Assembly: GCA_038087875.1 (NCBI GenBank)
Contig: CM075982.1
Span: forward strand, 14,942,001 to 15,006,000
Source of the DNA: Malacoraja senta
Taxonomy: Eukaryota
Reading direction: 5' to 3'
Length of the DNA: 64,000 nt
Shown: piece after piece, positions 1 to 64,000 of the stretch
How positions within the stretch are numbered: the first letter of the stretch is position 1
How the letters are laid out: the number at the start of each line of letters is the position of its first letter
The notes under the pieces: model-generated
Told to the model about the DNA's origin: nothing
Seen by the model: only the letters and a program-made list of their open reading frames with translations
Database searches by the model: none
Program-made: the position numbers and the translations under genes

Positions 1-412
1 TTGCAGTGGTGAGAATGCAATGAGATTTGCCAAGATGTTGGCTGGGATGGAGCAGCCAAGCTATGAGAAAAGACTGGATAACTGGATTTCTTTGGAGTGG
101 AGAGGGCTAAAAGATGCACATCGGTTGTACGGTTGAAGTTCTTTATTTTAGCAGTAATGTCCATGATTAGGGGGTGTAGGCTTATGGCAAGGGGTAGTAG
201 ATTTGAGAGCATTCTTTTTGTACCCAGAGCGTTGTTGAAAACAGGAACATGCTACCTGATAAGGTGGTGGAGGTAGGAACTCTCAACATTTAAGTGATCT
301 TTAAATGAGCATTTGTAATGCTATAGTGCAAAATGGAATGTGCAGAATGCTGAAAATTGAGTTATTAAAGCTAGATGGCTGGGCCGAAGTTCTACCTTTT
401 CTTGCTATATGA
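1..412 (+). mobile_element. Degenerate CR1 LINE 3' fragment
   Basis: Resembles the CR1 RT C-terminal and 3'UTR sequence seen at 4620-5070. Confidence 0.55.
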
Positions 413-2084
413 TTGCTTAAAAATAGAGAATGATTTTGGTCCACTACTCGCTATATGTATTAATTTAGGCTTAAAAAAAAATTCTCCGTGCCATTTTGTT
501 TTCTGTTATAAGTTTTGATTTTGGAAATCATGGTTATTTAATGCAGTGGATGAAAACTGTAATCAATGGCTACACCCTGTTTCTTGGAAATGGGAAGCAT
601 TTTTTGAAGCCATACTGTTTGTGCAATACCTACCATTTTGGTCATGGTTGCAGTGTTTGGCAGGGAGCGAGGATTGGGAGAAGAGAAGCTGGTTAGCAAT
701 GTAGGAGCAAAATTAAAGATGCAAAATTAACAAGTCTTGTTGCAACAGGGAGATAGATGATTTCCAAGCTGGGATGTTGCTGTTGATTGAACCTACCTTG
801 ACATGTATTATTTTACCTGAGACTTCAAACTGAACTTCAACATTCTCCTCTGTATAGTTTGTAAGCAATCCTTTTCCTAATTGAACCAACGGAAGCCAGC
901 ACCTTGGTATATTTAATAAATGCATCAGTATAAAGCAAAATTTGCTGGAGTGCAATAATGCCTACTGATTTCTAGTTGAATTTATGGTTCTTTAGCGGCA
1001 ATGTTTGTAACATTTTCCAATAATTGGCAGCTTTGTTGTTTCTATTTCAGCATCAGACTCATTTGAGATTGATTCAGATATCTCGCAGCCAACGGAGGAA
1101 AAAAAATCTTATTGTACCAGAATAATTCTGGGAATCCATTTTGATTGTAATGAAAATTTCAAACTTTGAAAGTATGGAAAGACATTGTAGATTATTTCCA
1201 GCTCAAACTAAATGAAATATTTTTGTAGCAATAAACATCAACATGTCTGTTTAAACTGAATGTGCATTTACTTCTGTGTAAAGTAGGTTATGCTAACAGA
1301 TACCAGTGAATAACCCTGATATTTTCCTCCATGTGACATATCAGTCACAATTTGGATTGTAGACTTGATACTGCTGGGGAATGGACCTAGAAATACTCGA
1401 TATGTCATGCACTTTCTCTTCACTCCCTGTCAGTCCTAAATCTGTTCTTCTTTTGTATTTGGCTCTTCAATAGATTGTAATTGTTTGAATTCAGAATTTC
1501 AGCCATTGGTGAACAATTTGCACCCCTGCCTGTAAAATCAAAAAATTATGGATTTTGGTTTACCATTAGGAACTTGTGCGCATAATCTGGAAGGATCATT
1601 TCAATTAAATTACTTGTTAATACCATCTGTAGTAAGAGAAAGCCACTAGGTGGCTTTGGATTAAGAGGGCTGATCCGTGGGCGGTTGCTGCTGGGACGCA
1701 AGTCGGGGCCTGATCAACTCCGGCTTGGTCTCCTGGGCGAGTGTGTCTGATGTTGTGAGACCCGAAACACCCGATGACCCCTGACGATGCATCCCAGCGC
1801 ATCTAGAAGATGTATCTTTCACACACACTTGAGCATGAGTCATGGCTTTAACCAATAAAATCCCTTGGTTCCATCTCGAGCAGCTAAGTTCTACATTGAC
1901 ATGAGAATACTTATTCCTCGATTAGTGTCCCTAAAACAAATTATTCTGATCATTTGTTTTTGGGACCTTGCATTGCATGAATAGTTAGATATTTCTGCAT
2001 TACAAGTATTCTACTTAAAATATGTATTGGTGGAAAGTGCTTCTACACGTGTATTTATGTGTTCTTGACGTCTTTCTTTCTCAG

Positions 2085-2251
2085 GGTGATGTCTCAGAAA
2101 CTGTGCGTATCTTTTTTGATCAGAGTAGTAGTTTCCCCCCAGCTCATAAGAGTGTGATGACTATTCACGATGTTGATTCAGCTCTCACTGAGCTTTCGAA
2201 AATGACCAGGGAAGAAGATCAACAGAAGGAGCTAGAGACTATTGCTTCAAA
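2085..2251 (+). CDS. LIG3: LIG3 exon (DNA-binding domain: [14 protein letters not shown]...ETIAS)
   Basis: tttctttctcag acceptor, gtaagt donor, ends in phase 2. Confidence 0.95.
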
Positions 2252-5200
2252 GTAAGTCTCGGGTTTTCAGCAATGTCTACTAATCGCGTGTTGAAACAAG
2301 GATGCTAATGAATTCAAATAACAGATCTGCATAAGTCTCAACCTCCTCTGTATTGGCAGTCTTGCGTGAAACAGAATACTGACATTTACCTGGATGAAAG
2401 ACCCTAAAGTGTTTGAATTGCACAATCAGTATTTTTCCTGGTAGAAAGTAAACTGAATTTCAGGTAGGTGTCCTCCACAGCAATCATACAGTTGTTGGGT
2501 ATGATGTAAAGTTTGTTCAGTAGTTTTGCCTGAAGTGCTTTTTTCCCCACCTGTTTTTGTCGTCGTGACTGTGGGAGGATTCATGTACACAGTATTTGAT
2601 ATTGTGGCTTTCATTCACTGACTAATTCAAAAACGTAGACAGAATATTTTCGAGTCACATTTTGTCATTTTTGTAGTGTCCCCACATCATATCTTTAATG
2701 ACTATTTATTGCTGCATTCATGACTTGTGTTTGTCTGTTTCTCGGGGTGAATACATTCTGGGCTGTGGCATTAAAACTTGGTTTTATAGCACAAAATAGG
2801 ATTAAAATAACAGGAGATGCTGATCTGATGTCTGTATGCACAATGGTATTATGTATTTCATAATGTATGTACTCACATCTATGCCTCTCAAAATTTTATA
2901 TACGTTACCCCTCATCTACTTACACTCCAGAGAAGAACTCCAAGTTTGTCTGACCTCCTTTTATAGCTAATGTTCTCCAATCTAGGCAGCATTCTCGTGA
3001 ACCTTTTTTTTGCATCCAAACCTTCCCAATTCCCACTCGACTATGATTAATGCTTCAAATGTGGACTAATGCAAGTTTTCTACAGCTGCAACGTGACATC
3101 TCAGCTTTTATACTCATTGCCCCAATTGATGATAGTAAGCATTCCATACACATTCTTTACCATCCTATCTACTTGTGCTCAACTTGCCGGGAGCTGTGGA
3201 CTTTCACCCCAGGATCCCTCTGTATATCAATGTGCCTAAGGGTCTTGTTATTTACAATATATTTTTCTCTTGCATTTGGCCTCCCAAAATACTCACACTT
3301 GTCTGAATTAGACTCCACCTATCAATTAATTGCCCAAATTTCCAAATGATATATATCCTGCTGCATTCGTTTACAACTTTCACTATCCATATATTTATGT
3401 ATTACAAACAGCAAGGGTCTTGGCATTGATCATAATGGAACACCACTGGTCATAGACTTCTAGTCAGGAAAACATCCCTCTATCACTATCCTCTATCTGC
3501 TACAGACAAGCCAATTTTGAATCTAAATTGCCAACTTGTCATGAATCCCATATGATTTAATCTTCTGGATTTGTGTATCATGAGAGACCTTGTCAAATAC
3601 TTAATTATGTCTATGTAGTTAACATCCATTGCCTTAGCCTCATCAATTATCTTTGTCACTTCTTCAAAGAGCAATCGTATTTCTAAGACAGGACTCTCCT
3701 GCACAAATCCATACTGGCTATCCACAACAAGTCTGTGCTGTTCCAAATTATAGTAAACTCTGTTCCTAAGAGTACCCATGTAGCACTTACTGGGCTTTAA
3801 TTTCCTTCATTATCCCTATTGCTCTTCTTAAACAAAGCTACCCCTCTTATCTTTGAAATAGCCACAATAGTCATGAAATCAATCTTTCCTTAAAAACCAA
3901 TATTACTTGGCATTGTTTTTGATGTTTGATTTCGTTGCCCTTTATATGACTTCACTTAGTTTAATATGGGCCCTGCCTTACTTGAAGATTGCATTATCTC
4001 CATGCTAGCTTTTTACTCTTATTATGGATAAGGGAAATAGGAATTAAATACTCACCAAATTCCATGGTTGGTCTGTAGAAATGTTGTGGTAAATGAACCT
4101 CGACTTGTCCCAATGTAACTTGTATGTTTTCATGAAGGGAGTACGATAACAAATGGGAGAAGTAGAACATACTGCCCATTCATTGGAAATGCTCATAGTT
4201 GCTTTATATTTAACCTCCAATGCCACTTTCCTAACCTCAAAAAATCTCTCGAGTAGTTTAATGTATTTATTGCTTTCTCTGAAATAGACGATTGCAAAGA
4301 TTCACTACCCTCGGAGTAAGTTCCTCCACATCCATCTTCATCTTAAAACTGCACTCCCTTTTCCAGACTCATCAACCAGGGAAACGCGTTCCTAACATTT
4401 ATCTTGTCAAACCCCCTCTGGATTTCATGTGTCACTAGATTATCTTTTGTTCTTCTAACTTCTGAGAGAACAAGTCCATTCAGCTCACTGGACAACTCCT
4501 TCATAAAAGGAATCAATCTTGAGTCTGCACTGCATGCCTATTCTTCTTCTAAATAATTATTAGTTAGACTGCTCTTAATTGTGTACAGGATGTATATGAT
4601 AATAATAGAGAGCATGAGAAAAGATTAAAGTAGGTGTTGCCTGGAATAGAAGGTTGTAATTATAAGGAGATATTGGACAGGGTGGGCACTTATTCTCACT
4701 GGAACATAAGAGGCTGAGGGGTAACTTTTTAAAAAAACATTTGCAAAATAGATGGACAGAGGGTCTTTTTTTTGGCCTGGCAGTGGAGTCTAAAAGTAAA
4801 ACACAGACGTTTAACGTGAGACGGGAACAATTTCAAGGAGATCAGAGGGGTACGTTTGTTTTCACACAGAATGGTCAACATCTGCAATGATTTGCCAGTG
4901 TTTGTGGTAGGTAGATGCAATTAATATGTTTCTAAGGCATTTGGACAGGTACTTGGAAGGGCGAACAGAGATAAGGACCCAATGCAGGCAAATGGGTTAG
5001 CATAGATGGATATCACAGTTGGTGTGGATGTGCTGGGCTTAAAGGCCTGCTGTGCTATACATCCTGTATGGTTGCAGTCAAATTTAATTATTTCATCTAC
5101 CTTATAATGAATTATAGTCCATTTACCTTCCTAATTACTTGCTTTGTCTGCATAATAACTCTCTCTGAAGACTAGCTTTTAATAACCACCACCATTTAAA

Positions 5201-8200
5201 TCTTGTTTACTCTTCACACTAAAGTGGATAATGTGGCATTTCTCTACATCATAATGCAAATGCTACCTTTTGAACCAATGTTTTAGCCTGTCTAGAATCC
5301 TTTGTAGAGTATTTGTATTATCCTTTCAACTTGCTTTCCAGCATATCCTTTGACCTCTAACATATAGTCAGAAATTGTACATTTCGTTGTTCCTCCTTCC
5401 GTCTTAAAATGATTATGCAGCAGTCACTAATCTCAGAGTTTTGTTAATTATTTTTAATTAATCACTCATCACTAAAATGTATCAACTATTCCCTGATTGG
5501 CTTTACTGCTTGCTTTTAGATTTTTTTGGTGCATTTAATAAATCTCTTCCCTTCAGTTACTCTCTAGCACCTGAATGTACAGCTGTGTCATGAATAGCAT
5601 GCATCCTGGTAGGATGGTCATAAAACTAATTGAAAGTGTGGTCTTTTGTGTTTTGCAGATGCACAGCTAATGACTTGAAATGCATTATCAGGTTGATTAA
5701 ACATGACCTCCGGATGAATTCTGGTGCAAAACATGTGTAAGTGAGATGATTCAATCTTTGCAAATTTAAAATTGTATATTCTGATATACCTTTCACCTTG
5801 CTTTTAAGATCTTCTATCCTAGATGTTCTGGTAATTTAGACCCAGGGATAAATATTTTTTATTCACATTTTTAATTTTGATGGCTTTATCATGTAAAATG
5901 CAGACTGTTCAGCAGCTATAGCTGTGTCTCATTGGTAAACCTGAGCGACTCTGCGAGCTACAACATTTGGTGAACTAATTTCCACAATACCATCCCTACT
6001 GATTTGGATTAAGTTTGTGGTAGAATTTCCGCGGTAGAGTTGCTGCCTTAGAGTGCTTGCAGCACCAGAGACCCGGGTTCGATCCCGACTGCTGGTGCTG
6101 TCTGTATGGAGTTTGTAAATAGTCCCCTTGACCTGCGTAGGTTTTCTCCGAGATCTTCAGTTTCCTCCCACATTCCAAAGACGTACAGGGTTCTAGGTTA
6201 ATTGTCTTGGTAAATGTAAAAATTGTCCCTAGTGTGGGTAGGATAGTGTTAAAATGCAGGGATCGCTGGTTGGCGCGGACTTGGTGGGTTGAAGGGCCTG
6301 TTTTCGCACTGTATCTCTAAAACTAAACTAAGTATAACCAGGTGCAGTGAAATTCCTTGTTCGCTTGAAATTTATTGAGTATATGGTAATGAAAGATGGG
6401 GACAGTAGACTGTTGAAATGAAAGGTTGAAGATGTTGAGTGAACCTCCCTGTTCATTCAAGGTTTCTGGTGGGATAGATACTAATTGTCCTTGTTGAAAT
6501 GCAGTTGTTGACTCATTTCTTGCTGAAACTGGTAACGGCTGAGATATCTTTTCAGGCTGGATAAAGTGGTCTTAAACATGTTCCACTCCACAGATTCCTT
6601 GAATGCTGCGGGGAGGTGTGTCTGTGTACACATTAATATTCTATAAAATGTAATTTCATTGCATGCAGTCCATTCACATCAGTACTTAGGTAGCTGTTTC
6701 TGCATTCTTTACCAAGTATACCAACGAATTATAACATTTTTAAAAGTAAGGTTAGAGAAGGCACAACATAACATCAATAATCTGGGTAATGCTCATTTCA
6801 AATCTTCGATGCATGTCTCATTTTTGTTAACCTCCTGGCCTTTTTTGATCATTCCTCCAGAGGTGTGGAATACTCAAGTTACCAACTCTGATCGAATTTG
6901 ATGAAGTACATTAGTCTTGATCATCCTTTACAATTACTAATTGGGTTGAAAGTCCAATTTTCTTTTATTTTAGATTGGATGCTCTAGATCCCAATGCTTA
7001 CGAAGCTTTCAAAGCTTCTCGTAATTTGCAAGATGTGGTTGACCGTGTTCTACAGAACCAACAGGAATCTGAGCGGGTACCAGGAATGAAGAAAATACTC
7101 AGTGTTAAGGCCAACCTTTTAACCCCAGTACAACCAATGCTGGTAAGGAATAAAATGCTTATTTCACTCTGTCTAATCCTTTGTGACAGATTGGTTCCCA
7201 TGTTGCTGGGACTTGGGAAATGCATGTTGCCTGAGACTTAGCAGGTTAAGTCTCAGGTGAAGGTGCGAATTGAATAATAGAGATGGGATTTGTCTTTGTC
7301 AGAACCGAGGCACTTAATTTAATTTGAAAGTAATTTTGGAAGTTGATTGTAGATTTTATGTGTTTTACTACTGCTTCAGAAAGATCAACAATGTCTTTGA
7401 GAGGTTAGGACACAGTTTTATGAACTATGAATACACATTTTTTTCACAGTCAGATTATGAGGAGAAAGATGCATGTTTCCTTTGCAGAACTATCGCCAAG
7501 CCTGCAATGTTCCTCTTTTTGCCAATCATTTGGTAAAAGCCCAGGGTGCAGGTGATCAGAAGGTGATCTGTCTTTGTGTAAACTTCAACTTTTTCTACCC
7601 AAGCCACTTTCCTCCGCATCCAAAATTTTGCTGACTGAGAATTAATGACACTTCATCTGCTCAGTCCAACAGTGAGCATCTGTGGGCATGTCATAATGAT
7701 ACTGAATACTGCACTTTGTAGCACAAGTCTCCTGATGCTTGTTGGAAGTGAGATTCTTGTTTTTAGTTTCTCCCTGGGATCAACTCGTATTGTTTCCCAA
7801 AATAGGTAAAACTCATTTTGTGAGTTTTGGAATTTAATCCCCAAAGTTTCCTCGGAACATGTGATTAGCGATGTTTATTCTGCTTGCAGTTTTATGTCAC
7901 TTTTACACGCAACAATGCTTTTCATTGGCAATCTATCAGTGGGAATACGATATAGTATATAGCTAGTATTTCTCAAAGTAGCTTATAAAGCAAAGGTGAA
8001 TTAATTGTTTTTATTTTGGAAAATGAGGGTCTGCTGTGATGAATTGTACATTCAGGTGGATTTTTTAAAAACTGCAACTGCAAATGTTTGACAACTTTGC
8101 AGTAATTCATCCAAACCCTTGACAAGATTGCATCTGTTTAGTTATGTATGTTATTAACATATCCATGGCAGAATATTACTGAAGGTTAGAATGCATGTGA

Positions 8201-11200
8201 CAAAAGTATCAGATGAAAGATATTTTATATTTGTCTATATTGTCTTACTCTAACTGGATATTTAAAAAAAAAACAATTCTGACTTCAGGCTGAAGCCTGC
8301 AAATCAATTGAATATGCTATGAAGAAGTGTCCAAATGGAATGTATGCAGAGATCAAATATGATGGGGAGAGAGTTCAAGTGCACAAGAATGGAGACACCT
8401 TCCAATATTACAGCAGAAGCCTGAAGCCTGTGTTACCACATAAAGTGAGTATCTTTCTTGCTTCTCAATTTATCTGTGGGTACTGAAACATTCTTTCACT
8501 TAGACCTAGTGTAGTGCTAGGGTGGGTAGGAAGTGCTAGTACACTTAATTATGAATGTTTAAATGTATGATTTTCTACTATCTCTAAATAGCTTCCTGCT
8601 TCTGAAATTGATGGTTTATTCTGGCTTTTAGTCTTTGGACAATTATACGTCTACAGTTGAGAAGGAATAGAGGAAAATCATGGCAATTGGCATAGTCTTG
8701 CTGGGATCTCTTCACGCTGTTCGTACAATTTGCAAGGAGTGTGTAATGCTGTTCTCCAGCTCTTGCATTTGTTGCTGTTTGGTCAGCATAAAATGTCATT
8801 ATCAACATGGAACCAAGATTTGGATCGATAACTTAATCTCACTGAAGTACTTTTTTTAGTGCTGATCAATTTAAAGTTAGTCCAAGTACAAATCATTCAC
8901 TAATTCTTGAATATACTGTACCGTTTGAGTAGAGAAAATCTTCTCCACTAAACTGCAAGCCCGCATCCTGATATTATGGCCACTATTGCTGGATTTTCCA
9001 ACTATGTAAATAACACCTCAGCATTGATCCTGCAGATTTTATTATTTTACAATCCTACAGATTTTACTAGAACAGCCCTATAATCCCATTTTGCACAATT
9101 CCTTATTGGAATCTGAGAACATTGTAATAAGAGGTAGAAGAGATGAGGATTATTGAACTTGTTCAGAAATTTGCTACGGTCGTGGTTGATTCTGTATCCT
9201 TTTGCATCTGATTTTCCCCAAATCTTCTAATTTCTTTTGTGTACATTTTCTTTGAATCTATGACTTTGGTGCCAATGATACTCTGGGGCAGAGAATTTTG
9301 AACAATGATGAAATTTCTCCACATCTTGGGCATTAATGGCTAACCTTAATTCTGAAATTCTACCCCCTTGCTCCACATTCCGCAGCAAAATAAATGACTT
9401 TGCATCATCTACTTTCAGAATGAGTTTGTCATTCATTCTTTAAGATTCTAGTGAGTATAGGATTTTCCCCCTTTGTCCTCCCACTACTGCCGTATCATTG
9501 GAATCTATCTACTGAATATCCTCCTGTGATATAGAGATTAGAATGCACATATTCCATGTCTGTTCATGTCAAGTTACAATTCCAGCAAGTTCCCTAGTTT
9601 AGCATTCCATATCTATTATAATAAAGGTGAATGAGCAGACAAATGGTCTGAAGAAGGGTCTTGACACGAAACGTCACCCATTCTTTCTCTCCAGAGATGC
9701 TGCCTGTCCCGCTGTTACTCCAGTATTTTGTGTCTATCTTCGTAATAAAGATGAATATTCCATTTGCTTTAAAATTGAATGCTGCACCTATATGTTTCTG
9801 AATTTCATGAACCAGGAGGCTAAGATTCCTTTTAGCGCCAGCATTTTCTAATTTCTTAACATTACTTGGGAAATTCACCATAGAATATGGGCTCAAGCGG
9901 GTCTTGAATCTGTGATCTTTGGATTCCTAGATGAGAGTATCATAAACATCCTGTTGGCATCTCTATCCCACTCCCAGATAGCAGTGTTGTAAAGGTCATC
10001 TAAATACTATAGCATTCTCATTTTGTATTCTAGGTTGCTCATTTCAAAGATTTCATCCCCAAAGCTTTTGTTGGTGGTGACAGTATGATCTTGGATTCAG
10101 AAGTTCTGCTGATTGATACAAACACTGGAAAACCACTCCCATTTGGAACGCTGGGCATTCATAAGGTAATTTGATTTGAAACAACCAGGTTTAATTTCTC
10201 TCTCCATTGGAATTAGCATTGATTTATAGGCAGTTGGAATCAAGTGCATCGTTGAATGACAAAAGGGGAATTGAGGAGCATACATAAAAATAAACTTGGA
10301 GGGTGAAAAAGGGGTATGAGGTGTAGATTAGATGAAGGATAATCCATATTTCATCCATAATTTTATATACTGTTGATTTAAAAGCGTATAGTTATGTTTG
10401 AAGCTCTATTGAGAGAAACTACATAGTTCCTTGGTAATTGGTATTTAGTTCTGAGCCTTACAAACTGTACATTTCCTTGGTTTAATAACTTAAGATGGCT
10501 GATCATGTCAGGTTAGCAGTTGTCGTCTTCCGTGGATGTCTCATTCCTCATTTCCATACATTCCTCACATTTGGGCAGATTAGGCTCAGCTGGGAAGCAT
10601 CCCATACTCTTGTAGTTCACTGACAACATCAAGACACTGATAAATTATGCCCATCAACGAAAGGTAAGAGAAGGCTGCCAACAGTAAAGCCATCACGCAC
10701 CAATGATTGAAAGTTTCATTACAAGGGATGGGTACAAAATATTCTTTTAGACTCGTGAAATTGTCCATTCCAGCGTTGTATGTTTAATTTGTAAGGAGAA
10801 AAAAATGGATGTTTTATTTTTCTCTTGCAGAAACTCGCCTTCAAGGATGCGAATGTTTGCCTTTTTGTATTTGACTGCATTTATTTTAATGGAGTCAGTC
10901 TCATGAACAGGTCTGTACAACCCCATTGTTAGTTTTGCTGAAAACAGATTGTTTTTGATCATTATTGCTGCTGTTTGTTGGAGGTTGCTGTGGGGGAAAT
11001 TCATGCTGTTCTGCTCTTATAGAATGGCTGCTTCTAAAGTACAATGGAGTATAAATTGCTTTGAGATGAACTATAAAGGAATATAACAATCATTATAAAA
11101 TCGCGAGATGTTTTGTTTGAAATTCCCTCTGATCCTGGCATCATATTGAGGCAACAGTGTTTAATGTGTAATTGAGTTGCTGCCCCCTGAGGCATCAAAC

Positions 11201-14200
11201 AATGCAGCACAGAAGCTGTCCCTTGAGGCGTAGAAAAGCACCACACAGAAGGATATAATTTGCTCCACTGCTATGGATGAGAAATATTTGCCTTCTGTGC
11301 CTTAAGACTCTGATTCTGTGACTATTAACTGAATTGTTCTTTAAAAGAGCTGAATCAGTCTTACAAATTACTCAGTGTGTCAAGCAGCATCTGCAAACCC
11401 TTGTTATTGTTTTCAATCAATGAGCATTCACTGAGTCTATCAGTCTTGCCCTTGTGTCTTTTTGTTTCCATACCACAGTAATTATTCCCCTGAATGTATC
11501 CAGTTCCTTCCTGTAGGCAATTATTGAGTTTGTTTCCACAGTCCTGTTGGCAGGGCGTTTCAAATCCTAACCACTCATTCTGTGAAAATGTGTTCTCCTA
11601 TTGCCTCTGGCTCTTGTCAGTCATGTGAAAGGTGTTCTCTAGTTATTAACCATTCCAGTCGCAGAAAGCAGTCCCTTTATTTACTTCAGTAAAATGATTT
11701 GTCCATTAAGCTCCTAATGCCTGATCTGTCATTTAATGTCATGGCCAAACTTTTAAGAGTTCAAGAGATATTTATTATCCCATGCACCAATTGGTACAGT
11801 GAGATTTGAATTACCATACAGCCATACGAATAAAAAGAACACAATACGATAGAATTTAACATGAATATCCCCACACAGCAGAATCAATGTTTTCTACTGT
11901 GAGGGAAGGCGATAAAGTTCAGTCCTCTTCCTTTTGTTCACCTGTGGTCGGGGCCTTTGAGCCCTCCGCTACGGGTGGCCCGATGTTTCAGGCCCTCGTG
12001 CCGGGATGATTGGAGCTCCGGCGTCGGAACGGAGAACACTCTCAGCGGTTTGGAGTTTTCGAATCGGCCACTTCCTACCGGAGCCCGTGGCTCCCGAAGT
12101 CCACAGGCCGAGCTGGGCGGAGATTCAACGCTGGCAATCCCCAGCAAGAGATCCCAGGACTGCGATGTTAAAGTCGGCGCCGCCCGCGGCTGGAAGCTCT
12201 GCAAACCACAGCTCCACGGTGTTAAACAGCAGTCCTAACACTCCGGAGCTCCGGTCATCCCCGATAAGGCATCGTCCCGCTCCGCGATGGAATCCAGTGC
12301 TGCGCCGCTGCTGAAGCTCTGGCCGGTCTCTGGCAGAAAACGCCATGCTAATTCAGTTGGTAGGCCGCGAGGAGGGGGGCGAAGATGCGACTCGGAGAAA
12401 AGACGCATCTTCGACCAGGAAGTGACTGAGAAAACGGTTTCCCCCTCCCCCCCCCCCCATAAAAAAGACTGAGAAACCTCCAAAAACATACTTTTGACAC
12501 AACTAAAAATAACAAAAAGAGTGAAATGACAGACAAGCTGCTGGCGAAGCTGCCACGCGCGGTGCCACCCGATGACTTATTTTTACCTTGCCATCATGCC
12601 TTTTCAGCACTAATTCCATATTCTTTGATTTTGTTAATATCCATAGAAGCATTTAAAGATGTGTTTGTACATTTATTGAAGTATTTATCCTAGTGTTGCC
12701 ACTGATTCGTGAGAGACTTGAGTGCTCTTCGTTGAATCTTTTTCCTCATTTGGTTTTCTTTTTTCAATTTTTATTGGTTGGGATACCCGGTAACTTCTAG
12801 CAGCTCACTTTATAATTCTAGCTTTTCACAAAACTATGAGCTGTACTGGCCCAATGGCCATCCTTATCTCTAATTATGTTTATGGTTTGTATTGTTTGCA
12901 GACCAATCAGTGAACGAAAGCAATTTCTATGTGATAACATGGTTGAAATTCCAAACAGGATCATGTTTTCGGAGATGAAGCATGTAACAGTAAGCAGTTC
13001 TTTTAATTTTTAAGCAGTATGTTTTCGCATGTAGTTATTAGTAAAATTATTTAACATCCTTTGATTTTGATTTGGTATTGAATTGGTATTGTTTGAAAAG
13101 TAATTGCCAATTCATCAGAATATCTGCGAGGGAGAAACATAGTAGATTTGTACAGGTAGGAAAATAAACTTGGCCACATGTTTATCTAAGCAGGATGTAC
13201 GAGTTATTGTAATGCTGTCAATTCACACTGCCACAGGCATCTTGAACCTGAGTTTGCCTTGCCCCTTAATAACATGAGGTGCTATGAATATAGAGATTGC
13301 CTGGTACAGGTATTGTTTGAGAATGTCAAATCCCTAAGTTATGGATTACTACACTTGTAAACCATTTTGTCCATCTTTTAGATCTCAAATCAAAAGTTTT
13401 AGCTATATGCTAATAAATAATAACCATTTGTGGTTCAGTGTTCAATCCTGTGAAGTTTTTTTCTGTATTGTCATGTGATAGGAGCAGAATTAGGCCATTT
13501 GGCTCATCAAGTCTATTCCACCATTCAATCATGGCTGATCTATCTCTCCCTCCTAACCCTATTCTCCTGCCTTCTCCCCATAACCCCCGACACCCGTACT
13601 AATCAAGAATCTGTCTATCTCTGCCTTAAAAATATCCATTGACTTGGCCTCTTCAGTGTTCCGTGGCAAAGAATTTCACAGATTCACCACACCCTGACTA
13701 AAGAAATTCCTCCTTATCTCCTCAAGACTTGAAAAAAATGTAAATTGTTGATTCCTTCCATTGGAGATTGCTGATTTTGTTCTTTCCATTAGTCCCTTCT
13801 GATATAACTGAGTGGTAGCATGTTTCTAAAAGCTGCATCACTCCTAGGAAACTGGTGTTTAAATTGGATTATTTTGAATGAAAAATAATAACCATAAAAA
13901 CCCATCTATATATGTTACATATACAAAGATTGCTGTAATTAGCAAAGCAGCTAAATCCTGAAGGTTAATTTTAATCAAACTTCTGTTAGCTATTCCATTG
14001 GTGATATATGAACTTTCACTTTAATTGCACAATGTATGTTATATTGAATCTCGTTACATGTCTGATGATATACATAGTTTATCTTAATAGATATTTTTAA
14101 TTCTATAGGTCTGCAGCATCAGTTCTAGAGATTAGGGCTTCGTGTTAAATAATTGACATACAATTTTGGGTACATTTTTCCACAACATAATTGCTGTGTT

Positions 14201-17200
14201 GTGCAATCAATTCCCTCTTCATGTAGTGTAACCCGTTTAACTCTTGAGGACATTTTAAATCAAACAAATTTGCTATCGAAAGCAGTATTGAAAAAAATAA
14301 TTCCAGGATTTATCTGAGTTTGTGATTGAAAATCTAGAAAACGGAAAATGCCAGAAATACTTGGCAGGTCAATATCTTTGGAAAATAAAACCGAGTGAAG
14401 GATACTGGTTAGTGTACTTGCACCACAGATGTTCCCTGACAAGAGTATCTGAAAAAAAAATGCTTTCACTGTTTTATTTGTAAATGAGTATGACTTTTAC
14501 TGACTAAGTTTATCTTTTAATCTGTTTTTTGTCAGAGGGCCTCTGATCTGGGAGAAATGATCAATAGAGTTATCAAAGAGGGACTAGAAGGACTAGTACT
14601 GAAAGACCTTAAGGTGAGATTTTCTTTCTCTGAAAACTCTGTTCTTTTGTATAATGTTGTAACTGAGTGTACTTTGTAGGGTGTTTATCTGCAGATAATG
14701 ACATCTATTCTGCATTGTTAATTGAATGAGAGTAAGTATTTTTTATTTTCAGATTGTTTTACTAGAGAGGCTGTCATTTATACTTGTTTTCAGGTGCACA
14801 TCTCTCCAGTTTATCCCATTTGAGTTTCATGTCAGTTGCAGACTTTAAACATGCTCTGTATGTCCAGGTTATTAATGTACAGCAAACCTATTTACCTCAC
14901 CCAAAACGTTGATAAACAGAGAATTATATATACAGCAAGCCCTTCGATTTAATGGACCCCTTTATAACGTGTTTTGGTTATAGCGGACGGACCTGCCAAT
15001 GCCAACTCACACTACCTCCCCTCTGCTTACAGCCCCTAGCTTCCAACGCCACCTCTGGCTCGCACAATGCACCTTCTTCACCCACTGAATGGTCTGTTTG
15101 AAGCGGCAGTTGTTGAGGCTCACGTTGTAGGACCTGGGGACAGGGCTTTCTTCAGGCCGCTGCCACCGACAGGGCGCACTCGGTCAACGAGGGCCTCCCT
15201 CCCCTCCCACTGTTTATTCCAGTCGGTCTGTCGTTTTATCCGCCCCACTTAGTTATAGCGGACAATTGGCAATAACGGACACCATTTCCCCACCCCTATG
15301 GTATGTTATAACAAAGGTTTAGTGTATGTATTAATGGAAGAATTACACTGCAGTTGAGAAAAATCTCTCCATGCAAAGAGTAGTGGTGCCTGTGGAACTT
15401 GCCACCTGAAAGGATGTTGACAGAATCCTACGTAACATTTAAAAGATATTTGGATTGACGTGTGAAGAGTCCCAGGTTATCGACAGAGCTAGATAGTAGG
15501 AGTAATGCAAAATTGAGGGCTCTATTTTGGCAAGCATGGGCGTAAAGGAGCTAAAGGCCACTTTCTATGCCCTCAACCTCTATTATACAAAGGTGAGAAT
15601 GGTAGGTATTTGGAGACCGAGTAATTTTAGGATATGGGAATTAGATTGGACAAGGCAGAGGTCTTAATGAATGGTGGAATGTCAGATTGGAGAGTCAGAT
15701 TTGTTCAACTTCCCCATCCACCCTGTCTCCATCAGTAGTAAGGCTGGGGTCTGCTGCTGATTTTCTGCACAGGTTTAGTAGTCATATCAATAAGTGGGCT
15801 TAAAGGGCCGTATTTCTCTCTGCTGTTTGTAATGCGCCTTCCTGATATTTCTACTTTGAGCACCGGTCATGATGACATTAAGAACTTTTCCCCTTTTCTT
15901 TTGCAACCATTTGCCTAATGTATATTCACAATCATTATCTGATGTGTATTTAACAGAGAAAAGGAAGAGTCTGAGAAATGGCCAGGGGATAGAGTTCCAT
16001 TATAAAATGAAATTGTAATTTAAATGTTCTGTAATGAAATTCTGTGAATTAATTGACCCCTGCTATTTTAGTGGAAGGGCAGCTGCTGGCATGATAGCTG
16101 TAGTGCCTCTAATGTACTAAACATGTTTCACTGGAGAGGTTTTTAACTAAAAGTTAAAAATTGTTACTTATTTTGATGTGTTAACACTTGTAGTTATCCG
16201 ATATAAGGGCTATTGAGCCTCTTTTTACATATGTTTAGAGTCTCTATGAACCAGGCAAACGGCACTGGCTAAAAGTAAAAAAAGACTATCTCAATGAAGG
16301 TGCAATGGCTGATTCTGCAGACCTTGTTGTGCTGGGAGCATTCTATGGACAAGGGAATAAAGGTAATGGCTTTATTGCGTGAAATAAGATATTTCTACGT
16401 GCATAAAAAGTTTTTTTAATTGTAATCTTAGGCGGGTTAAGGATATTCTGAGATGTTAACAGTTGTGTGTGTCTGCTTTTTTATTTTTGTAACCAAATAA
16501 TTTTGGACAAACTGATGGTGCCATCATACCAGGTCCATCCAAAATGGGTGTTTTCCTTCAGTTTTCTAATTCGAACAAGCCCGTCGCCAACAAAACTCTT
16601 GATCTAGATTGGAGGGCAGTCCCATTGATTATTTTGCATTCTTGGGCTTGAGGGTACAATTCTGGTGGTAGACCCAGCGACATCACTAACATTCATCATT
16701 CACTAACATTACTCAACATTCAAAAACTCTTGCATCCAGCATGTTATCGAGAAACAATAACTGTATTTATCACAAGGTTAATTAACAAGCCTGTGAATTT
16801 GGAATGGAAGAATGAATTTTGGCAGCACCACAAGGTCTGGGTATAAATTTGCAAACCTAAGACTTTGAGCAAAAAATAGTGTGTTTGGTTTAGCCGGTGA
16901 TAATGATTTTACCAAGCAAATTGTAGCACCTGAGTTAAGTTTACCAAATAAGAGCTTGGTTGTTCTTGTCTTAGTTCTGGCCAAGTGGAAAGATATCAAA
17001 ATTTGGTAGGCACTCTAAAGCTTTAAAGTTCTTGCCATTATCCTCTCCAATCTCTTGCCCATTGTGATTCCACCTGTAAAATAACAAACTGCAGATACTG
17101 GAAATCTGAAATAATGCCAGAAAGAAATAAGACCGAATCACTACATAATGAGACCTAGCGGCTCCTTTTTCTGGCTTATCAACTTTTGTTATGCCTCCAC

Positions 17201-20200
17201 AAAGCTCTATTTCTTCAGCCTTGTCCTTATAAAAGTATCTTGCCAGCATTCTGGAGATGCAGAGTGACATTGCATCCTATTGCAGGCAAATGGTGAAAAT
17301 CAGTATTGTAAATATTTCATTTTCATAAGCAATCGATACTAAGGTAGGATTTCAGCCTCTGTTTTCTTAATTTATGATATTGCTTAGGTATGTGGGTGGA
17401 TGAAGATCTATGGAGTTTATGGCTTCCTTGGATTTGTTTCAGGTGGGATGATGTCTATCTTCTTGATGGGCTGCTATAATCCAAACACTTCACGGTGGTG
17501 CACAGTGACCAAGTGTGGAGGTGGCCACGATGATGCAACTCTGGCCCGATTACAGAATGAACTCGACATGGTGAAAATAAGCAAGGTAATGTGACATTTC
17601 CATTGCTCGCACTGCTTTAGAAAGATTTAAGCATTAAATAAAATGATTAATTCTTGCTATAACTTTAAATAAATATTCTGTTGCTGCAGGATCCAAGCAA
17701 GGTGCCAAGTTGGCTAAATGTCACCAAGAACTACATTCCCGACTTCATTGTTCGAGACCCAAAGGTCAGTTTCCAAGCTACCTTAATATTGGCAGTAATG
17801 AGATTTTCCTTAATTTGCAGCATTGGATGAGGCATCTCTGTTCCTTTCATTCACTCGGCAAATTTCCCTCTGAGGAATTGCTATCAGAACGTTCAAAAAA
17901 CATTTGGTCAGGTACATGAATAGGATAGGTTTAGAGGGATATGGGCCAAACACAAGCAGATGGGACTAATGTAGATGGGGCATGTTGGTTGGCGTGGGGA
18001 AGATGGGACAAAGGGCCTGTTTCCAGGCTGTAGGATTCCATAACTGACTCTATGAATTTCTTGCCCTCCAGGCAGATTCGTAAGAATTCCATGACATTCT
18101 GGTTTGTATCCCTCTGGTGTGAGTGTGTTTACTTTCTGATTTTTTTTCTCTTTCTCTTACTTTGTTTCTCAGAAAGCACCAGTTTGGGAAATCACTGGAG
18201 CAGAATTCTCAAAATCGGAGGCCCATTCTGCAGATGGGATATCAATCCGATTCCCACGATGCACCCGAATCCGTGACGATAAAGACTGGGAAACTGCAAC
18301 CAATCTTCCTCAACTCAAGGTACATAACCTTTCAGGTGGACCAATATAGTGTGTTTTATTATGGAGTTGCAGACTGATGTAAAGACTAATCATACAAGGC
18401 ATGTGTTTGCGTGCAAGGTCCGAGCAAGTTTTGGACCACAGTGCTGGACTATGATGAGTACGAGTGGACTTGAGAAAGGGGCTGTGGCTTTTTCAAATCA
18501 TTTGCCATTTCTTTGCATGCAAGATGGTGGGGGCAGGACCAGTGGGGTTTGCTGTGGGTTGGTGACAGGGTGTGGATTACTCTTTACATATGGATGAAAC
18601 GTTGGCTTGTACATTTAGGTTGGAAATTCTCTTGTGATGGCAGGTTATGTTCTGTGCTCAGCAATGGGAATCTCAGACCAACTACCTACCTGTGTATTCT
18701 GCTATCCTATGTAAAAGCAGCATTAGATGCAGTTGGCTCCAGTTTAATGGAGATGCAAGTGACTGCAAATTTCAGAATCTGGAACAAAAAGAAACTGCTG
18801 GAGGAACCATAGCAGTATCTCTGAAGGCAAAGGGATGGTTGACAGTTCAGCACTTTGCTTTTGGCTCTATATTAATTCCTGTTAACGCTATCTTCTGCAT
18901 TTTATTTTAACGACTAACGTTCTTCATTAATTTTAATCCATTGATTAAATCTTCATATCTTTGCTTTTACATTTTGTTATAAATGTGTTCTTTCAGGACT
19001 TGTACAGAGCTTCTAAAATGAATGAAAGTGCTGATATTGTAGTAGTTCCTGAGAAAGATGATGATGAATGGCCCTCGGGTGGTTCTGGTGCCTCTGATAT
19101 GACGTCGAAACTGACCCCACATGGTTCAAACACTTCCTCCAAATTGCCTGCAAAGAAAAGTAAGAGCGAAGGAGGTGAGGAAATATTCAATTTTAAATGT
19201 GTGGTACTTGAAGAGTAGCTTAAATCATTTCTGGCTCTGGAACAGGGGTTTGGATTGAGTAGATTTGTGTGCAGAAAGATATTTTCTTGCAGTGTCGTGC
19301 TGCATAGAAATGGGCTCTTCATCCCAACAGGTCCGTGCTGACCAAGCACCTGTTTCTCCAACCCAACGCTAATTTAGTTTTATTTTTCCCACATTCCTAT
19401 CAACCTCCCCCAGATTCTAGTACAATAGAGACACCTACATTCGCTAATTAATCTTCTAACCATTGTACCTTGACATGCGGAAGGAGCCCCTAGAGGACAC
19501 CCATGTCACAGGGAGAATGTGTAAGTTCCACACAGATTTGTGAAATTAGCTTGGTTCCTTTTTAGCTAATTCAGCATGTAGCCCTCCCTCTGATTTACTC
19601 TGGCCAATCTTGGAGATTCAAGCAGATATTGGAATTGTTTTTTTTAAAATATATAAAAGAATGCATTTACATAATGTTTCATAATGTTAATATCATGCGA
19701 TGCTTCACACTTATTGTCATGGCAGTCAGTTTGAATTTACAGGATTTCACAAACACTAATGGAATTAATAGGTTAATGGGTTTTCATTGTTTTGGTAGAA
19801 GAAGAATATTGCCAGAACGCCTGGACAAACTCGCCTGTTCCTCAACAAACATTACCCTCTGGATCTTTTGAGTTTGCCTGGAGTTTCTACCAGTGTACCA
19901 CTTGTCCTTCCCTTTATCTCCCTTGGTACCACCAAAGTCATAAATGTTAGACGCACACCGTCATTTTATTACTGAGATTAAGGAAATAAAGCTCTTTCCT
20001 TGACATGAAAATAATTATTATGCCACCCAGTAGAAGTATGCAATGGAAGCAAGTAGTAAATTAAATGGTTCTGATTTACACCCGTTTTGAAAAACTGGTA
20101 TTTACTTGAATATTTGTACAGGCTTCTAACTTTGTTTCAGCAAGAATACTAATATGCCTAAACTGTTGTAGGAAACAGAACTTCTCAAAAATCACCACCT

Positions 20201-23200
20201 GAAAGTTCAACGGGAAAGGCGATGAAGAGAAAATTGCCGGCAATGGAGCGTAACGGAAAGAAGGTGATGCCCATTTTGCTGCCTCAAATGTTGACATTAT
20301 TTGATGGTTTGTTTTCCCCCCCTCCAGATTAACATTGGTGCTTTGTCGGGCTAATGGGCATTACCTGTGATTCCACATTTTGAAGACCCAATTTTCAAAC
20401 TATTTGTTAAAACTGCTACAAATACTCACCAGGTCAGGTACTATCTGTGAAGGGAAAAATAAATGCTGTTTTTGTTCAATTCTGATGAAAGTCATTAACC
20501 CAAATGGGATGACTCTGTACCTGTCACAAAAGATGCTGCCTGGCATCCTGAATATGTTCTGTTTATATTGCTGATCTTTGACTTCTGTAGTACTGGTATG
20601 AGAAATTGGCAGACTTTCCTTTGGCACGAATGGCAGAAGTTGTTTGGGCTGCTTTTGCCAATTTGAAATGAGTGAGCGCCCCCCCCCCCCCACTTCTCAA
20701 AGAACTTTCCAATGCAACGGCAGAAAACACAGCAACTGTCCCATTACCTCTTGGTCTCTGGCTGGTGGAAAAGTAAAAGGACAGTTCCTGCGGTTGTATG
20801 AGAAAGTTCTCTAGTTGCTTTGTTTTTTTTAAGTCTGCCCTAATGGTTTAGTGACGTTAGTCATTGTGTCATACAGCGAGTAAACGGGCCTTTCGGTCCA
20901 ACGTTCCCACTCCGACCAAAATACTCCATCAACACTAGTCCAACCTGTCTGCGTTTGACCCATATCTATCTCAAAACAAATCTTATCCATGTACCTGTCT
21001 AAATGTTGCAATAGTATCTGCCTCAACTACCTCCTCCAGCAACTCGTCCCATACGCCCCTCAACCTTTGTGTAAAAAAAACCCATTATTCCTCGGGTTCC
21101 TATTAAATCTTTCCCCCCTCGCCTTAAACCTATGTCCTCAGGTTCTCGATTTCCCCCACTCTAGGCAAAAGACCTGTCATGATTTTGATGAGGATCACCC
21201 CTCATCCTCCTGTGCTCCGAAGAATAAAGTCCTAGCCTGCTCAGCCTCTCCCTATAGCTCAGGCCCTCGAGTCCTGGCAACATTTTCGTAAACCTCTGCA
21301 CCCTTTCCAGCTTGGCAACATCTTTCCTATAACATGGTGACCAAATCTCCAGTTATCCAGTGAGTAACTGAGTTTCGTGTTCTAGTGATGATAAGCAGTT
21401 TGCTCCCTGGTCTACAGTTTGGCATGTCTCTTGGTGACTTGTGTGCGGAGAGGGACAGGGTCCCATTCCTAGCCATAACTATAGGTGGGAAATTTGGATG
21501 AGATGAAAGTGTGGTGTGGCGAGAATACCAAACACCATTTAGCCAAAAAGAATTGAAGGATTGTTTTAAACGATGTTATTACAAGCAAGATAGACCAATT
21601 AATGAGTTTGCTTAATGATGAGACCCTGATAAAGCAAATGGCACATGGAGATGAATTAATTAGACATGAGTAGACAGTAAAATCTTCCGGCAGATATATT
21701 GGCAACTTTGGCAATTTTAAGTGAGGCATTCACTACAGTGGCATCAATAACATAATTAAAAGAGAAAACCTGAGTTAACCTTTCTTATATTATTAAAAGC
21801 CTCTCTACCTTATGCAAAAATGTACACCTCTCAAGTTCTTAACAAGATAAAGAGCTCTTTATGTTGGACATGGATGCAAGGCATCTGTTATTTACTCTTG
21901 TTGAAATCTTGCCAAACTATTAATAAACCATATAATGTAAAATAAATGTCAAAATGCACTGTACCTCATGATAAAACATAAATGGAAGTGATCCTTGTGT
22001 CTGTTTTAACTTGGCTTTTTTTTCTTCTTTAAACAGATCAAATCTATAAATGAAAAGAGTAATGGCTCTTTGCTTTCCAGTCCATCTCTGCCATCTCCTA
22101 ATCAGGTACTTTATTGCTGTTGTTATTATCATTTTGTAAAACGATTTGCAGCATTCATCAGATTCCTTTGGCTTTAATTCAGCAAACTTTGCACAGTGAT
22201 TTCAAGGGTGTTTCTCATCACTTTCCGTTGGAACAAAATTAGTTGATTTTCTGTTTGGTTCTTAGAGCAGGAAGACAGGAAAATACAAGACTGACCCTTC
22301 CGGAGAGAAAAACATCTTAATGCAAAAAGTTGCAGAAGCATAGAGCATGCTCCCAGAATTATATCTTTGCTTAATATTTCAAATTTTTTTGCTGGACCAT
22401 GGGTCAGGAGAAAGCAGAAATGCCATTAAAATTAAAATTGATCTGATGGACTAAATGACTTGGAGACGAATAGGCTAATTCTCTTTCTTTGATCCTATAG
22501 ATACCAATATCTTTTAAAGATTTGGGTATCTGTATTTAAATAGCGTTCAAAAGAATCATTCCTGAGACCTGAGCCGAGATGGTGAGCAGCCATACATCCA
22601 CAGTGAACATCAGTAATAGTATTATCAATAATAATAGAACATCAATAATTTGCAGCACCTAATAAAACAAATATGAAAATGAAATTTCCACTGACTTCAC
22701 AATGAATGTGTTTAGTTTCAAATGGAATTTTATATGGCTTTATATTTCATAATAAAGAAAACAAAAAGGCAAAGTTCCAGTCAAATATCTGCCAAAAGAT
22801 ATCAACTTTTGGCACGAAGAACTAGCACCGACAAATCTACTGGCATCAATGATGCTGCTGCTGCCTCTGATCCTAATCATTGTCTGTTAATAAATGGTAC
22901 TTTTTCAGTCAACGCAAATGTCAGTTAGCTTAAATACTTTAACTATCTGTAATAATAGTTTACATTTATGATGCCTATTTGTAGCCAAGACAGAAATTTT
23001 CGCACCTTAAAGAAAGAAAAAAAACCTTAAAAGAGACAGATCTGCTGCAACACTTTTTAAAATAAATATTTTTATTTTCTCAGACCTTGCTGGACATATT
23101 TACAGGGGTGAAACTTTATTTGCCTGCATCTGTGCTAGACTTCAACAGAATTCGGCGGTATTTCATCGCATATGATGGTGACCTGATTAAAGAGTATGAT

Positions 23201-23317
23201 GTAGCCACAGCAACACATCTGATTGGTGAAGTAGAGGATAACACATGTGCCAAACGTGTCTCTGTGAATTGGATATGGGCGTGCATCAAGAAAAGGCGGC
23301 TGGTTCCACCATTCTGA
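2085..23317 (+). CDS. LIG3: DNA ligase III, 5'-incomplete multi-exon CDS. Exons: 2085-2251, 5659-5736, 6974-7142, 8289-8444, 10034-10165, 10831-10910, 12902-12989, 14536-14613, 16239-16362, 17443-17585, 17690-17764, 18173-18319, 18997-19174, 20172-20263, 22037-22105, 23084-23317
   Basis: GT-AG bounded exons splice in frame and match vertebrate LIG3: [11 protein letters not shown]..., [61 protein letters not shown]...[12 protein letters not shown]. The zinc-finger and N-terminal exons lie upstream of the window. Confidence 0.97.
2900..3830 (-). mobile_element. Degenerate CR1 LINE RT fragment
   Basis: ORF 3486..3779 (-): [10 protein letters not shown]...[20 protein letters not shown]. Confidence 0.75.
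4620..5070 (+). mobile_element. Degenerate CR1 LINE 3' end
   Basis: aggctgaggggtaac..., ttcacacagaatggt..., gggcttaaaggcctg CR1-like 3' motifs. Confidence 0.65.
5659..5736 (+). CDS. LIG3: LIG3 exon ([25 protein letters not shown])
   Basis: ttttgcag acceptor, gtaagt donor; near-identical to the mammalian peptide. Confidence 0.95.
6030..6331 (+). mobile_element. tRNA-derived SINE
   Basis: Pol III B-box GGTTCGATCC at 6076-6085; ends tctctaaaactaaactaa; related copies at ~30332, ~45367, ~61330. Confidence 0.8.
6974..7142 (+). CDS. LIG3: LIG3 exon ([18 protein letters not shown]...TPVQPML)
   Basis: ttttag acceptor, gtaagg donor; ORF 6975..7241. Confidence 0.95.
8289..8444 (+). CDS. LIG3: LIG3 catalytic exon, motif I KYDGER (adenylated lysine)
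   Basis: Translates [52 protein letters not shown]; gtgagt donor. Confidence 0.96.
9645..9741 (+). mobile_element. Penelope-like terminal repeat fragment with a minimal hammerhead motif
   Basis: CTGAAGA-AGGGTCTTGACAC-GAAAC-GTC. Confidence 0.6.
10034..10165 (+). CDS. LIG3: LIG3 exon ([12 protein letters not shown]...ILDSEV...GTLGIHK)
   Basis: ttctag acceptor, gtaatt donor; 132 nt in frame. Confidence 0.95.
10831..10910 (+). CDS. LIG3: LIG3 exon ([26 protein letters not shown])
   Basis: tctcttgcag acceptor, gtctgt donor; ligase motif IIIa. Confidence 0.95.
11755..12575 (-). mobile_element. GC-rich non-autonomous retroposon in a LIG3 intron
   Basis: Both ends are reverse-complement matches to the ends of 26616-27899; no coherent ORF. 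Confidence 0.75.
12902..12989 (+). CDS. LIG3: LIG3 exon ([29 protein letters not shown])
   Basis: tttgcag acceptor, gtaagc donor. Confidence 0.95.
13475..13725 (-). mobile_element. CR1 LINE 3' end
   Basis: Similar to the CR1 tail at 56420-56660. Confidence 0.7.
14536..14613 (+). CDS. LIG3: LIG3 exon ([26 protein letters not shown]), motif IV
   Basis: ttttgtcag acceptor, gtgaga donor. Confidence 0.95.
14933..15324. mobile_element. Probable pogo/Tigger-type MITE
   Basis: TA-flanked degenerate TIRs (CAGCAAGCCCTTCGATTTAA / rc CACTAAACCTTTGTTATAA) with internal ttatagcggac and ataacggac subterminal repeats. Confidence 0.5.
16239..16362 (+). CDS. LIG3: LIG3 exon ([41 protein letters not shown]), motif V
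   Basis: gtttag acceptor, gtaatg donor. Confidence 0.95.
17443..17585 (+). CDS. LIG3: LIG3 exon ([11 protein letters not shown]...LDMVKISK), OB-fold
   Basis: tttcag acceptor, gtaatg donor; ORF 17400..17594. Confidence 0.95.
17690..17764 (+). CDS. LIG3: LIG3 exon ([25 protein letters not shown])
   Basis: ctgcag acceptor, gtcagt donor. Confidence 0.94.
18173..18319 (+). CDS. LIG3: LIG3 exon ([39 protein letters not shown]...QLK), motif VI
   Basis: Long pyrimidine tract plus ag; gtacat donor. Confidence 0.95.
18997..19174 (+). CDS. LIG3: LIG3 exon (DLYRASK... low-complexity linker)
   Basis: tttcag acceptor, gtgagg donor; DLYRASK corresponds to mammalian ELYQLSK. Confidence 0.88.
20172..20263 (+). 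CDS. LIG3: LIG3 linker exon ([30 protein letters not shown]), probable NLS
   Basis: Phase-1 entry matches the previous exon; purine-rich, with KRK like mammalian GEKRK; splice sites (gttgtag / gtgatg) are weak. Confidence 0.72.
20860..21345 (-). mobile_element. CR1 LINE 3' fragment
   Basis: cagcctctccctatagctcagg..., catgtacctgtctaaatg motifs; ORF HLDRYMD. Confidence 0.7.
22037..22105 (+). CDS. LIG3: Putative extra 69-nt LIG3 linker exon ([23 protein letters not shown])
   Basis: Very strong pyrimidine tract plus aacag; cag|gtactt donor; open frame, phase 0-0; no homology support. Confidence 0.6.
23084..23317 (+). CDS. LIG3: LIG3 terminal exon, BRCT domain (XRCC1-binding, LIG3-alpha type)
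   Basis: ttttctcag acceptor; [14 protein letters not shown]...[15 protein letters not shown]. Confidence 0.96.
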
Positions 23318-23721
23318 AAGGATGCATTCTTCACAACGAAGCAAAAGGATAAAACTCTTAAATCTGAGATGAACTACTTAACTGAGAGATTTGTAATCTT
23401 CTATATCGTGGGGATGAATGAGATTGCAGACTGAAATTCTGTCCTTGGTGTCATGTAAATACGATTCTAGACTTTTGTAGTAAGAAGACGTATGGAAAGA
23501 GGTGCCGCAAGTGTGTTTACTTGCTTTAATGCTCATGTTTCCTACATACATAAGTTTCTGCACTGTGGTGCTATATCTGATTTTCTTTGAGGCCATGGAA
23601 ATGTGCATTCCAATCCACAGACCTAATAGGAAGCTAAGTTGCAGAACCCCTTGTGAAAAGACAACTTCTTGAAGAACTATGATTGGTGTTCAACCTGGAG
23701 TCACGATGACTTTCTTCAAAT

Positions 23722-24541
23722 AATAAAATTATTCAATTTGTTTTTATGCGATTGAAATTTATAGTTCATCGATTTAAAAATGAAATTTGCAGATGCTCGA
23801 AATCGGAAACAAAAACAAAATGTTGAAAAATCTGGCAGAGTGGGTAGTATCTATGGAAAAAGAAATGTTATGGATCTGTGATCCTTTGCAGATCTGCAGT
23901 ATTGACTACTTCTCCTGATCTGAGTTTTTTCCAGAATGTTTATAGTTTTATTTCAACCTCGGCATAATTCTTGCAGACACGTTTCCCTCTAACCTGACCT
24001 CTTGATTCCTAAGTTTTTGTAGCATTTTGGTACAGGATTTTTGGTGCAAAATTTGCAGAGGACAAAGGTTTCAGGTGAAACAACGGTACATTTCCCCCTT
24101 CCCCTGATGACATGCCCTATAACTGCATTATTGGTATGTTACTGAGACATACAGGTAAAATAATGTGTCTGTGTTGAATTGGCTGTTTTCAGCTAAATAT
24201 TGGATGGGGTGGTTATGTTGTGGCAAAATCATGAGACCATGGCCCTCTGCAGCCATTCTCTCATTATCCCCTGTGAGTGTTACACAAATGTTCTTGTGGT
24301 GCTCTTAGCATCCATGATGAATTGGCATCAAGATGCCTCGGGTATGGCCATTTGGACAAAGCTCTTATGAGAGTGTGCTGTGCTACCTGTCAAAGAGGAA
24401 GGCTTGCATAAAATTTCTCCGCTTCCTCTTTAGCTTTTTAAATTCTTTGTAGAGACTGCTATATGTTTAAAAAATAAAACACATTTATGTAAAGTGAATA
24501 GGTGAGGGTTTGGGATGCTGCTGCTGATGTTTCCATAATAA
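23722..24541 (+). terminator. Candidate LIG3 polyadenylation signals (AATAAA at ~23722, ~24473, ~24536)
   Basis: Canonical hexamers downstream of the stop codon; which one is used cannot be determined. Confidence 0.45.
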
Positions 24542-25279
24542 AGTTGCATTCATTACCCATCAGTGATTTGCTCAAATCTCTTCAATTTGGATTTTTTTTC
24601 CCTAACCTAATCTTTGGGCTTTATATTTTTTCCTCCCCAAACTCTTCCCAGCTCACAGCTTGGCAAGTTATCGAAAGTTGTGGAAAGAGAATTCATGGAA
24701 AATAAATCTCTCATTTAGCTATGATTTCTGTTTAAAGAGTTTATAAAATGGCAATGATTCATGTGACCCAATATGAATTGTGTGTTTATTTACTAACTAT
24801 GACGCATTGAAAATATATTTAGAAGTGATTTAAACACTTTTTGCCAGCTTCTGAATTGTTCTGTAGATCAATACATTATGAACAATTCATGCTGACATAT
24901 CAGTAAATGATCTACTTAAAAAAAACCAGCAGGTTTATGCCATTTGTTTGTAATTTAACAAGGAAGGTGATAGGGAGATAGGAGACATGAAAGCAAATTG
25001 GCATTCTACTTTGGACTTGGCTCCTCAGAGGTTCTGTAATTCTTCTTGGTGGTACTCCTGTGAAAGGGAGAGAAATGGGCAAGAAAAAGAAAAGCAGATG
25101 AATACAGAAACGGAGTGAACAGTGGGAAAGAGAGCATTAGAGTTGTTGGAAATCAGAATAATTAACAATTGTCTGTTGGGCGTTCTATTGTGGTTTGGAA
25201 ATATTTGGGAGATGAAGGATAACCAGGGTTTATCGAGTTTGCACTATTAGGTGGGTTGAGTCAAGAGGTTCGTGACCAA

Positions 25280-25840
25280 TCTCTTCTTTTCGGAATCAAT
25301 TCCAGCAGCATCAAACGACTCCAACTGGTCCAAAATGCAGCCGCTCGACTCATTACCCACACCAAATCCTGGCACCACATCACCCCAGTTCTCAAAGAAC
25401 TTCACTGGCTTCCCATTTCCCACCGGATCACCTACAAAATCCTGGTCCTCACCTACAAAGTCCTCAACAACCTGGCCCCCCCCTTATCTCATTGACCTCC
25501 TCTCCCCCTACCAACCCTCACGGTCCCTCAGTTCCACATCAGCTGGTCTCCTCTCCACTCCGAAATCAAACCTCTGCACTTTTGGAGGCAGAGCCTTCTC
25601 CAGGGCAGCTCCCAGGCTCTGGAATTCCCTCCCACAACCGGTCCGAAATTCTGAGTCCCTCACCATCTTCCAGTCCTGCCTCAAGACCCATCTCTTCACC
25701 TCTGCATACCCGTAGTCCCATGTTCCCCTCCCCTCTGTCTTACTGCTCTATTTTGTTTTGTTTATTCCTGACTCTCAATTGTAAAGCGACTTTGAGTCCT
25801 GAAAAGCGCTATATAAATAAAATCTATTATTATTATTATT
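25280..25840 (+). mobile_element. 5'-truncated L2-clade LINE 3' end with (TAT)n tail
   Basis: LQLVQNAAARLI...HITPVLKELHWLPI...RAFSRAAPRLWNSLP; absent from the paralogous site at ~58097 (gaccaagaggg). Confidence 0.88.
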
Positions 25841-26615
25841 AAGAGGGAGGAGGATAACTGGTGAGTGGGAGTACTCTCGCAGATATTCTGCAGGGTTTCA
25901 AGAAGACGGATCATCATCACCTCGTGGACATTTTGGGATGGACAGTAAATGCTGGTCTTGCCAGTGATGGGCAGATCCTGAAAATGAAGTTGAAATATGG
26001 GGATAAGGGCGACAATATCAAGAACGTAGTTTTCAATCCACCCTCAAAGGCTTACATAGACAGTGAAGCATTTCTCAAATTGGCAGGGTTTAAAATACTC
26101 ATTGCCAAGATTTTTCCAAGCCATGATGGAGCAAACTGAATTGAAGATAAAGGTTGACTGGTCAATTTTTGTATTGTGCCAAAGAAATGCTGTTGCTGTT
26201 GTGCAAGTAAACACAGTAGCAAATGGCAAGTGTGGCAGATTTCTTCTTGTCGGCTTAACTTTAATATCTGCCAAATAAGTAGTTAGATTTAAGGTCTCAT
26301 CTGAAGGAAAGCACCATCATCAGTAGAGGATTCACTCTCTTGTTCCCAGCTGTTGGGCAAGATTATCCACTTGGGAATCTAGAATGGGATTTGAACCACA
26401 TCCTTGAGTCTGAGGGGAGAATTTTTTCTCTGTCTATTATAGGAAAGTGTGGGAACTGTGTTGATGAGAGTAGATCAGATAGGAACATTTGGGTGCAGAC
26501 AAAGTTGAAGTGATTTGTTGGAGAGAAAAATTAATCCACAGGAGACTGGGTTAGCAGTCCAAATGCAACCATGGACCTTTAGACATGGCAATACTGTGGC
26601 AATTTGAAGCAGCAG

Positions 26616-27899
26616 ATCCGTCATCGAGTGGTGCCGCACGCGGCAGCCTCGCCAGCAGTTTGTCTGTCCTTTCACCCTTTTTGTTATTTGTAGTCTTTTT
26701 TATGTGGGTGGGGGGGAAGAGGGGAAACCGTTTCCCAATCACTACCTGGTCGAGGATATGCGTCTTTTCTCCGAGTCGCATCTTCGCCCCCCTCCCCCCC
26801 CCCCAGCGGCCTACCAACTGGATTGGCGCGGCCTTTCCTGCCAGAGATCGGCCAGAGCTTCAGCAGCGGCACAGCACGGAATTACCATTGCGGAGTGGGA
26901 CGATGCCTTGCCGGGGATTGCCTGTGTTGAGGCTCCGGAGTGTTGGGCCTGCTGCTTTAACATCGTGGAGCTGTGCTTTGCGGAGCTTCCAGCTGCGGGC
27001 GGCGCTGACTTTAACATCGCGGAGGCCTGGGATCCTTTGCCGTGGGTCGCCAGACACGCAAGCGCGCTCGCGCACACACGTGTAGCTTCGGCCGTGGGCC
27101 CTTTGGACGGTAACATCGGGAGCTGACCTGGATGGTGACCGACTCCGAACTCCAGCAACAGCAGCTTCATCCGCCCCGAATCGTGGTGCTTCAATCGGCC
27201 CATTCGCGGGGCCTTTCGTCGCCTGGCGGGGGCTTCACAATCAGGAGCCTTGATCGCCTCGACGCAGCAATTTGATCGCGGGGCGGTGGAAGATCCTGCG
27301 ACCGATTTTAAGCTGCGCTGGTCCGGGCGATGAAAAGCCCTGTGAACAGGCTGATTCAACTCCGCTCTATGATCTTTGCTCCACCAGGACGTCTCTTCCA
27401 ATCACCGTGCTCGATCCTCAGTCCCACCCCCCTACTTCCGCCTCTGACCGACACCTCCCTCCTCCAATCATCGCGCTGAATCATCACGGCCCCCCCCCCA
27501 ATGCCTGCTGACCGACGTCTCGTCCAATCGGCACCCTCCCTCGATCATCAGTCCCACCCCCACTGTCGCGGAAAGCGGAGATTTTTAATAGTTTTTTTTC
27601 ACAGAATTTTAAAATCTGGATTACAAAACATGGGGGGGATCGTCCCTCACCTCTCAACCCCCCCCCCCCTCTCCCCCCCCGGCAATTCTGCCCATGGCAT
27701 AAAGGCCCCGACCATGGGTGAACAATGAGGAAGCTTATGAGGGAAGGTAATAGTGGGAAACGTTGATTCCGCAGTGTGGGAATGTTCATGTTAAATTCTA
27801 TAGTGTATTGTGTTCTTTTTATATTCGTATGGTAATTCAAATCTCACTGTACCAATTGGTGAATGTGACAATAGATGTAACTTGACTTAACTTGACTTG
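26616..27899 (+). mobile_element. GC-rich non-autonomous retroposon with a (CTTGA)-like tandem tail
   Basis: Absent from paralogous sites at ~42917 and ~58887 (gcagcag-gttata-ttagaaaa). Confidence 0.82.
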
Positions 27900-28858
27900 T
27901 TAGAAAACATCAAGAAGTTTACACCTAATATCGCATTGGCTTTATTAATTCAAGTTGAGTTTGCTTTGGATTTCCCATCTTTGATTTCAATGATTGGCCT
28001 GGTTAGCAAATTCATGATGATAATGACAATTTTGTCCATCTTTCAGCCATGTTTCATGAACAACCACCACACCAGTTTCACATGTCTATCTGTGCTCCTG
28101 TTCATTGACTTTATTTTCTCACGGATTGAACTGACGTCTAAACCATTGCAATGTTTGGTAACACTGATCTTTCAGCTTTCCTCTGTCTTCCTGATGCATT
28201 AATGTAGCTTTGTTTTTTCTTTCTGTGTCTTGTTTCAAGTCCCCCTTCTGAAACCGTCAGGTTCCCATTCTCGCAGTAAGTTTAAATCCACCTCCTGTGC
28301 ACTGGCAAGGACTCTGGTGTGATTTTTTTTTTTAGACGACCCGCCTTTTTGAGTCCTTATTTTCACTCTGCCATTTTTCACTCTCTCTCTCTTTTCCTTC
28401 CTTCCAGTTCTCATACTTAAGTGAATGGATGGTCAACAACTGTGTTAGATTCAATATTTTTATTTGTATAGATAGATACATTCATGGGAGCAAGATATGA
28501 CAAAGCTAAATATTTGTTGCTGAAAAGTTTCAAATGCCTTAAATGCTTATTTCAGAGACATTTTTAGGGAAGCATAATACGATCATTCACTTTTGAACTT
28601 AGCTAAAAACAACGGCAAACATTTGTAGCCTATAAATTAGTAAAATAAAGGCCTGCTAGTCTGTTTTTGACATTAGTTACAGAATGATGCTGTCCATTCC
28701 TCTGCCTGATCCATGGCATTAGTAATGGTGAGCCTGAACCATTGGACAGGTCATCTAGCCTAAAGTTTAACATTTGAGTAGAAGTGCAAATGAAAACACA
28801 GATAATACTGCACAAAATGCATTATTTTGAGTTAACACTGGCCTAATAACAGCATATT

Positions 28859-29884
28859 CTAAATCTTTGGAACAATGGTTACACTTGACTCACTATTGAA
28901 TTGGGTGCTGCTGGCAGCTATTGGCAGCTTGTTACAACAGGCCACACCTTTGATGGCATTAATGAGCTTTGAACGATATTTGGTGCCAGCGTAAAAATAC
29001 ACAAAAGGATCCAGAACATTATTGGCGTAAAGGGCAAGAACCAAACAGTAGTAAACCACTCCGATTTGTTGGTAATTTTTGCAGCTCTTGACACTCACAA
29101 CGGACGCAATTAAACGCGTTACATTTAAAGGAAGAAAGCATATTACAAAGATGCACAATATCACCATCATTATCCTGACAGCATGTCGGCCTTTTTCTGA
29201 ATGAGCAGTTAATGTCAAATTGGCCAATTTCCTTTGAATAAGTAAAGTTGACACCAGCAAGGATATAAATGGAATTCCAAAGCTCAGAATAAAAAATACG
29301 ATAGTGACAGAGAGCAAATCTTCCTCTATATTTGGTTGATTGACGCTCATACAATGTATTTTTCCATTCAATTCAAAAACATTCATTTAAAAAAAAGACG
29401 GAAATGCGAATAAACCAGCTAACAACCAGATCAAGACACAAATGACAATGGTACATTTCTTTGTAACCCTGCTTTGCGAGTGGATTGGCTTGATGATCAT
29501 GTAACATCGATAATTGCTGATGCATGTCAGGAAGAAGACACTTGCCAACACGGTGCAATACATCATGAATGTTTGGAGTTTGCACACAAAGTTTCCAAAT
29601 ATCCAATAATTGCTGTTGCTGTGGTAAATTATTACGAGAGGATAGGTGAGTGTGAAAAGCAAGTCGCCCATGCACAGATTCAACATCAAAATGTCAATTG
29701 GGGTCTTTTTCTTCACGTGCGAGCAAAATATCCATAGGGCCAGACTGTTGAAGCTTGCAGCTAAAATGAAGAAGATTGTAAGGGTCGGAGGCATCATTCT
29801 TGTGAGGAACTGTTCATCCAGCAAACATGTTCTATTCATTGTGGCTATGATTGATGAATTGCCTGTTTCTTCAGTAGGAGCCAT
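28859..29884 (-). pseudogene. P2Y-like GPCR copy A1, full length (342 codons) but with an in-frame TAA at codon 166 (29387-29389)
   Basis: ORFs 29387..29884 and 28859..29386 abut in the same frame; the two intact paralogues have AGA (Arg) at this codon. Confidence 0.85.
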
Positions 29885-30331
29885 CTATGACAAAGAATAA
29901 GAACCAATATAATTTAAATTGACCAACCCTTCTCTAGCATTGCGTGACTTTTTGGTGATGAGCAAACAGTGCTGTAGAACATTGGATAATGGCTGCAGAC
30001 CTGCTTTACTATAATACTTTGCACTTGGTCTGTTTCACACTGGCTTTAGTGGAGCTTCATCAGTTAATAAAATGAGACAAAGCCATTAAAGTGTGTTTTT
30101 GAATTCATTCCTGTAAATTTAAAGCTGTGATGGTCCCACTGATAAGTCTCGGACTCAAAGACTTCTGTACATTGTGTCCTCTTCCATTTTGTTCACTGCC
30201 ATCCCATTGTCCAATCCCCACCCCACGCACACACCTGCTTCCTATCACTCATAGCCTATCCCCTGAATCTCCACCCCTCTGCGTTTGATTTTGGTTGGGA
30301 CTTAGCAAATTTCTTTTGAAAAATGAAGTAC

Positions 30332-30710
30332 AGAGTGGCGCAGCTGAGAGAGCTGCTGTCTTACAGCACCAGAGACCCAGGTTCGATCCTGACCATGGGT
30401 GCTGTTTGTGTGAATTGTGCACGTTCTTCTTGAGACCACATGGGTTTGCTCCAAGTGCTATAGTTCCCCCCCCCCCCCACGTCCCAAAGACATGCTGATT
30501 AATTTGGTTAAGGTTAATTGGCCTCTGTAAATTGTGCCCTAAATCATAAGGTTATAAGGTCATATGATAGGAGAAGAATTAGGCCATTCAGCCCATCAAG
30601 TCTACTCTGCCATCCTCAGATATGGTGCCCAAAATTGCTCATGTGTAGGGAATGGATGCGAAAGTTGGATAACATAGAACTAGTGCGATCGGGTGATTGA
30701 TGGTCGGCGT
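30332..30710 (+). mobile_element. tRNA-derived SINE with a short nested CR1-tail fragment, upstream of GPCR A1 (paralogues ~45367-45740 and ~61330-61705)
   Basis: gtggcgcagctg A-box-like and ggttcgatcc B-box; body similar to 6030-6331. Confidence 0.72.
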
Positions 30711-30711
30711 G

Positions 30712-30817
30712 GCATCTCTGAAGATCATGGATAGGTGACGTTTCAGATCAGGACACTTCAACAGACTGACGAAGGGTCACAACCTGAAACATCACCTATC
30801 CATGTTCTCCAGAGATG
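30712..30817. repeat. Inverted repeat of two head-to-head Penelope-like termini (paralogues ~45740, ~50283, ~61706)
   Basis: catggataggtgacgtttcag ... ctgaaacatcacctatccatg. Confidence 0.7.
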
Positions 30818-32037
30818 ATGCATGACCTGCTGAGTTACTCCAACAGTTTGTGTCTTTCTTTGTAAACCAGCAGCTGCAGTTCCTTGCTTCTCCAGCACTT
30901 AATTAGAACGTATGGCTTTGACAAAAAGCCACCACAGTCACATGTCTGCCACCATAGTCCCCTAAGCGGAAACTTGCATTCTGAGCTCTGCCACACCAGG
31001 TATAGAGAGAAAACAATTCACAAATATTCTTAAAGAGCATCGTAACATCCCCACCAACTAATGGTTATTCCTGGCCATAAGTAGCTGAAAATAACAAGGG
31101 AGCATTCATGATATCATTGAGAACCAGCAGGAAGATCCTGACAATATGGTACTTGGACTCCCAAAGCTGAACTTTATTTTGAACTCTGTTATGGGAGATC
31201 ACTAGGTGGAAAAAGAAACCGAGCAAAGCCTCTTCATAAATAATGAAACATTGTGACTGATTCTGGCCTCTGAGCGCTTAAGATTCTCTGGCCTGTTTGC
31301 TCTTAAAATGGAGGATTGTGATATGTTGAGAGCCTGGGGCCATTCAGGGGAAGTGCACAAACTGCCGCATGAATGATGGAAGGATTGTACCAATCTCCTG
31401 AGCGCCAAACCACCCACCCTGACCCCCACCTCCCCAACCCCATCTCACATTCTTGCCTCAGTTGAGACAGTTTGCCAGTCCCTCACTGGCCCCATCAGTC
31501 ACTCTTGAACACAGCAAAGCAGAGTGGAAGCAGTCGTTGTCTTCCCCCAAGCTACTGCTAACGGAAAAAAATAATGTTCCCTACGATAGATTTTTAATAA
31601 CTATTTTTCTGTTTTACAAACATGAGGATGTTAGCGGGTTCAGAAGGTTTGATGAGAAGGAAGGGATGGATAAGCATGTTCTTTTTTCCCTGGTGTGCAT
31701 GAGACTGAGAGGTCTGTAATAATCTCGAGGGGGATAGTAGATAAGTTGAATAGTCACGGTCTTTTGGGGAGTTTAAAAGTAGACGGCACAGATTGAAGGT
31801 GAGAGGGGGGAAGATTTTAAAAAGACCTGAGTGGCAATTTTTCACTCAGAGGGTGGTGAAGCGAACTGCCAGGAAAAGGGGTATTATGATCATTAAAACA
31901 CGAGACACAAGAGAATGCAGATGATGGAATCTTGAGCAAATAACAAGCTGATGGATGAACTCAGGTCTGTCAGCTTCTATGCGGGGAAATGGACATATGC
32001 GGGGAAATGGAAATGCTTCTATGCGGGGAAATGGAAA

Positions 32038-32999
32038 TCGAGGAGGAGCCGCCATCTTGGAGGAACGGCTGCTAAACAGCAGCCGTCCGTCAAATTCACT
32101 TTTTCTTTAGTTTTAGCTTTTTTTATTTCTTTGTTTGTTTGGGGAATTTTGACTTTTAATGTGGGGGGGTAAGGGAGAAACTATTTCTGGGTCCCTACCT
32201 GGTCGGTGAGGCAGCTTTTTCTCCAGGCTACCTCGTCGACCCGTCCTCGTGGCCTACCAGCGGGCATGGAGTGCCATTTCCTGACGGGGACCGCCCAGCA
32301 CCTTCAGCTTCGGTCGGCGGCACAGCGCTGGAGCGCTATCGTGAAGCGGAGCGGGCGATGCCTTGCCTGGGTCGCCGCGCTGGATCGACGCGCTGGAGCT
32401 CCGGTATGCGGTGACCGCCGACATCAACACCTCCGGGCTGCGGGACTGCGGAGCGACCAGCCGCGGGCGGCGGCGCCGACTTTTACTTCAGGAGCCTCAT
32501 GGCTCCAAACCGGCGCGGCCCTGTCGGCTTCAGGTGCCATCGACTGCTGGGAAACCGGCCGTTCCAGCCGCTGCGAGGACTCTCCCGACGGCCGGGACCA
32601 TCGGGCCTCCGTAGAGGCAACTGTGGCGGCCTCGATGGGCCTGACTCTGGGGAGAACTGGGGTTGGGGACTGGACATTGTGCCTTCCCCCACAGTGGTGG
32701 TCATTGTGGGGGGATGATTTTTGTGTGCTGTGCCTGTTAGTCTGTGTGCAAGATGGCGGTCGGAGGGGAGAGTGGACGCTAGCGCGAATTGGCTGCCGCT
32801 GCTCTCTCCTCAAATTGTGTTTCTTATTTTCTTTTTGTGCTTTTGTACTTGAATTCTGTCCTTGATTTGTGTACTGTGTGTTGTTATATTTAATTTACTC
32901 CGATTATGTGTTTTGTATTTCTGTGATTCTATGCCTTGTAAGGTGTCCTTGGGTTTTAGAAAGGCGCCAGTAATTAAAATGAATTATTATTATTATTAT
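32038..32999 (+). mobile_element. GC-rich non-autonomous retroposon with an L2-type (TAT)n tail
   Basis: Absent from the paralogous sites (ggggaaatggacataatgac at ~35590, 46623, 50950, 62590); tail resembles 25790-25840. Confidence 0.8.
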
Positions 33000-33769
33000 A
33001 ATGACATTCCTGGTTGGGACCTTCTCCAGTTACGTAAAAGACACTTGGATGGGTGCAAGGATAGGAACATTTTGGCGGGATATGGGTCAGGCGCAGGTAA
33101 GTGGGACTACTCAGTTAGGCAACTTGGTTGGTATGCACGGGTTGGGCCAAAGCACCTGTTTTCATGCTGTATACATCTATGACCCTACTCAATAAGTGAT
33201 CTGAATTTTAGAAATGGAGATGATTGCTTACGCTGCTTTGTCGTCCCAGTGCAGCAGCGACAGTGCTCAGCAAGAATATCTATTGAAACTTGTTTCACAA
33301 CACTTCCTATGTGGATGATGAAACTTAAGGAGGCCCAAAATTGGGAAGAAAATTCAACATCCTGCATGTCTGAAAGTTACCAAATGTTTTGTTTTTAAAT
33401 CAGGAAAGGAGGTAACTGTCAAGTTACTGAAAGACGAAAGGAAAGATGATTTCATAAATAGTTTGATTTGTTTGTCAATTCTGCTTTTACAGTAAGTTAA
33501 GAAGTTAATCCACACTCAAAATTTTTAAAAACCTGATTGAACTTGTTATTTCACAGCCTTGTGTACAGGTATGGCTGTGTCACACTTATGCCACTGAGCT
33601 AGTAAACGTAGATCCTGCAATAATACAGAAAACTAATTTCAATACTTGTATGTTTGAAATTTTACATTCACTTGCAATAAATAATGCTCATTTGTAAAAG
33701 TGATCACAAAGCAGAGAAGTTTACATTCTCATGTGTAGGAAGTAATTGCAGATGCTGGTTTACACCAAG

Positions 33770-33906
33770 ATAGACACAAAATGCTAGAGTTATTCAGTGA
33801 GACTGGCAACATCTCTGGATAGAGGTTTACACAAATGATAGACACAAATGTCTTATCCAGAGATGTTGCCTGTCCCATTGAGTTACTCCAGCATTTTGTG
33901 TCTATG
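33770..33906. repeat. Palindromic (hairpin) repeat element; paralogues at ~40070, ~47550, ~55020, ~63560
   Basis: atagacacaaaatgct...catctctggata / tatccagagatg...agcattttgtgtctat. Confidence 0.7.
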
Positions 33907-35038
33907 TTCAGCTTACATTCTCAGTTGGGTTCATAAATGTCCTTTGGCAAAGGAGATTGGCTTTGATTCATTTGTCGCCGAATGGTTGACCTGGTTTGAC
34001 TTCAGTGACTCTAGTCCCAAAATGGCAGACTGCGACGACCTTCGTAAACGACCTTTCATACTTGAGCAACTTGGGGATGCGCAACATTTTCCTGCCATGG
34101 TCACCTGCAAACTGAGTTGATGTTTGGGAGGTGTCAGATTAGAATGTTGCTGCAAATGTTCAGGCAGATGATACAAGAGAAAATGTGGCAACACCATTGG
34201 ATTATTGGATCATGGAATAAGAGGGATGGTAAATGACTGAAGACTTGTAGTAAATACCGTACACTGAGGTATAGAGACCTTGAAATCTGTTGGCAAACAA
34301 AATGTATAAAGCTTGAGAATTAAGAATGCAAAAAGACTTGATAAAGACAGGTGTGAAGTATCAGCGAGGTCCTATTTGCTACGTTGCATAGACCATAAAC
34401 TATTGAGGAAGAGTTTTTTAAATTCATTCTAGGATGTGGAAATCCACCTCCTGTGCACTGGCAAGGTCTCTGGTGTGATTTTTTTTAAACCACTGTCTTT
34501 TTGAGTCCTTATCTGACTTTGCCATTTTTCTCTCTCTCTCTCTTCCTTCCTTCCAGTTTTCATACTTAAGTGAATGGATGTTCAACAACTGTCTTGGATT
34601 CAATATTTTTATTTGTATATATAGATACATTCATGGGTACAACGATAAAAGAGCATCAGGATATGACAAAGCAAAACAATTTGCTGAAAAGTTTCAAGTG
34701 CCTTAAATGCTTATTTCAGAGACATATTTAGGGAAGCATCACATAATCATTCACTTTTGAACTTAGCTAAAAACAACGGCAAGCATTTGTCGGCATTAAA
34801 TTAGTAAAAGACTGGCCCATTATTCTGTTTTTGACTAGTTAAAGAATGATGCTGTCCATCCCTCTGTGCCTGATCCATGGCATCAGTAATGGTGAGCCTG
34901 ACCATTGCACAGGTCATCTAGCAAGCCTAAAGTGTGACATTTGACTTGAAGTGCAAATTAATACACAGATATTACTGCATAAAATGCATTATTTTGAGTT
35001 AACATTGGCTGAATAACAGCATTTTCTAAATCTTTGGA

Positions 35039-35420
35039 TCAAAGGTCACACTTTTGATTCACTGTTGGATTGGGTGCTGCTGGCAGCTTGTTACAAAATG
35101 CCAAACCTTTGATGGCATTAATGAGCTTTGAACGATATTTGGTGCCAGCGTAAAAATACACAAAAGGATCCAGAAAACTATTGGCATAAAGGGCAAGAAC
35201 GCAACAGTAGTAAACCACTCCAATTTGTTGGTGATTTTTGCATCTCTTGACACTCACAACGGACACAATTAAACGTGTTACATTTATAGGAAGAAAGCAT
35301 ATTACAAAGATGGACAATATCACCATCATCATCTTGACAGTATGTCGGCATTTTTCTGAATGAGCAGTTAATGTCAAATTGGCCAATTTTCCTTTCAATA
35401 AGTAAAGTTGACACCAGCAA
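35039..35420 (-). pseudogene. P2Y-like GPCR copy B1, 3' fragment only (end of TM5 to stop), with a +1 frameshift near 35390
   Basis: Near-identical to 48816-49197; the 5' two-thirds are replaced by a rearrangement junction at ~35421. Confidence 0.92.
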
Positions 35421-36424
35421 CTTTATGTCCATCCCCTCCTTCTCATCAAACCTTCTGAACCCGCTAACATCCTCATGTTTGTAACGGAAAAAAATAATGT
35501 TCACTACGATAGATTTTTAATAAGTATTTCTGTTTTTAATCACTATTTCTGAACTCGGGTCAGTCAGCTTCTATGCGGGGAAATGGACATAATGACATTC
35601 CTGGTTGGGACCCTTCTCCAGTTACGTAAAAGACACTTAGATAGGTACATGGAATGGAAAGTTTTGGAGGGATATGGGTCAGGTGCAGGTAACTGGGACT
35701 ACTCAGTTAGGCAACCTGGTCGGTATGCACGGGTTGGGCCAAAGCGCCTGTTTTCATGCTGTATACCTCTATGACCCTACTCATTGGGCTGGGAGATTGC
35801 AACCTTCACGTGATACGCCCTGTTTCAACGAATACAATCAATCTGGCGTGCACAATCAAATAAGTTCAAATAGAACAAGTTGTCCTACAACTTTAAGCTG
35901 TGCACGCCATACGCAAGAAGAAGTCCCTACTCATTAAGTGATCAGAAGTTTAGAAAAGGAGATGATTGCTTTCCAGTCTGCCTTGACGTCCCAGTGCAGC
36001 AGCGACAGTGCTCAGCAAGAATATCTATTGAAACTCGTTTCACAACTCTTACTATTCCTTATGTAGATGATGAAACTTAGGGAGGCCCAAAACTGGGAAT
36101 ATAATTCAACATCCTGCATGTCTGAAAGTTACCAAATGTTTTGTTTTTTAATCAGGAAATGAGCTAACTGTCATGTTACTGAATGACGAAAGGAAAGATG
36201 ATTTCATAAATAATTTGATTGTTTGTCAATTCTGCGTTTCCAGTAAGTTCAGAAGTTATTCCATACTGAGCATTGAACTTGTTATTTCACAGCCTTGTGT
36301 ACAGGTATGGCTGTGTCACACATACCACTGAGCTACTAAACTTGGAGCCTGCAATAATACAGAAAACAAATTTCAATACTTGTATGTTTGAAGTTTTACA
36401 TTCATTTCCAATAAATAATGGTCA

Positions 36425-39400
36425 TGAAGCGAAATCATATTTTTTTATTCGCAAAACAAACAGAAACCCGTGACAACTGCGTGCCTATTCGAGCTTAAGC
36501 ACACAGCTCCTGTCGCTGGGAGGAGTGTTGATAACTAAAACTCCGCGAACGAACCACGGCGGTCACGTGACCGTGCCGACCAAAGATGAGGGTTCTGCCT
36601 TCCCAGCCCCACCACTAGTTGGCGCTACCGGACCCCGCCCAGAACCAGAGGAAAGGAAATGAGCAGGAGTCCGAATCAGGCGGCCAGACCGAGTGGAGAT
36701 AGGCATAACAGGTGCAACCGGTGAAAGTGGGTCGGCCAGTGGACGACCTCTACGCCGGGGTTGGGCTGCCCCCGAGCCGCAGGAAGGAAATCACCGGGTA
36801 CTTTCAGAGGGGAGCCATGAACCAGTTCAGCAGATGAGGTGTCCAAATCCACCTAAGGTGCCATTCGGATCCCCAGCAACACCCAAGGTAACACATCCAC
36901 CCAATCAGGGCCCGTGAGCCACGCTTTCAACGAAGATTTCAGGTGCCGGTGAAACTGCTCGACCACCCTGTTGGCCTGAGGATGGTACACAGTTGTGTGA
37001 TGCAGCTGAGCGCCGTACAGCTGAGCCATGGCCGACCACAGGGCAGAGGTGAACTGAGCACCACGGTCTGAAGAGATGTCGGCGGGAACTCCAGAACGTG
37101 CTACCCAGTGGGCCGCGAGAGCCCGAGCACAAGTCGCGGAAGAGGTGTCAGGAAGCGTGATGGTCTCGGGCCACCGCGTGAAATGGTCCACAATCGTGAG
37201 CAGGTGGGTGACACCTCGGGACGGCAGCAGAGGACCCACCAGGTCGACATGAATGTACTCGAACCGGTGTTGACGGACAACGAAATCCTGGAGCGGCGCA
37301 CATACATGCCGCTGGATCTTGGACATCTGGCATGGAATGCAGGCCCTGTCCCAGGCCCCAACCTGCTTGCGGAGGCCATGCCAGATGAACTTGGCCGCCA
37401 CCAACGCAGTAGTCGCTCGGATGGAAGGTGCCGCTGTTGGCGAGCGGACCAGGGGTCGGACACCTTCGTGAGCACCCTCCAGGAAATACCGGAAGTGCCG
37501 AACTGCCAAATAGAGAGCCAGGAGCTCACGGTTGAAAGCACTGTAGTTCCACTCTGGGGGGCGCAGGCGTCGGCTGAAAAAAGCGAGCGGCTGCCAACGA
37601 CCATCAATAAACTGCTCGAGGACCCCCCCGACTGCAGTATCAGAAGCTTCGACAGTGAGGGCGGTGGGGACAGCAGCCCGCAGGTGCACGGGTATGGTGG
37701 CGTTAGCGAGCGCCTCAGTGGCCCCGCCAAAAGCGGCCGTGGTCTCCGCGTCCCACACTAGGTCCCGCTGCTTGCTGGCCAGACACTGGAACAAAGGCCA
37801 CATGACCCGGGCCTTCGCTGGCATAAAACGGTGATAGAAGTTGATCATCCTCACAAATTCCTGGAGCCCTTTAAAGTTGTGGGGCCGGGGAAACTCCCGA
37901 ATCGCCTCCACCTTGGCGGGGGTAACATGGAATCTAAACTAAACTGGCACCTGGCGGCATTAATGACGAAACCGTGGTCCCGGAGGTGCTGGAACAATGC
38001 TCCTGCCGGGAGCAGCCGGTGACCGGAATGTCACCCAGATAAATAAATACAAAGTCCAACCCCCGGCCAACCTTGTCCATAAGCCACTGAAAAGCATGCG
38101 CGGCATTCTTGAGGCCGTACGGCATCCTCAACCACTCAAACAGGCCGAACGGGGTAATGATGGCAGTCTTAAGCACATCACCGGGGTGGACGGGGATCTG
38201 GTGGCAACCACGCACCAGATCAACCTTGGAGAATATTTTAGCCCCGTCCAAATGGGCCGTGAAGTCCTGGATGTGCGGGACTGGGTAGTGGTCAGCGGTC
38301 GTGACGGTGTTAAGGCTGCGGTAGTCTCCACAACGCCTCCACCCGCTGGACGACTTGGGACTCATATGGAGTGGGGAAGCCCATGGGCTGCTGGAGCGCC
38401 GCACAATACCCATATCCTCCATCCGCTGAAACTCCTCCTTAGTCAAACGCAGCTTGTCGGGCGGGAGCCTGCGCGCCCGTGCGTGAACCGGAGGATGTGA
38501 TGGACGACACCATGCTTAGGGGCGGCCGAGTGAAACTGAGGGGTCAGGATCTCCGGGAACTCGGCCAGAATCGGATCGTACATGCTGTCTGCATCAGACA
38601 CCGACCCGTGATGCGGGCCGGAGGAAACCGCGGACCACGGTGACGCAAGCTGGAGGGACTCGGGATGAACGAGGCGCTGGCCCCGGACGTCAACCAGGAG
38701 AGAAAAGGCCCGTAAAAAAGCGGTGCCAAGCAATGGCTGGGAGACGTCCGCGATAGTAAACGGCCATGAGTAATGGCGAGAGTCGAGAACGAGAGGAAAG
38801 GTGCGAGTACCATACGTGCGTATGGGGCAGCCGTTGACGGGTGGGGCTCACTTACCAGAACGAGTATCAGCCCCGGACGGAGGTAAGTTGCTGAGTTCAG
38901 CGCCAGAGTCCACTAGAAATCGTAGCCCGGAATGGCGGTCCCAGACGTAGAGGCGATGTTTTTGGTCGACTGCGATAGCCTCTACTGGCGATCGGCTGAG
39001 GCATTTCCCAGACGCTCGCAGGGAGCACAGCATCGGTGGGCCTCCGCACCCTAACGTTGGTGGTAGTAACACCACTGGCGCTTGCTGTGATCCACGGCGG
39101 TCGGCTGCAGCGCGGCGCTGTCGTTCGATGGTGGCAGGGATCGCCGAGGCCGTTGCGGAGCAGCGGACTCCGGTTGATGGAAACACCATCCTGCTGCTTG
39201 GCGAGCCGCAGCTCCTCCGCAAGTTCGGCGAGCTGCAGGTGGTCGGCGAAGGAGCATCCGGCGCGGAGCAGGCGGATGTCATCGGGCATCTGCTCCAGGA
39301 AAGCCTGCTTCAACATGAGACAAGGCTGGTGGCCGTCCATGCGCGACAGCATCTCGCTCATTAACACCGACGGCTTACGATCGCCAAGGCCGTCCATGTG

Positions 39401-39960
39401 TAAGAGCTGGGCCCCGCGATTGGGCGGCTGGGCCCGAAGGTGCGCAGCAGCAGCGCCTTGAGATCCTCAAATTTATTGATGGCGGGCGGATTCTGCAGGT
39501 AAGGGAGCAAACGGGTGGCAGTGTCCTGGCTGAGCGCACCAACCATGTAGAAATACCGGGTGGAATCCTCAACAATCTCGCGGATCTCGAACTGGGCCTC
39601 GATGTGTTGAAACCACACATGAGGCTGAACAGCGCAGAAAACGGCAGATCAAGGGAAACCGCGGTCTGCTGGGCGGGGTAGGTATCGAGGTTTTCGGCGG
39701 CGTTCATGTCCAGACCCGAAAAAAGTTTGGATTGTCGGGGTCACCACAGAAGCAAGACCGGGCGGGTTGAGTGAAATAGTTTTTTATTCGCACAAACAAA
39801 CAGAAACCCGTAAAAACCGCATGTCAATCGAGAACACAGCTCCTGTCGCTGGGAGGAGCGCTGATAACTAAAACTCCGCGAACGAACCCCCTGCGGTCAC
39901 GTGACCGTGCCGACCAATGATGAGGGTTCTGTCTTCCCAGCCCCACCGCGTGCCGCGACA
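36425..39960 (-). mobile_element. Degenerate Ty3/Gypsy LTR retrotransposon with both LTRs (36425-~36629 and 39748-39960), gag-PR-RT-RH-IN
   Basis: gag WFQHIEAQF/GDRKPS; protease FLVDSGAE; RT SPWASPLH...DYRSLN...YLGD; RNase H YSAFNRELLA; integrase CIPCQ, HVDLVGP, SDRGAQF; 4-bp TSD gtca/gtta; frameshifts. Confidence 0.95.
39734..39746 (-). other. Primer-binding site, tRNA-Trp (TGGTGACCCCGAC); second copy at 54684-54696
   Basis: 13-nt complement of the vertebrate tRNA-Trp 3' end (GTCGGGGTCACCA), 1 nt inside the 5' LTR. Confidence 0.85.
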
Positions 39961-41436
39961 GTTATTTGTAAAACAGGTGCCGCAACAGTTATTTGTAAAA
40001 CTGGTCACAAAGCGGAGAGGTTTACATTCTCATGTGTAGGAAGTAATTGCAGATGCTGGTTTACACCAAAATAGGCACAAAATGCTGGAGTTACTCAGTG
40101 AGACAGGCAACATCTCTGGATAGAGGTTTACACAAAAGATTGACACAACTGTCTTATCCAGAGATATTGCCTGTCCCACTGAGTTACTCCAGCATTTTCT
40201 ATCTTCAGCTTACATTCTCAGTTGGGTTCATAAATGTCCTTTGGCAAAAGAGATTGGCTTTGACTCATTTGCCGCCGAATGGTTGACCTGGTTTGACTTC
40301 AGTGACTCTAGTCCCAAAATGACAGACTGCGACGACCTTCGTAAACGACCTTTCATACTTGAGCAACATGAGGATGCGCAACATTTTCCTGCCATGGTCA
40401 CCTGCAAACTGAGTTGATGTTTGGTTGGGAGGTGTCAGATTAGAATTTTGCTGCAAACGTTCAGGCAGATGATACAAGAGAAAATGTGGCAACACCATTG
40501 GATTATTGGATCATGGAATAAGAGGGATGGCAAATGACTGAAGACTTGTAGTAAATACCGTACACCGAGGTATAGAGACCTTGAAATCTGCCGGCAAACA
40601 AAATGTATAAAGCTTGAGAATTAAGAATGTGAAAAGACTTGATAAAGACAGGTGTGAAGTATCAGCGAGGTCCTATTTGCTACGTTGCATAGACCAGAAA
40701 CTATTCAGGAAGAGTTTTTTTAATTCATTCTTGGATGTGGACATTATTGGTCATTACAGTTGTTATAGCCAGCTCTTATTCCCACTCTTTTGAACCATCG
40801 GTACTGTTTGGTGGAGGCTTCCAGGATTATGACACAAGACAGTGGAGGAACAGGTGCATTGGGAGAACAACTTGGAGGTGTTCCCAGTCACTTGCAGGTA
40901 GAGCAAATAACAGAGCCTTGTGAGCCGCTGCAGGGTAGCTTCGTAGGTAGTTCACATAGTGACCTTGCAGGTGGGGAGAATTAGGTTGGCAGGTAGTGTT
41001 GGCAAAATAGTGTATCTGCCATGGTGTGGTCAGTAGCGTTTTCGTCTCTGATCAGAAGATTTAATGTTCAAGTCCCACAACAACGTTGTTCCTCACAAAT
41101 TGAGATGGATAGCGAAGTTCAGCCCCAAAGGCAGGCTGCACCGCAGTAACTGTGATATTTCAGACAAGATTTTAAACATACAAGATACTATGGTGCGGGT
41201 TCAGAGAAGGCAAGGATTATATCCATTTTTAACTTATTTTCGCTGGTGTTGAGCTTCTCGAGTGTTGCTGGGGCTATTCACTCTGGTGATCCAGTTAGGT
41301 CATTGATCAATTGTGATGTCCAAGATATTGATCCTGCGGAACATGAACCTCCAGGATATTGATGCTGAAGAACTTGAACAGATGATTTGCGGGCGATTGG
41401 GTTATTTGCAGATGAGACAAGGAATGAAGACACAAG

Positions 41437-41963
41437 GAACATAGAAACATAGAAACATAGAAAACAGATGCAAGAGTAGGCCATTCAGCCCTTCAAACCA
41501 GCATTACCATTCAATATGATTGTGGCTGATCATCCAAAATCTCTACTCCATTCCTGCTTTTTTCCCCATATTCCTTGATTCCTTTTCCTTTACCTGGTGA
41601 ACCTACACTGCACCTCCTCAAGAATTTCCTTCCTCAAATTAGGAGACCAAAACTGCACACAGTACTCCAGGTGCGGTCTCACCAGGGCCCTGTACAACTG
41701 CTGTAGGACCTCCTTGCTCCTATACTCAAATCCTCTCGCTGTGAAGGCCAGCATGCCATTTGCTTTCTTCACTGCCTGCTGTACCTGCATGCTTACTTTC
41801 AGTGACCGATGTACAGGTCTCGTTGGACCTCTCATTTTCCTAATCTGACACCATTCAGATAAAAATCTGCCTTATAATTTTTGCCATCAAAGTGGATAAC
41901 CTCACATTTATCCACATCTGCCATGCATCTGCCCACTCACCCAACCTATCCAAGCCACCCTGC
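41437..41963 (-). mobile_element. CR1 LINE fragment (internally deleted) at the U1/U2 junction
   Basis: KKANGMLAF...LYRALVRPHLEYCVQFWSP; (atagaaac)n tail. Confidence 0.88.
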
Positions 41964-43905
41964 AGTTGTGGGAAGAAAATTCATGGAAACTGTCTAAATT
42001 TCTCATTTAGCTATGAATTCTGTTTAAAGAGTTGATAAAATAGCAACATCTCATGTGACCCAATATGAATTGTGTGTTTATTTACTAACTATGGCGCATT
42101 GAAAATGTATTTTGGAGTCCTCAGACTTGATTTAAACACTTTTTGCCAGCTTCTGAATTGTTCTGTAGATCAATACATTATGAATAATTCATGCTGACAT
42201 ATCCAGATCATCATCACCTTCTCATGGACATTTTGGGATGGACAGTAAATGCTGGTCTTGCTAATGATGGGCAGATCCTGAAAATGGTTGAAATATGGGG
42301 ATAAGGGCGACAATATCAAGAACGTAGTTTTCAATCCACCCTCAAAGGCTTGCACAGACAGTGAAGCATTTCTCAAATTGGCAGGGTTTAAAATACTCAT
42401 TGCCAAGATTTTTCCAAGCCATGATGGAGCAAACTGAATTGAAGATAAAGGTTGACTGGTCAATTTTTGTATTGTTCCAAAGAAATGCTGTCGCTGTTGT
42501 GCAAGTAAACACAGTAGCAAATGGCAACTGTGGCAGATTTCTTCTTGTCGGCTTTATTTTATTAATATCTGCCAAATAAAGTAGTTAGATTTAAGGTCTC
42601 ATCTGAAGGAAAGCACCATCATCAGTAGAGGATTCACTCTCTTGTTCCCAGCTGTTGGGCAAGATTATCCACTTGGGAATCTAGAATGGGATTTGAACCA
42701 CATCCTTGAGTCTGAGGGGAGAATTTTTTCTCTGTCTATTATAGGAAAGTGTGGGAACTGTGTTGATGAGAGTAGATCAGATATGAACATTTGGGTGCAG
42801 ACAAAGTTGAAGTGATTTGTTGGAGAGAAAAATTAATCCACAGGAGACTGGGTTAACAGTCCAATTGCAACCATGGACCTTTAGACATGGCAATACTGTG
42901 GCTATTTGGAGCAGCAGGTTATATTAGAAAAAATCAAGAAATTTACACCTAATATTGCATTGGATTTATTAATTCAAATTGAGTTTGCGATGGATTTCCC
43001 ATCTTTGATTTGAATGATTGGCCTGGTTAGCAAATTCATGAGGATAACGACAACGCACATTTATGTCCCTTTCAGCCAGTAGCACAAACAACAACCACAT
43101 CTTAGTTTCACATGTCTATCTGTGCTCCTGTTCATTGACTTTATTTTCTCACGCATTGAACTGATGTCCAAACCATTGCAATGTTTGGTAACATTGATCT
43201 TCCAGCTTTCCTCTGTCTTCCTGATGCATTAATGAAGCTTTTTCTTCTCACCTTCTGAAACTGTCAGGTTCAAATTCTCGTAGTAAGTTGGTTTAAATCC
43301 ACCTCCTGTGCACAGGCAAGAACTCTATTGCGATTAATTTTTTTTTTATGAACCACCTGTCTTTTTGAGTCCTTATCTGATTGCCATTTTTCTCTCACTC
43401 TCTCTTCCTTCCTTCCAGTTTTCATACTTAAGTGAATGGATTGTCAACAACTGTGTTAGATTCAATATTTTTATTTGTATAGATAGATACATTCATCGGA
43501 GCAACGATAAAAGAGCATCAGGATATGACAAAGCAAAACAATTCTTGCTGAAAAGTTTCAAGTGCCTTAAATGCTTATTTCAGAGACATTTTTAGGGAAG
43601 CATAATACGATCATTCACTTTTGAACTTAGCTAAAAACAACGGCAAACATTTGTAGCCTTTAAATTAGTAAAAGAATGGCCTGCTAGTCTGTTTTTGACA
43701 TTAGTTAGAGAATGATGCTGTCCATTCCTCTGCCTGATCCATGGCATTAGTAATGTTGAGCCTGAACCATTGGACAATCATCTAGCCTAAAGTTTGACAT
43801 TTGACATGAAGTGCAAATGAAAACACAGCTAATACTGCACAAAATGCAGTATTTTGAGTTAACATTGGCCTAATAACAGCATATTCTAAATCTTTGGATC
43901 AATGA

Positions 43906-44913
43906 TCACACTCTTGACTCACTGCTGGATTGGGTGCTGCTGGCAGCTATTGGCAGCTTGTTACAACAGGCCACACCTTTGATGGCATTAACGAGCTTTG
44001 AACGATATTTGGTGCCAGCATAAAAATACACAAAAGGATCCAGAACATTATTGGCGTAAAGGGCAAGAACGCAACAGTAGTAAACCACTCCGATTTGTTG
44101 GTAATTTTTGCAGCTCTTGACACTCACAACGTACATAATTAAACGTGTTACGTTTATAGGAAGAAAGCATATTACAAAGATGCACAATATCACCATCATC
44201 ATCCTGACAGCATGTCGGCCTTTTTCTGAATGAGCAGTTAATGTCAAATTGGCCAATTTCCTTTGAATAAGTAAAGTTGACACCAGCAAGGATATAAATG
44301 GAATTCCAAAGGTCAGAATAAACAACATAATAGTAAAAGTGAGTATATCTTTCTCTACATTTGGTTGATTGAAGCTCATACAATGTATTTTTCCATTCAG
44401 TTCAAAAACATTGACTCTATAAAAAGACGGAAATGCGAATAAACCAGCTAACAACCAAATCAAGACACAAATGACAATGGTACATTTCTTTGTAACCCTG
44501 CTTTGCGAGTGGATAGGCTTGATGATCATGTAACATCGATAATTGCTGATGCATGTCAGGAAGAAGACACTTGCCAACACGATGCAATACATCATGAATG
44601 TTTGGAGTTTGCACACAAAGTTTCCAAATATCCAATAATTGTTGTTGCTGTGGTAAATTATTAGGAGAGGATAGGTGAGTGTGAAAAGCAAGTCGCCCAT
44701 GCACAGATTCACCATCAAAATGTCAATTGGGGTCTTTTTCTTCACGTGCGAGCAAAATATCCATAGGGCCAGACTGTTGAAGCTTGCAGCTAAAATGAAG
44801 AAGATTGTAAGGGTCGGAGGCATCATTCTTGTGAGGAACTGTTCATCCAGCAAACATGTTCTATTCATTGTGGCTATGATTGATGAATTGCCTGTTTCTT
44901 CAGTAGGAGCCAT
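43906..44913 (-). CDS. P2Y-like / delta-group class A GPCR, copy A2, intact, 335 aa
   Basis: Seven hydrophobic segments; NLCMGDL (D2.50), WIFGNFVCKL (C3.25), LTCISNYRC, CFLP, DPFVYFYAG; N-terminal and ECL3 cysteines; N-glycosylation sites NSS and NRT. Confidence 0.95.
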   Translation of the reverse strand: MAPTEETGNSSIIATMNRTCLLDEQFLTRMMPPTLTIFFILAASFNSLALWIFCSHVKKKTPIDILMVNLCMGDLLFTLTYPLLIIYHSNNNYWIFGNFVCKLQTFMMYCIVLASVFFLTCISNYRCYMIIKPIHSQSRVTKKCTIVICVLIWLLAGLFAFPSFYRVNVFELNGKIHCMSFNQPNVEKDILTFTIMLFILTFGIPFISLLVSTLLIQRKLANLTLTAHSEKGRHAVRMMMVILCIFVICFLPINVTRLIMYVVSVKSCKNYQQIGVVYYCCVLALYANNVLDPFVYFYAGTKYRSKLVNAIKGVACCNKLPIAASSTQSSSESRV

Positions 44914-47900
44914 CTATGACGAAGAAGTAGAATCAAAAATATCATTTAAATTGACCAACCATTCTCTAGCATTGCGTGACGTTTTGGTGATGAGCAAACA
45001 GTGCTGTAGAACATTGGATAATGGCTGCAGACCTGCTTTACTATAATACTTTGCACTTGGTCTGTTTCACACTGGCTTTAGTGGAGCTTCATCAGTTAAT
45101 AAAATGAGACAAAGAGCCGTTAAAGTGTGTTTTTGAATTCATTCCTGTAAATTTAAAGCTGTGATGGTCCCACTGATAAGTCTCGGAATCAAGGACTTCT
45201 GTACATTGTGTCCTCTTCCATTTTGTTCACTGCCATCCCATTCTCCAACCCCCACCCCACGCACACACCTGCTTCCTATCACTCATAGCCTATCCTCTGA
45301 ATCTCCACCCCTCTGCGTTTGATTTTGGTTGGGACTTAGCAAATTCCTTTTGAAAAATGAAGCACACAGAGTGGCGCAGCTGGGAGAGCTGCTGTCTTAC
45401 AGCACCAGAGACCCAGGTTCGATCATGACCACGGGTGCTGTCTGTGTGAATTTTGCACGTTCTTCTTGTGACCACATGGGTTTCCTCCAAGTGCTTCAGT
45501 TTCCCCCACGTCCCAAAGACATGCTGATTAATTTGGTTAAGGTTAATTGGCCTCTGCAAATTATGCCCTACATCATAAGGTTATAAGGTCATATGATAGG
45601 ATCAGAATTAGGCCATTCGGCCCATCAAGCCTACTCTGCCATCCTGAGATATGGTGCCCAAAATTGCTCATGTGTAGGGAATGGATGCGAAAGTGGAATA
45701 ACAGAACTAGTGCGATTGGGGAAATTAATGGTCAGCATGGCATCTCTGAAGATCATGGATAGGTGACGTTTCAGATCAGGACACTCTTCAGACTAAGGAA
45801 GGGTCCCAACCTGAAATATCACTTATCCATGTTCTCCAGAGATGATACATGACCTGCTGAGTTACTCCAACATTTTGTGACAATATGGTACTTGGAATCC
45901 CAAAGACGATAGTTTAATCTGAACTCTGTTATGGGAGATCACTAGTTGGAAAGAGAAACCGAGCAAAGCCTCTTCATAACACCCTGACCTCCCACCTCCC
46001 CAACCCCATCTCACATTCTTGCCTCAGTTGAGACAGAGTTTGGCGGTCCCTCACTGGCCCCATCAGTCACTCTTGAACACAGGAAAGCAGAGTGGAAGCA
46101 GTGGTTGTCTTCCCCCAAGCTACTGCTAATGGAAAAAAATAGTGTTCCCTACGATAGATTTTTAATATCTATTTTTATGTTTTACAAATATGAGGATGTT
46201 AACGGGTTCAGAAGGTTTGATAAGAAGGAGGGGGTGGATAAGCATGGTCATTTCCCCCTGGTGTGCATGAGACTGAGAGGTCTGTAATAATTACAAAGGG
46301 GATAGTAGATAAGTTGAATAGTCACGGGCTTTTGGGGAGTTTAAAAGTAGAGGGCACAGATTGAAGGTGAGAGGGGGGAAGATTTTATAAAGACCTTAGT
46401 GGCAATTTTTCACTCAGAGGGTGGTGAAGCGAACTGCCAGGAAAAGGGGCATTATGATAATAATAATAATAATAATAATAAATACTTTATTAATCCCCTT
46501 TTCAGGGGAAATTCAGATAATTAAAAGACGAGACACAAGAGAATGCAGATGATGGAATCTTGAGAAAATAACAAGCTGATGGATGAACTCAGGTCAGTCA
46601 GCTTCTATGCGGGGAAATGGACATAATGACATTCCTGGTTGGGACCCTTCTCCAGTTACGTAAAAGTCACTTGCATGGGTGCATGGATAGGAACGTTTTG
46701 GAGGGATATGGGTCAGGCGCAGGTAAGTGGGACTACTCAGTTAGGCAACCTGGTCGGTATGCACGGGTTGGGCCAAAGCGCCTGTTTTCATGCTGTATAC
46801 CTCTATGACCCTCCTCATTGGGCTTGGAGATTGCAACCTTCACGTGATACGCCCTGTTTCGACGAATGCAATCAACCTGGCGTGCACAATCAAATAAGAT
46901 CAAATAGAACAAGTTGTCCTACAACTTTAGGCTGTGCACGCCATACACAAGAAGAAGACCCTACTCATTAAGTGATCATAAGTTTAGAAAAGGAGATGAT
47001 TGCTTACCAGTCTGCCTTGACGTCCCAGTGCAGCCGCGACAGTGCTCAGCAAGAATATCTATTGAAACTCGTTTCACAACTCTTACTATTCCTTATGTAG
47101 ATGATGAAACTTAAGGAGGCCCAAAATTGGGAACATAATTCAACATCCTGCATGTCTGAAAGTTACCAAATGTTTTGTTTTTAAATCAGGAAATTAGCTA
47201 ACTGTCAAGTTACTGAAAGACGAAAGGAAAGATGATTTTATAAATAGTTTGATTTGTTTGTCAACTCTGCTTTTCCAGTAAGTTCAGAAGTTATATCACA
47301 CAGCGTTTTTAATAACCCGATTGAACTTGTTATTTCACAGCCTTGTGTACAGGTATGGCTGTGTCACACTTATGCCACTGAGCTACTAAACCTGGAGCCT
47401 GCAATAATACAGAAAACAAATTTCAATACTTGTATGTTTGAAATTTTACATTCATTTGCAATAAATAATGCTCATTTGTAAATGATCACAAACAGAGAAG
47501 TTTACATTCTCATGTGTAGAAAGTAATTGCAGATGCTGGTTTACACCAAGATAGACACAAATGCTGGAGTTATTCAGTGTGACAGGCAACATCTCTGGAT
47601 AGAGGTTTACACAAAAGATAGACACAAATGTCTTATCCAGAGATGTTGCCTGTCCCATTGAGTTACTCCAGCATTTTGTGTCTATGTTCAGCTTACATTC
47701 TCAGTTGGGTTCATAAATGTCCTTTGGCAAAGGAGATTTGCTTGACTCATTTGCCGCCGAATGGTTGACCTGGTTTGACTTCAGTGACTCTAGACCCTAA
47801 ATGGCAGACTGCGACGACCTTCGTAAACGACCTTTCATACTTGAGCAACTTGGGGATGCGCAACATTTTCCTGCCATGGTCACCTGCAAACTGAGTTGAT

Positions 47901-48815
47901 GTTTGGGAGGTGTCAGATTAGAATTTTGCTGCAAACGTTCAGGCAGATGATACAAGAGAAAATGTGGCAACACCATTGGATTATTGGATCATGGAATAAG
48001 AGGGATGGCAAATGACTGAAGACTTGTAGTAAATACCGTACACCGAGGTATAGAGACCTTGAAATCTGTTGGCAAACAAAATGTATAAAGCTTGAGAATT
48101 AAGAATGCAAAAAGACTTGATAAAGACAGGTGTGAAGTATCAGCGAGGTCCTATTTGCATAGACCATAAACTATTGAGGAAGAGTTTTTTAAATTCATTC
48201 TAGGATGTGGAAATCCACCTCCTGTGCACTGGCAAGGTCTCTGGTGGGATTTGTTTTTTAAACCATTGTCTTTTTGAGTCCTTATCTGACTTTGCCATTT
48301 TTTTCTCTCTCTCTCTTCCTTCCTTCCAGTTTTCATACTTAAGTGAATGGATGTTCAACAACTGTCTTGGATTCAATATTTTTACTTGTATATATAGATA
48401 CATTCATGGGTACAACGATAAAAGAGCATTAGGATATGACAAAGCAAAACAATTCTTGCTGAAAAGTTTCAAGTGCCTTAAATGCTTATTTCAGAGACAT
48501 ATTTAGGGAAGCATCACACAATCATTCACTTTTGAACTTAGCTAAAAACAACGGCAAGCATTTGTCGGCATTAAATTAGTAAAAGAATGGCCCATTATTC
48601 TGTTTTTGACATTAGTTAAAGAATGATGCTGTCCATCCCTCTGTGCCTGATCCATGGCATCAGTAATGGTGAGCCTGACCATTGCACAGGTCATCTAGCA
48701 AGCCTAAAGTTTGACATTTGACTTGAAGTGCAAATTAAAACACAGATATTACTGCATAAAATGCATTATTTTGAGTTAACATTGGCCTAATAACAGCATT
48801 TTCTAAATCTTTGGA

Positions 48816-49820
48816 TCAAAGGTCACACTTTTGATTCACTGTTGGATTGGGTGCTGCTGGCAGCTTGTTACAAAATGCCAAACCTTTGATGGCATTAATG
48901 AGCTTTGAACGATATTTGGTGCCAGCGTAAAAATACACAAAAGGATCCAGAAAACTATTGGCGTAAAGGGCAAGAACGCAACAGTAGTAAACCACTCCGA
49001 TTTGTTGGTGATTTTTGCAGCTCTTGACACTCACAACGGACACAATTAAACGTGTTACATTTATAGGAAGAAAGCATATTACAAAGATGGACAATATCAC
49101 CATCATCATCCTGACAGTATGTCGGCATTTTTCTGAATGAGCAGTTAATGTCAAATTGGCCAATTTCCTTTGAATAAGTAAAGTTGACACCAGCAAGGAT
49201 GTAAATGGAATTCCAAAGGTCAGAATAAACAATATAATATTGGAAGTGAGTAAATCTATCTCTGTAATTGGATGATTGTAGCTCATACAATGTAGTTTTC
49301 CATTCAATTCAAAAACATTGATTCTAAAAAAAGACTGAAATGCGAATAAACCAGCTAACAACCAGATCAAGACACAAATGACAATGGTACATTTCTTTGT
49401 AATCCTGCTTTTGGACTGGATAGGCTTGATGATCACGTAACATCGATAATTGCTGATGCATGTCAGGAAGAAGATACCTGCCACCCCGGAGCAATACATG
49501 AGGAATGTTTGGAGTTTGCACACAAAGTCTCCAAATATCCAATAATTGTTGTTGCTGTGGTAAATTATTACAAGAGGATAGGTGAGTGTGAAAAGCAAGT
49601 CGCTTATGCACAGATTCAACATCAAAATGTCAATTGAGGTCTTTTTCTTCACGTGCGCGCAAAATATCCATAGGGCTAGACTGTTAAAGCTTGTAGCTAA
49701 AATGAAGAAGATTGTAACGGTCGGAGGCATCATTCTTGTGAGGAACTGTTCATCCAGCAAACATGTTCTATTCATTGGGGCTATGATTGATGAATTGCCT
49801 GTTTCTTCAGTAGGAGCCAT
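48816..49820 (-). CDS. P2Y-like / delta-group class A GPCR, copy B2, intact, 334 aa
   Basis: Same 7TM motifs as A2; different C-tail. Confidence 0.95.
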   Translation of the reverse strand: MAPTEETGNSSIIAPMNRTCLLDEQFLTRMMPPTVTIFFILATSFNSLALWIFCAHVKKKTSIDILMLNLCISDLLFTLTYPLVIIYHSNNNYWIFGDFVCKLQTFLMYCSGVAGIFFLTCISNYRCYVIIKPIQSKSRITKKCTIVICVLIWLLAGLFAFQSFFRINVFELNGKLHCMSYNHPITEIDLLTSNIILFILTFGIPFTSLLVSTLLIQRKLANLTLTAHSEKCRHTVRMMMVILSIFVICFLPINVTRLIVSVVSVKSCKNHQQIGVVYYCCVLALYANSFLDPFVYFYAGTKYRSKLINAIKGLAFCNKLPAAPNPTVNQKCDL

Positions 49821-51785
49821 CTATGACGAAGAAGAAGAACCAATATAATTTAAATTGACCAACCATTCTCTAGCATTGCGTGACTTTTTGGTGAAGAGCA
49901 AACAGTGCTGTAGAACATTGGATAATGGCTGCAGACCTGCTTTACTATAATACTTTGCACTTGGTCTGTTTCACACTGGCTTTAGTGGAGCTTCATCAGT
50001 TAATAAAATGAGACTAAGAGCCCTTAAAGTGTGTTTTTGAATTCATTCCTGTAAATTTAAAGCTGTGATGGTCCCACTGATAAGTCTAGGTGTCTTCCAC
50101 TCAAGGACCCCTGTACATCATAAGGTTATAAGGTCATGTGTTAGGAGCAGAATTAGGCCATTCGGCCCATCAAGTCTACTCCGCCATCCTCAGATATGGT
50201 GCCCAAAATTGCTCATGTTTAGGGAATAGATGCGAAAATGGGATAACAGAACTAATGCGAACGGGCGATTGATGGTCAGCATGGCATCTGTGAAGAGCAT
50301 CGATAGGTGACGTTTCAGATCAGGACACTTCTTCAGACTGTGGAAGGGTCCCAAGCTGAAACATCACCGATTCATGTTCTCTGGAGATGATGCATGACCT
50401 GCTGAGTTACTCCAACACTTTGTGACAATATGGTACTTGGACTCCCAAAGCCAATACTTCAATCTGAACTCTGTTATGGGAGATCACTAGGTGGAAAGAG
50501 AAACCGAGCAAAAATTAACATTGTGATTGATTCTGGCCTCTGAGCTCTTAAGATTCACTGGCCTGTTTGCTCTTAAAACGTAGTAGAGGATTGTGATGGT
50601 GTTGAGAGCCTGGGACCATTCAGGGGAAGTGCAGAAACTGCCGCATGAACGATGGAAGGATTGTACCCATCTCCTGAGCGCCAAACCACCCATCGTGACC
50701 CCCACCTCCCCAACCCCATCTCACTAGACACATTCTTCCTCAGTTGAGACATAGTTTGGCAGTCCATCACTGGCCCCATCAGTCACTCTTGAACACAGCA
50801 AAGCAGAGTGGAAGCAGTCGTTGTCTTCCCCCAAGCTACAGCTAACGGAAAAAAATAATGTTCCCTACGATAGATTTTTAATAAGTATTTCTGTTTTTAA
50901 TAACTATTTCTGAACTCAGGTCAGTCAGCTTCTATGCGGGGAAATGGACATAATGACATTCCTGGTTGGGACCCTTCTCCAGTTACGTAAAAGACACTTG
51001 GATAGGTACATGGAAAGGAACATTTTGGAGGGATATGGGTCAGGCGCAGGTAAGTGGGACTACTCAGTTAGGCAACCTGGTCGGTATGCATGGGTTGGGC
51101 CAAAGCTCCTGTTTTCATGCTGTATACCTCTATGACCCTACTCATTGGGCTGGGAGATTGCAACCTTCACGTGAAACGCCCTGTTTCGACGAATACAATC
51201 AATCTGGCATGCACAATCAAATAAGTTCAAATAGAACAAGTTGTCCTACAACTTTAGGCTGTGCACGCCATACGCAAGAAGAAGTCCCTACTCATTAAGT
51301 GATCAGAAGTTTAGAAAAGGAGATGATTGCTTACCAGTCTGCCTTGACGTCCCAGTGCAGCAGCGACAGTGCTCAGCAAGAATATCTATTGAAACTCGTT
51401 TCACAACTCTTACTATTCCTTATGTAGATGATGAAACTTAGGGAGGCCCAAAATTGGGAATATAATTCAACATTCTGCATGTCTGAAAGTTACCAAATGT
51501 TTTGTTTTTTAATCAGGAAATGAGCTAACTGTCATGTTACTGAATGACGAAAGGAAAGATGATTTCATAAATAATTTGATTGTTTGTCAATTCTGCGTTT
51601 CCAGTAAGTTCAGAAGTTATTCCATACTGAGCATTGAACTTGTTATTTCACAGCCTTGTGTACAGGTATGGCTGTGTCACACATACCACTGAGCTACTAA
51701 ACTTGGAGCCTGCAATAATACAGAAAACAAATTTCAATACTTGTATGTTTGAAGTTTTACATTCATTTCCAATAAATAATGGTCA

Positions 51786-54700
51786 TGAAGCGAAATCATA
51801 GTTTTTTATTCGCAAAACAAACAGAAACCCGTGACAACTGCGTGCCTAGTCGAGCTTAAGCACACAGCTCCTGTCGCTGGGAGGAGTGTTGATAACTAAA
51901 ACTCCGCGAACGAACCACGGCGGTCACGTGACCGTGCCGACCAAAGATGAGGGTTCTACCTTCCCAGCCCCACCACTAGGTGGCGCTACCGGACCCCGCC
52001 CAGAACCAGAAGAAAGGAAATGAGCAGGAGTCCGAATCCGGCGGCCAGACCGAGTGGAGATAGGCATAACAGGTGCAACCGGCGAAAGCGGGTCGGCCAG
52101 TGGACGACCTCTACGCCGGGGTTGGGCTGCCCCCGAGCCGCAGGAAGGAAATCGCCGGGTACTTTCCGAGGGGAGCCATGAACCAGTTCAGCAGATGAGG
52201 TGTCCAAATCCACCTAAGGTGCCATTCGGATCCCCAGCAACACCCAAGGTAACACATCCACCGGATCTTGGACATCTGGCATGGAATGCAGGCCCTGTCC
52301 CAGGCCCCAACCTGCTTGCGGAGGCCATGCCAGATGAACTTGGCCGCCACCAACGCAGTAGTCGCTCGGATGGAAGGTGCCGCTGTTGGCGAGCGGACCA
52401 GGGGTCGGACACCTTCGTGAACACCCTCCAGGAAATACCGGAAGTGCCGAACTGCCAAATAGAGAGCCAGGAGCTCACGGTTGAAAGCACTGTAGTTCCA
52501 CTCTGGGGGGCGCAGGCGTCGGCTGAAAAAAGCGAGCGGCTGCCAACGACCATCAATAAACTGCTCGAGGACCCCCCCCGACTGCAGTATCAGAAGCATC
52601 GACAGTGAGGGCGGTGGGGACAGCAGCCCGCAGGTGCACGAGTATGGTGGCGTTAGCGAGCGCCTCAGTGGCCCCGCCAAAAGCGGCCGTGGTCTCCGCG
52701 TCCCACACTAGGTCCCGCTGCTTGCCGGCCAGACACTGGAACAAAGGCCACATGACCCGGGCCTTCGCTGGCACAAAACGGTGCTAGAAGTTGATCATCC
52801 TCACAAATTCCTGGAGCCCTTTAATGTTGTGGGGCCGGGGAGACTCCCGAATCGCCTCCACCTTGGCGGGGGTAACATGGAATCTAAACTAAACTGGCAC
52901 TTGGCGGCATTAATGACGAAACCGTGGTACCGGAGGTGCTGGAACAATGCTCCTGCCGGGAGCAGCCGGTGACCAGAATCTCACCCAGATAAATAAATAC
53001 AAAGTCCAACCCCCGGCCAACCTTGTCCATAAGCCACTGAAAAGCATGCGCAGCATTCTTGAGGCCGTACGGCATCCTCAACCACTCAAACAGGCCGAAC
53101 GGGGTAATGATGGCAGTCTTAAGCACATCACCGGGGTGGACGGGGATCTGGTGGCAACCACGCACCAGATCAACCTTCGAGAATATTTTAGCCCCGTCCA
53201 AATGGACCGTGAATTCCTGGATGTGCGGGACTAGGTAGCGGTCAGCGGTCGTGACGGTGTTAAGGCGGCGGTAGTCTCCACAAGGCCTCCACCCGCTGGA
53301 CGACTTGGGACTCATATGGAGTGGGGAAGCCCATGGGCTGCTGGAGCGCCGCACAATACCCATATCCTCCATCCGCTGAAACTCCTCCTTAGTCAAATGC
53401 AGCTTGTCGGGCGGGAGCCTGCGCGCCCATGCGTGAACCGGAGGATGTGATGGACGACACCATGCTTAGGGGCGGCCGAGTGAAACTGAGGGGTCAGGAT
53501 CTCCGGGAAATCGGCCAGAATCGGATCGTACATGTTGTCTGCATCAGACACCGACCCGTGATGCGGGCCGGAGGAAACCGCGGACCACGGTGACGCAAGC
53601 TGGAGGGACCCGGGATGAACGAGGCGCTGGCCCCGGACGTCAACCAGGAGAGAAAAGGCCCGTAAAAAAGCGATGACTAGCAATGGCTGGGAGACGTCCG
53701 CGATAGTAAACGGCCATGAGTAATGGCGAGAGTCGAGAACGAGAGGAAAGGTGCGAGTACCATACGTGCGTATGGGGCAGCCGTTGACAGGTGGGGCTCA
53801 CTTACCAGAACGGGTATCAGCCCCGGACGGAGGTAAGATGCTGAGATCAGCGCCAGAGTCCACTAGAAATCGTAGCCCGGATTGGCGGTCCCAGACGTGG
53901 AGGCAATGTTTCTGGCCGACTGCGATAGCCTCTACTGGCGATCGGCTGAGGCATTTCCCAGACGCTCGCAGGGAGCACGGCATCGGCGGGCCTCCGCACC
54001 CCAACGTTGGTGGCAGTAACACCACTGGCGCTTGCTGTGATCCACGCCGGTCAGCTGCGGCGCGGCGCTGTCGTTCGATGGTGGCAGGGACCGCCGAGGC
54101 CGTTGCAGAGCAGCGGACTCCGGTTGATGGAAACACCATCCTACTGCTTGGCGAGCCGCAGCTCCTCCGCAAGTTCGGCGAGCTGCAGGTGTACGGCGAA
54201 GGAGCACCCGGCGCAGAGCAGGCGGATGTCATCGGGCATCTGCTCCAGGAAAGCCTGCTTCAACATGAGACAAGGCTGGTGGCCGTCCATGCGCGACAGC
54301 ATCTCGCTCATTAACACCGACGGCTTACGATCCCCAAGGCCGTCCATGTGTAAGAGCTGGGCCGCGCGATCGGGCGGCCGAGCCCGAAGGTGCGCAGCAG
54401 CAGCGCCTTGAGATCCTCAAATTTATTGATGGCGGGCGGATTCTGCAGGTAAGGGAGCAAACGGGTGGCAGTGTCCTGGCTGAGCGCACCAACCATGTAG
54501 AATGTAGAGGTGGAATCCTCAACAATCTCGCGGATCTCGAACTGGGCCTCGATGTGTTGAAACCACACATGAGGCTGAACCGCCCAGAAAACGGCAGATC
54601 AAGGGAAACCGCGTTCTGCTGGGCGGGGTAGGCATCGAGGTTTTAGGCGGCGTTCATGTTCAGACCCGAAAAAAGTTTGGATTGTCGGGGTCACCACTGA

Positions 54701-54910
54701 AGCGAGACCAGGCGGGTTGAGTGAAATAGTTTTTTATTCGCAAAAACAAACAGAAACCCGTAAAAAACGCATGAGTAGTCGAGAACACAGTTCCTGTCGC
54801 TGGGAGGAGCGCTGATAACGAAAACCCTGCGAAAGACCCCCCGCGGTCATGTGACCGTGCCGACCAATGATGAGGGTTCTGTCTTCCCAGCCCCACCGCG
54901 TGCTGCGACA
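51786..54910 (-). mobile_element. Duplicated copy of the same Gypsy insertion (LTRs 51786-~51990 and 54698-54910) with a ~410-bp integrase-core deletion at ~52261
   Basis: Same flanks and TSD, and the same shared lesions, as 36425-39960. Confidence 0.95.
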
Positions 54911-56382
54911 GTTATTTGTAAAACAGGTGCCGCGACAGTTATTTGTAAAACTGATCACAAAGCAGAGAGGTTTACATTCTCATGTGTAGGAAGTAATTGC
55001 AGATGCTGGTTTCCACCAAAATAGACACAAAATGCTGGAGTTACTCAGTGAGACAGGCAACATCTCTTGATAGAGGTTTACACAAAACATAGACACAAAT
55101 GTCTTATCCAGAGATGTTGCCTGTCCCACTGAGTTACTCCAGCATTTTCTATCTTCAGCTTACATTCTCAGTTGGGTTCATAAATGTCCTTTGGCAAAAG
55201 AGATTGGCTTTGACTCATTTGCCGCCGAATGGTTGACCTGGTTTGACTTCAGTGACTCTAGTCCCAAAATGACAGACTGCGACGACCTTAGTAAACAACC
55301 TTTCATACTTGAGCAACATGAGGATGCGCAACATTTTCCTGCCATGGTCACCTGCAAACTGAGTTGATGTTTGGGAGGTGTCAGATTAGAATTTTGCTGC
55401 AAATGTTCAGGCAGATGATACAAGAGAAAATGTGGCAACACCATTGGATTATTGGATCATGGAATAAGAGGGATGGCAAATTACTGAAGACTTGTAGTAA
55501 ATACCATACACCGAGGTATGGAGACCTTGAAACCTGCTGGCAAACAAAATGTATAAAGCTTGAGAATTAAGAATGTGAAAAGACTTGATAAAGACAGGTG
55601 TGAAGTATCAGCGAGGTCCTATTTGCTACGTTGCATAGACCAGAAACTACTGAGGAAGAGTATTTTTAATTCATTCTCGGATGTGGACATTATTGGTCAT
55701 TCCAGTTGTTATAGCCAGCTCTTATTCCCACTCTTTTGAACCATCGGTACTGTTTATTGGAGGCTTCCAGGATTATTACACAAGGCAGTGGAGGAACAGG
55801 TGCATTGGGAGAACAACTTGGAGGTGTTCCCAGTCACTTGCAGGTAGAGCAAATAACAGAGCCTTGTGATACTCTGCAGGGTAGCTTCGTAGGTAGTTCA
55901 CATAGTGACCTTGCAGGTGGGGAGAATTAGGTTGGCAGGTAGTGTTGGCAAAATAGTGTATCTGCCATGGTGTGGTCAGTAGCGTTTTCGTCTCTGATCC
56001 GAAGATTTAATGTTCAAGTTCCACAACGATGTTGTTCCTCACAAATTGAGATGGATGGCGAAGTTCAGCCCCAAAGGCAGGCTGCACCGCAGTAACTGTG
56101 ATATTTCAGACAAGATTTTAAACATACAAGATACTATGGTGCGGGTTCAGAGAAGGCAGGGATTATATCCATTTTAAATTTATTTTCGCTAGTGTTGAGC
56201 TTTTCGAGTGTTGCTGGGGCTTTTCACTATGGTGATCCAGTTAGGTCATTGATCAATTGTGATGTCCAAGATATTGATCCTGCGGAACGTGAACCTCCAA
56301 GATATTGGTGCTGAAGAACTTGAACAGATGATTTGCTGGCGATTGGGTTATTTGCAGATGAGACAAGGAATGAAGATACAAG

Positions 56383-57259
56383 GAATATAGAAACATAGAA
56401 ACATATAAAATAGATGCAATAGTAGGCCATTCAGCCCTTCAAGCCAGCACCGCCATTCAATATGATTGTGGCTGATCATCCAAAATCTGTACTCCATTCC
56501 TGCTTTTTCCCCATATTCCTTGATTCCTTTAGCCCTAAGATCTAAACCTAACCCTCTCTTGAAAACACCCAATGAATTGGCCTCCACTGCCTACTGTGGC
56601 AGAGAATTCCACAGATTTATAACTCTCTGGGAGAAAAGATTTTCCTCATCTCAGTCCTAAATGGCCTACACCTTATTCTTAAACCGTGACCCCTAGTTCT
56701 GGACTCCCCCAACGTTGGGAAATTTTTTCCTGCATCTTGCCTGTCCAATCCCTTAAGAATTGTATATGTTTTTATCAGATTCCCTCTCATCCTTCTAAAC
56801 ACCAGTGAATACAAGCCCAGTCGACCCATTCTTTCATCATATGTCAGTCCTGCCTTTCCGGGAACTTACCTGGTGAACCTACACTGCACCTCCTCAAGAA
56901 TTTCCTTCCTCAAATTAGGAGACCAAAACTGCACACAGTACTCCAGGTGCGGTCTCACCAGGGCCCTGTACAACTGCAGTAGGACCTCCTTGCTCCTATA
57001 CTCAAATCCTCTCACTGTGAAGCCCAGCATGCCATTAGCTTTCTTCACTGCCTGCTGTACCTGCATGCTTACTTTCAGTGACCGATGTACAAGGACACAC
57101 AGGTCTCGTTGGACCTCTCATTTTCCTAATCTGACACCATTCAGATAAAAATCTGCCTTCTTATTTTTGCCACCAAAGTGGATAACCTCACATTTATCCA
57201 CATTATACTGCATCTGCCATGCATCTGCCCACTCACCCAACCTATCCAAGTCACCCTGC
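56383..57259 (-). mobile_element. CR1 LINE fragment at the U2/U3 junction
   Basis: LYRALVRPHLEYCVQFWSP...RLGLYSL...ESRTRGH; (atagaaac)n tail. Confidence 0.9.
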
Positions 57260-59869
57260 AGTTGTGGGAAGAAAATTCATGGAAACTGTCTAAATTTCTC
57301 ATTTAGCTATGATTTCTGTTTAAAGAGTTGATAAAATAGCAACATCTCATGTGACCCAATATAAATTGTGTGTTTATTTGCTAACTATGGCGCATTGAAA
57401 ATGTATTTTGGAGTCCTCAGACTTGATTTAAACACTTTTTGCCAGCTTCTGAATTGTTCTGTAGATCAATACATTATGAAGAATACATGCTGACATATCA
57501 GTAAATGATCTACTTTAAAAAACCCAGCAGGTTTATGCCATCTGGCTGTAATTTAATAATGAAGGTGAAAGGGAGATGGGAGACATGAAAGCAAATATGC
57601 ATTCTACTTTGGTCTTGGCTCCTCAGAAGTTCCGTGTTTCTTCCTGGTGGTACTCCTGTGAAAGGGATAGAAATGGGCAAGAAAAAAGAAAAGCAGACAA
57701 ATACAGAAACAGGGAATGAAGATTAGTTTACAAAAGATGAAGAAAGACAGTGGGAAAGAGAGCATCAACTTAACATTGGGGTCAAGGAAAGACCTTGCAC
57801 GTCGCGGGCCTGTTTCCACCAATCTTTCCACCACCACGCACAAGAAGCGCAAGACAGACACCATTGTATGCAGATGCAAGGTAGTGTGTTCAGCTCTGGC
57901 TGAATGACTTCTAATCTTATGTGTGGAAGTGATAAGATGAAGAAGAACCTAACATTAGAGTTGTTGGAAATCAGAATAATGAGCAATTGTCTGTTGGGCG
58001 TTCTATTGTGGTTTGGAAATATTTGGGAGATGAAGGATAACCAGGGTTTATCGAGTTTGCACCATTGGGTGGGTTGAGTCAAGAGGTTCGTGACCAAGAG
58101 GGAGGAGGATAACTGGTGAGTGGGAGTACTCTAGCAGATATTCTGCAGGGTTTCAGGAAGACAGATCATCACCACCTTCTCGTGGACATTTTGGGATGGA
58201 CAGTAAATGCTGGTCTTGCTAATGCTGGGCAGATCCTGAAAATGGTTGAAATATGGGGATAAGGGCGACAATATCAAGAACGTAGTTTTCAATCCACCTC
58301 ATTAAATTTGGAATCCCAAAGGCTTGCATAGACAGTGAAGCATTTCTCAAATTGGCAGGGTTTAACATACTCATTGCCAAGATTTTTCCAAGACATGATG
58401 GAGCAAACTGAATTGAAGATAAAGGTTGACTGGTCAATTTTTGCATTGTTCCAAAGAAATGCTGTCGCTGTTGTGCAAGTAAACACAGTAGCAAATGGCA
58501 ACTGTGGCAGATTTCTTCTTGTCGGCTTTACTTTAATATCGGCCAAGTAAAGTAGTTAGATTTAAGGTCTCATCTGAAGGAAAGCACCATTATCAGTAGA
58601 GGATTCACTCTCTTGTTCCCAGCTGTTGGGCAAGATTATCCACTTGGGAATCTAGAATGGGATTTGAACCACATCCTTGAGTCTGAGGGGAGAATTTTTT
58701 CTCTCTATTATAGGAAAGTGTGGGAACTGTGTTGATGAGAGTAGATCAGATAGGAACATTTGGGTGCAGACAAAGTTGAAGTGATTTGTTGGAGAGAAAA
58801 ATGAATCCACAGGAGACTGGGTTAGCAGTCCAAATGCAACCATGGACCTTTAGACATGACAATACTGTGGCTATTTGGAGCAGCAGGTTATATTAGAAAA
58901 CATCAAGAAATTTACACCTAATATTGCATTGGATTTATTAATTCAAGTTGAGTTTGCGATGGATTTCCCATCTTTGATTTGAATGATTGGCCTGGTTAGC
59001 AAATTTATGAGGATAACGACAACGCACATTTATGTTCCTTTCAGCCAGTAGCACAAACAACCACCACATCTTAGTTTCACATGTCTATCTGTGCTCCTGT
59101 TCATTGACTTTATTTTCTCACGCATTGAACTGATGTCCAAACCATTGCAATGTTTGGTAACACTGATCTTCCAGCTTTCCACTGTCTTCCTGATGCATTA
59201 ATGAAGCTTTTTCTTCTCACCTTCTGAAACTGTCAGGTTCCCATTCTCGTAGTAAATTGGTTTAATAGAGTGCACTGGCAAGAACTCTATTGCGATTATT
59301 TTTTTTTTTAATAAACCACCTGTCTTTTTGATTCCTTATCTGATTGCCATTTTTCTCTCACTCTCTCTTCCTTCCTTCCAGTTTTCATACTTAAGTGAAT
59401 GGATTGTCAACAACGGTGTTAGATTCAATATTTTTATTTGTATAGATAGATACATTCATCGGAGCAACGATAAAAGAGGATCAGGATATGACAAAGCAAA
59501 ACAATTCTTGCTGAAAAGTTTCAAGTGCATTAAATGCTTATTTCAGAGACATTTTTAGGGAAGCATAATACGATCATTCACTTTTGAACTTAGCTAAAAA
59601 CAACGGCAAGCATTTGTAGCCTTTAAATTAGTAAAAGAATGGCCTGCTAGTCTGTTTTTGACATTAGTTAGAGAATGATGCTGTCCATTCCTCTGCCTGA
59701 TCCATGGCATTAGTAATGTTGAGCCTGAACCATTGGACAGGTCATCTAGCCTAAAGTTTGACATTTGCCTTGAAGTGCAAATGAAAACACAGCTAATACT
59801 GCACAAAATGCAGTATTTTGAGTTAACTTTGGCCTAATAACAGCATATTCTAAATCTTTGGATCAATGA

Positions 59870-60876
59870 TCACACTCTTGACTCACTGCTGGATTGGGTG
59901 CTGCTGGCAGCTATTGGCAGCTTGTTACAACAGGCCACACCTTTGATGGCATTAATGAGCTTTGAACGATATTTGGTGCCAGCATAAAAATACACAAAAG
60001 GATCCAGAACATTATTGGCGTAAAGGGCAAGAACGCAACAGTAGTAAACCATTCTGATTTGTTGGTGATTTTTGCAGCTCTTGACACTCAAAACGGTCAT
60101 AATTAAATGTGTTACGTTTATAGGAAGAAAGCATATTACAAAGATGCACAATATCACCATCATATACTGACAGCATGTCGGCCTTTTTCTGAATGAACAG
60201 TTAATGTCAAATTGGCCAATTTCCTTTGAATAAGTAAAGTTGACACCAGCAAGGATATAAATGGAATTCCAAAGGTCAGAATAAACAACATAATAGTAGA
60301 AGTGAGTATATCTTTCTCTACATTTGGTTGATTGAAGCTCATACAATGTATTTTTCCATTCATTTCAAAAACATTGACTCTATAAAAATACGGAAATGCG
60401 AATCAAACCAGCTAACAACCAGATCAAGACACAAATGACAATGGTACATTTCTTTGTAACCCTGCTTTTGCGAGTGGATAGGCTTGATGATCACGTAACA
60501 TCGATAATTGCTGATGCATGTCAGGAAGAAGACACTTGCCAACGGTGCAATACATCATGAATGTTTGGAGTTTGCACACAAAGTTTCCAAATATCCAATA
60601 ATTGTTGTTGCTGTGGTAAATTATTACGAGAGGATAGGTGAGTGTGAAAAGCAAGTCGCCCATGCACAGATTCACCATCAAAATGTCAATTGGGGTCTTT
60701 TTCTTCACGTGCGAGCAAAATATCCATAGGGCCAGACTGTTGAAGCTTGCAGCTAAAATGAAGAAGATTGTAAGGGTCGGAGGCATCATTCTTGTGAGGA
60801 ACTGTTCATCCAGCAAACATGTTCTATTCATTGTGGCTATGACTGATGAATTGCCTGTTTCTTCAGTAGGAGCCAT
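59870..60876 (-). pseudogene. P2Y-like GPCR copy A3 with four indels (-2 at ~60541, +1 at ~60466, +1 at ~60404, -1 at ~60163)
   Basis: Alignment to A2; 1007 vs 1008 nt agrees with net -1; premature stop at 60424. Confidence 0.88.
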
Positions 60877-63256
60877 CTATGACGAAGAAGAAGAATCAAA
60901 AATATAATTTAAATTGACCAACCATTCTCTAGCATTGCGTGACGTTTTGGTGATGAGCAAAGAGTGCTGTAGAACATTGGATAATGGCTGCAGACCTGCT
61001 TTACTATAATACTTTGCACTTGGTCTGTTTCACACTGGCTTAAGTGGAGCTTCATCAGTTAATAAAATGAGACAAAGAGCCGTTAAAGTGTGTTTTTGAA
61101 TTCATTCCTGTAAATTTAAAGCTGTGATGGTCCCACTGATAAGTCTTGGAATCAAGGACTTCTGTACATTGTGTCCTCTTCCATTTTGTTCACTGCCATC
61201 CCATTCTCCAACCCCCACCCCACGCACACACCTGCTTCCTATCACTCATAGCCTATCCCCTGAATCTCCACCCCTCTGCGTTTGATTTTGGTTGGGACTT
61301 AGCAAATTCCTTTTGAAAAATGAAGCACACAGAGTGGCGCAGCTGGGAGAGCTGCTGTCTTACAGCACCAGAGACCCAGGTTCGATCCTGACCACGGGTG
61401 CTGTCTGTGTGAATTTTGCACGTTCTTCTTGTGACCACATGGGTTTCCTCCAAGTGCTCCAGTTTCCTCCCACGTCCCAAAGACATGCTGATTAATTTGG
61501 TTAAGGTTAATTGGCCTCTGCAAATTATGCCCTACATCATAAGGTTATAAGGTCATATGATAGGATCAGAATTAGGCCATTCGGCCCATCAAGCCTACTC
61601 TGCCATCCTCAGATATGGTGCCCAAAATTGCTCATGTGTAGGGAATGGATGCGAAAGTGGGATAACATAGAACTAGTGCGATTGGGGAAATTAATGGTCA
61701 GCAGGGCATCTCTGAAGATCATGGATAGGTGACGTTTCAGATCAGGACACTCTTCAGACTAAGGAAGGGTCCCAACCTGAAATATCACTTATCCATGTTC
61801 TCCAGAGATGATACATGACCTGCTGAGTTACTCCAACATTTTGTGACAATATGGTACTTGGAATCCCAAAGCCGATAGTTTAATCTGAACTCTGTTATGG
61901 GAGATCACTAGTTGGAAAGAGAAACCGAGCAAAGCCTCTTCATAACACCCTGACCTTCCACCTCCCCAACCCCATCCCACATTCTTGCCTCAGTTGAGAC
62001 AGAGTTTGGCGGTCCCTCACTGGCCCCATCAGTCACTCTTGAACACAGGAAAGCAGAGTGGAAGCAGTGGTTGTCTTCCCCCAAGCTACTGCTAAAGGAA
62101 AAAAATAGTGTTCCCTACGATAGATTTATAAAAAGTATTTTTATCTGTTTTACAAATATGAGGATGTTAACGGGTTCAGAAGGCTTGATGAGAAGGAGGG
62201 GGTGGATAAGCATGGTAATTTCCCCCTGGTGTGCATGAGACTGAGAGGTCTGTAATAATTACAAAGGGGATAGTAGATAAGTTGAATAGTCACGGTCTTT
62301 TGGGGGAGTTTAAAAGTAGAGGGCACAGATTGAAGGTGAGAGGGGGGAAGATTTTAAAAAGACAGTGGCAATTTTTCACTCAGAGGGTGGTGAAGCGAAC
62401 TGCCAGGAAAAGGGGTATTATGATAATAATAATAATAATAATAATAAATACTTTATTAATCCCCTTTTCAGGGGAAATTCAGATAATTAAAAGACAAGAC
62501 ACAAGAGAATGCAGATGATGGAATCTTGAGAAAATAACAAGTTGATGGATGAACTCAGGTCAGTCAGCTTCTATGCGGGGAAATGGACATAATGACATTC
62601 CTGGTTGGGACCCTTCTCCAGTTACGTAAAAGACACTTGGATAGGTACATGGATAGGAAAGTTTTGGAGGGATATGGGTCAGGCGCAGGTAAGTGGGACT
62701 ACTCAGTTAGGCAACCTGGTCAGTATGCACGGGTTGGTCCAAAGCGCCTGTTTTCATGCTGTATACCTCTATGACCCTACTCATTGGGCTTGGAGATTGC
62801 AACCTTCACGTGATACGCCCTGTTTCGACGAATGCAATCAACCTGGCGTGCACAATCAAATAAGATCAAATAGAACAACTTTAGGCTGTGCACGCCATAC
62901 ACAAGAAGAAGACCCTACTCATTAAGTGATCAGAAGTTTAGAAAAGGAGATGATTGCTTACCAGTCTGCCTTGACGTCCCAGTGCAGCCGCGACAGTGCT
63001 CAGCAAGAATATCTATTGAAACTCGTTTCACAACTCTTACTATTCCTTATGTAGATGGTGAAACTTAAGGAGGCCCAAAATTGGGAACATAATTCAACAT
63101 CCTACATGTCTGAAAGTTACCAAATGTTTTGTTTTTAAATCAGGAAATTAGCTAACTCAAGTTACTGAAAGACGAAAGGAAAGATGATTTTATAAATAGT
63201 TTGATTTGTTTGTCAACTCTTCCAGTTTTACATTACTTTGCAATAAATAATAGTCA

Positions 63257-63478
63257 TGAAGGGAGACCAGGCGGGTTGAGTGAAATAGTTTTTTATTCGC
63301 AAAAACAAACATAAACCCGTAAAAAACGCATGCCTAATCGAGCTTAAGATCACAGATCCTGTCGCTGGGGGGAGCGCTGATAACTAAAAATCTGCGAACG
63401 AACCCCCGCGGTCACGTGACCATGCCGACCAACGACGAGGGTTCTGACTTCCCAGCCCCACCACTTGGTGCCGCGACA
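63257..63478 (-). mobile_element. Solo LTR of the same Gypsy insertion
   Basis: TG...CA, 222 bp, perfect gtca TSD (63253-63256 and 63479-63482), same flanking sequence. Confidence 0.92.
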
Positions 63479-64000
63479 GTCATTTGTAAATGATCACAAA
63501 GCTGAGAGGTTTACATTCTCATGTGTAGGACGTAATGGCAGATGCTGGTTTACACCAAGATAGAAACAAAATGCTGGAGTTACTTAGTTAGACAGGCAAC
63601 ATCTCTGGATAGAGGTTTACACAAAAGATAATAAATGTCTTATCCAGAGATGTTGCACTGAGTTACTCCAGCATTTTCTGTCTATCTTCAGCTTACATTC
63701 TCAGTTGGGTTCATAAATGTCCTTTGGCAAAAGAGATTGGCTTTGACTCATTTACCGCCTAATGGTTGACCTGGTTTGACTTCAGTGACTCTAGTCCCAA
63801 AATGGCAGACTGTGACGACCTTCGTAAACGACCTTTCATACTTGAGCAACATGAGGATGCGCAACATTTTCCTGCCATGGTCACCTGCAAACTGAGTTGA
63901 TGTTTGGGAGGTGTCAGACTAGAATTTTGCTGCAAACGTTCAGGTAGATGATACAAGAGAAAATGTGGCAACACCATTGGATTATTGGATCATGGAATAA

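Follow-up and report, generated by a model that had tools for sequence, protein, structure and literature searches.

We report here that a 64-kb stretch of the Malacoraja senta genome (the whole stretch analysed, hereafter the window) contains a tandem array of class A GPCR genes. From identity and phylogeny, these genes very likely belong to an orphan clade of their own, lying outside the P2Y1/2/4/6/OXGR1 receptors and not nested in HCAR. The explanation that we favour as a whole, and consider probable, is that of an elasmobranch-restricted, orphan birth-and-death cluster of delta-branch GPCRs, whose ligand would not be a nucleotide.

The tandem array in Malacoraja senta

A single-exon class A GPCR gene is present between 28.9 and 60.9 kb in five homologous versions, all on the minus strand, which were detected both by tblastn and as repeat families, far above chance. 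They had been presented in the preliminary description as five paralogues of 334-341 aa. The five copies are indeed there, but only two of them are intact and three are dead. The intact genes each consist of a single coding exon: type-A gene c3 (43906-44913, minus strand, 335 aa, Pfam 7tm_1 E 3.4e-47) and type-B gene c4 (48816-49820, minus strand, 334 aa, E 6.8e-46), both read as complete ORFs.

The type-A pseudogene c1 (28877-29884, minus strand, with an ORF extending to 28859) was characterized by translation and DNA alignment. Its codon 166 is an in-frame TAA (SFF*MNVFELNG) and its normal stop is lost, so that it appears in the ORF listing as two ORFs of 165 aa and 175 aa. The upper length of 341 aa given earlier comes from reading through this premature stop, the intact copies being 334 and 335 aa long. 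A second type-A pseudogene, c5 (59870-60876, minus strand), switches frame in tblastn and translation, and carries four frameshifting indels (-2, +1, +1, -1) in DNA alignment; the copy previously noticed to have H at position 6.55 is this dead one. The remaining copy, c2 (about 35039-35420, minus strand), is a type-B fragment limited to the C-terminal 120 codons or so, from TM5 to the end, as seen by tblastn and DNA alignment. It matches residues 215-334 of c4 only, with 96% identity in tblastn, DNA homology beginning near codon 208, and it has a +1 indel close to the 5' edge. Its N-terminal part was found nowhere in the 64-kb window, nor were further receptor copies or other delta-branch paralogues beyond the five.

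Direct-repeat families delimit a higher-order tandem array of about three repeats, from 28400 to 64000, thus reaching the window end. The repeat unit, of some 15-16 kb, is made of a type-A gene, a type-B gene, a Ty3/gypsy-like retroelement remnant and shared flanks. Spacings of the direct repeats, flanks included, are 15029 and 15963 for the A copies, and 13777 for the B copies. The retroelement remnant (36853-39707, minus strand), with reverse transcriptase, RNase H and integrase matches (Pfam RVT_1, RT_RNaseH_2, rve, Integrase_H2C2), was duplicated with the unit: its second copy (52111-54411, minus strand; Pfam, repeat family D20) lies at an offset of about 14950 bp, and the ORF pair at 37934-38446 and 52884-53396 shows this duplication. 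A recent segmental triplication of about 15 kb produced the copies of this locus, which evolves as a tandem birth-and-death cluster.

The receptor cluster is placed tail-to-tail with LIG3, an arrangement kept in shark and skate. It is flanked by LIG3 on one side and by a complement factor B/C2-like gene on the other. No complement factor B-like exons matching those of Leucoraja erinacea were found in the 64-kb window; they presumably lie past its end.

Family extent and phylogenetic placement

The family comprises 24 proteins, with 17 elasmobranch species represented. At a cut-off of E<=1e-45, the database yielded 22 members, spread over 17 species of sharks, rays and skates, and no protein from outside the elasmobranchs was found at this cut-off. 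A profile-based word search returned the same 22 elasmobranch proteins, and no chimaera or bony-fish member. An exhaustive hmmsearch covered 1.84 billion representatives. Per domain, family members scored 526-615 bits, the best outsider, lamprey P0025, 214 bits, and true P2RY1 164 bits; no bony-vertebrate protein rose above the general delta-branch background. Apparent relatives at 178-294 bits in teleost, frog and coelacanth (P0024-P0029) were discarded as fused two-receptor gene models, which score 86-150 bits per domain and are placed in other clades. The lineage-specific family that had been suspected is thus borne out by both database and exhaustive profile searches, its members being found in sharks, rays and skates only. 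Identity is 93% between c3 and the L. erinacea protein P0001, and 94% between c4 and P0002 of Amblyraja radiata. RefSeq uses seven names for the family (P2Y1-, P2Y3-, P2Y4-, HCAR2-, HCAR3-, LPAR4- and PAR2-like), including the P2Y1-like mislabelling that had been anticipated. A protein-atlas look-up gave generic delta-branch names only, and no paper describing the family was found in the literature searched.

The motifs listed in the preliminary description (WIFGxFVCKLQ, LTCISNYRC, DPFVYFYAG, cysteines in the N-terminus and ECL3) are present. As in class A GPCRs of the 7tm_1 family (PF00001), R3.50 is found in 23 of the 24 sequences, and F6.48 in 22. Residues P252 (6.50), P293 (7.50) and Y296 (7.53) are invariant, as are C20, C101, C178 and C268, and from these cysteines we infer two extracellular disulfides (C3.25-ECL2 and N-terminus-ECL3). 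The family keeps in this way the delta-branch scaffold, with its two presumed disulfides, F6.48, P6.50, DPxxY and R3.50. An AF2 model computed from the 24-sequence family alignment was poor, with a mean pLDDT of 64.7.

In the ML tree (model LG+C20+F+G4), the members of the family group together with 100/100 support, and the stem of their clade is long (1.2 substitutions per site). The P2Y1/2/4/6/OXGR1 clade (100/96) excludes it, and a 99/96 branch joins the P2Y, PAR and CysLT-like groups apart from it. The HCAR/OXER1/GPR31 receptors also form a clade without it (100/100), and their sister relation to the family has a support of 85/54. AU tests reject the grouping of the family with P2RY1 (p 0.0036), with P2RY2/4 (p 0.0087) and with the HCAR subclade (p 6e-5). 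The phylogeny proposed in the preliminary description therefore nests the family neither in P2RY1 nor in P2RY2/4. The tests reject neither a position next to the P2Y clade as a whole, as its sister (p 0.093), nor a grouping with a cyclostome clade (p 0.12). As the sister group, HCAR/OXER1/GPR31 is weakly favoured by the tree over these two. The long stem of the family invites long-branch artefacts.

Two orphan clades share the backbone region of the tree with the family: the cyclostome one, of 'P2Y1/P2Y4/LPAR6-like' receptors (P0025, P0032, P0052, P0031), and another with gecko, axolotl and skate members (P0041, P0070, P0047). Like the family, they lack R3.36 and have R6.55, with positions 3.29 and 7.39 occupied by hydrophobic residues. 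They differ from it by retaining H6.52 and by a motif that reads HRY or ERW, and the cyclostome clade has R2.60. Since a member of the gecko/axolotl clade (P0047) is also present in the skate Rhinoraja, that clade is a paralogue, not an orthologue, of the family. The 10-kb flanks of Rhinoraja P0047, lamprey P0025 and Mobula P0042 contained no informative neighbours for synteny. A survey of Ensembl vertebrates, in which no cartilaginous fish was included, described non-human 'PUR' orphan clades (GPR204, GPR205A-C, GPR207, P2RY16), and called the purinergic branch the most uncharted (PMC6504862). These clades resemble the family in being purinergic-branch receptors without human orthologues; they may differ from it, given that the exhaustive profile search placed no bony-vertebrate protein above the delta-branch background. 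Because unnamed non-human clades are common in this branch (PMC6504862), the family is an addition to the known picture rather than a surprise.

The ligand-binding pocket

Ballesteros-Weinstein positions were counted without gaps from C3.25, P6.50 and P7.50. This count, and alignment to the P2Y1, P2Y2 and P2Y4 structures, agreed with the residues previously counted by hand, namely T3.29, N6.52, R6.55, V7.39 and Y3.49-R-C. The phosphate-contact residues conserved in P2Y1, P2Y2 and P2Y4 are R3.29, R6.62 and R7.39, Y2.64 being also listed (PMC12075631). Three of these four (R3.29, R6.62, R7.39) are missing from the family, as expected from the reported loss of P2Y1 nucleotide-binding residues. 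Position 3.29 is T15/A5/V3/I1 in the family and R in 20/20 P2Y rows; position 7.39 is V15/L8/I1, and R in 15/20 P2Y rows (2 rows are gapped there); position 6.62 is D13/G5/S3/R1, where P2Y has R; position 2.64 is H16/Y8; and position 6.52 is N16/V5/A2/P1, with H in 18/20 P2Y rows. Both R6.55 and Y7.43 are found in 22/24 members. The YRC motif had been noted as replacing DRY/HRY. It is no oddity, because the P2Y2 motif is a similar HRC, and the P2Y clade is itself variable at 3.49 (H/Y/D/F).

Judged by these residues, the TM core of the pocket has a single cationic anchor, R6.55. On the extracellular side, K3.26 is invariant, and ECL2 K175 (K/R in 22/24) and H177 are conserved; the pocket entrance would therefore not be purely hydrophobic. 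Having R6.55 only is not unique to the family either, because the two neighbouring orphan clades share the pattern.

An elasmobranch branch of the HCAR/OXER1/GPR31 group, that is, a hydroxy-fatty-acid or eicosanoid receptor having lost R3.36, would fit the sister position in the ML tree, the HCAR2/3-like RefSeq names of many members, and the residues common to the family and HCAR1-3/OXER1/GPR31 but not P2Y (L1.39, F5.43, Y7.43, hydrophobic 3.29 and 7.39). However, the sister support is weak, and R3.36, the carboxylate anchor of this group (PMC10043007), is present in 16/16 rows of the clade and 0/24 of the family, where 3.36 is L11/V5/I4/G2. The family also lacks R2.60 (13/16 in the clade), and has S5.38 and YRC where the group has W5.38 and DRY. 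Rays moreover possess separate genuine members of this clade, such as Mobula P0042, and nesting in the HCAR subclade is rejected as mentioned above. We consider such an origin unlikely.

Still less probable is a nucleotide receptor that would have diverged strongly as the sister of the P2Y1-like clade, and would bind nucleotides through a rebuilt site made of R6.55, K3.26, ECL2 K175/H177 and Y/H2.64. Its appeal comes from sequence similarity: P2RY1/2/4/6 and OXGR1/SUCNR1 are the best pairwise matches (about 30-35% identity), P2Y4, P2Y1 and P2Y2 are the best PDB sequence matches (140-130 bits), and these receptors share with the family the two extracellular disulfides, CKLQ atop TM3, F6.48, R6.55 and DPxxY, to which Y7.35 is added for P2Y. 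The AU test also leaves room for a sister position to the whole P2Y clade. Yet R3.29 and R7.39 are missing in 24/24 members, 6.62 is mostly Asp and H6.52 is absent, while L1.39, F2.53 and Y7.43 stand in place of the Y1.39, Y2.53 and S7.43 of P2Y. In addition, the 99/96 branch parts the family from P2Y/PAR/CysLT-like receptors, and nesting with P2RY1 or P2RY2/4 is rejected.

The orphan receptor that we favour instead would signal through G proteins upon binding a non-nucleotide ligand. This ligand might be an anionic small molecule or a lipid, a class that we propose tentatively from the pocket residues. Its acid group would be held by R6.55 in a Tyr-rich (Y2.63, Y3.33, Y7.35, Y7.36, Y7.43), otherwise hydrophobic TM pocket, and the conserved Lys and His of ECL2 may provide an outer contact.

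Selection, turnover and biological meaning

Over deep shark/ray divergences, the family-wide dN/dS is 0.28-0.43, about 0.3 (p<1e-4), and the gene is therefore taken to be functional; on this measure, purifying selection acts on the family throughout sharks and rays. Within skates, constraint is weak: dN/dS is 0.55-0.61 for c3 against its L. erinacea orthologue, 0.40 for c4 against its A. radiata orthologue (binomial p 0.01), and about 1.2 for type A against type B. Between c3 and c4, codons 161-215 (ECL2 and TM5) give a ratio of 2.2, and the other codons about 0.9-1.1. A concentration of paralogue divergence in pocket segments was not retained, the counts being small (15:2 vs 33.5:9.5) and the difference not significant (Fisher p 0.48).

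In A. radiata, B is intact and A frameshifted; in L. erinacea, A is intact and no B was found within 10 kb; each of these two other skates thus keeps one intact type only. Such reciprocal losses suggest that A and B are redundant, rather than that both are losing function. A decaying skate locus, in which c3 and c4 would be recent duplicates in neutral drift instead of functional receptors, might explain why only two of the five copies survive, why the A/B ratio is so high and why loss looks reciprocal, but it is very improbable given that c3 and c4 are full length with every family-invariant residue, that their ratios against orthologues are 0.40 and 0.55, that constraint is maintained family-wide, and that the losses are those of redundant types.

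One could go further and imagine an ancient vertebrate delta-branch lineage, with the tandem lamprey genes as its cyclostome counterparts, of which sharks and rays would be the only jawed vertebrates to have kept a member. The receptor would sense, through R6.55 in its Tyr-rich pocket, an anionic lipid or steroid typical of the lineage, for instance the sulfated bile alcohol scymnol sulfate. On this reading, the position between LIG3 and the complement factor B/C2-like gene, together with fast birth-and-death turnover, would also suit a metabolite sensor of immune or barrier tissues. We consider this extension doubtful; if true, it would amount to a ligand-receptor pair without a bony-vertebrate counterpart.

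As orthology statements, all seven RefSeq "-like" names are wrong, and transferring function from them would mislead, for example, studies of purinergic or niacin receptors in sharks and skates. What emerges is a testable orphan receptor clade of sharks and rays, placed between the P2Y and the HCAR/OXER1/GPR31 receptors. The family could help to trace the exchange of ligand anchors (R3.29/R7.39, R3.36, R6.55) in the course of delta-branch evolution, and its deorphanisation could reveal an elasmobranch-specific signalling molecule.

Receptor copies and their array

A tblastn search of the window with one receptor ORF returned five receptor copies, all on the minus strand and with no further ones found; the window contains no N bases. 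Three of them are of type A (c1, c3 and c5) and two of type B (c2 and c4). Only c3 (43906-44913, tblastn match 43909-44913, 335 aa) and c4 (48816-49820, tblastn match 48819-49820, 334 aa) are open reading frames, both matching Pfam 7tm_1 with an E value of about 1e-46. Copy c1 (28880-29884) is interrupted by a TAA at codon 166 and no longer has its normal stop, c2 (35042-35401) is reduced to its final ~120 codons and has a +1 indel at the edge, and c5 (59873-60876) carries four indels (-2, +1, +1 and -1). The preliminary description, which spoke of five paralogues of 334-341 aa, was thus right about the five copies but overstated the count, since they amount to two genes and three relics.

The array consists of a unit of ~15-16 kb (B gene, A gene, retroelement) repeated about three times and reaching the window end. 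This follows from direct-repeat analysis, in which the flanks were found to be duplicated together with the receptor genes, type-A copies c1, c3 and c5 being spaced by 15029 and 15963 bp and type-B copies c2 and c4 by 13777 bp, and from a decayed Ty3/gypsy-like pol remnant (RVT_1, RNase H, integrase) that occurs twice at the same offset, on the minus strand (36853-39707 and 52111-54411). Both pol remnants are passengers duplicated with the 15-kb unit, and the insertion is therefore older than the segmental triplication.

The 5' thirds of c1, c3 and c5 (29550-29849, 44579-44878 and 60542-60841) are 99% identical, whereas their ECL2-TM5 parts are much more different; between c1 and c3, dS is 0 in the 5' third versus 0.14 in ECL2-TM5. 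Such a mosaic of similarity suggests gene conversion among type-A copies. Two GC-rich stretches (0.47-0.50), at 26000-28000 and 32206-32865, hold ORFs of 166-219 aa with no Pfam match, and are probably repeat or low-complexity sequence.

On the plus strand at 23072-23317 is the final coding exon of DNA ligase 3 (LIG3; Pfam LIG3_BRCT, E 6.9e-28), which closes with a stop; this gene and the receptor cluster stand tail-to-tail. The exon is 85% identical to that of the sevengill shark Heptranchias, where the order is the same (group-A gene, group-B gene, LIG3). The earlier LIG3 exons are probably within 1-23000. The upstream neighbour of the L. erinacea receptor, at a distance of 7.6 kb, is a complement factor B/C2-like gene (Sushi, VWA, Trypsin; locus L001:1-2359), the last exons of which are absent from the window.

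Distribution and phylogenetic placement of the family

A word-indexed search recovered 22 clusters from 17 species at 53-93% identity, every one from a shark, ray or skate, and a profile query gave the same 22 again. Their RefSeq labels are P2Y1-, P2Y3-, P2Y4-, HCAR2-, HCAR3-, LPAR4- or PAR2-like. When 1.84 billion representatives were searched exhaustively with hmmsearch, the whole family fell into one 50% cluster. Per-domain scores are 526-615 bits for its members, against 214 for the runner-up, a lamprey "P2Y1-like" protein, about 170 for further proteins from cyclostomes and 164 for true P2RY1. Some teleost, frog and coelacanth entries have higher whole-protein scores, which are due to fused two-receptor models. 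No chimaera or bony-vertebrate orthologue was visible in the protein collections searched, and full-text literature searching found no published description of the family. In a survey of Ensembl vertebrates, which took in no cartilaginous fish, this branch is described as the most uncharted and is credited with 27 new non-human receptor clades (PMC6504862).

The family belongs to the delta (purinergic-like) branch of class A, of which it has the 7TM scaffold, standard microswitches and two disulfide cysteine pairs, and is predicted to work alike. Membership tests place it outside both the P2Y1-like and the HCAR-type receptors. In an ML tree of 93 rows (IQ-TREE, LG+C20+F+G4 PMSF, 1000 UFBoot), it forms a clade with 100/100 support on a stem of 1.2 substitutions per site. 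The same tree contains a P2Y clade (P2RY1, P2RY4, P2RY6, OXGR1 and lamprey SUCNR1-like proteins; 100/96), an HCAR/OXER1/GPR31 clade (HCAR2, OXER1, GPR31; 100/100), a cyclostome clade (100/99), and a clade of gecko, axolotl and skate orphans (100/100). A 99/96 branch unites the P2Y, PAR and CysLT-like groups and leaves out the family, which is sister to HCAR/OXER1/GPR31 with a support of only 85/54. AU tests rejected its grouping with P2RY1 (p 0.0036), with P2RY2/4 (p 0.0087) and with the HCAR subclade (p 6e-5), and did not reject groupings with the whole P2Y clade (p 0.093) or with the cyclostome clade (p 0.12, delta lnL 4). Tree and AU tests show no nesting inside a named orthogroup, which agrees with the earlier suggestion that the family may be lineage-specific.

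In the cyclostome clade, best-scoring outsider to the elasmobranch family, the lamprey proteins P0025 ("P2Y1-like", 505 aa) and P0032 ("LPAR6-like") of locus L006 group with a hagfish gene; R2.60 and an ERW motif are features of this clade. RefSeq accessions of P0025 and P0032 are consecutive, which suggests that their genes are tandem neighbours. Proteins P0041 (gecko), P0070 (axolotl) and P0047 (Rhinoraja skate; locus L005) make up a second unnamed delta-branch orphan clade, with labels P2Y2-like, LPAR6-like and P2Y1-like. This clade carries R6.55 and H6.52, lacks R3.29, R7.39 and R3.36, and may match a GPR205-type clade of PMC6504862.

Constraint and skate paralogues

By the NG86 method, comparison of skate, sawfish and sevengill-shark genes gave a dN/dS of 0.28-0.43 (p<1e-4 for synonymous excess). 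Skate orthologues gave 0.40-0.55, and type A set against type B gave about 1.2. The family is under constraint, yet evolves quickly for a GPCR. Among the window copies, concentration of divergence in the pocket segments did not reach significance. Types A and B look redundant in skates. Amblyraja radiata has the same B-then-A pair, with B intact and the type-A copy downstream of it (locus L002:15144-16145) frameshifted; in Leucoraja erinacea type A is intact and no B is found within 10 kb. This pattern looks like reciprocal loss of the skate paralogues.

Residues of the ligand pocket

Pocket positions were assigned by a gapless count from C101 (3.25), P252 (6.50) and P293 (7.50), cross-checked with HMMER alignments to the P2Y4, P2Y1 and P2Y2 structures. 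Both confirm in c3 the residues previously counted by hand, namely T3.29, N6.52, R6.55, V7.39 and Y-R-C at 3.49-3.51. The H reported at 6.55 in one copy is present, but its carrier is the dead copy c5; likewise YRC does replace DRY/HRY, but is not exceptional, since P2Y2 has HRC.

The pattern is stable over the 24 family sequences: 3.29 is T15/A5/V3/I1, 6.52 N16/V5/A2/P1, 6.55 R22/H2, 7.39 V15/L8/I1 and 6.62 D13/G5/S3/R1, while 3.36 is L, V, I or G, and 7.43 is Y in 22. In P2Y1R, P2Y2R and P2Y4R, Y2.64, R3.29, R6.62 and R7.39 are conserved phosphate contacts (P2Y2/P2Y4 cryo-EM; PMC12075631), and in our tree R3.29 is found in 20/20 rows of the P2Y clade and R7.39 in 15 of the 18 rows aligned at that position. 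The carboxylate anchor in the HCA2 structure is R111 (3.36), conserved across the HCA family (PMC10043007); R3.36 is present in all 16 rows of the HCAR/OXER1/GPR31 clade. Set against these contacts, the residue counts show that the ligand anchors which define the two neighbouring groups are missing from the family, whose TM core retains R6.55 only. At its entrance the pocket is not hydrophobic throughout, because K3.26 is invariant, K175 of ECL2 is K/R in 22/24 sequences and H177 is kept in 19/24.

The family would be a G-protein-coupled sensor of a non-nucleotide ligand, probably anionic, which R6.55 would grip within a Tyr-rich hydrophobic pocket; we propose this ligand class tentatively, and rate it a little below an even chance.

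Follow-up and report, generated by a model that had tools for sequence, protein, structure and literature searches.

Primate L and M opsin genes are tandem paralogues that gene conversion has homogenised except at function-defining sites, so that the species tree holds for most of the gene and the gene-type tree for a short specificity block. In the MRGPRX, FPR, TAAR and OR receptors, tandem duplication and pseudogenes are accompanied by positive-selection signals in extracellular loops and helix tops. A receptor array of the skate Malacoraja senta, contained in a 64,000-nucleotide stretch of contig CM075982.1 (the window), resembles both systems. It shows the adjacent-paralogue mosaic of the opsins; unlike in the opsins, however, its protected block also has raised synonymous divergence, and two of the three A-lineage copies in the genome are pseudogenes. 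Duplication, pseudogenes and the placement of selection signals are shared with the second group, but the skate family is very small and its orthologues are conserved across genera.

Table 1. Features of the receptor array in the window.
Feature	Position	Strand	Description	Basis
A2	43906..44913	-	intact 335-aa intronless class A GPCR gene, type A	ORF
B2	48816..49820	-	intact 334-aa paralogue, type B	ORF
A1	28879..29884	-	type A' pseudogene, last in array	tblastn
B1	35046..35420	-	B-type 3' fragment, ~last 125 codons	tblastn
A3	59870..60876	-	type A pseudogene	tblastn
A/B homology block, A2 side	43295..45206	-	gene, ~310 nt upstream and ~600 nt downstream; 91.9% identity	self-blastn, sliding windows
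A/B homology block, B2 side	48211-50118		counterpart of A2-side block	
Part of recently duplicated ~15 kb unit	42204..47268	.	matches 58162-63220 at 97%	self-blastn
Further part of duplicated unit	33181-41585		matches 46957-56530 at 96-98%	self-blastn
Protected block of A2	44131..44421	-	codons 165-261: top of TM4, ECL2, TM5, ICL3, TM6	
Equivalent block of A1	29102-29392			
TM3 cluster of B-specific substitutions in B2	49473..49502	-	codons 107-116	codon alignment
B-type C-terminal tail	48816..48870	-	10-nt deletion (frameshift) relative to A types	

Only A2 and B2 are intact in the window (Table 1). Both match Pfam 7tm_1 (E=3e-47 and 7e-46), with scores of 161.6 and 157.3 bits against a gathering cut-off of 30.5. 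A2 is 92.5% identical to L. erinacea protein P0001 and B2 is 94.3% identical to A. radiata protein P0002; the two share 83% of their amino acids and 93.9% of their nucleotides. The frequent pseudogenes of the original prediction, which was made from the letters alone, were borne out. In A1 the frame is interrupted by TAA at codon 166 (29387-29389), and a 2-bp deletion close to 28885 abolishes the normal stop. The A' pseudogene of A. radiata (L002:15144-16145) is its orthologue by position, and A' was disrupted independently in that species as well. B1 lacks its 5' two thirds and carries a 1-bp insertion at 35390. A3 has four frameshift indels: a 2-bp deletion (~60543), 1-bp insertions (60469 and 60404) and a 1-bp deletion (~60163). 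Three of these indels recur in DNA-like contigs of one sequencing run (X1) aligned to A2.

Comparison with two other skates revealed three old paralogue types arranged as A-B-A', supported by bootstrap values of 80 (A), 98 (A') and 100 (B). The type clades in the tree, together with synteny, indicate that the types predate the splits between skate species. Skates would have inherited three slots, A-B-A', and an A-to-B unit of ~15 kb was presumably duplicated once more in M. senta, with subsequent loss of one gene from each unit. This history would yield the present array, A3 (pseudogene)-B2 followed by A2-B1 (pseudogene) and then A1 (A', pseudogene), with the window covering the end of the tandem array. 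The highly similar flanks reported earlier are confined to a block: A and B flanks are alike only from about -310 to about +590 nt past the stop codon (~96% identity upstream, 93% downstream), and beyond it sliding windows showed them to be unrelated.

On sequence grounds, A2 and B2 belong to a P2Y-like orphan class A GPCR clade that appears confined to cartilaginous fish. The class A anchors are all present (N46, D74, R126, W153, P205, P252 and P293, that is N1.50, D2.50, R3.50, W4.50, P5.50, P6.50 and P7.50), and most are invariant or nearly so among 30 sequences. The AF2 model of A2 (pLDDT 81, pTM 0.80) has seven TM helices and H8, and against GPCR structures Foldseek gives TM-scores of ~0.8 by model and ~0.9 by target. 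Identity above 50% is reached only by chondrichthyan proteins, the next best match being at most 36%. The family comprises 1-3 genes per species among 23 matches and forms one single 50%-identity cluster within 1.8 billion representatives. Its automatic names, 'P2Y-like' and 'HCAR-like', are mutually inconsistent. In L. erinacea and Mobula, the upstream neighbour is a complement factor B-like gene.

Of all solved structures, those of P2Y1, P2Y2 and P2Y4 match best both in sequence (E 1e-40 to 1e-37) and in fold (TM 0.77-0.81 by model, 0.88-0.92 by target), although identity to them is just ~27-31%. Shared features are the intronless coding exon, an ECL2 beta-hairpin, a CF(L/V)P motif with F6.48, R6.55, DPxxY, and the cysteine pairs formed by the N-terminal Cys with C7.25 and by C3.25 with the ECL2 Cys. 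The corresponding C20, C268 (7.25), C101 (3.25) and C178 are invariant, so that two extracellular disulfides are predicted, as in P2Y1-like receptors. Orthology to a named P2Y subtype was rejected, as P2Y1, P2Y4 and a lamprey P2Y1-like protein are at most ~34% identical to the skate receptors, which fall in a separate chondrichthyan clade. The skate receptor also differs from P2Y receptors in having Y instead of D3.49 and T instead of Y5.58; position 6.52, H in P2Y receptors, is N.

The delta-branch acid and lipid-mediator receptors GPR17, CysLT1/2, OXGR1, HCAR2/3 and PAR2 show similar sequence and fold resemblance, but without orthology. In the skate, V (type A) or G (type B) replaces the HCAR carboxylate anchor R3.36, and the long PAR-type N-terminus is absent. 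The sole P2Y ligand-site residue retained is R6.55 (R257). By analogy with the delta-branch receptors, its retention suggests a ligand with an anionic group. P2Y1-like receptors bind phosphate through the conserved Y2.64, R3.29, R6.62 and R7.39, to which P2Y2/P2Y4 add K1.31, Y6.58 and K7.36 (PMC12075631). None of these seven is kept in an HMMER alignment to P2Y4 with BW numbering, the skate residues being H88, T105, S264, V282, L27, M260 and Y279 in the same order. With these contacts gone, the skate receptor is most likely not a nucleotide receptor.

Where do the paralogues differ? Divergence had been claimed to concentrate in pocket segments, and the peptides quoted for this claim all proved exact (TM3 YCTVLASV, YCIVLASV and YCSGVAGI, three ECL2-TM5 strings and four TM6 strings). 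A2 and B2 differ at only 1, 2 and 0 positions in the N-terminus, TM4 and ICL3, the quoted ICL3 string being identical in A1, A2 and B2, as against 8 in TM3, 6 in ECL2, 6 in TM5 and 5 in TM6. One TM6 variant has to be set aside as pocket diversity: INVTHLIMT comes from A3, and variants of that copy are changes in a pseudogene with four frameshifts. Scored by the maximum difference count per 20-codon window, amino-acid differences cluster beyond chance in A1-A2 (p=0.0007), A1-B2 (p=0.009) and A2-B2 (p=0.046), whereas those of orthologue pairs are unclustered in the same scan (p=0.93 and 0.72).

At pocket positions, defined by generic numbering only, paralogue differences are enriched (9/21, p=0.001; 11/45, p=0.04), as are fixed type differences (8/27, p=0.027) and A/A' fixed differences (6/10, p=0.0009). 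No enrichment was found for orthologue differences (4/23, 1/19 and 3/17) or for B-specific changes taken alone (5/22, p=0.20); restricted to the extracellular half, the pocket enrichment is marginal (8/43 vs 3/50, p=0.06). At five sites A, A' and B all have different residues (P=2e-4). Differences between Heptranchias paralogues likewise favour pocket positions.

The divergence between A and A' is a gene-conversion mosaic. Along the gene, four-taxon site patterns run as 13 species-type sites, 17 type sites and then species-type sites again (8 runs vs 30.7 expected, p<5e-5, runs test). All 17 coding type-supporting sites lie within codons 165-261, where species-supporting sites number zero. Such a sharp phylogenetic mosaic indicates patchy gene conversion. 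The A/A' fixed differences (13 nonsynonymous, 2 synonymous and 1 ambiguous) also fall entirely within this block; their excess over neutral (13 to 2-3) is not significant. In the variable segments named earlier, A1-A2 dS is 0.213 and dN 0.138, compared with 0.018 and 0.012 elsewhere; both are ~12 times higher, and omega is ~0.65 in both partitions. Because dS climbs with dN, a pattern that the original prediction itself ascribed to patchy conversion, this pair alone gives no evidence of omega above 1. Conversion between A and A' has probably homogenised the 5' half of the gene with its upstream flank and some of the 3' region, while a ~290 bp block (ECL2, TM5 and the top of TM6) would have stayed type-specific, preserving older sequence, in at least two lineages.

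Type B differs in character. Its stem carries 22-23 nonsynonymous and 0-1 synonymous fixed changes; stem omega lies at its upper bound, and omega=1 is rejected with an LRT of 14.0-14.9 (p ~1e-4), whichever of the two topologies is used and also when the pseudogenes are left out. Removing the TM3 cluster lowers this to 11.1, and removing all three hot segments to 6.8 (p=0.009). An MK-like table (23:0 vs 62:37, p=1e-4) shows the same nonsynonymous excess, and B-specific nonsynonymous density (23/750) exceeds that of synonymous sites and both flanks (12/947, p=0.015). However, the stem nonsynonymous density of 3.1% was judged no higher than the B-specific density of the 3' flank (2.4%), and neutral B-specific divergence is uneven, at 1/489 for synonymous sites and 5' flank vs 11/458 for the 3' flank (p=0.0025). 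The omega signal of the stem depends mostly on these missing synonymous and nearly missing 5'-flank changes, whose absence implies earlier homogenisation.

Some three quarters of the changes specific to B fall outside the pocket set, among them those at the sodium-site residues 3.39 and 7.46. The TM3 cluster (3.31, 3.35, 3.36, 3.37, 3.39 and 3.40) is common to B2 and A. radiata B, and in 20 further chondrichthyan sequences S3.39 does not vary. The cluster's seven changes inside 27 nt could have arisen in a single complex mutational event. The frameshifted C-tail is common to B2, B1 and A. radiata B. A uniformly conserved G-protein face, as once proposed, does not describe B, which differs in ICL1, ICL2 and 6.30 and has its C-tail replaced. 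B would have split from A/A' by amino-acid changes only, before the skate genera separated, and appears to have been under purifying selection since; B2 and A. radiata B show an omega of 0.40 pairwise and 0.53 on terminal branches. Besides the core of TM3 with the sodium site (3.36, 3.37, 3.39, 3.40 and 7.46), ICL2 and the C-tail, the B changes affect ECL2 and the TM5/TM6 vestibule, matching the lower ECL2 segment and 6.58, which are ligand contacts in P2Y2/P2Y4 (PMC12075631).

Taken together, it is probable, though far from assured, that A and A' were homogenised by conversion around a protected block, that B split by amino-acid changes only, and that selection on function shaped the result. 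We infer that differences in ligand recognition among A, A' and B were favoured by selection, or shielded by it from conversion, and that different activation and desensitisation behaviour was selected in B. An unlikely alternative holds that the variable segments are patches which conversion missed or, once too divergent, could not overwrite, with no selection on ligand binding. The sharp mosaic, the joint rise of A1-A2 dS and dN at equal omega and the uneven neutral divergence of B all agree with it. Neutral conversion, however, removes nonsynonymous and synonymous changes alike, so the B-stem ratio is not its product; the same block is type-specific both in M. senta and in the Leucoraja/Amblyraja lineage, three-state sites are in surplus, and the block overlaps the ECL2, TM5 and TM6-top ligand-contact positions of P2Y2/4 (PMC12075631). 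Very unlikely is relaxed constraint, in which the family drifts towards loss and the differences are unconstrained changes in redundant copies. Three of the five window copies are pseudogenes, A' is broken in two species, omega over the whole family is high (0.53 under M0), the positions changed specifically in B are moderately variable, and A2-A3 differences number 17 nonsynonymous to 1 synonymous, mostly on the pseudogene A3. Yet B-stem omega significantly exceeds 1 rather than merely equalling it, A and B are intact in different species with orthologue omega of 0.4-0.56, ~52% of sites have an omega of 0.12, and pocket positions are favoured by paralogue differences but avoided by orthologue differences.

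The original prediction read the array as a chemosensory or immune-sensing repertoire, which would be under continuing arms-race-type diversification. In the custom implementation used for all codon models here, rather than PAML or HyPhy, site models across sharks and rays place ~4-6% of sites at omega ~3, mainly in extracellular loops and at helix tops (M2a/M1a p=0.0024, or p=0.028 with intact genes only), and the proposed M7/M8 comparison was also significant (p=0.0003), with selected sites mostly extracellular, in genes that are recombinant; recombination inflates site-model tests. A branch-site test over all post-duplication stems was significant, with an LRT of 29.8. Birth-and-death with pseudogenes, the adjoining complement factor B-like gene in L. 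erinacea and Mobula, and the pocket preference in Heptranchias are also in keeping with a repertoire. Against it stand a family of 1-3 genes per species in one 50%-identity cluster, with two intact genes here, orthologue identities of 92-94%, and omega below 1 on the terminal branches leading to intact A2, LeA, B2 and ArB, which make it distinctly unlikely; there is no evidence here for a new large chemosensory family. The proposed diversifying selection in the pocket is upheld in part, by the B stem, the branch-site, M2a and M8 tests, the paralogue pocket enrichment and the five three-state sites, but not by A1-A2 omega or by B-specific changes alone.

Under the preferred reading of conversion and selection on function, the array is a compact natural case for separating receptor-specificity selection from gene conversion, with three types conserved across skate genera, a ~290 bp block resisting homogenisation and one amino-acid-only branch. 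A bolder and doubtful extension is that this orphan chondrichthyan system, beside a complement factor B-like gene, is a small set of sensors, diversified in specificity, that respond to anionic mediators or products of microbes, its three skate paralogues kept apart at vestibule residues (45.53, 5.38, 6.58 and ECL2) despite conversion, and B rewired in the sodium-site core with its Ser-rich tail lost. The short list of type-specific residues provides direct mutagenesis targets. Overall, the family represents an unstudied branch of the P2Y/PAR cluster, specific to sharks and rays, that lacks the nucleotide-binding residues, so that an identified ligand would constitute a new ligand-receptor pair.

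The window is vertebrate DNA of about 40% GC without assembly gaps, and its five receptor copies belong to a single intronless gene on the minus strand, with only A2 and B2 intact. A1 is interrupted by a TAA stop at codon 166 (29387-29389) and by a 2-bp deletion near its end. Three of the four A3 indels were found to recur in DNA-like contigs of an independent-looking sequencing run aligned to A2. The runs searched for expression yielded DNA-like contigs only and no sign of RNA. Self-alignment revealed units of about 15 kb, the stretch from A3 to B2 and that from A2 to B1 being 96-98% identical. Reciprocal decay after this duplication is observed across 33181-63220, with B2 kept and A3 lost in one unit and A2 kept and B1 lost in the other; the duplication has not raised the number of intact genes in the window. 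Each unit also contains the open reading frames of a Ty3/gypsy-type LTR retrotransposon. L. erinacea and A. radiata carry the same element at the orthologous position (about 87% identity), so the insertion is older than the skate genera. Three intergenic segments, whose summed contig depths in the aligned runs range from hundreds of thousands into the millions, are very high-copy interspersed repeats common to related species.

Receptor copies and repeat-derived features in the window
Feature	Coordinates	Strand	Description
A1	28879-29884	minus	Intronless copy, broken
B1	35046-35420	minus	Fragment; 5' two thirds missing
LTR element	36853-37911	minus	RT, RNase H, integrase ORFs
A2	43906-44913	minus	Intact, 335 aa
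Repeat	45292-45885		High-copy, intergenic
Repeat	46678-47073		High-copy, intergenic
Repeat	47470-47865		High-copy, intergenic
B2	48816-49820	minus	Intact, 334 aa
LTR element	52111-53396	minus	RT, RNase H, integrase ORFs
A3	59870-60876	minus	Broken, four frameshift indels

The copies were compared with loci of L. erinacea (L001) and A. radiata (L002), with Pristis, Narcine, Rhincodon and Heptranchias as outgroups. A2 and A3 join the Leucoraja gene, here LeA (type A, bootstrap 80), A1 joins the frameshifted copy adjoining the Amblyraja B gene, here ArA' (type A', bootstrap 98), and B2 and B1 join that B gene, here ArB (type B, bootstrap 100). Collinearity agrees with this grouping: A1 and its downstream DNA are the positional orthologue of ArA', the final gene of the array, a B slot is found downstream of the Leucoraja A gene, and an A slot upstream of the Amblyraja B gene. 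From this collinearity, the reconstructed array of the skate ancestor is A-B-A'. The A' copy of A. radiata (L002:15144-16145) carries 1-bp and 2-bp deletions, which differ from the TAA stop and 2-bp deletion of A1, and the pairwise omega of the two copies is only 0.40; together these suggest recent and independent inactivation of A' in the two species. In Heptranchias perlo, two paralogues from this family lie in tandem, 9 kb apart (L006:10001-10975 and 19073-20062). In L. erinacea, and by gene table in Mobula hypostoma, the receptor's upstream neighbour is a complement factor B-like gene (Sushi-VWA-Trypsin; L001:1-2359); in Hypanus, the gene table places such a copy inside a LIG3-like gene.

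The A2 and B2 proteins both match Pfam 7tm_1, and their closest solved structures by sequence are P2Y4, P2Y1, P2Y2, GPR17, PAR2 and HCAR2/3. An AlphaFold model (pLDDT 81, pTM 0.80) was nearest to P2Y1/2/4, with TM scores of 0.77-0.81 by model and 0.88-0.92 by target. Proteins of more than 50% identity are restricted to sharks and rays, at 1-3 per species and under inconsistent automatic names. An exhaustive HMMER search returned one cluster at the 50% identity level, the next level being at most 36%; hits beyond the cluster, with names checked, comprise a lamprey 'P2Y1-like' protein, P2Y4, P2Y1 and PAR2/3. With generic residue numbering set by alignment to P2Y4, the family retains R6.55, F6.48, DPxxY and both disulfide cysteine pairs, but none of the seven phosphate contacts of P2Y2/P2Y4 (K1.31, Y2.64, R3.29, Y6.58, R6.62, K7.36 and R7.39; PMC12075631). 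Judged from sequence, the chondrichthyan-only relatives and the absence of these contacts place the family in the P2Y/PAR cluster as an orphan branch specific to chondrichthyans, one that is not functionally a P2Y receptor. Its microswitches are unusual, with Y3.49-R3.50-C3.51 in place of D/ERY, T at 5.58, F6.48 and D7.49 (A2 residues 125-127, 213, 250 and 292). Directly before TM1, the N-terminal TCLLDEQFLT-MMPP (A2 residues 18-34, about 44812-44862) hardly varies within the family; its C20 is the predicted partner in sequence of C268 (7.25). In P2Y2, a disulfide-anchored N-terminus serves as a built-in agonist (PMC12075631).

The original prediction held that paralogue divergence is concentrated in the ligand pocket, in stretches of TM3, ECL2-TM5 and the top of TM6 (the hot segments). 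The peptides it quoted are all exact in the window. Clustering of paralogue differences was confirmed by a scan statistic (p = 0.0007 for A1-A2, 0.009 for A1-B2 and 0.046 for A2-B2) and was absent from orthologue differences in the same scan; per-region counts likewise bore out the near-invariance of the N-terminus, TM4 and ICL3. The claimed similarity of A and B flanks is confined to a stretch running from roughly -310 nt to roughly +590 nt beyond the stop codon.

The pocket was represented by a generic list of 46 positions, presumed to apply here and fixed before testing. Numbering was anchored at N46, D74, R126, W153, P205, P252, P293 and C178, and checked against the P2Y4 alignment and the ligand contacts in PMC12075631. 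Pocket positions were enriched among paralogue differences (A1-A2, 9/21, p = 0.001; A2-B2, 11/45, p = 0.04; Heptranchias, 18/79, p = 0.015) and among fixed type differences (8/27, p = 0.027). No enrichment was detected between the orthologues A2-LeA (4/23), B2-ArB (1/19), A1-ArA' (3/17) and Pristis-Narcine (9/83). Within the extracellular half alone, the pocket contrast was 8/43 versus 3/50 (p = 0.06). The fixed differences between A and A' are strongly pocket-biased (6 of 10, at 45.53, 5.38, 5.42, 5.46, 6.51 and 6.58), and the B-specific ones show no pocket bias (5/22). At five sites (167, 181, 186, 193 and 260), A, A' and B each have their own residue (P = 2e-4). Ligand contacts of P2Y2/P2Y4 include the ECL2 segment past the conserved Cys and position 6.58 (PMC12075631).

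Between A1 and A2, dS and dN were 0.213 and 0.138 in the variable segments and 0.018 and 0.012 elsewhere, with omega of about 0.65 in both; for this pair, synonymous divergence is thus equally raised at a dN/dS below 1, which tells against the original prediction. Informative sites among the four taxa are distributed as a sharp mosaic (runs test p < 5e-5). From -486 to +462, 13 sites support (A1,A2 | LeA,ArA'); from +495 to +781, 17 sites support (A1,ArA' | A2,LeA); species-type sites return at 949-1072, and the 3' flank is mixed, becoming type-like from about +1480. All 16 fixed nucleotide differences between A and A' fall in codons 165-260 (13 nonsynonymous, 2 synonymous, 1 ambiguous), within a block extending from the top of TM4 to TM6. 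Outside this block, LeA and ArA' resemble each other (dS 0.018) more than they do the window-species copies of their respective types, indicative of homogenisation in more than one lineage with the same block spared.

For B, neutral type-specific differences are nearly absent from the 5' flank and synonymous sites (1/489) versus the 3' flank (11/458; p = 0.0025), suggesting that the 5' flank and coding region were homogenised long ago. Recent A-to-B conversion as the source of the low dS was rejected, since sites grouping A and B within one species are very few. The density of nonsynonymous B-specific differences (23/750) exceeds the 5' flank plus synonymous background (p = 1.6e-4) and all neutral proxies pooled (p = 0.015), but not significantly the 3' flank alone.

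Codon models were fitted with a self-written GY94/F3x4 likelihood engine, instead of PAML/HyPhy, to few sequences of recombinant genes and, given the frameshift in the B tail, were limited to A2 codons 1-318. M0 gave an omega of 0.53. In a branch model, the B stem carries zero synonymous change (LRT against omega = 1, 14.0, p = 1.8e-4). The LRT was 14.8 under an alternative topology, 14.9 with intact genes only, 11.1 without the TM3 cluster (B2 codons 107-116) and 6.8 (p = 0.009) without all three hot segments. By direct count, 22 fixed nucleotide differences of B from A/A' are nonsynonymous, one is ambiguous and none is clearly synonymous, versus 62 nonsynonymous to 37 synonymous among orthologues (p = 1e-4). 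The branch-site LRT was 29.8 with all four post-duplication stems as foreground, 5.5 (p = 0.019) for the A' stem alone and 0 for the A stem alone. Site models gave LRTs of 12.1 for M2a/M1a (p = 0.0024; 7.2, p = 0.028, when restricted to intact genes) and 16.5 for M8/M7 (p = 0.0003), the candidate sites lying chiefly in ECL2, the tops of TM5 and TM4, and ECL3. Orthologue omegas of 0.40-0.56 indicate that A and B have both been constrained since the genera split.

B is changed at 3.35-3.40, including S3.39G, at a serine that 20 other sequences all share. The TM3 cluster may represent one complex mutation; a compensated frameshift was rejected as its origin, every change being an in-frame single-base substitution. 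Further changes lie at 7.46/7.47, 1.47, 2.48/2.49, ICL1, three ICL2 residues and 6.30. B changes are not focused on otherwise invariant sites, S3.39G being the exception. All B-type genes (B2 48816-48870; the L002 B gene) lack the same 10 nt, located between two AGCTGCC repeats and equivalent to A2 43949-43958. The deletion frameshifts the last 16 or so codons, and the new tail lacks the Ser cluster of the ancestral Ser-rich tail ending in SRV, which the A types and Pristis retain. This replacement suggests altered phosphorylation or trafficking.

Overall, the array is most likely an old three-gene set in which conversion would keep the A-lineage copies alike, except in the block encoding the vestibule and upper pocket, and in which B would have gained, or kept against conversion, only amino-acid-changing differences, touching the vestibule as well as the receptor core and tail. 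This account does not extend to the chemosensory or immune repertoire originally proposed: with 1-3 genes per species, a large set under continual diversification is not supported. What stands of the selection claim is narrower: this three-part account supports selection for functional divergence between the paralogues.
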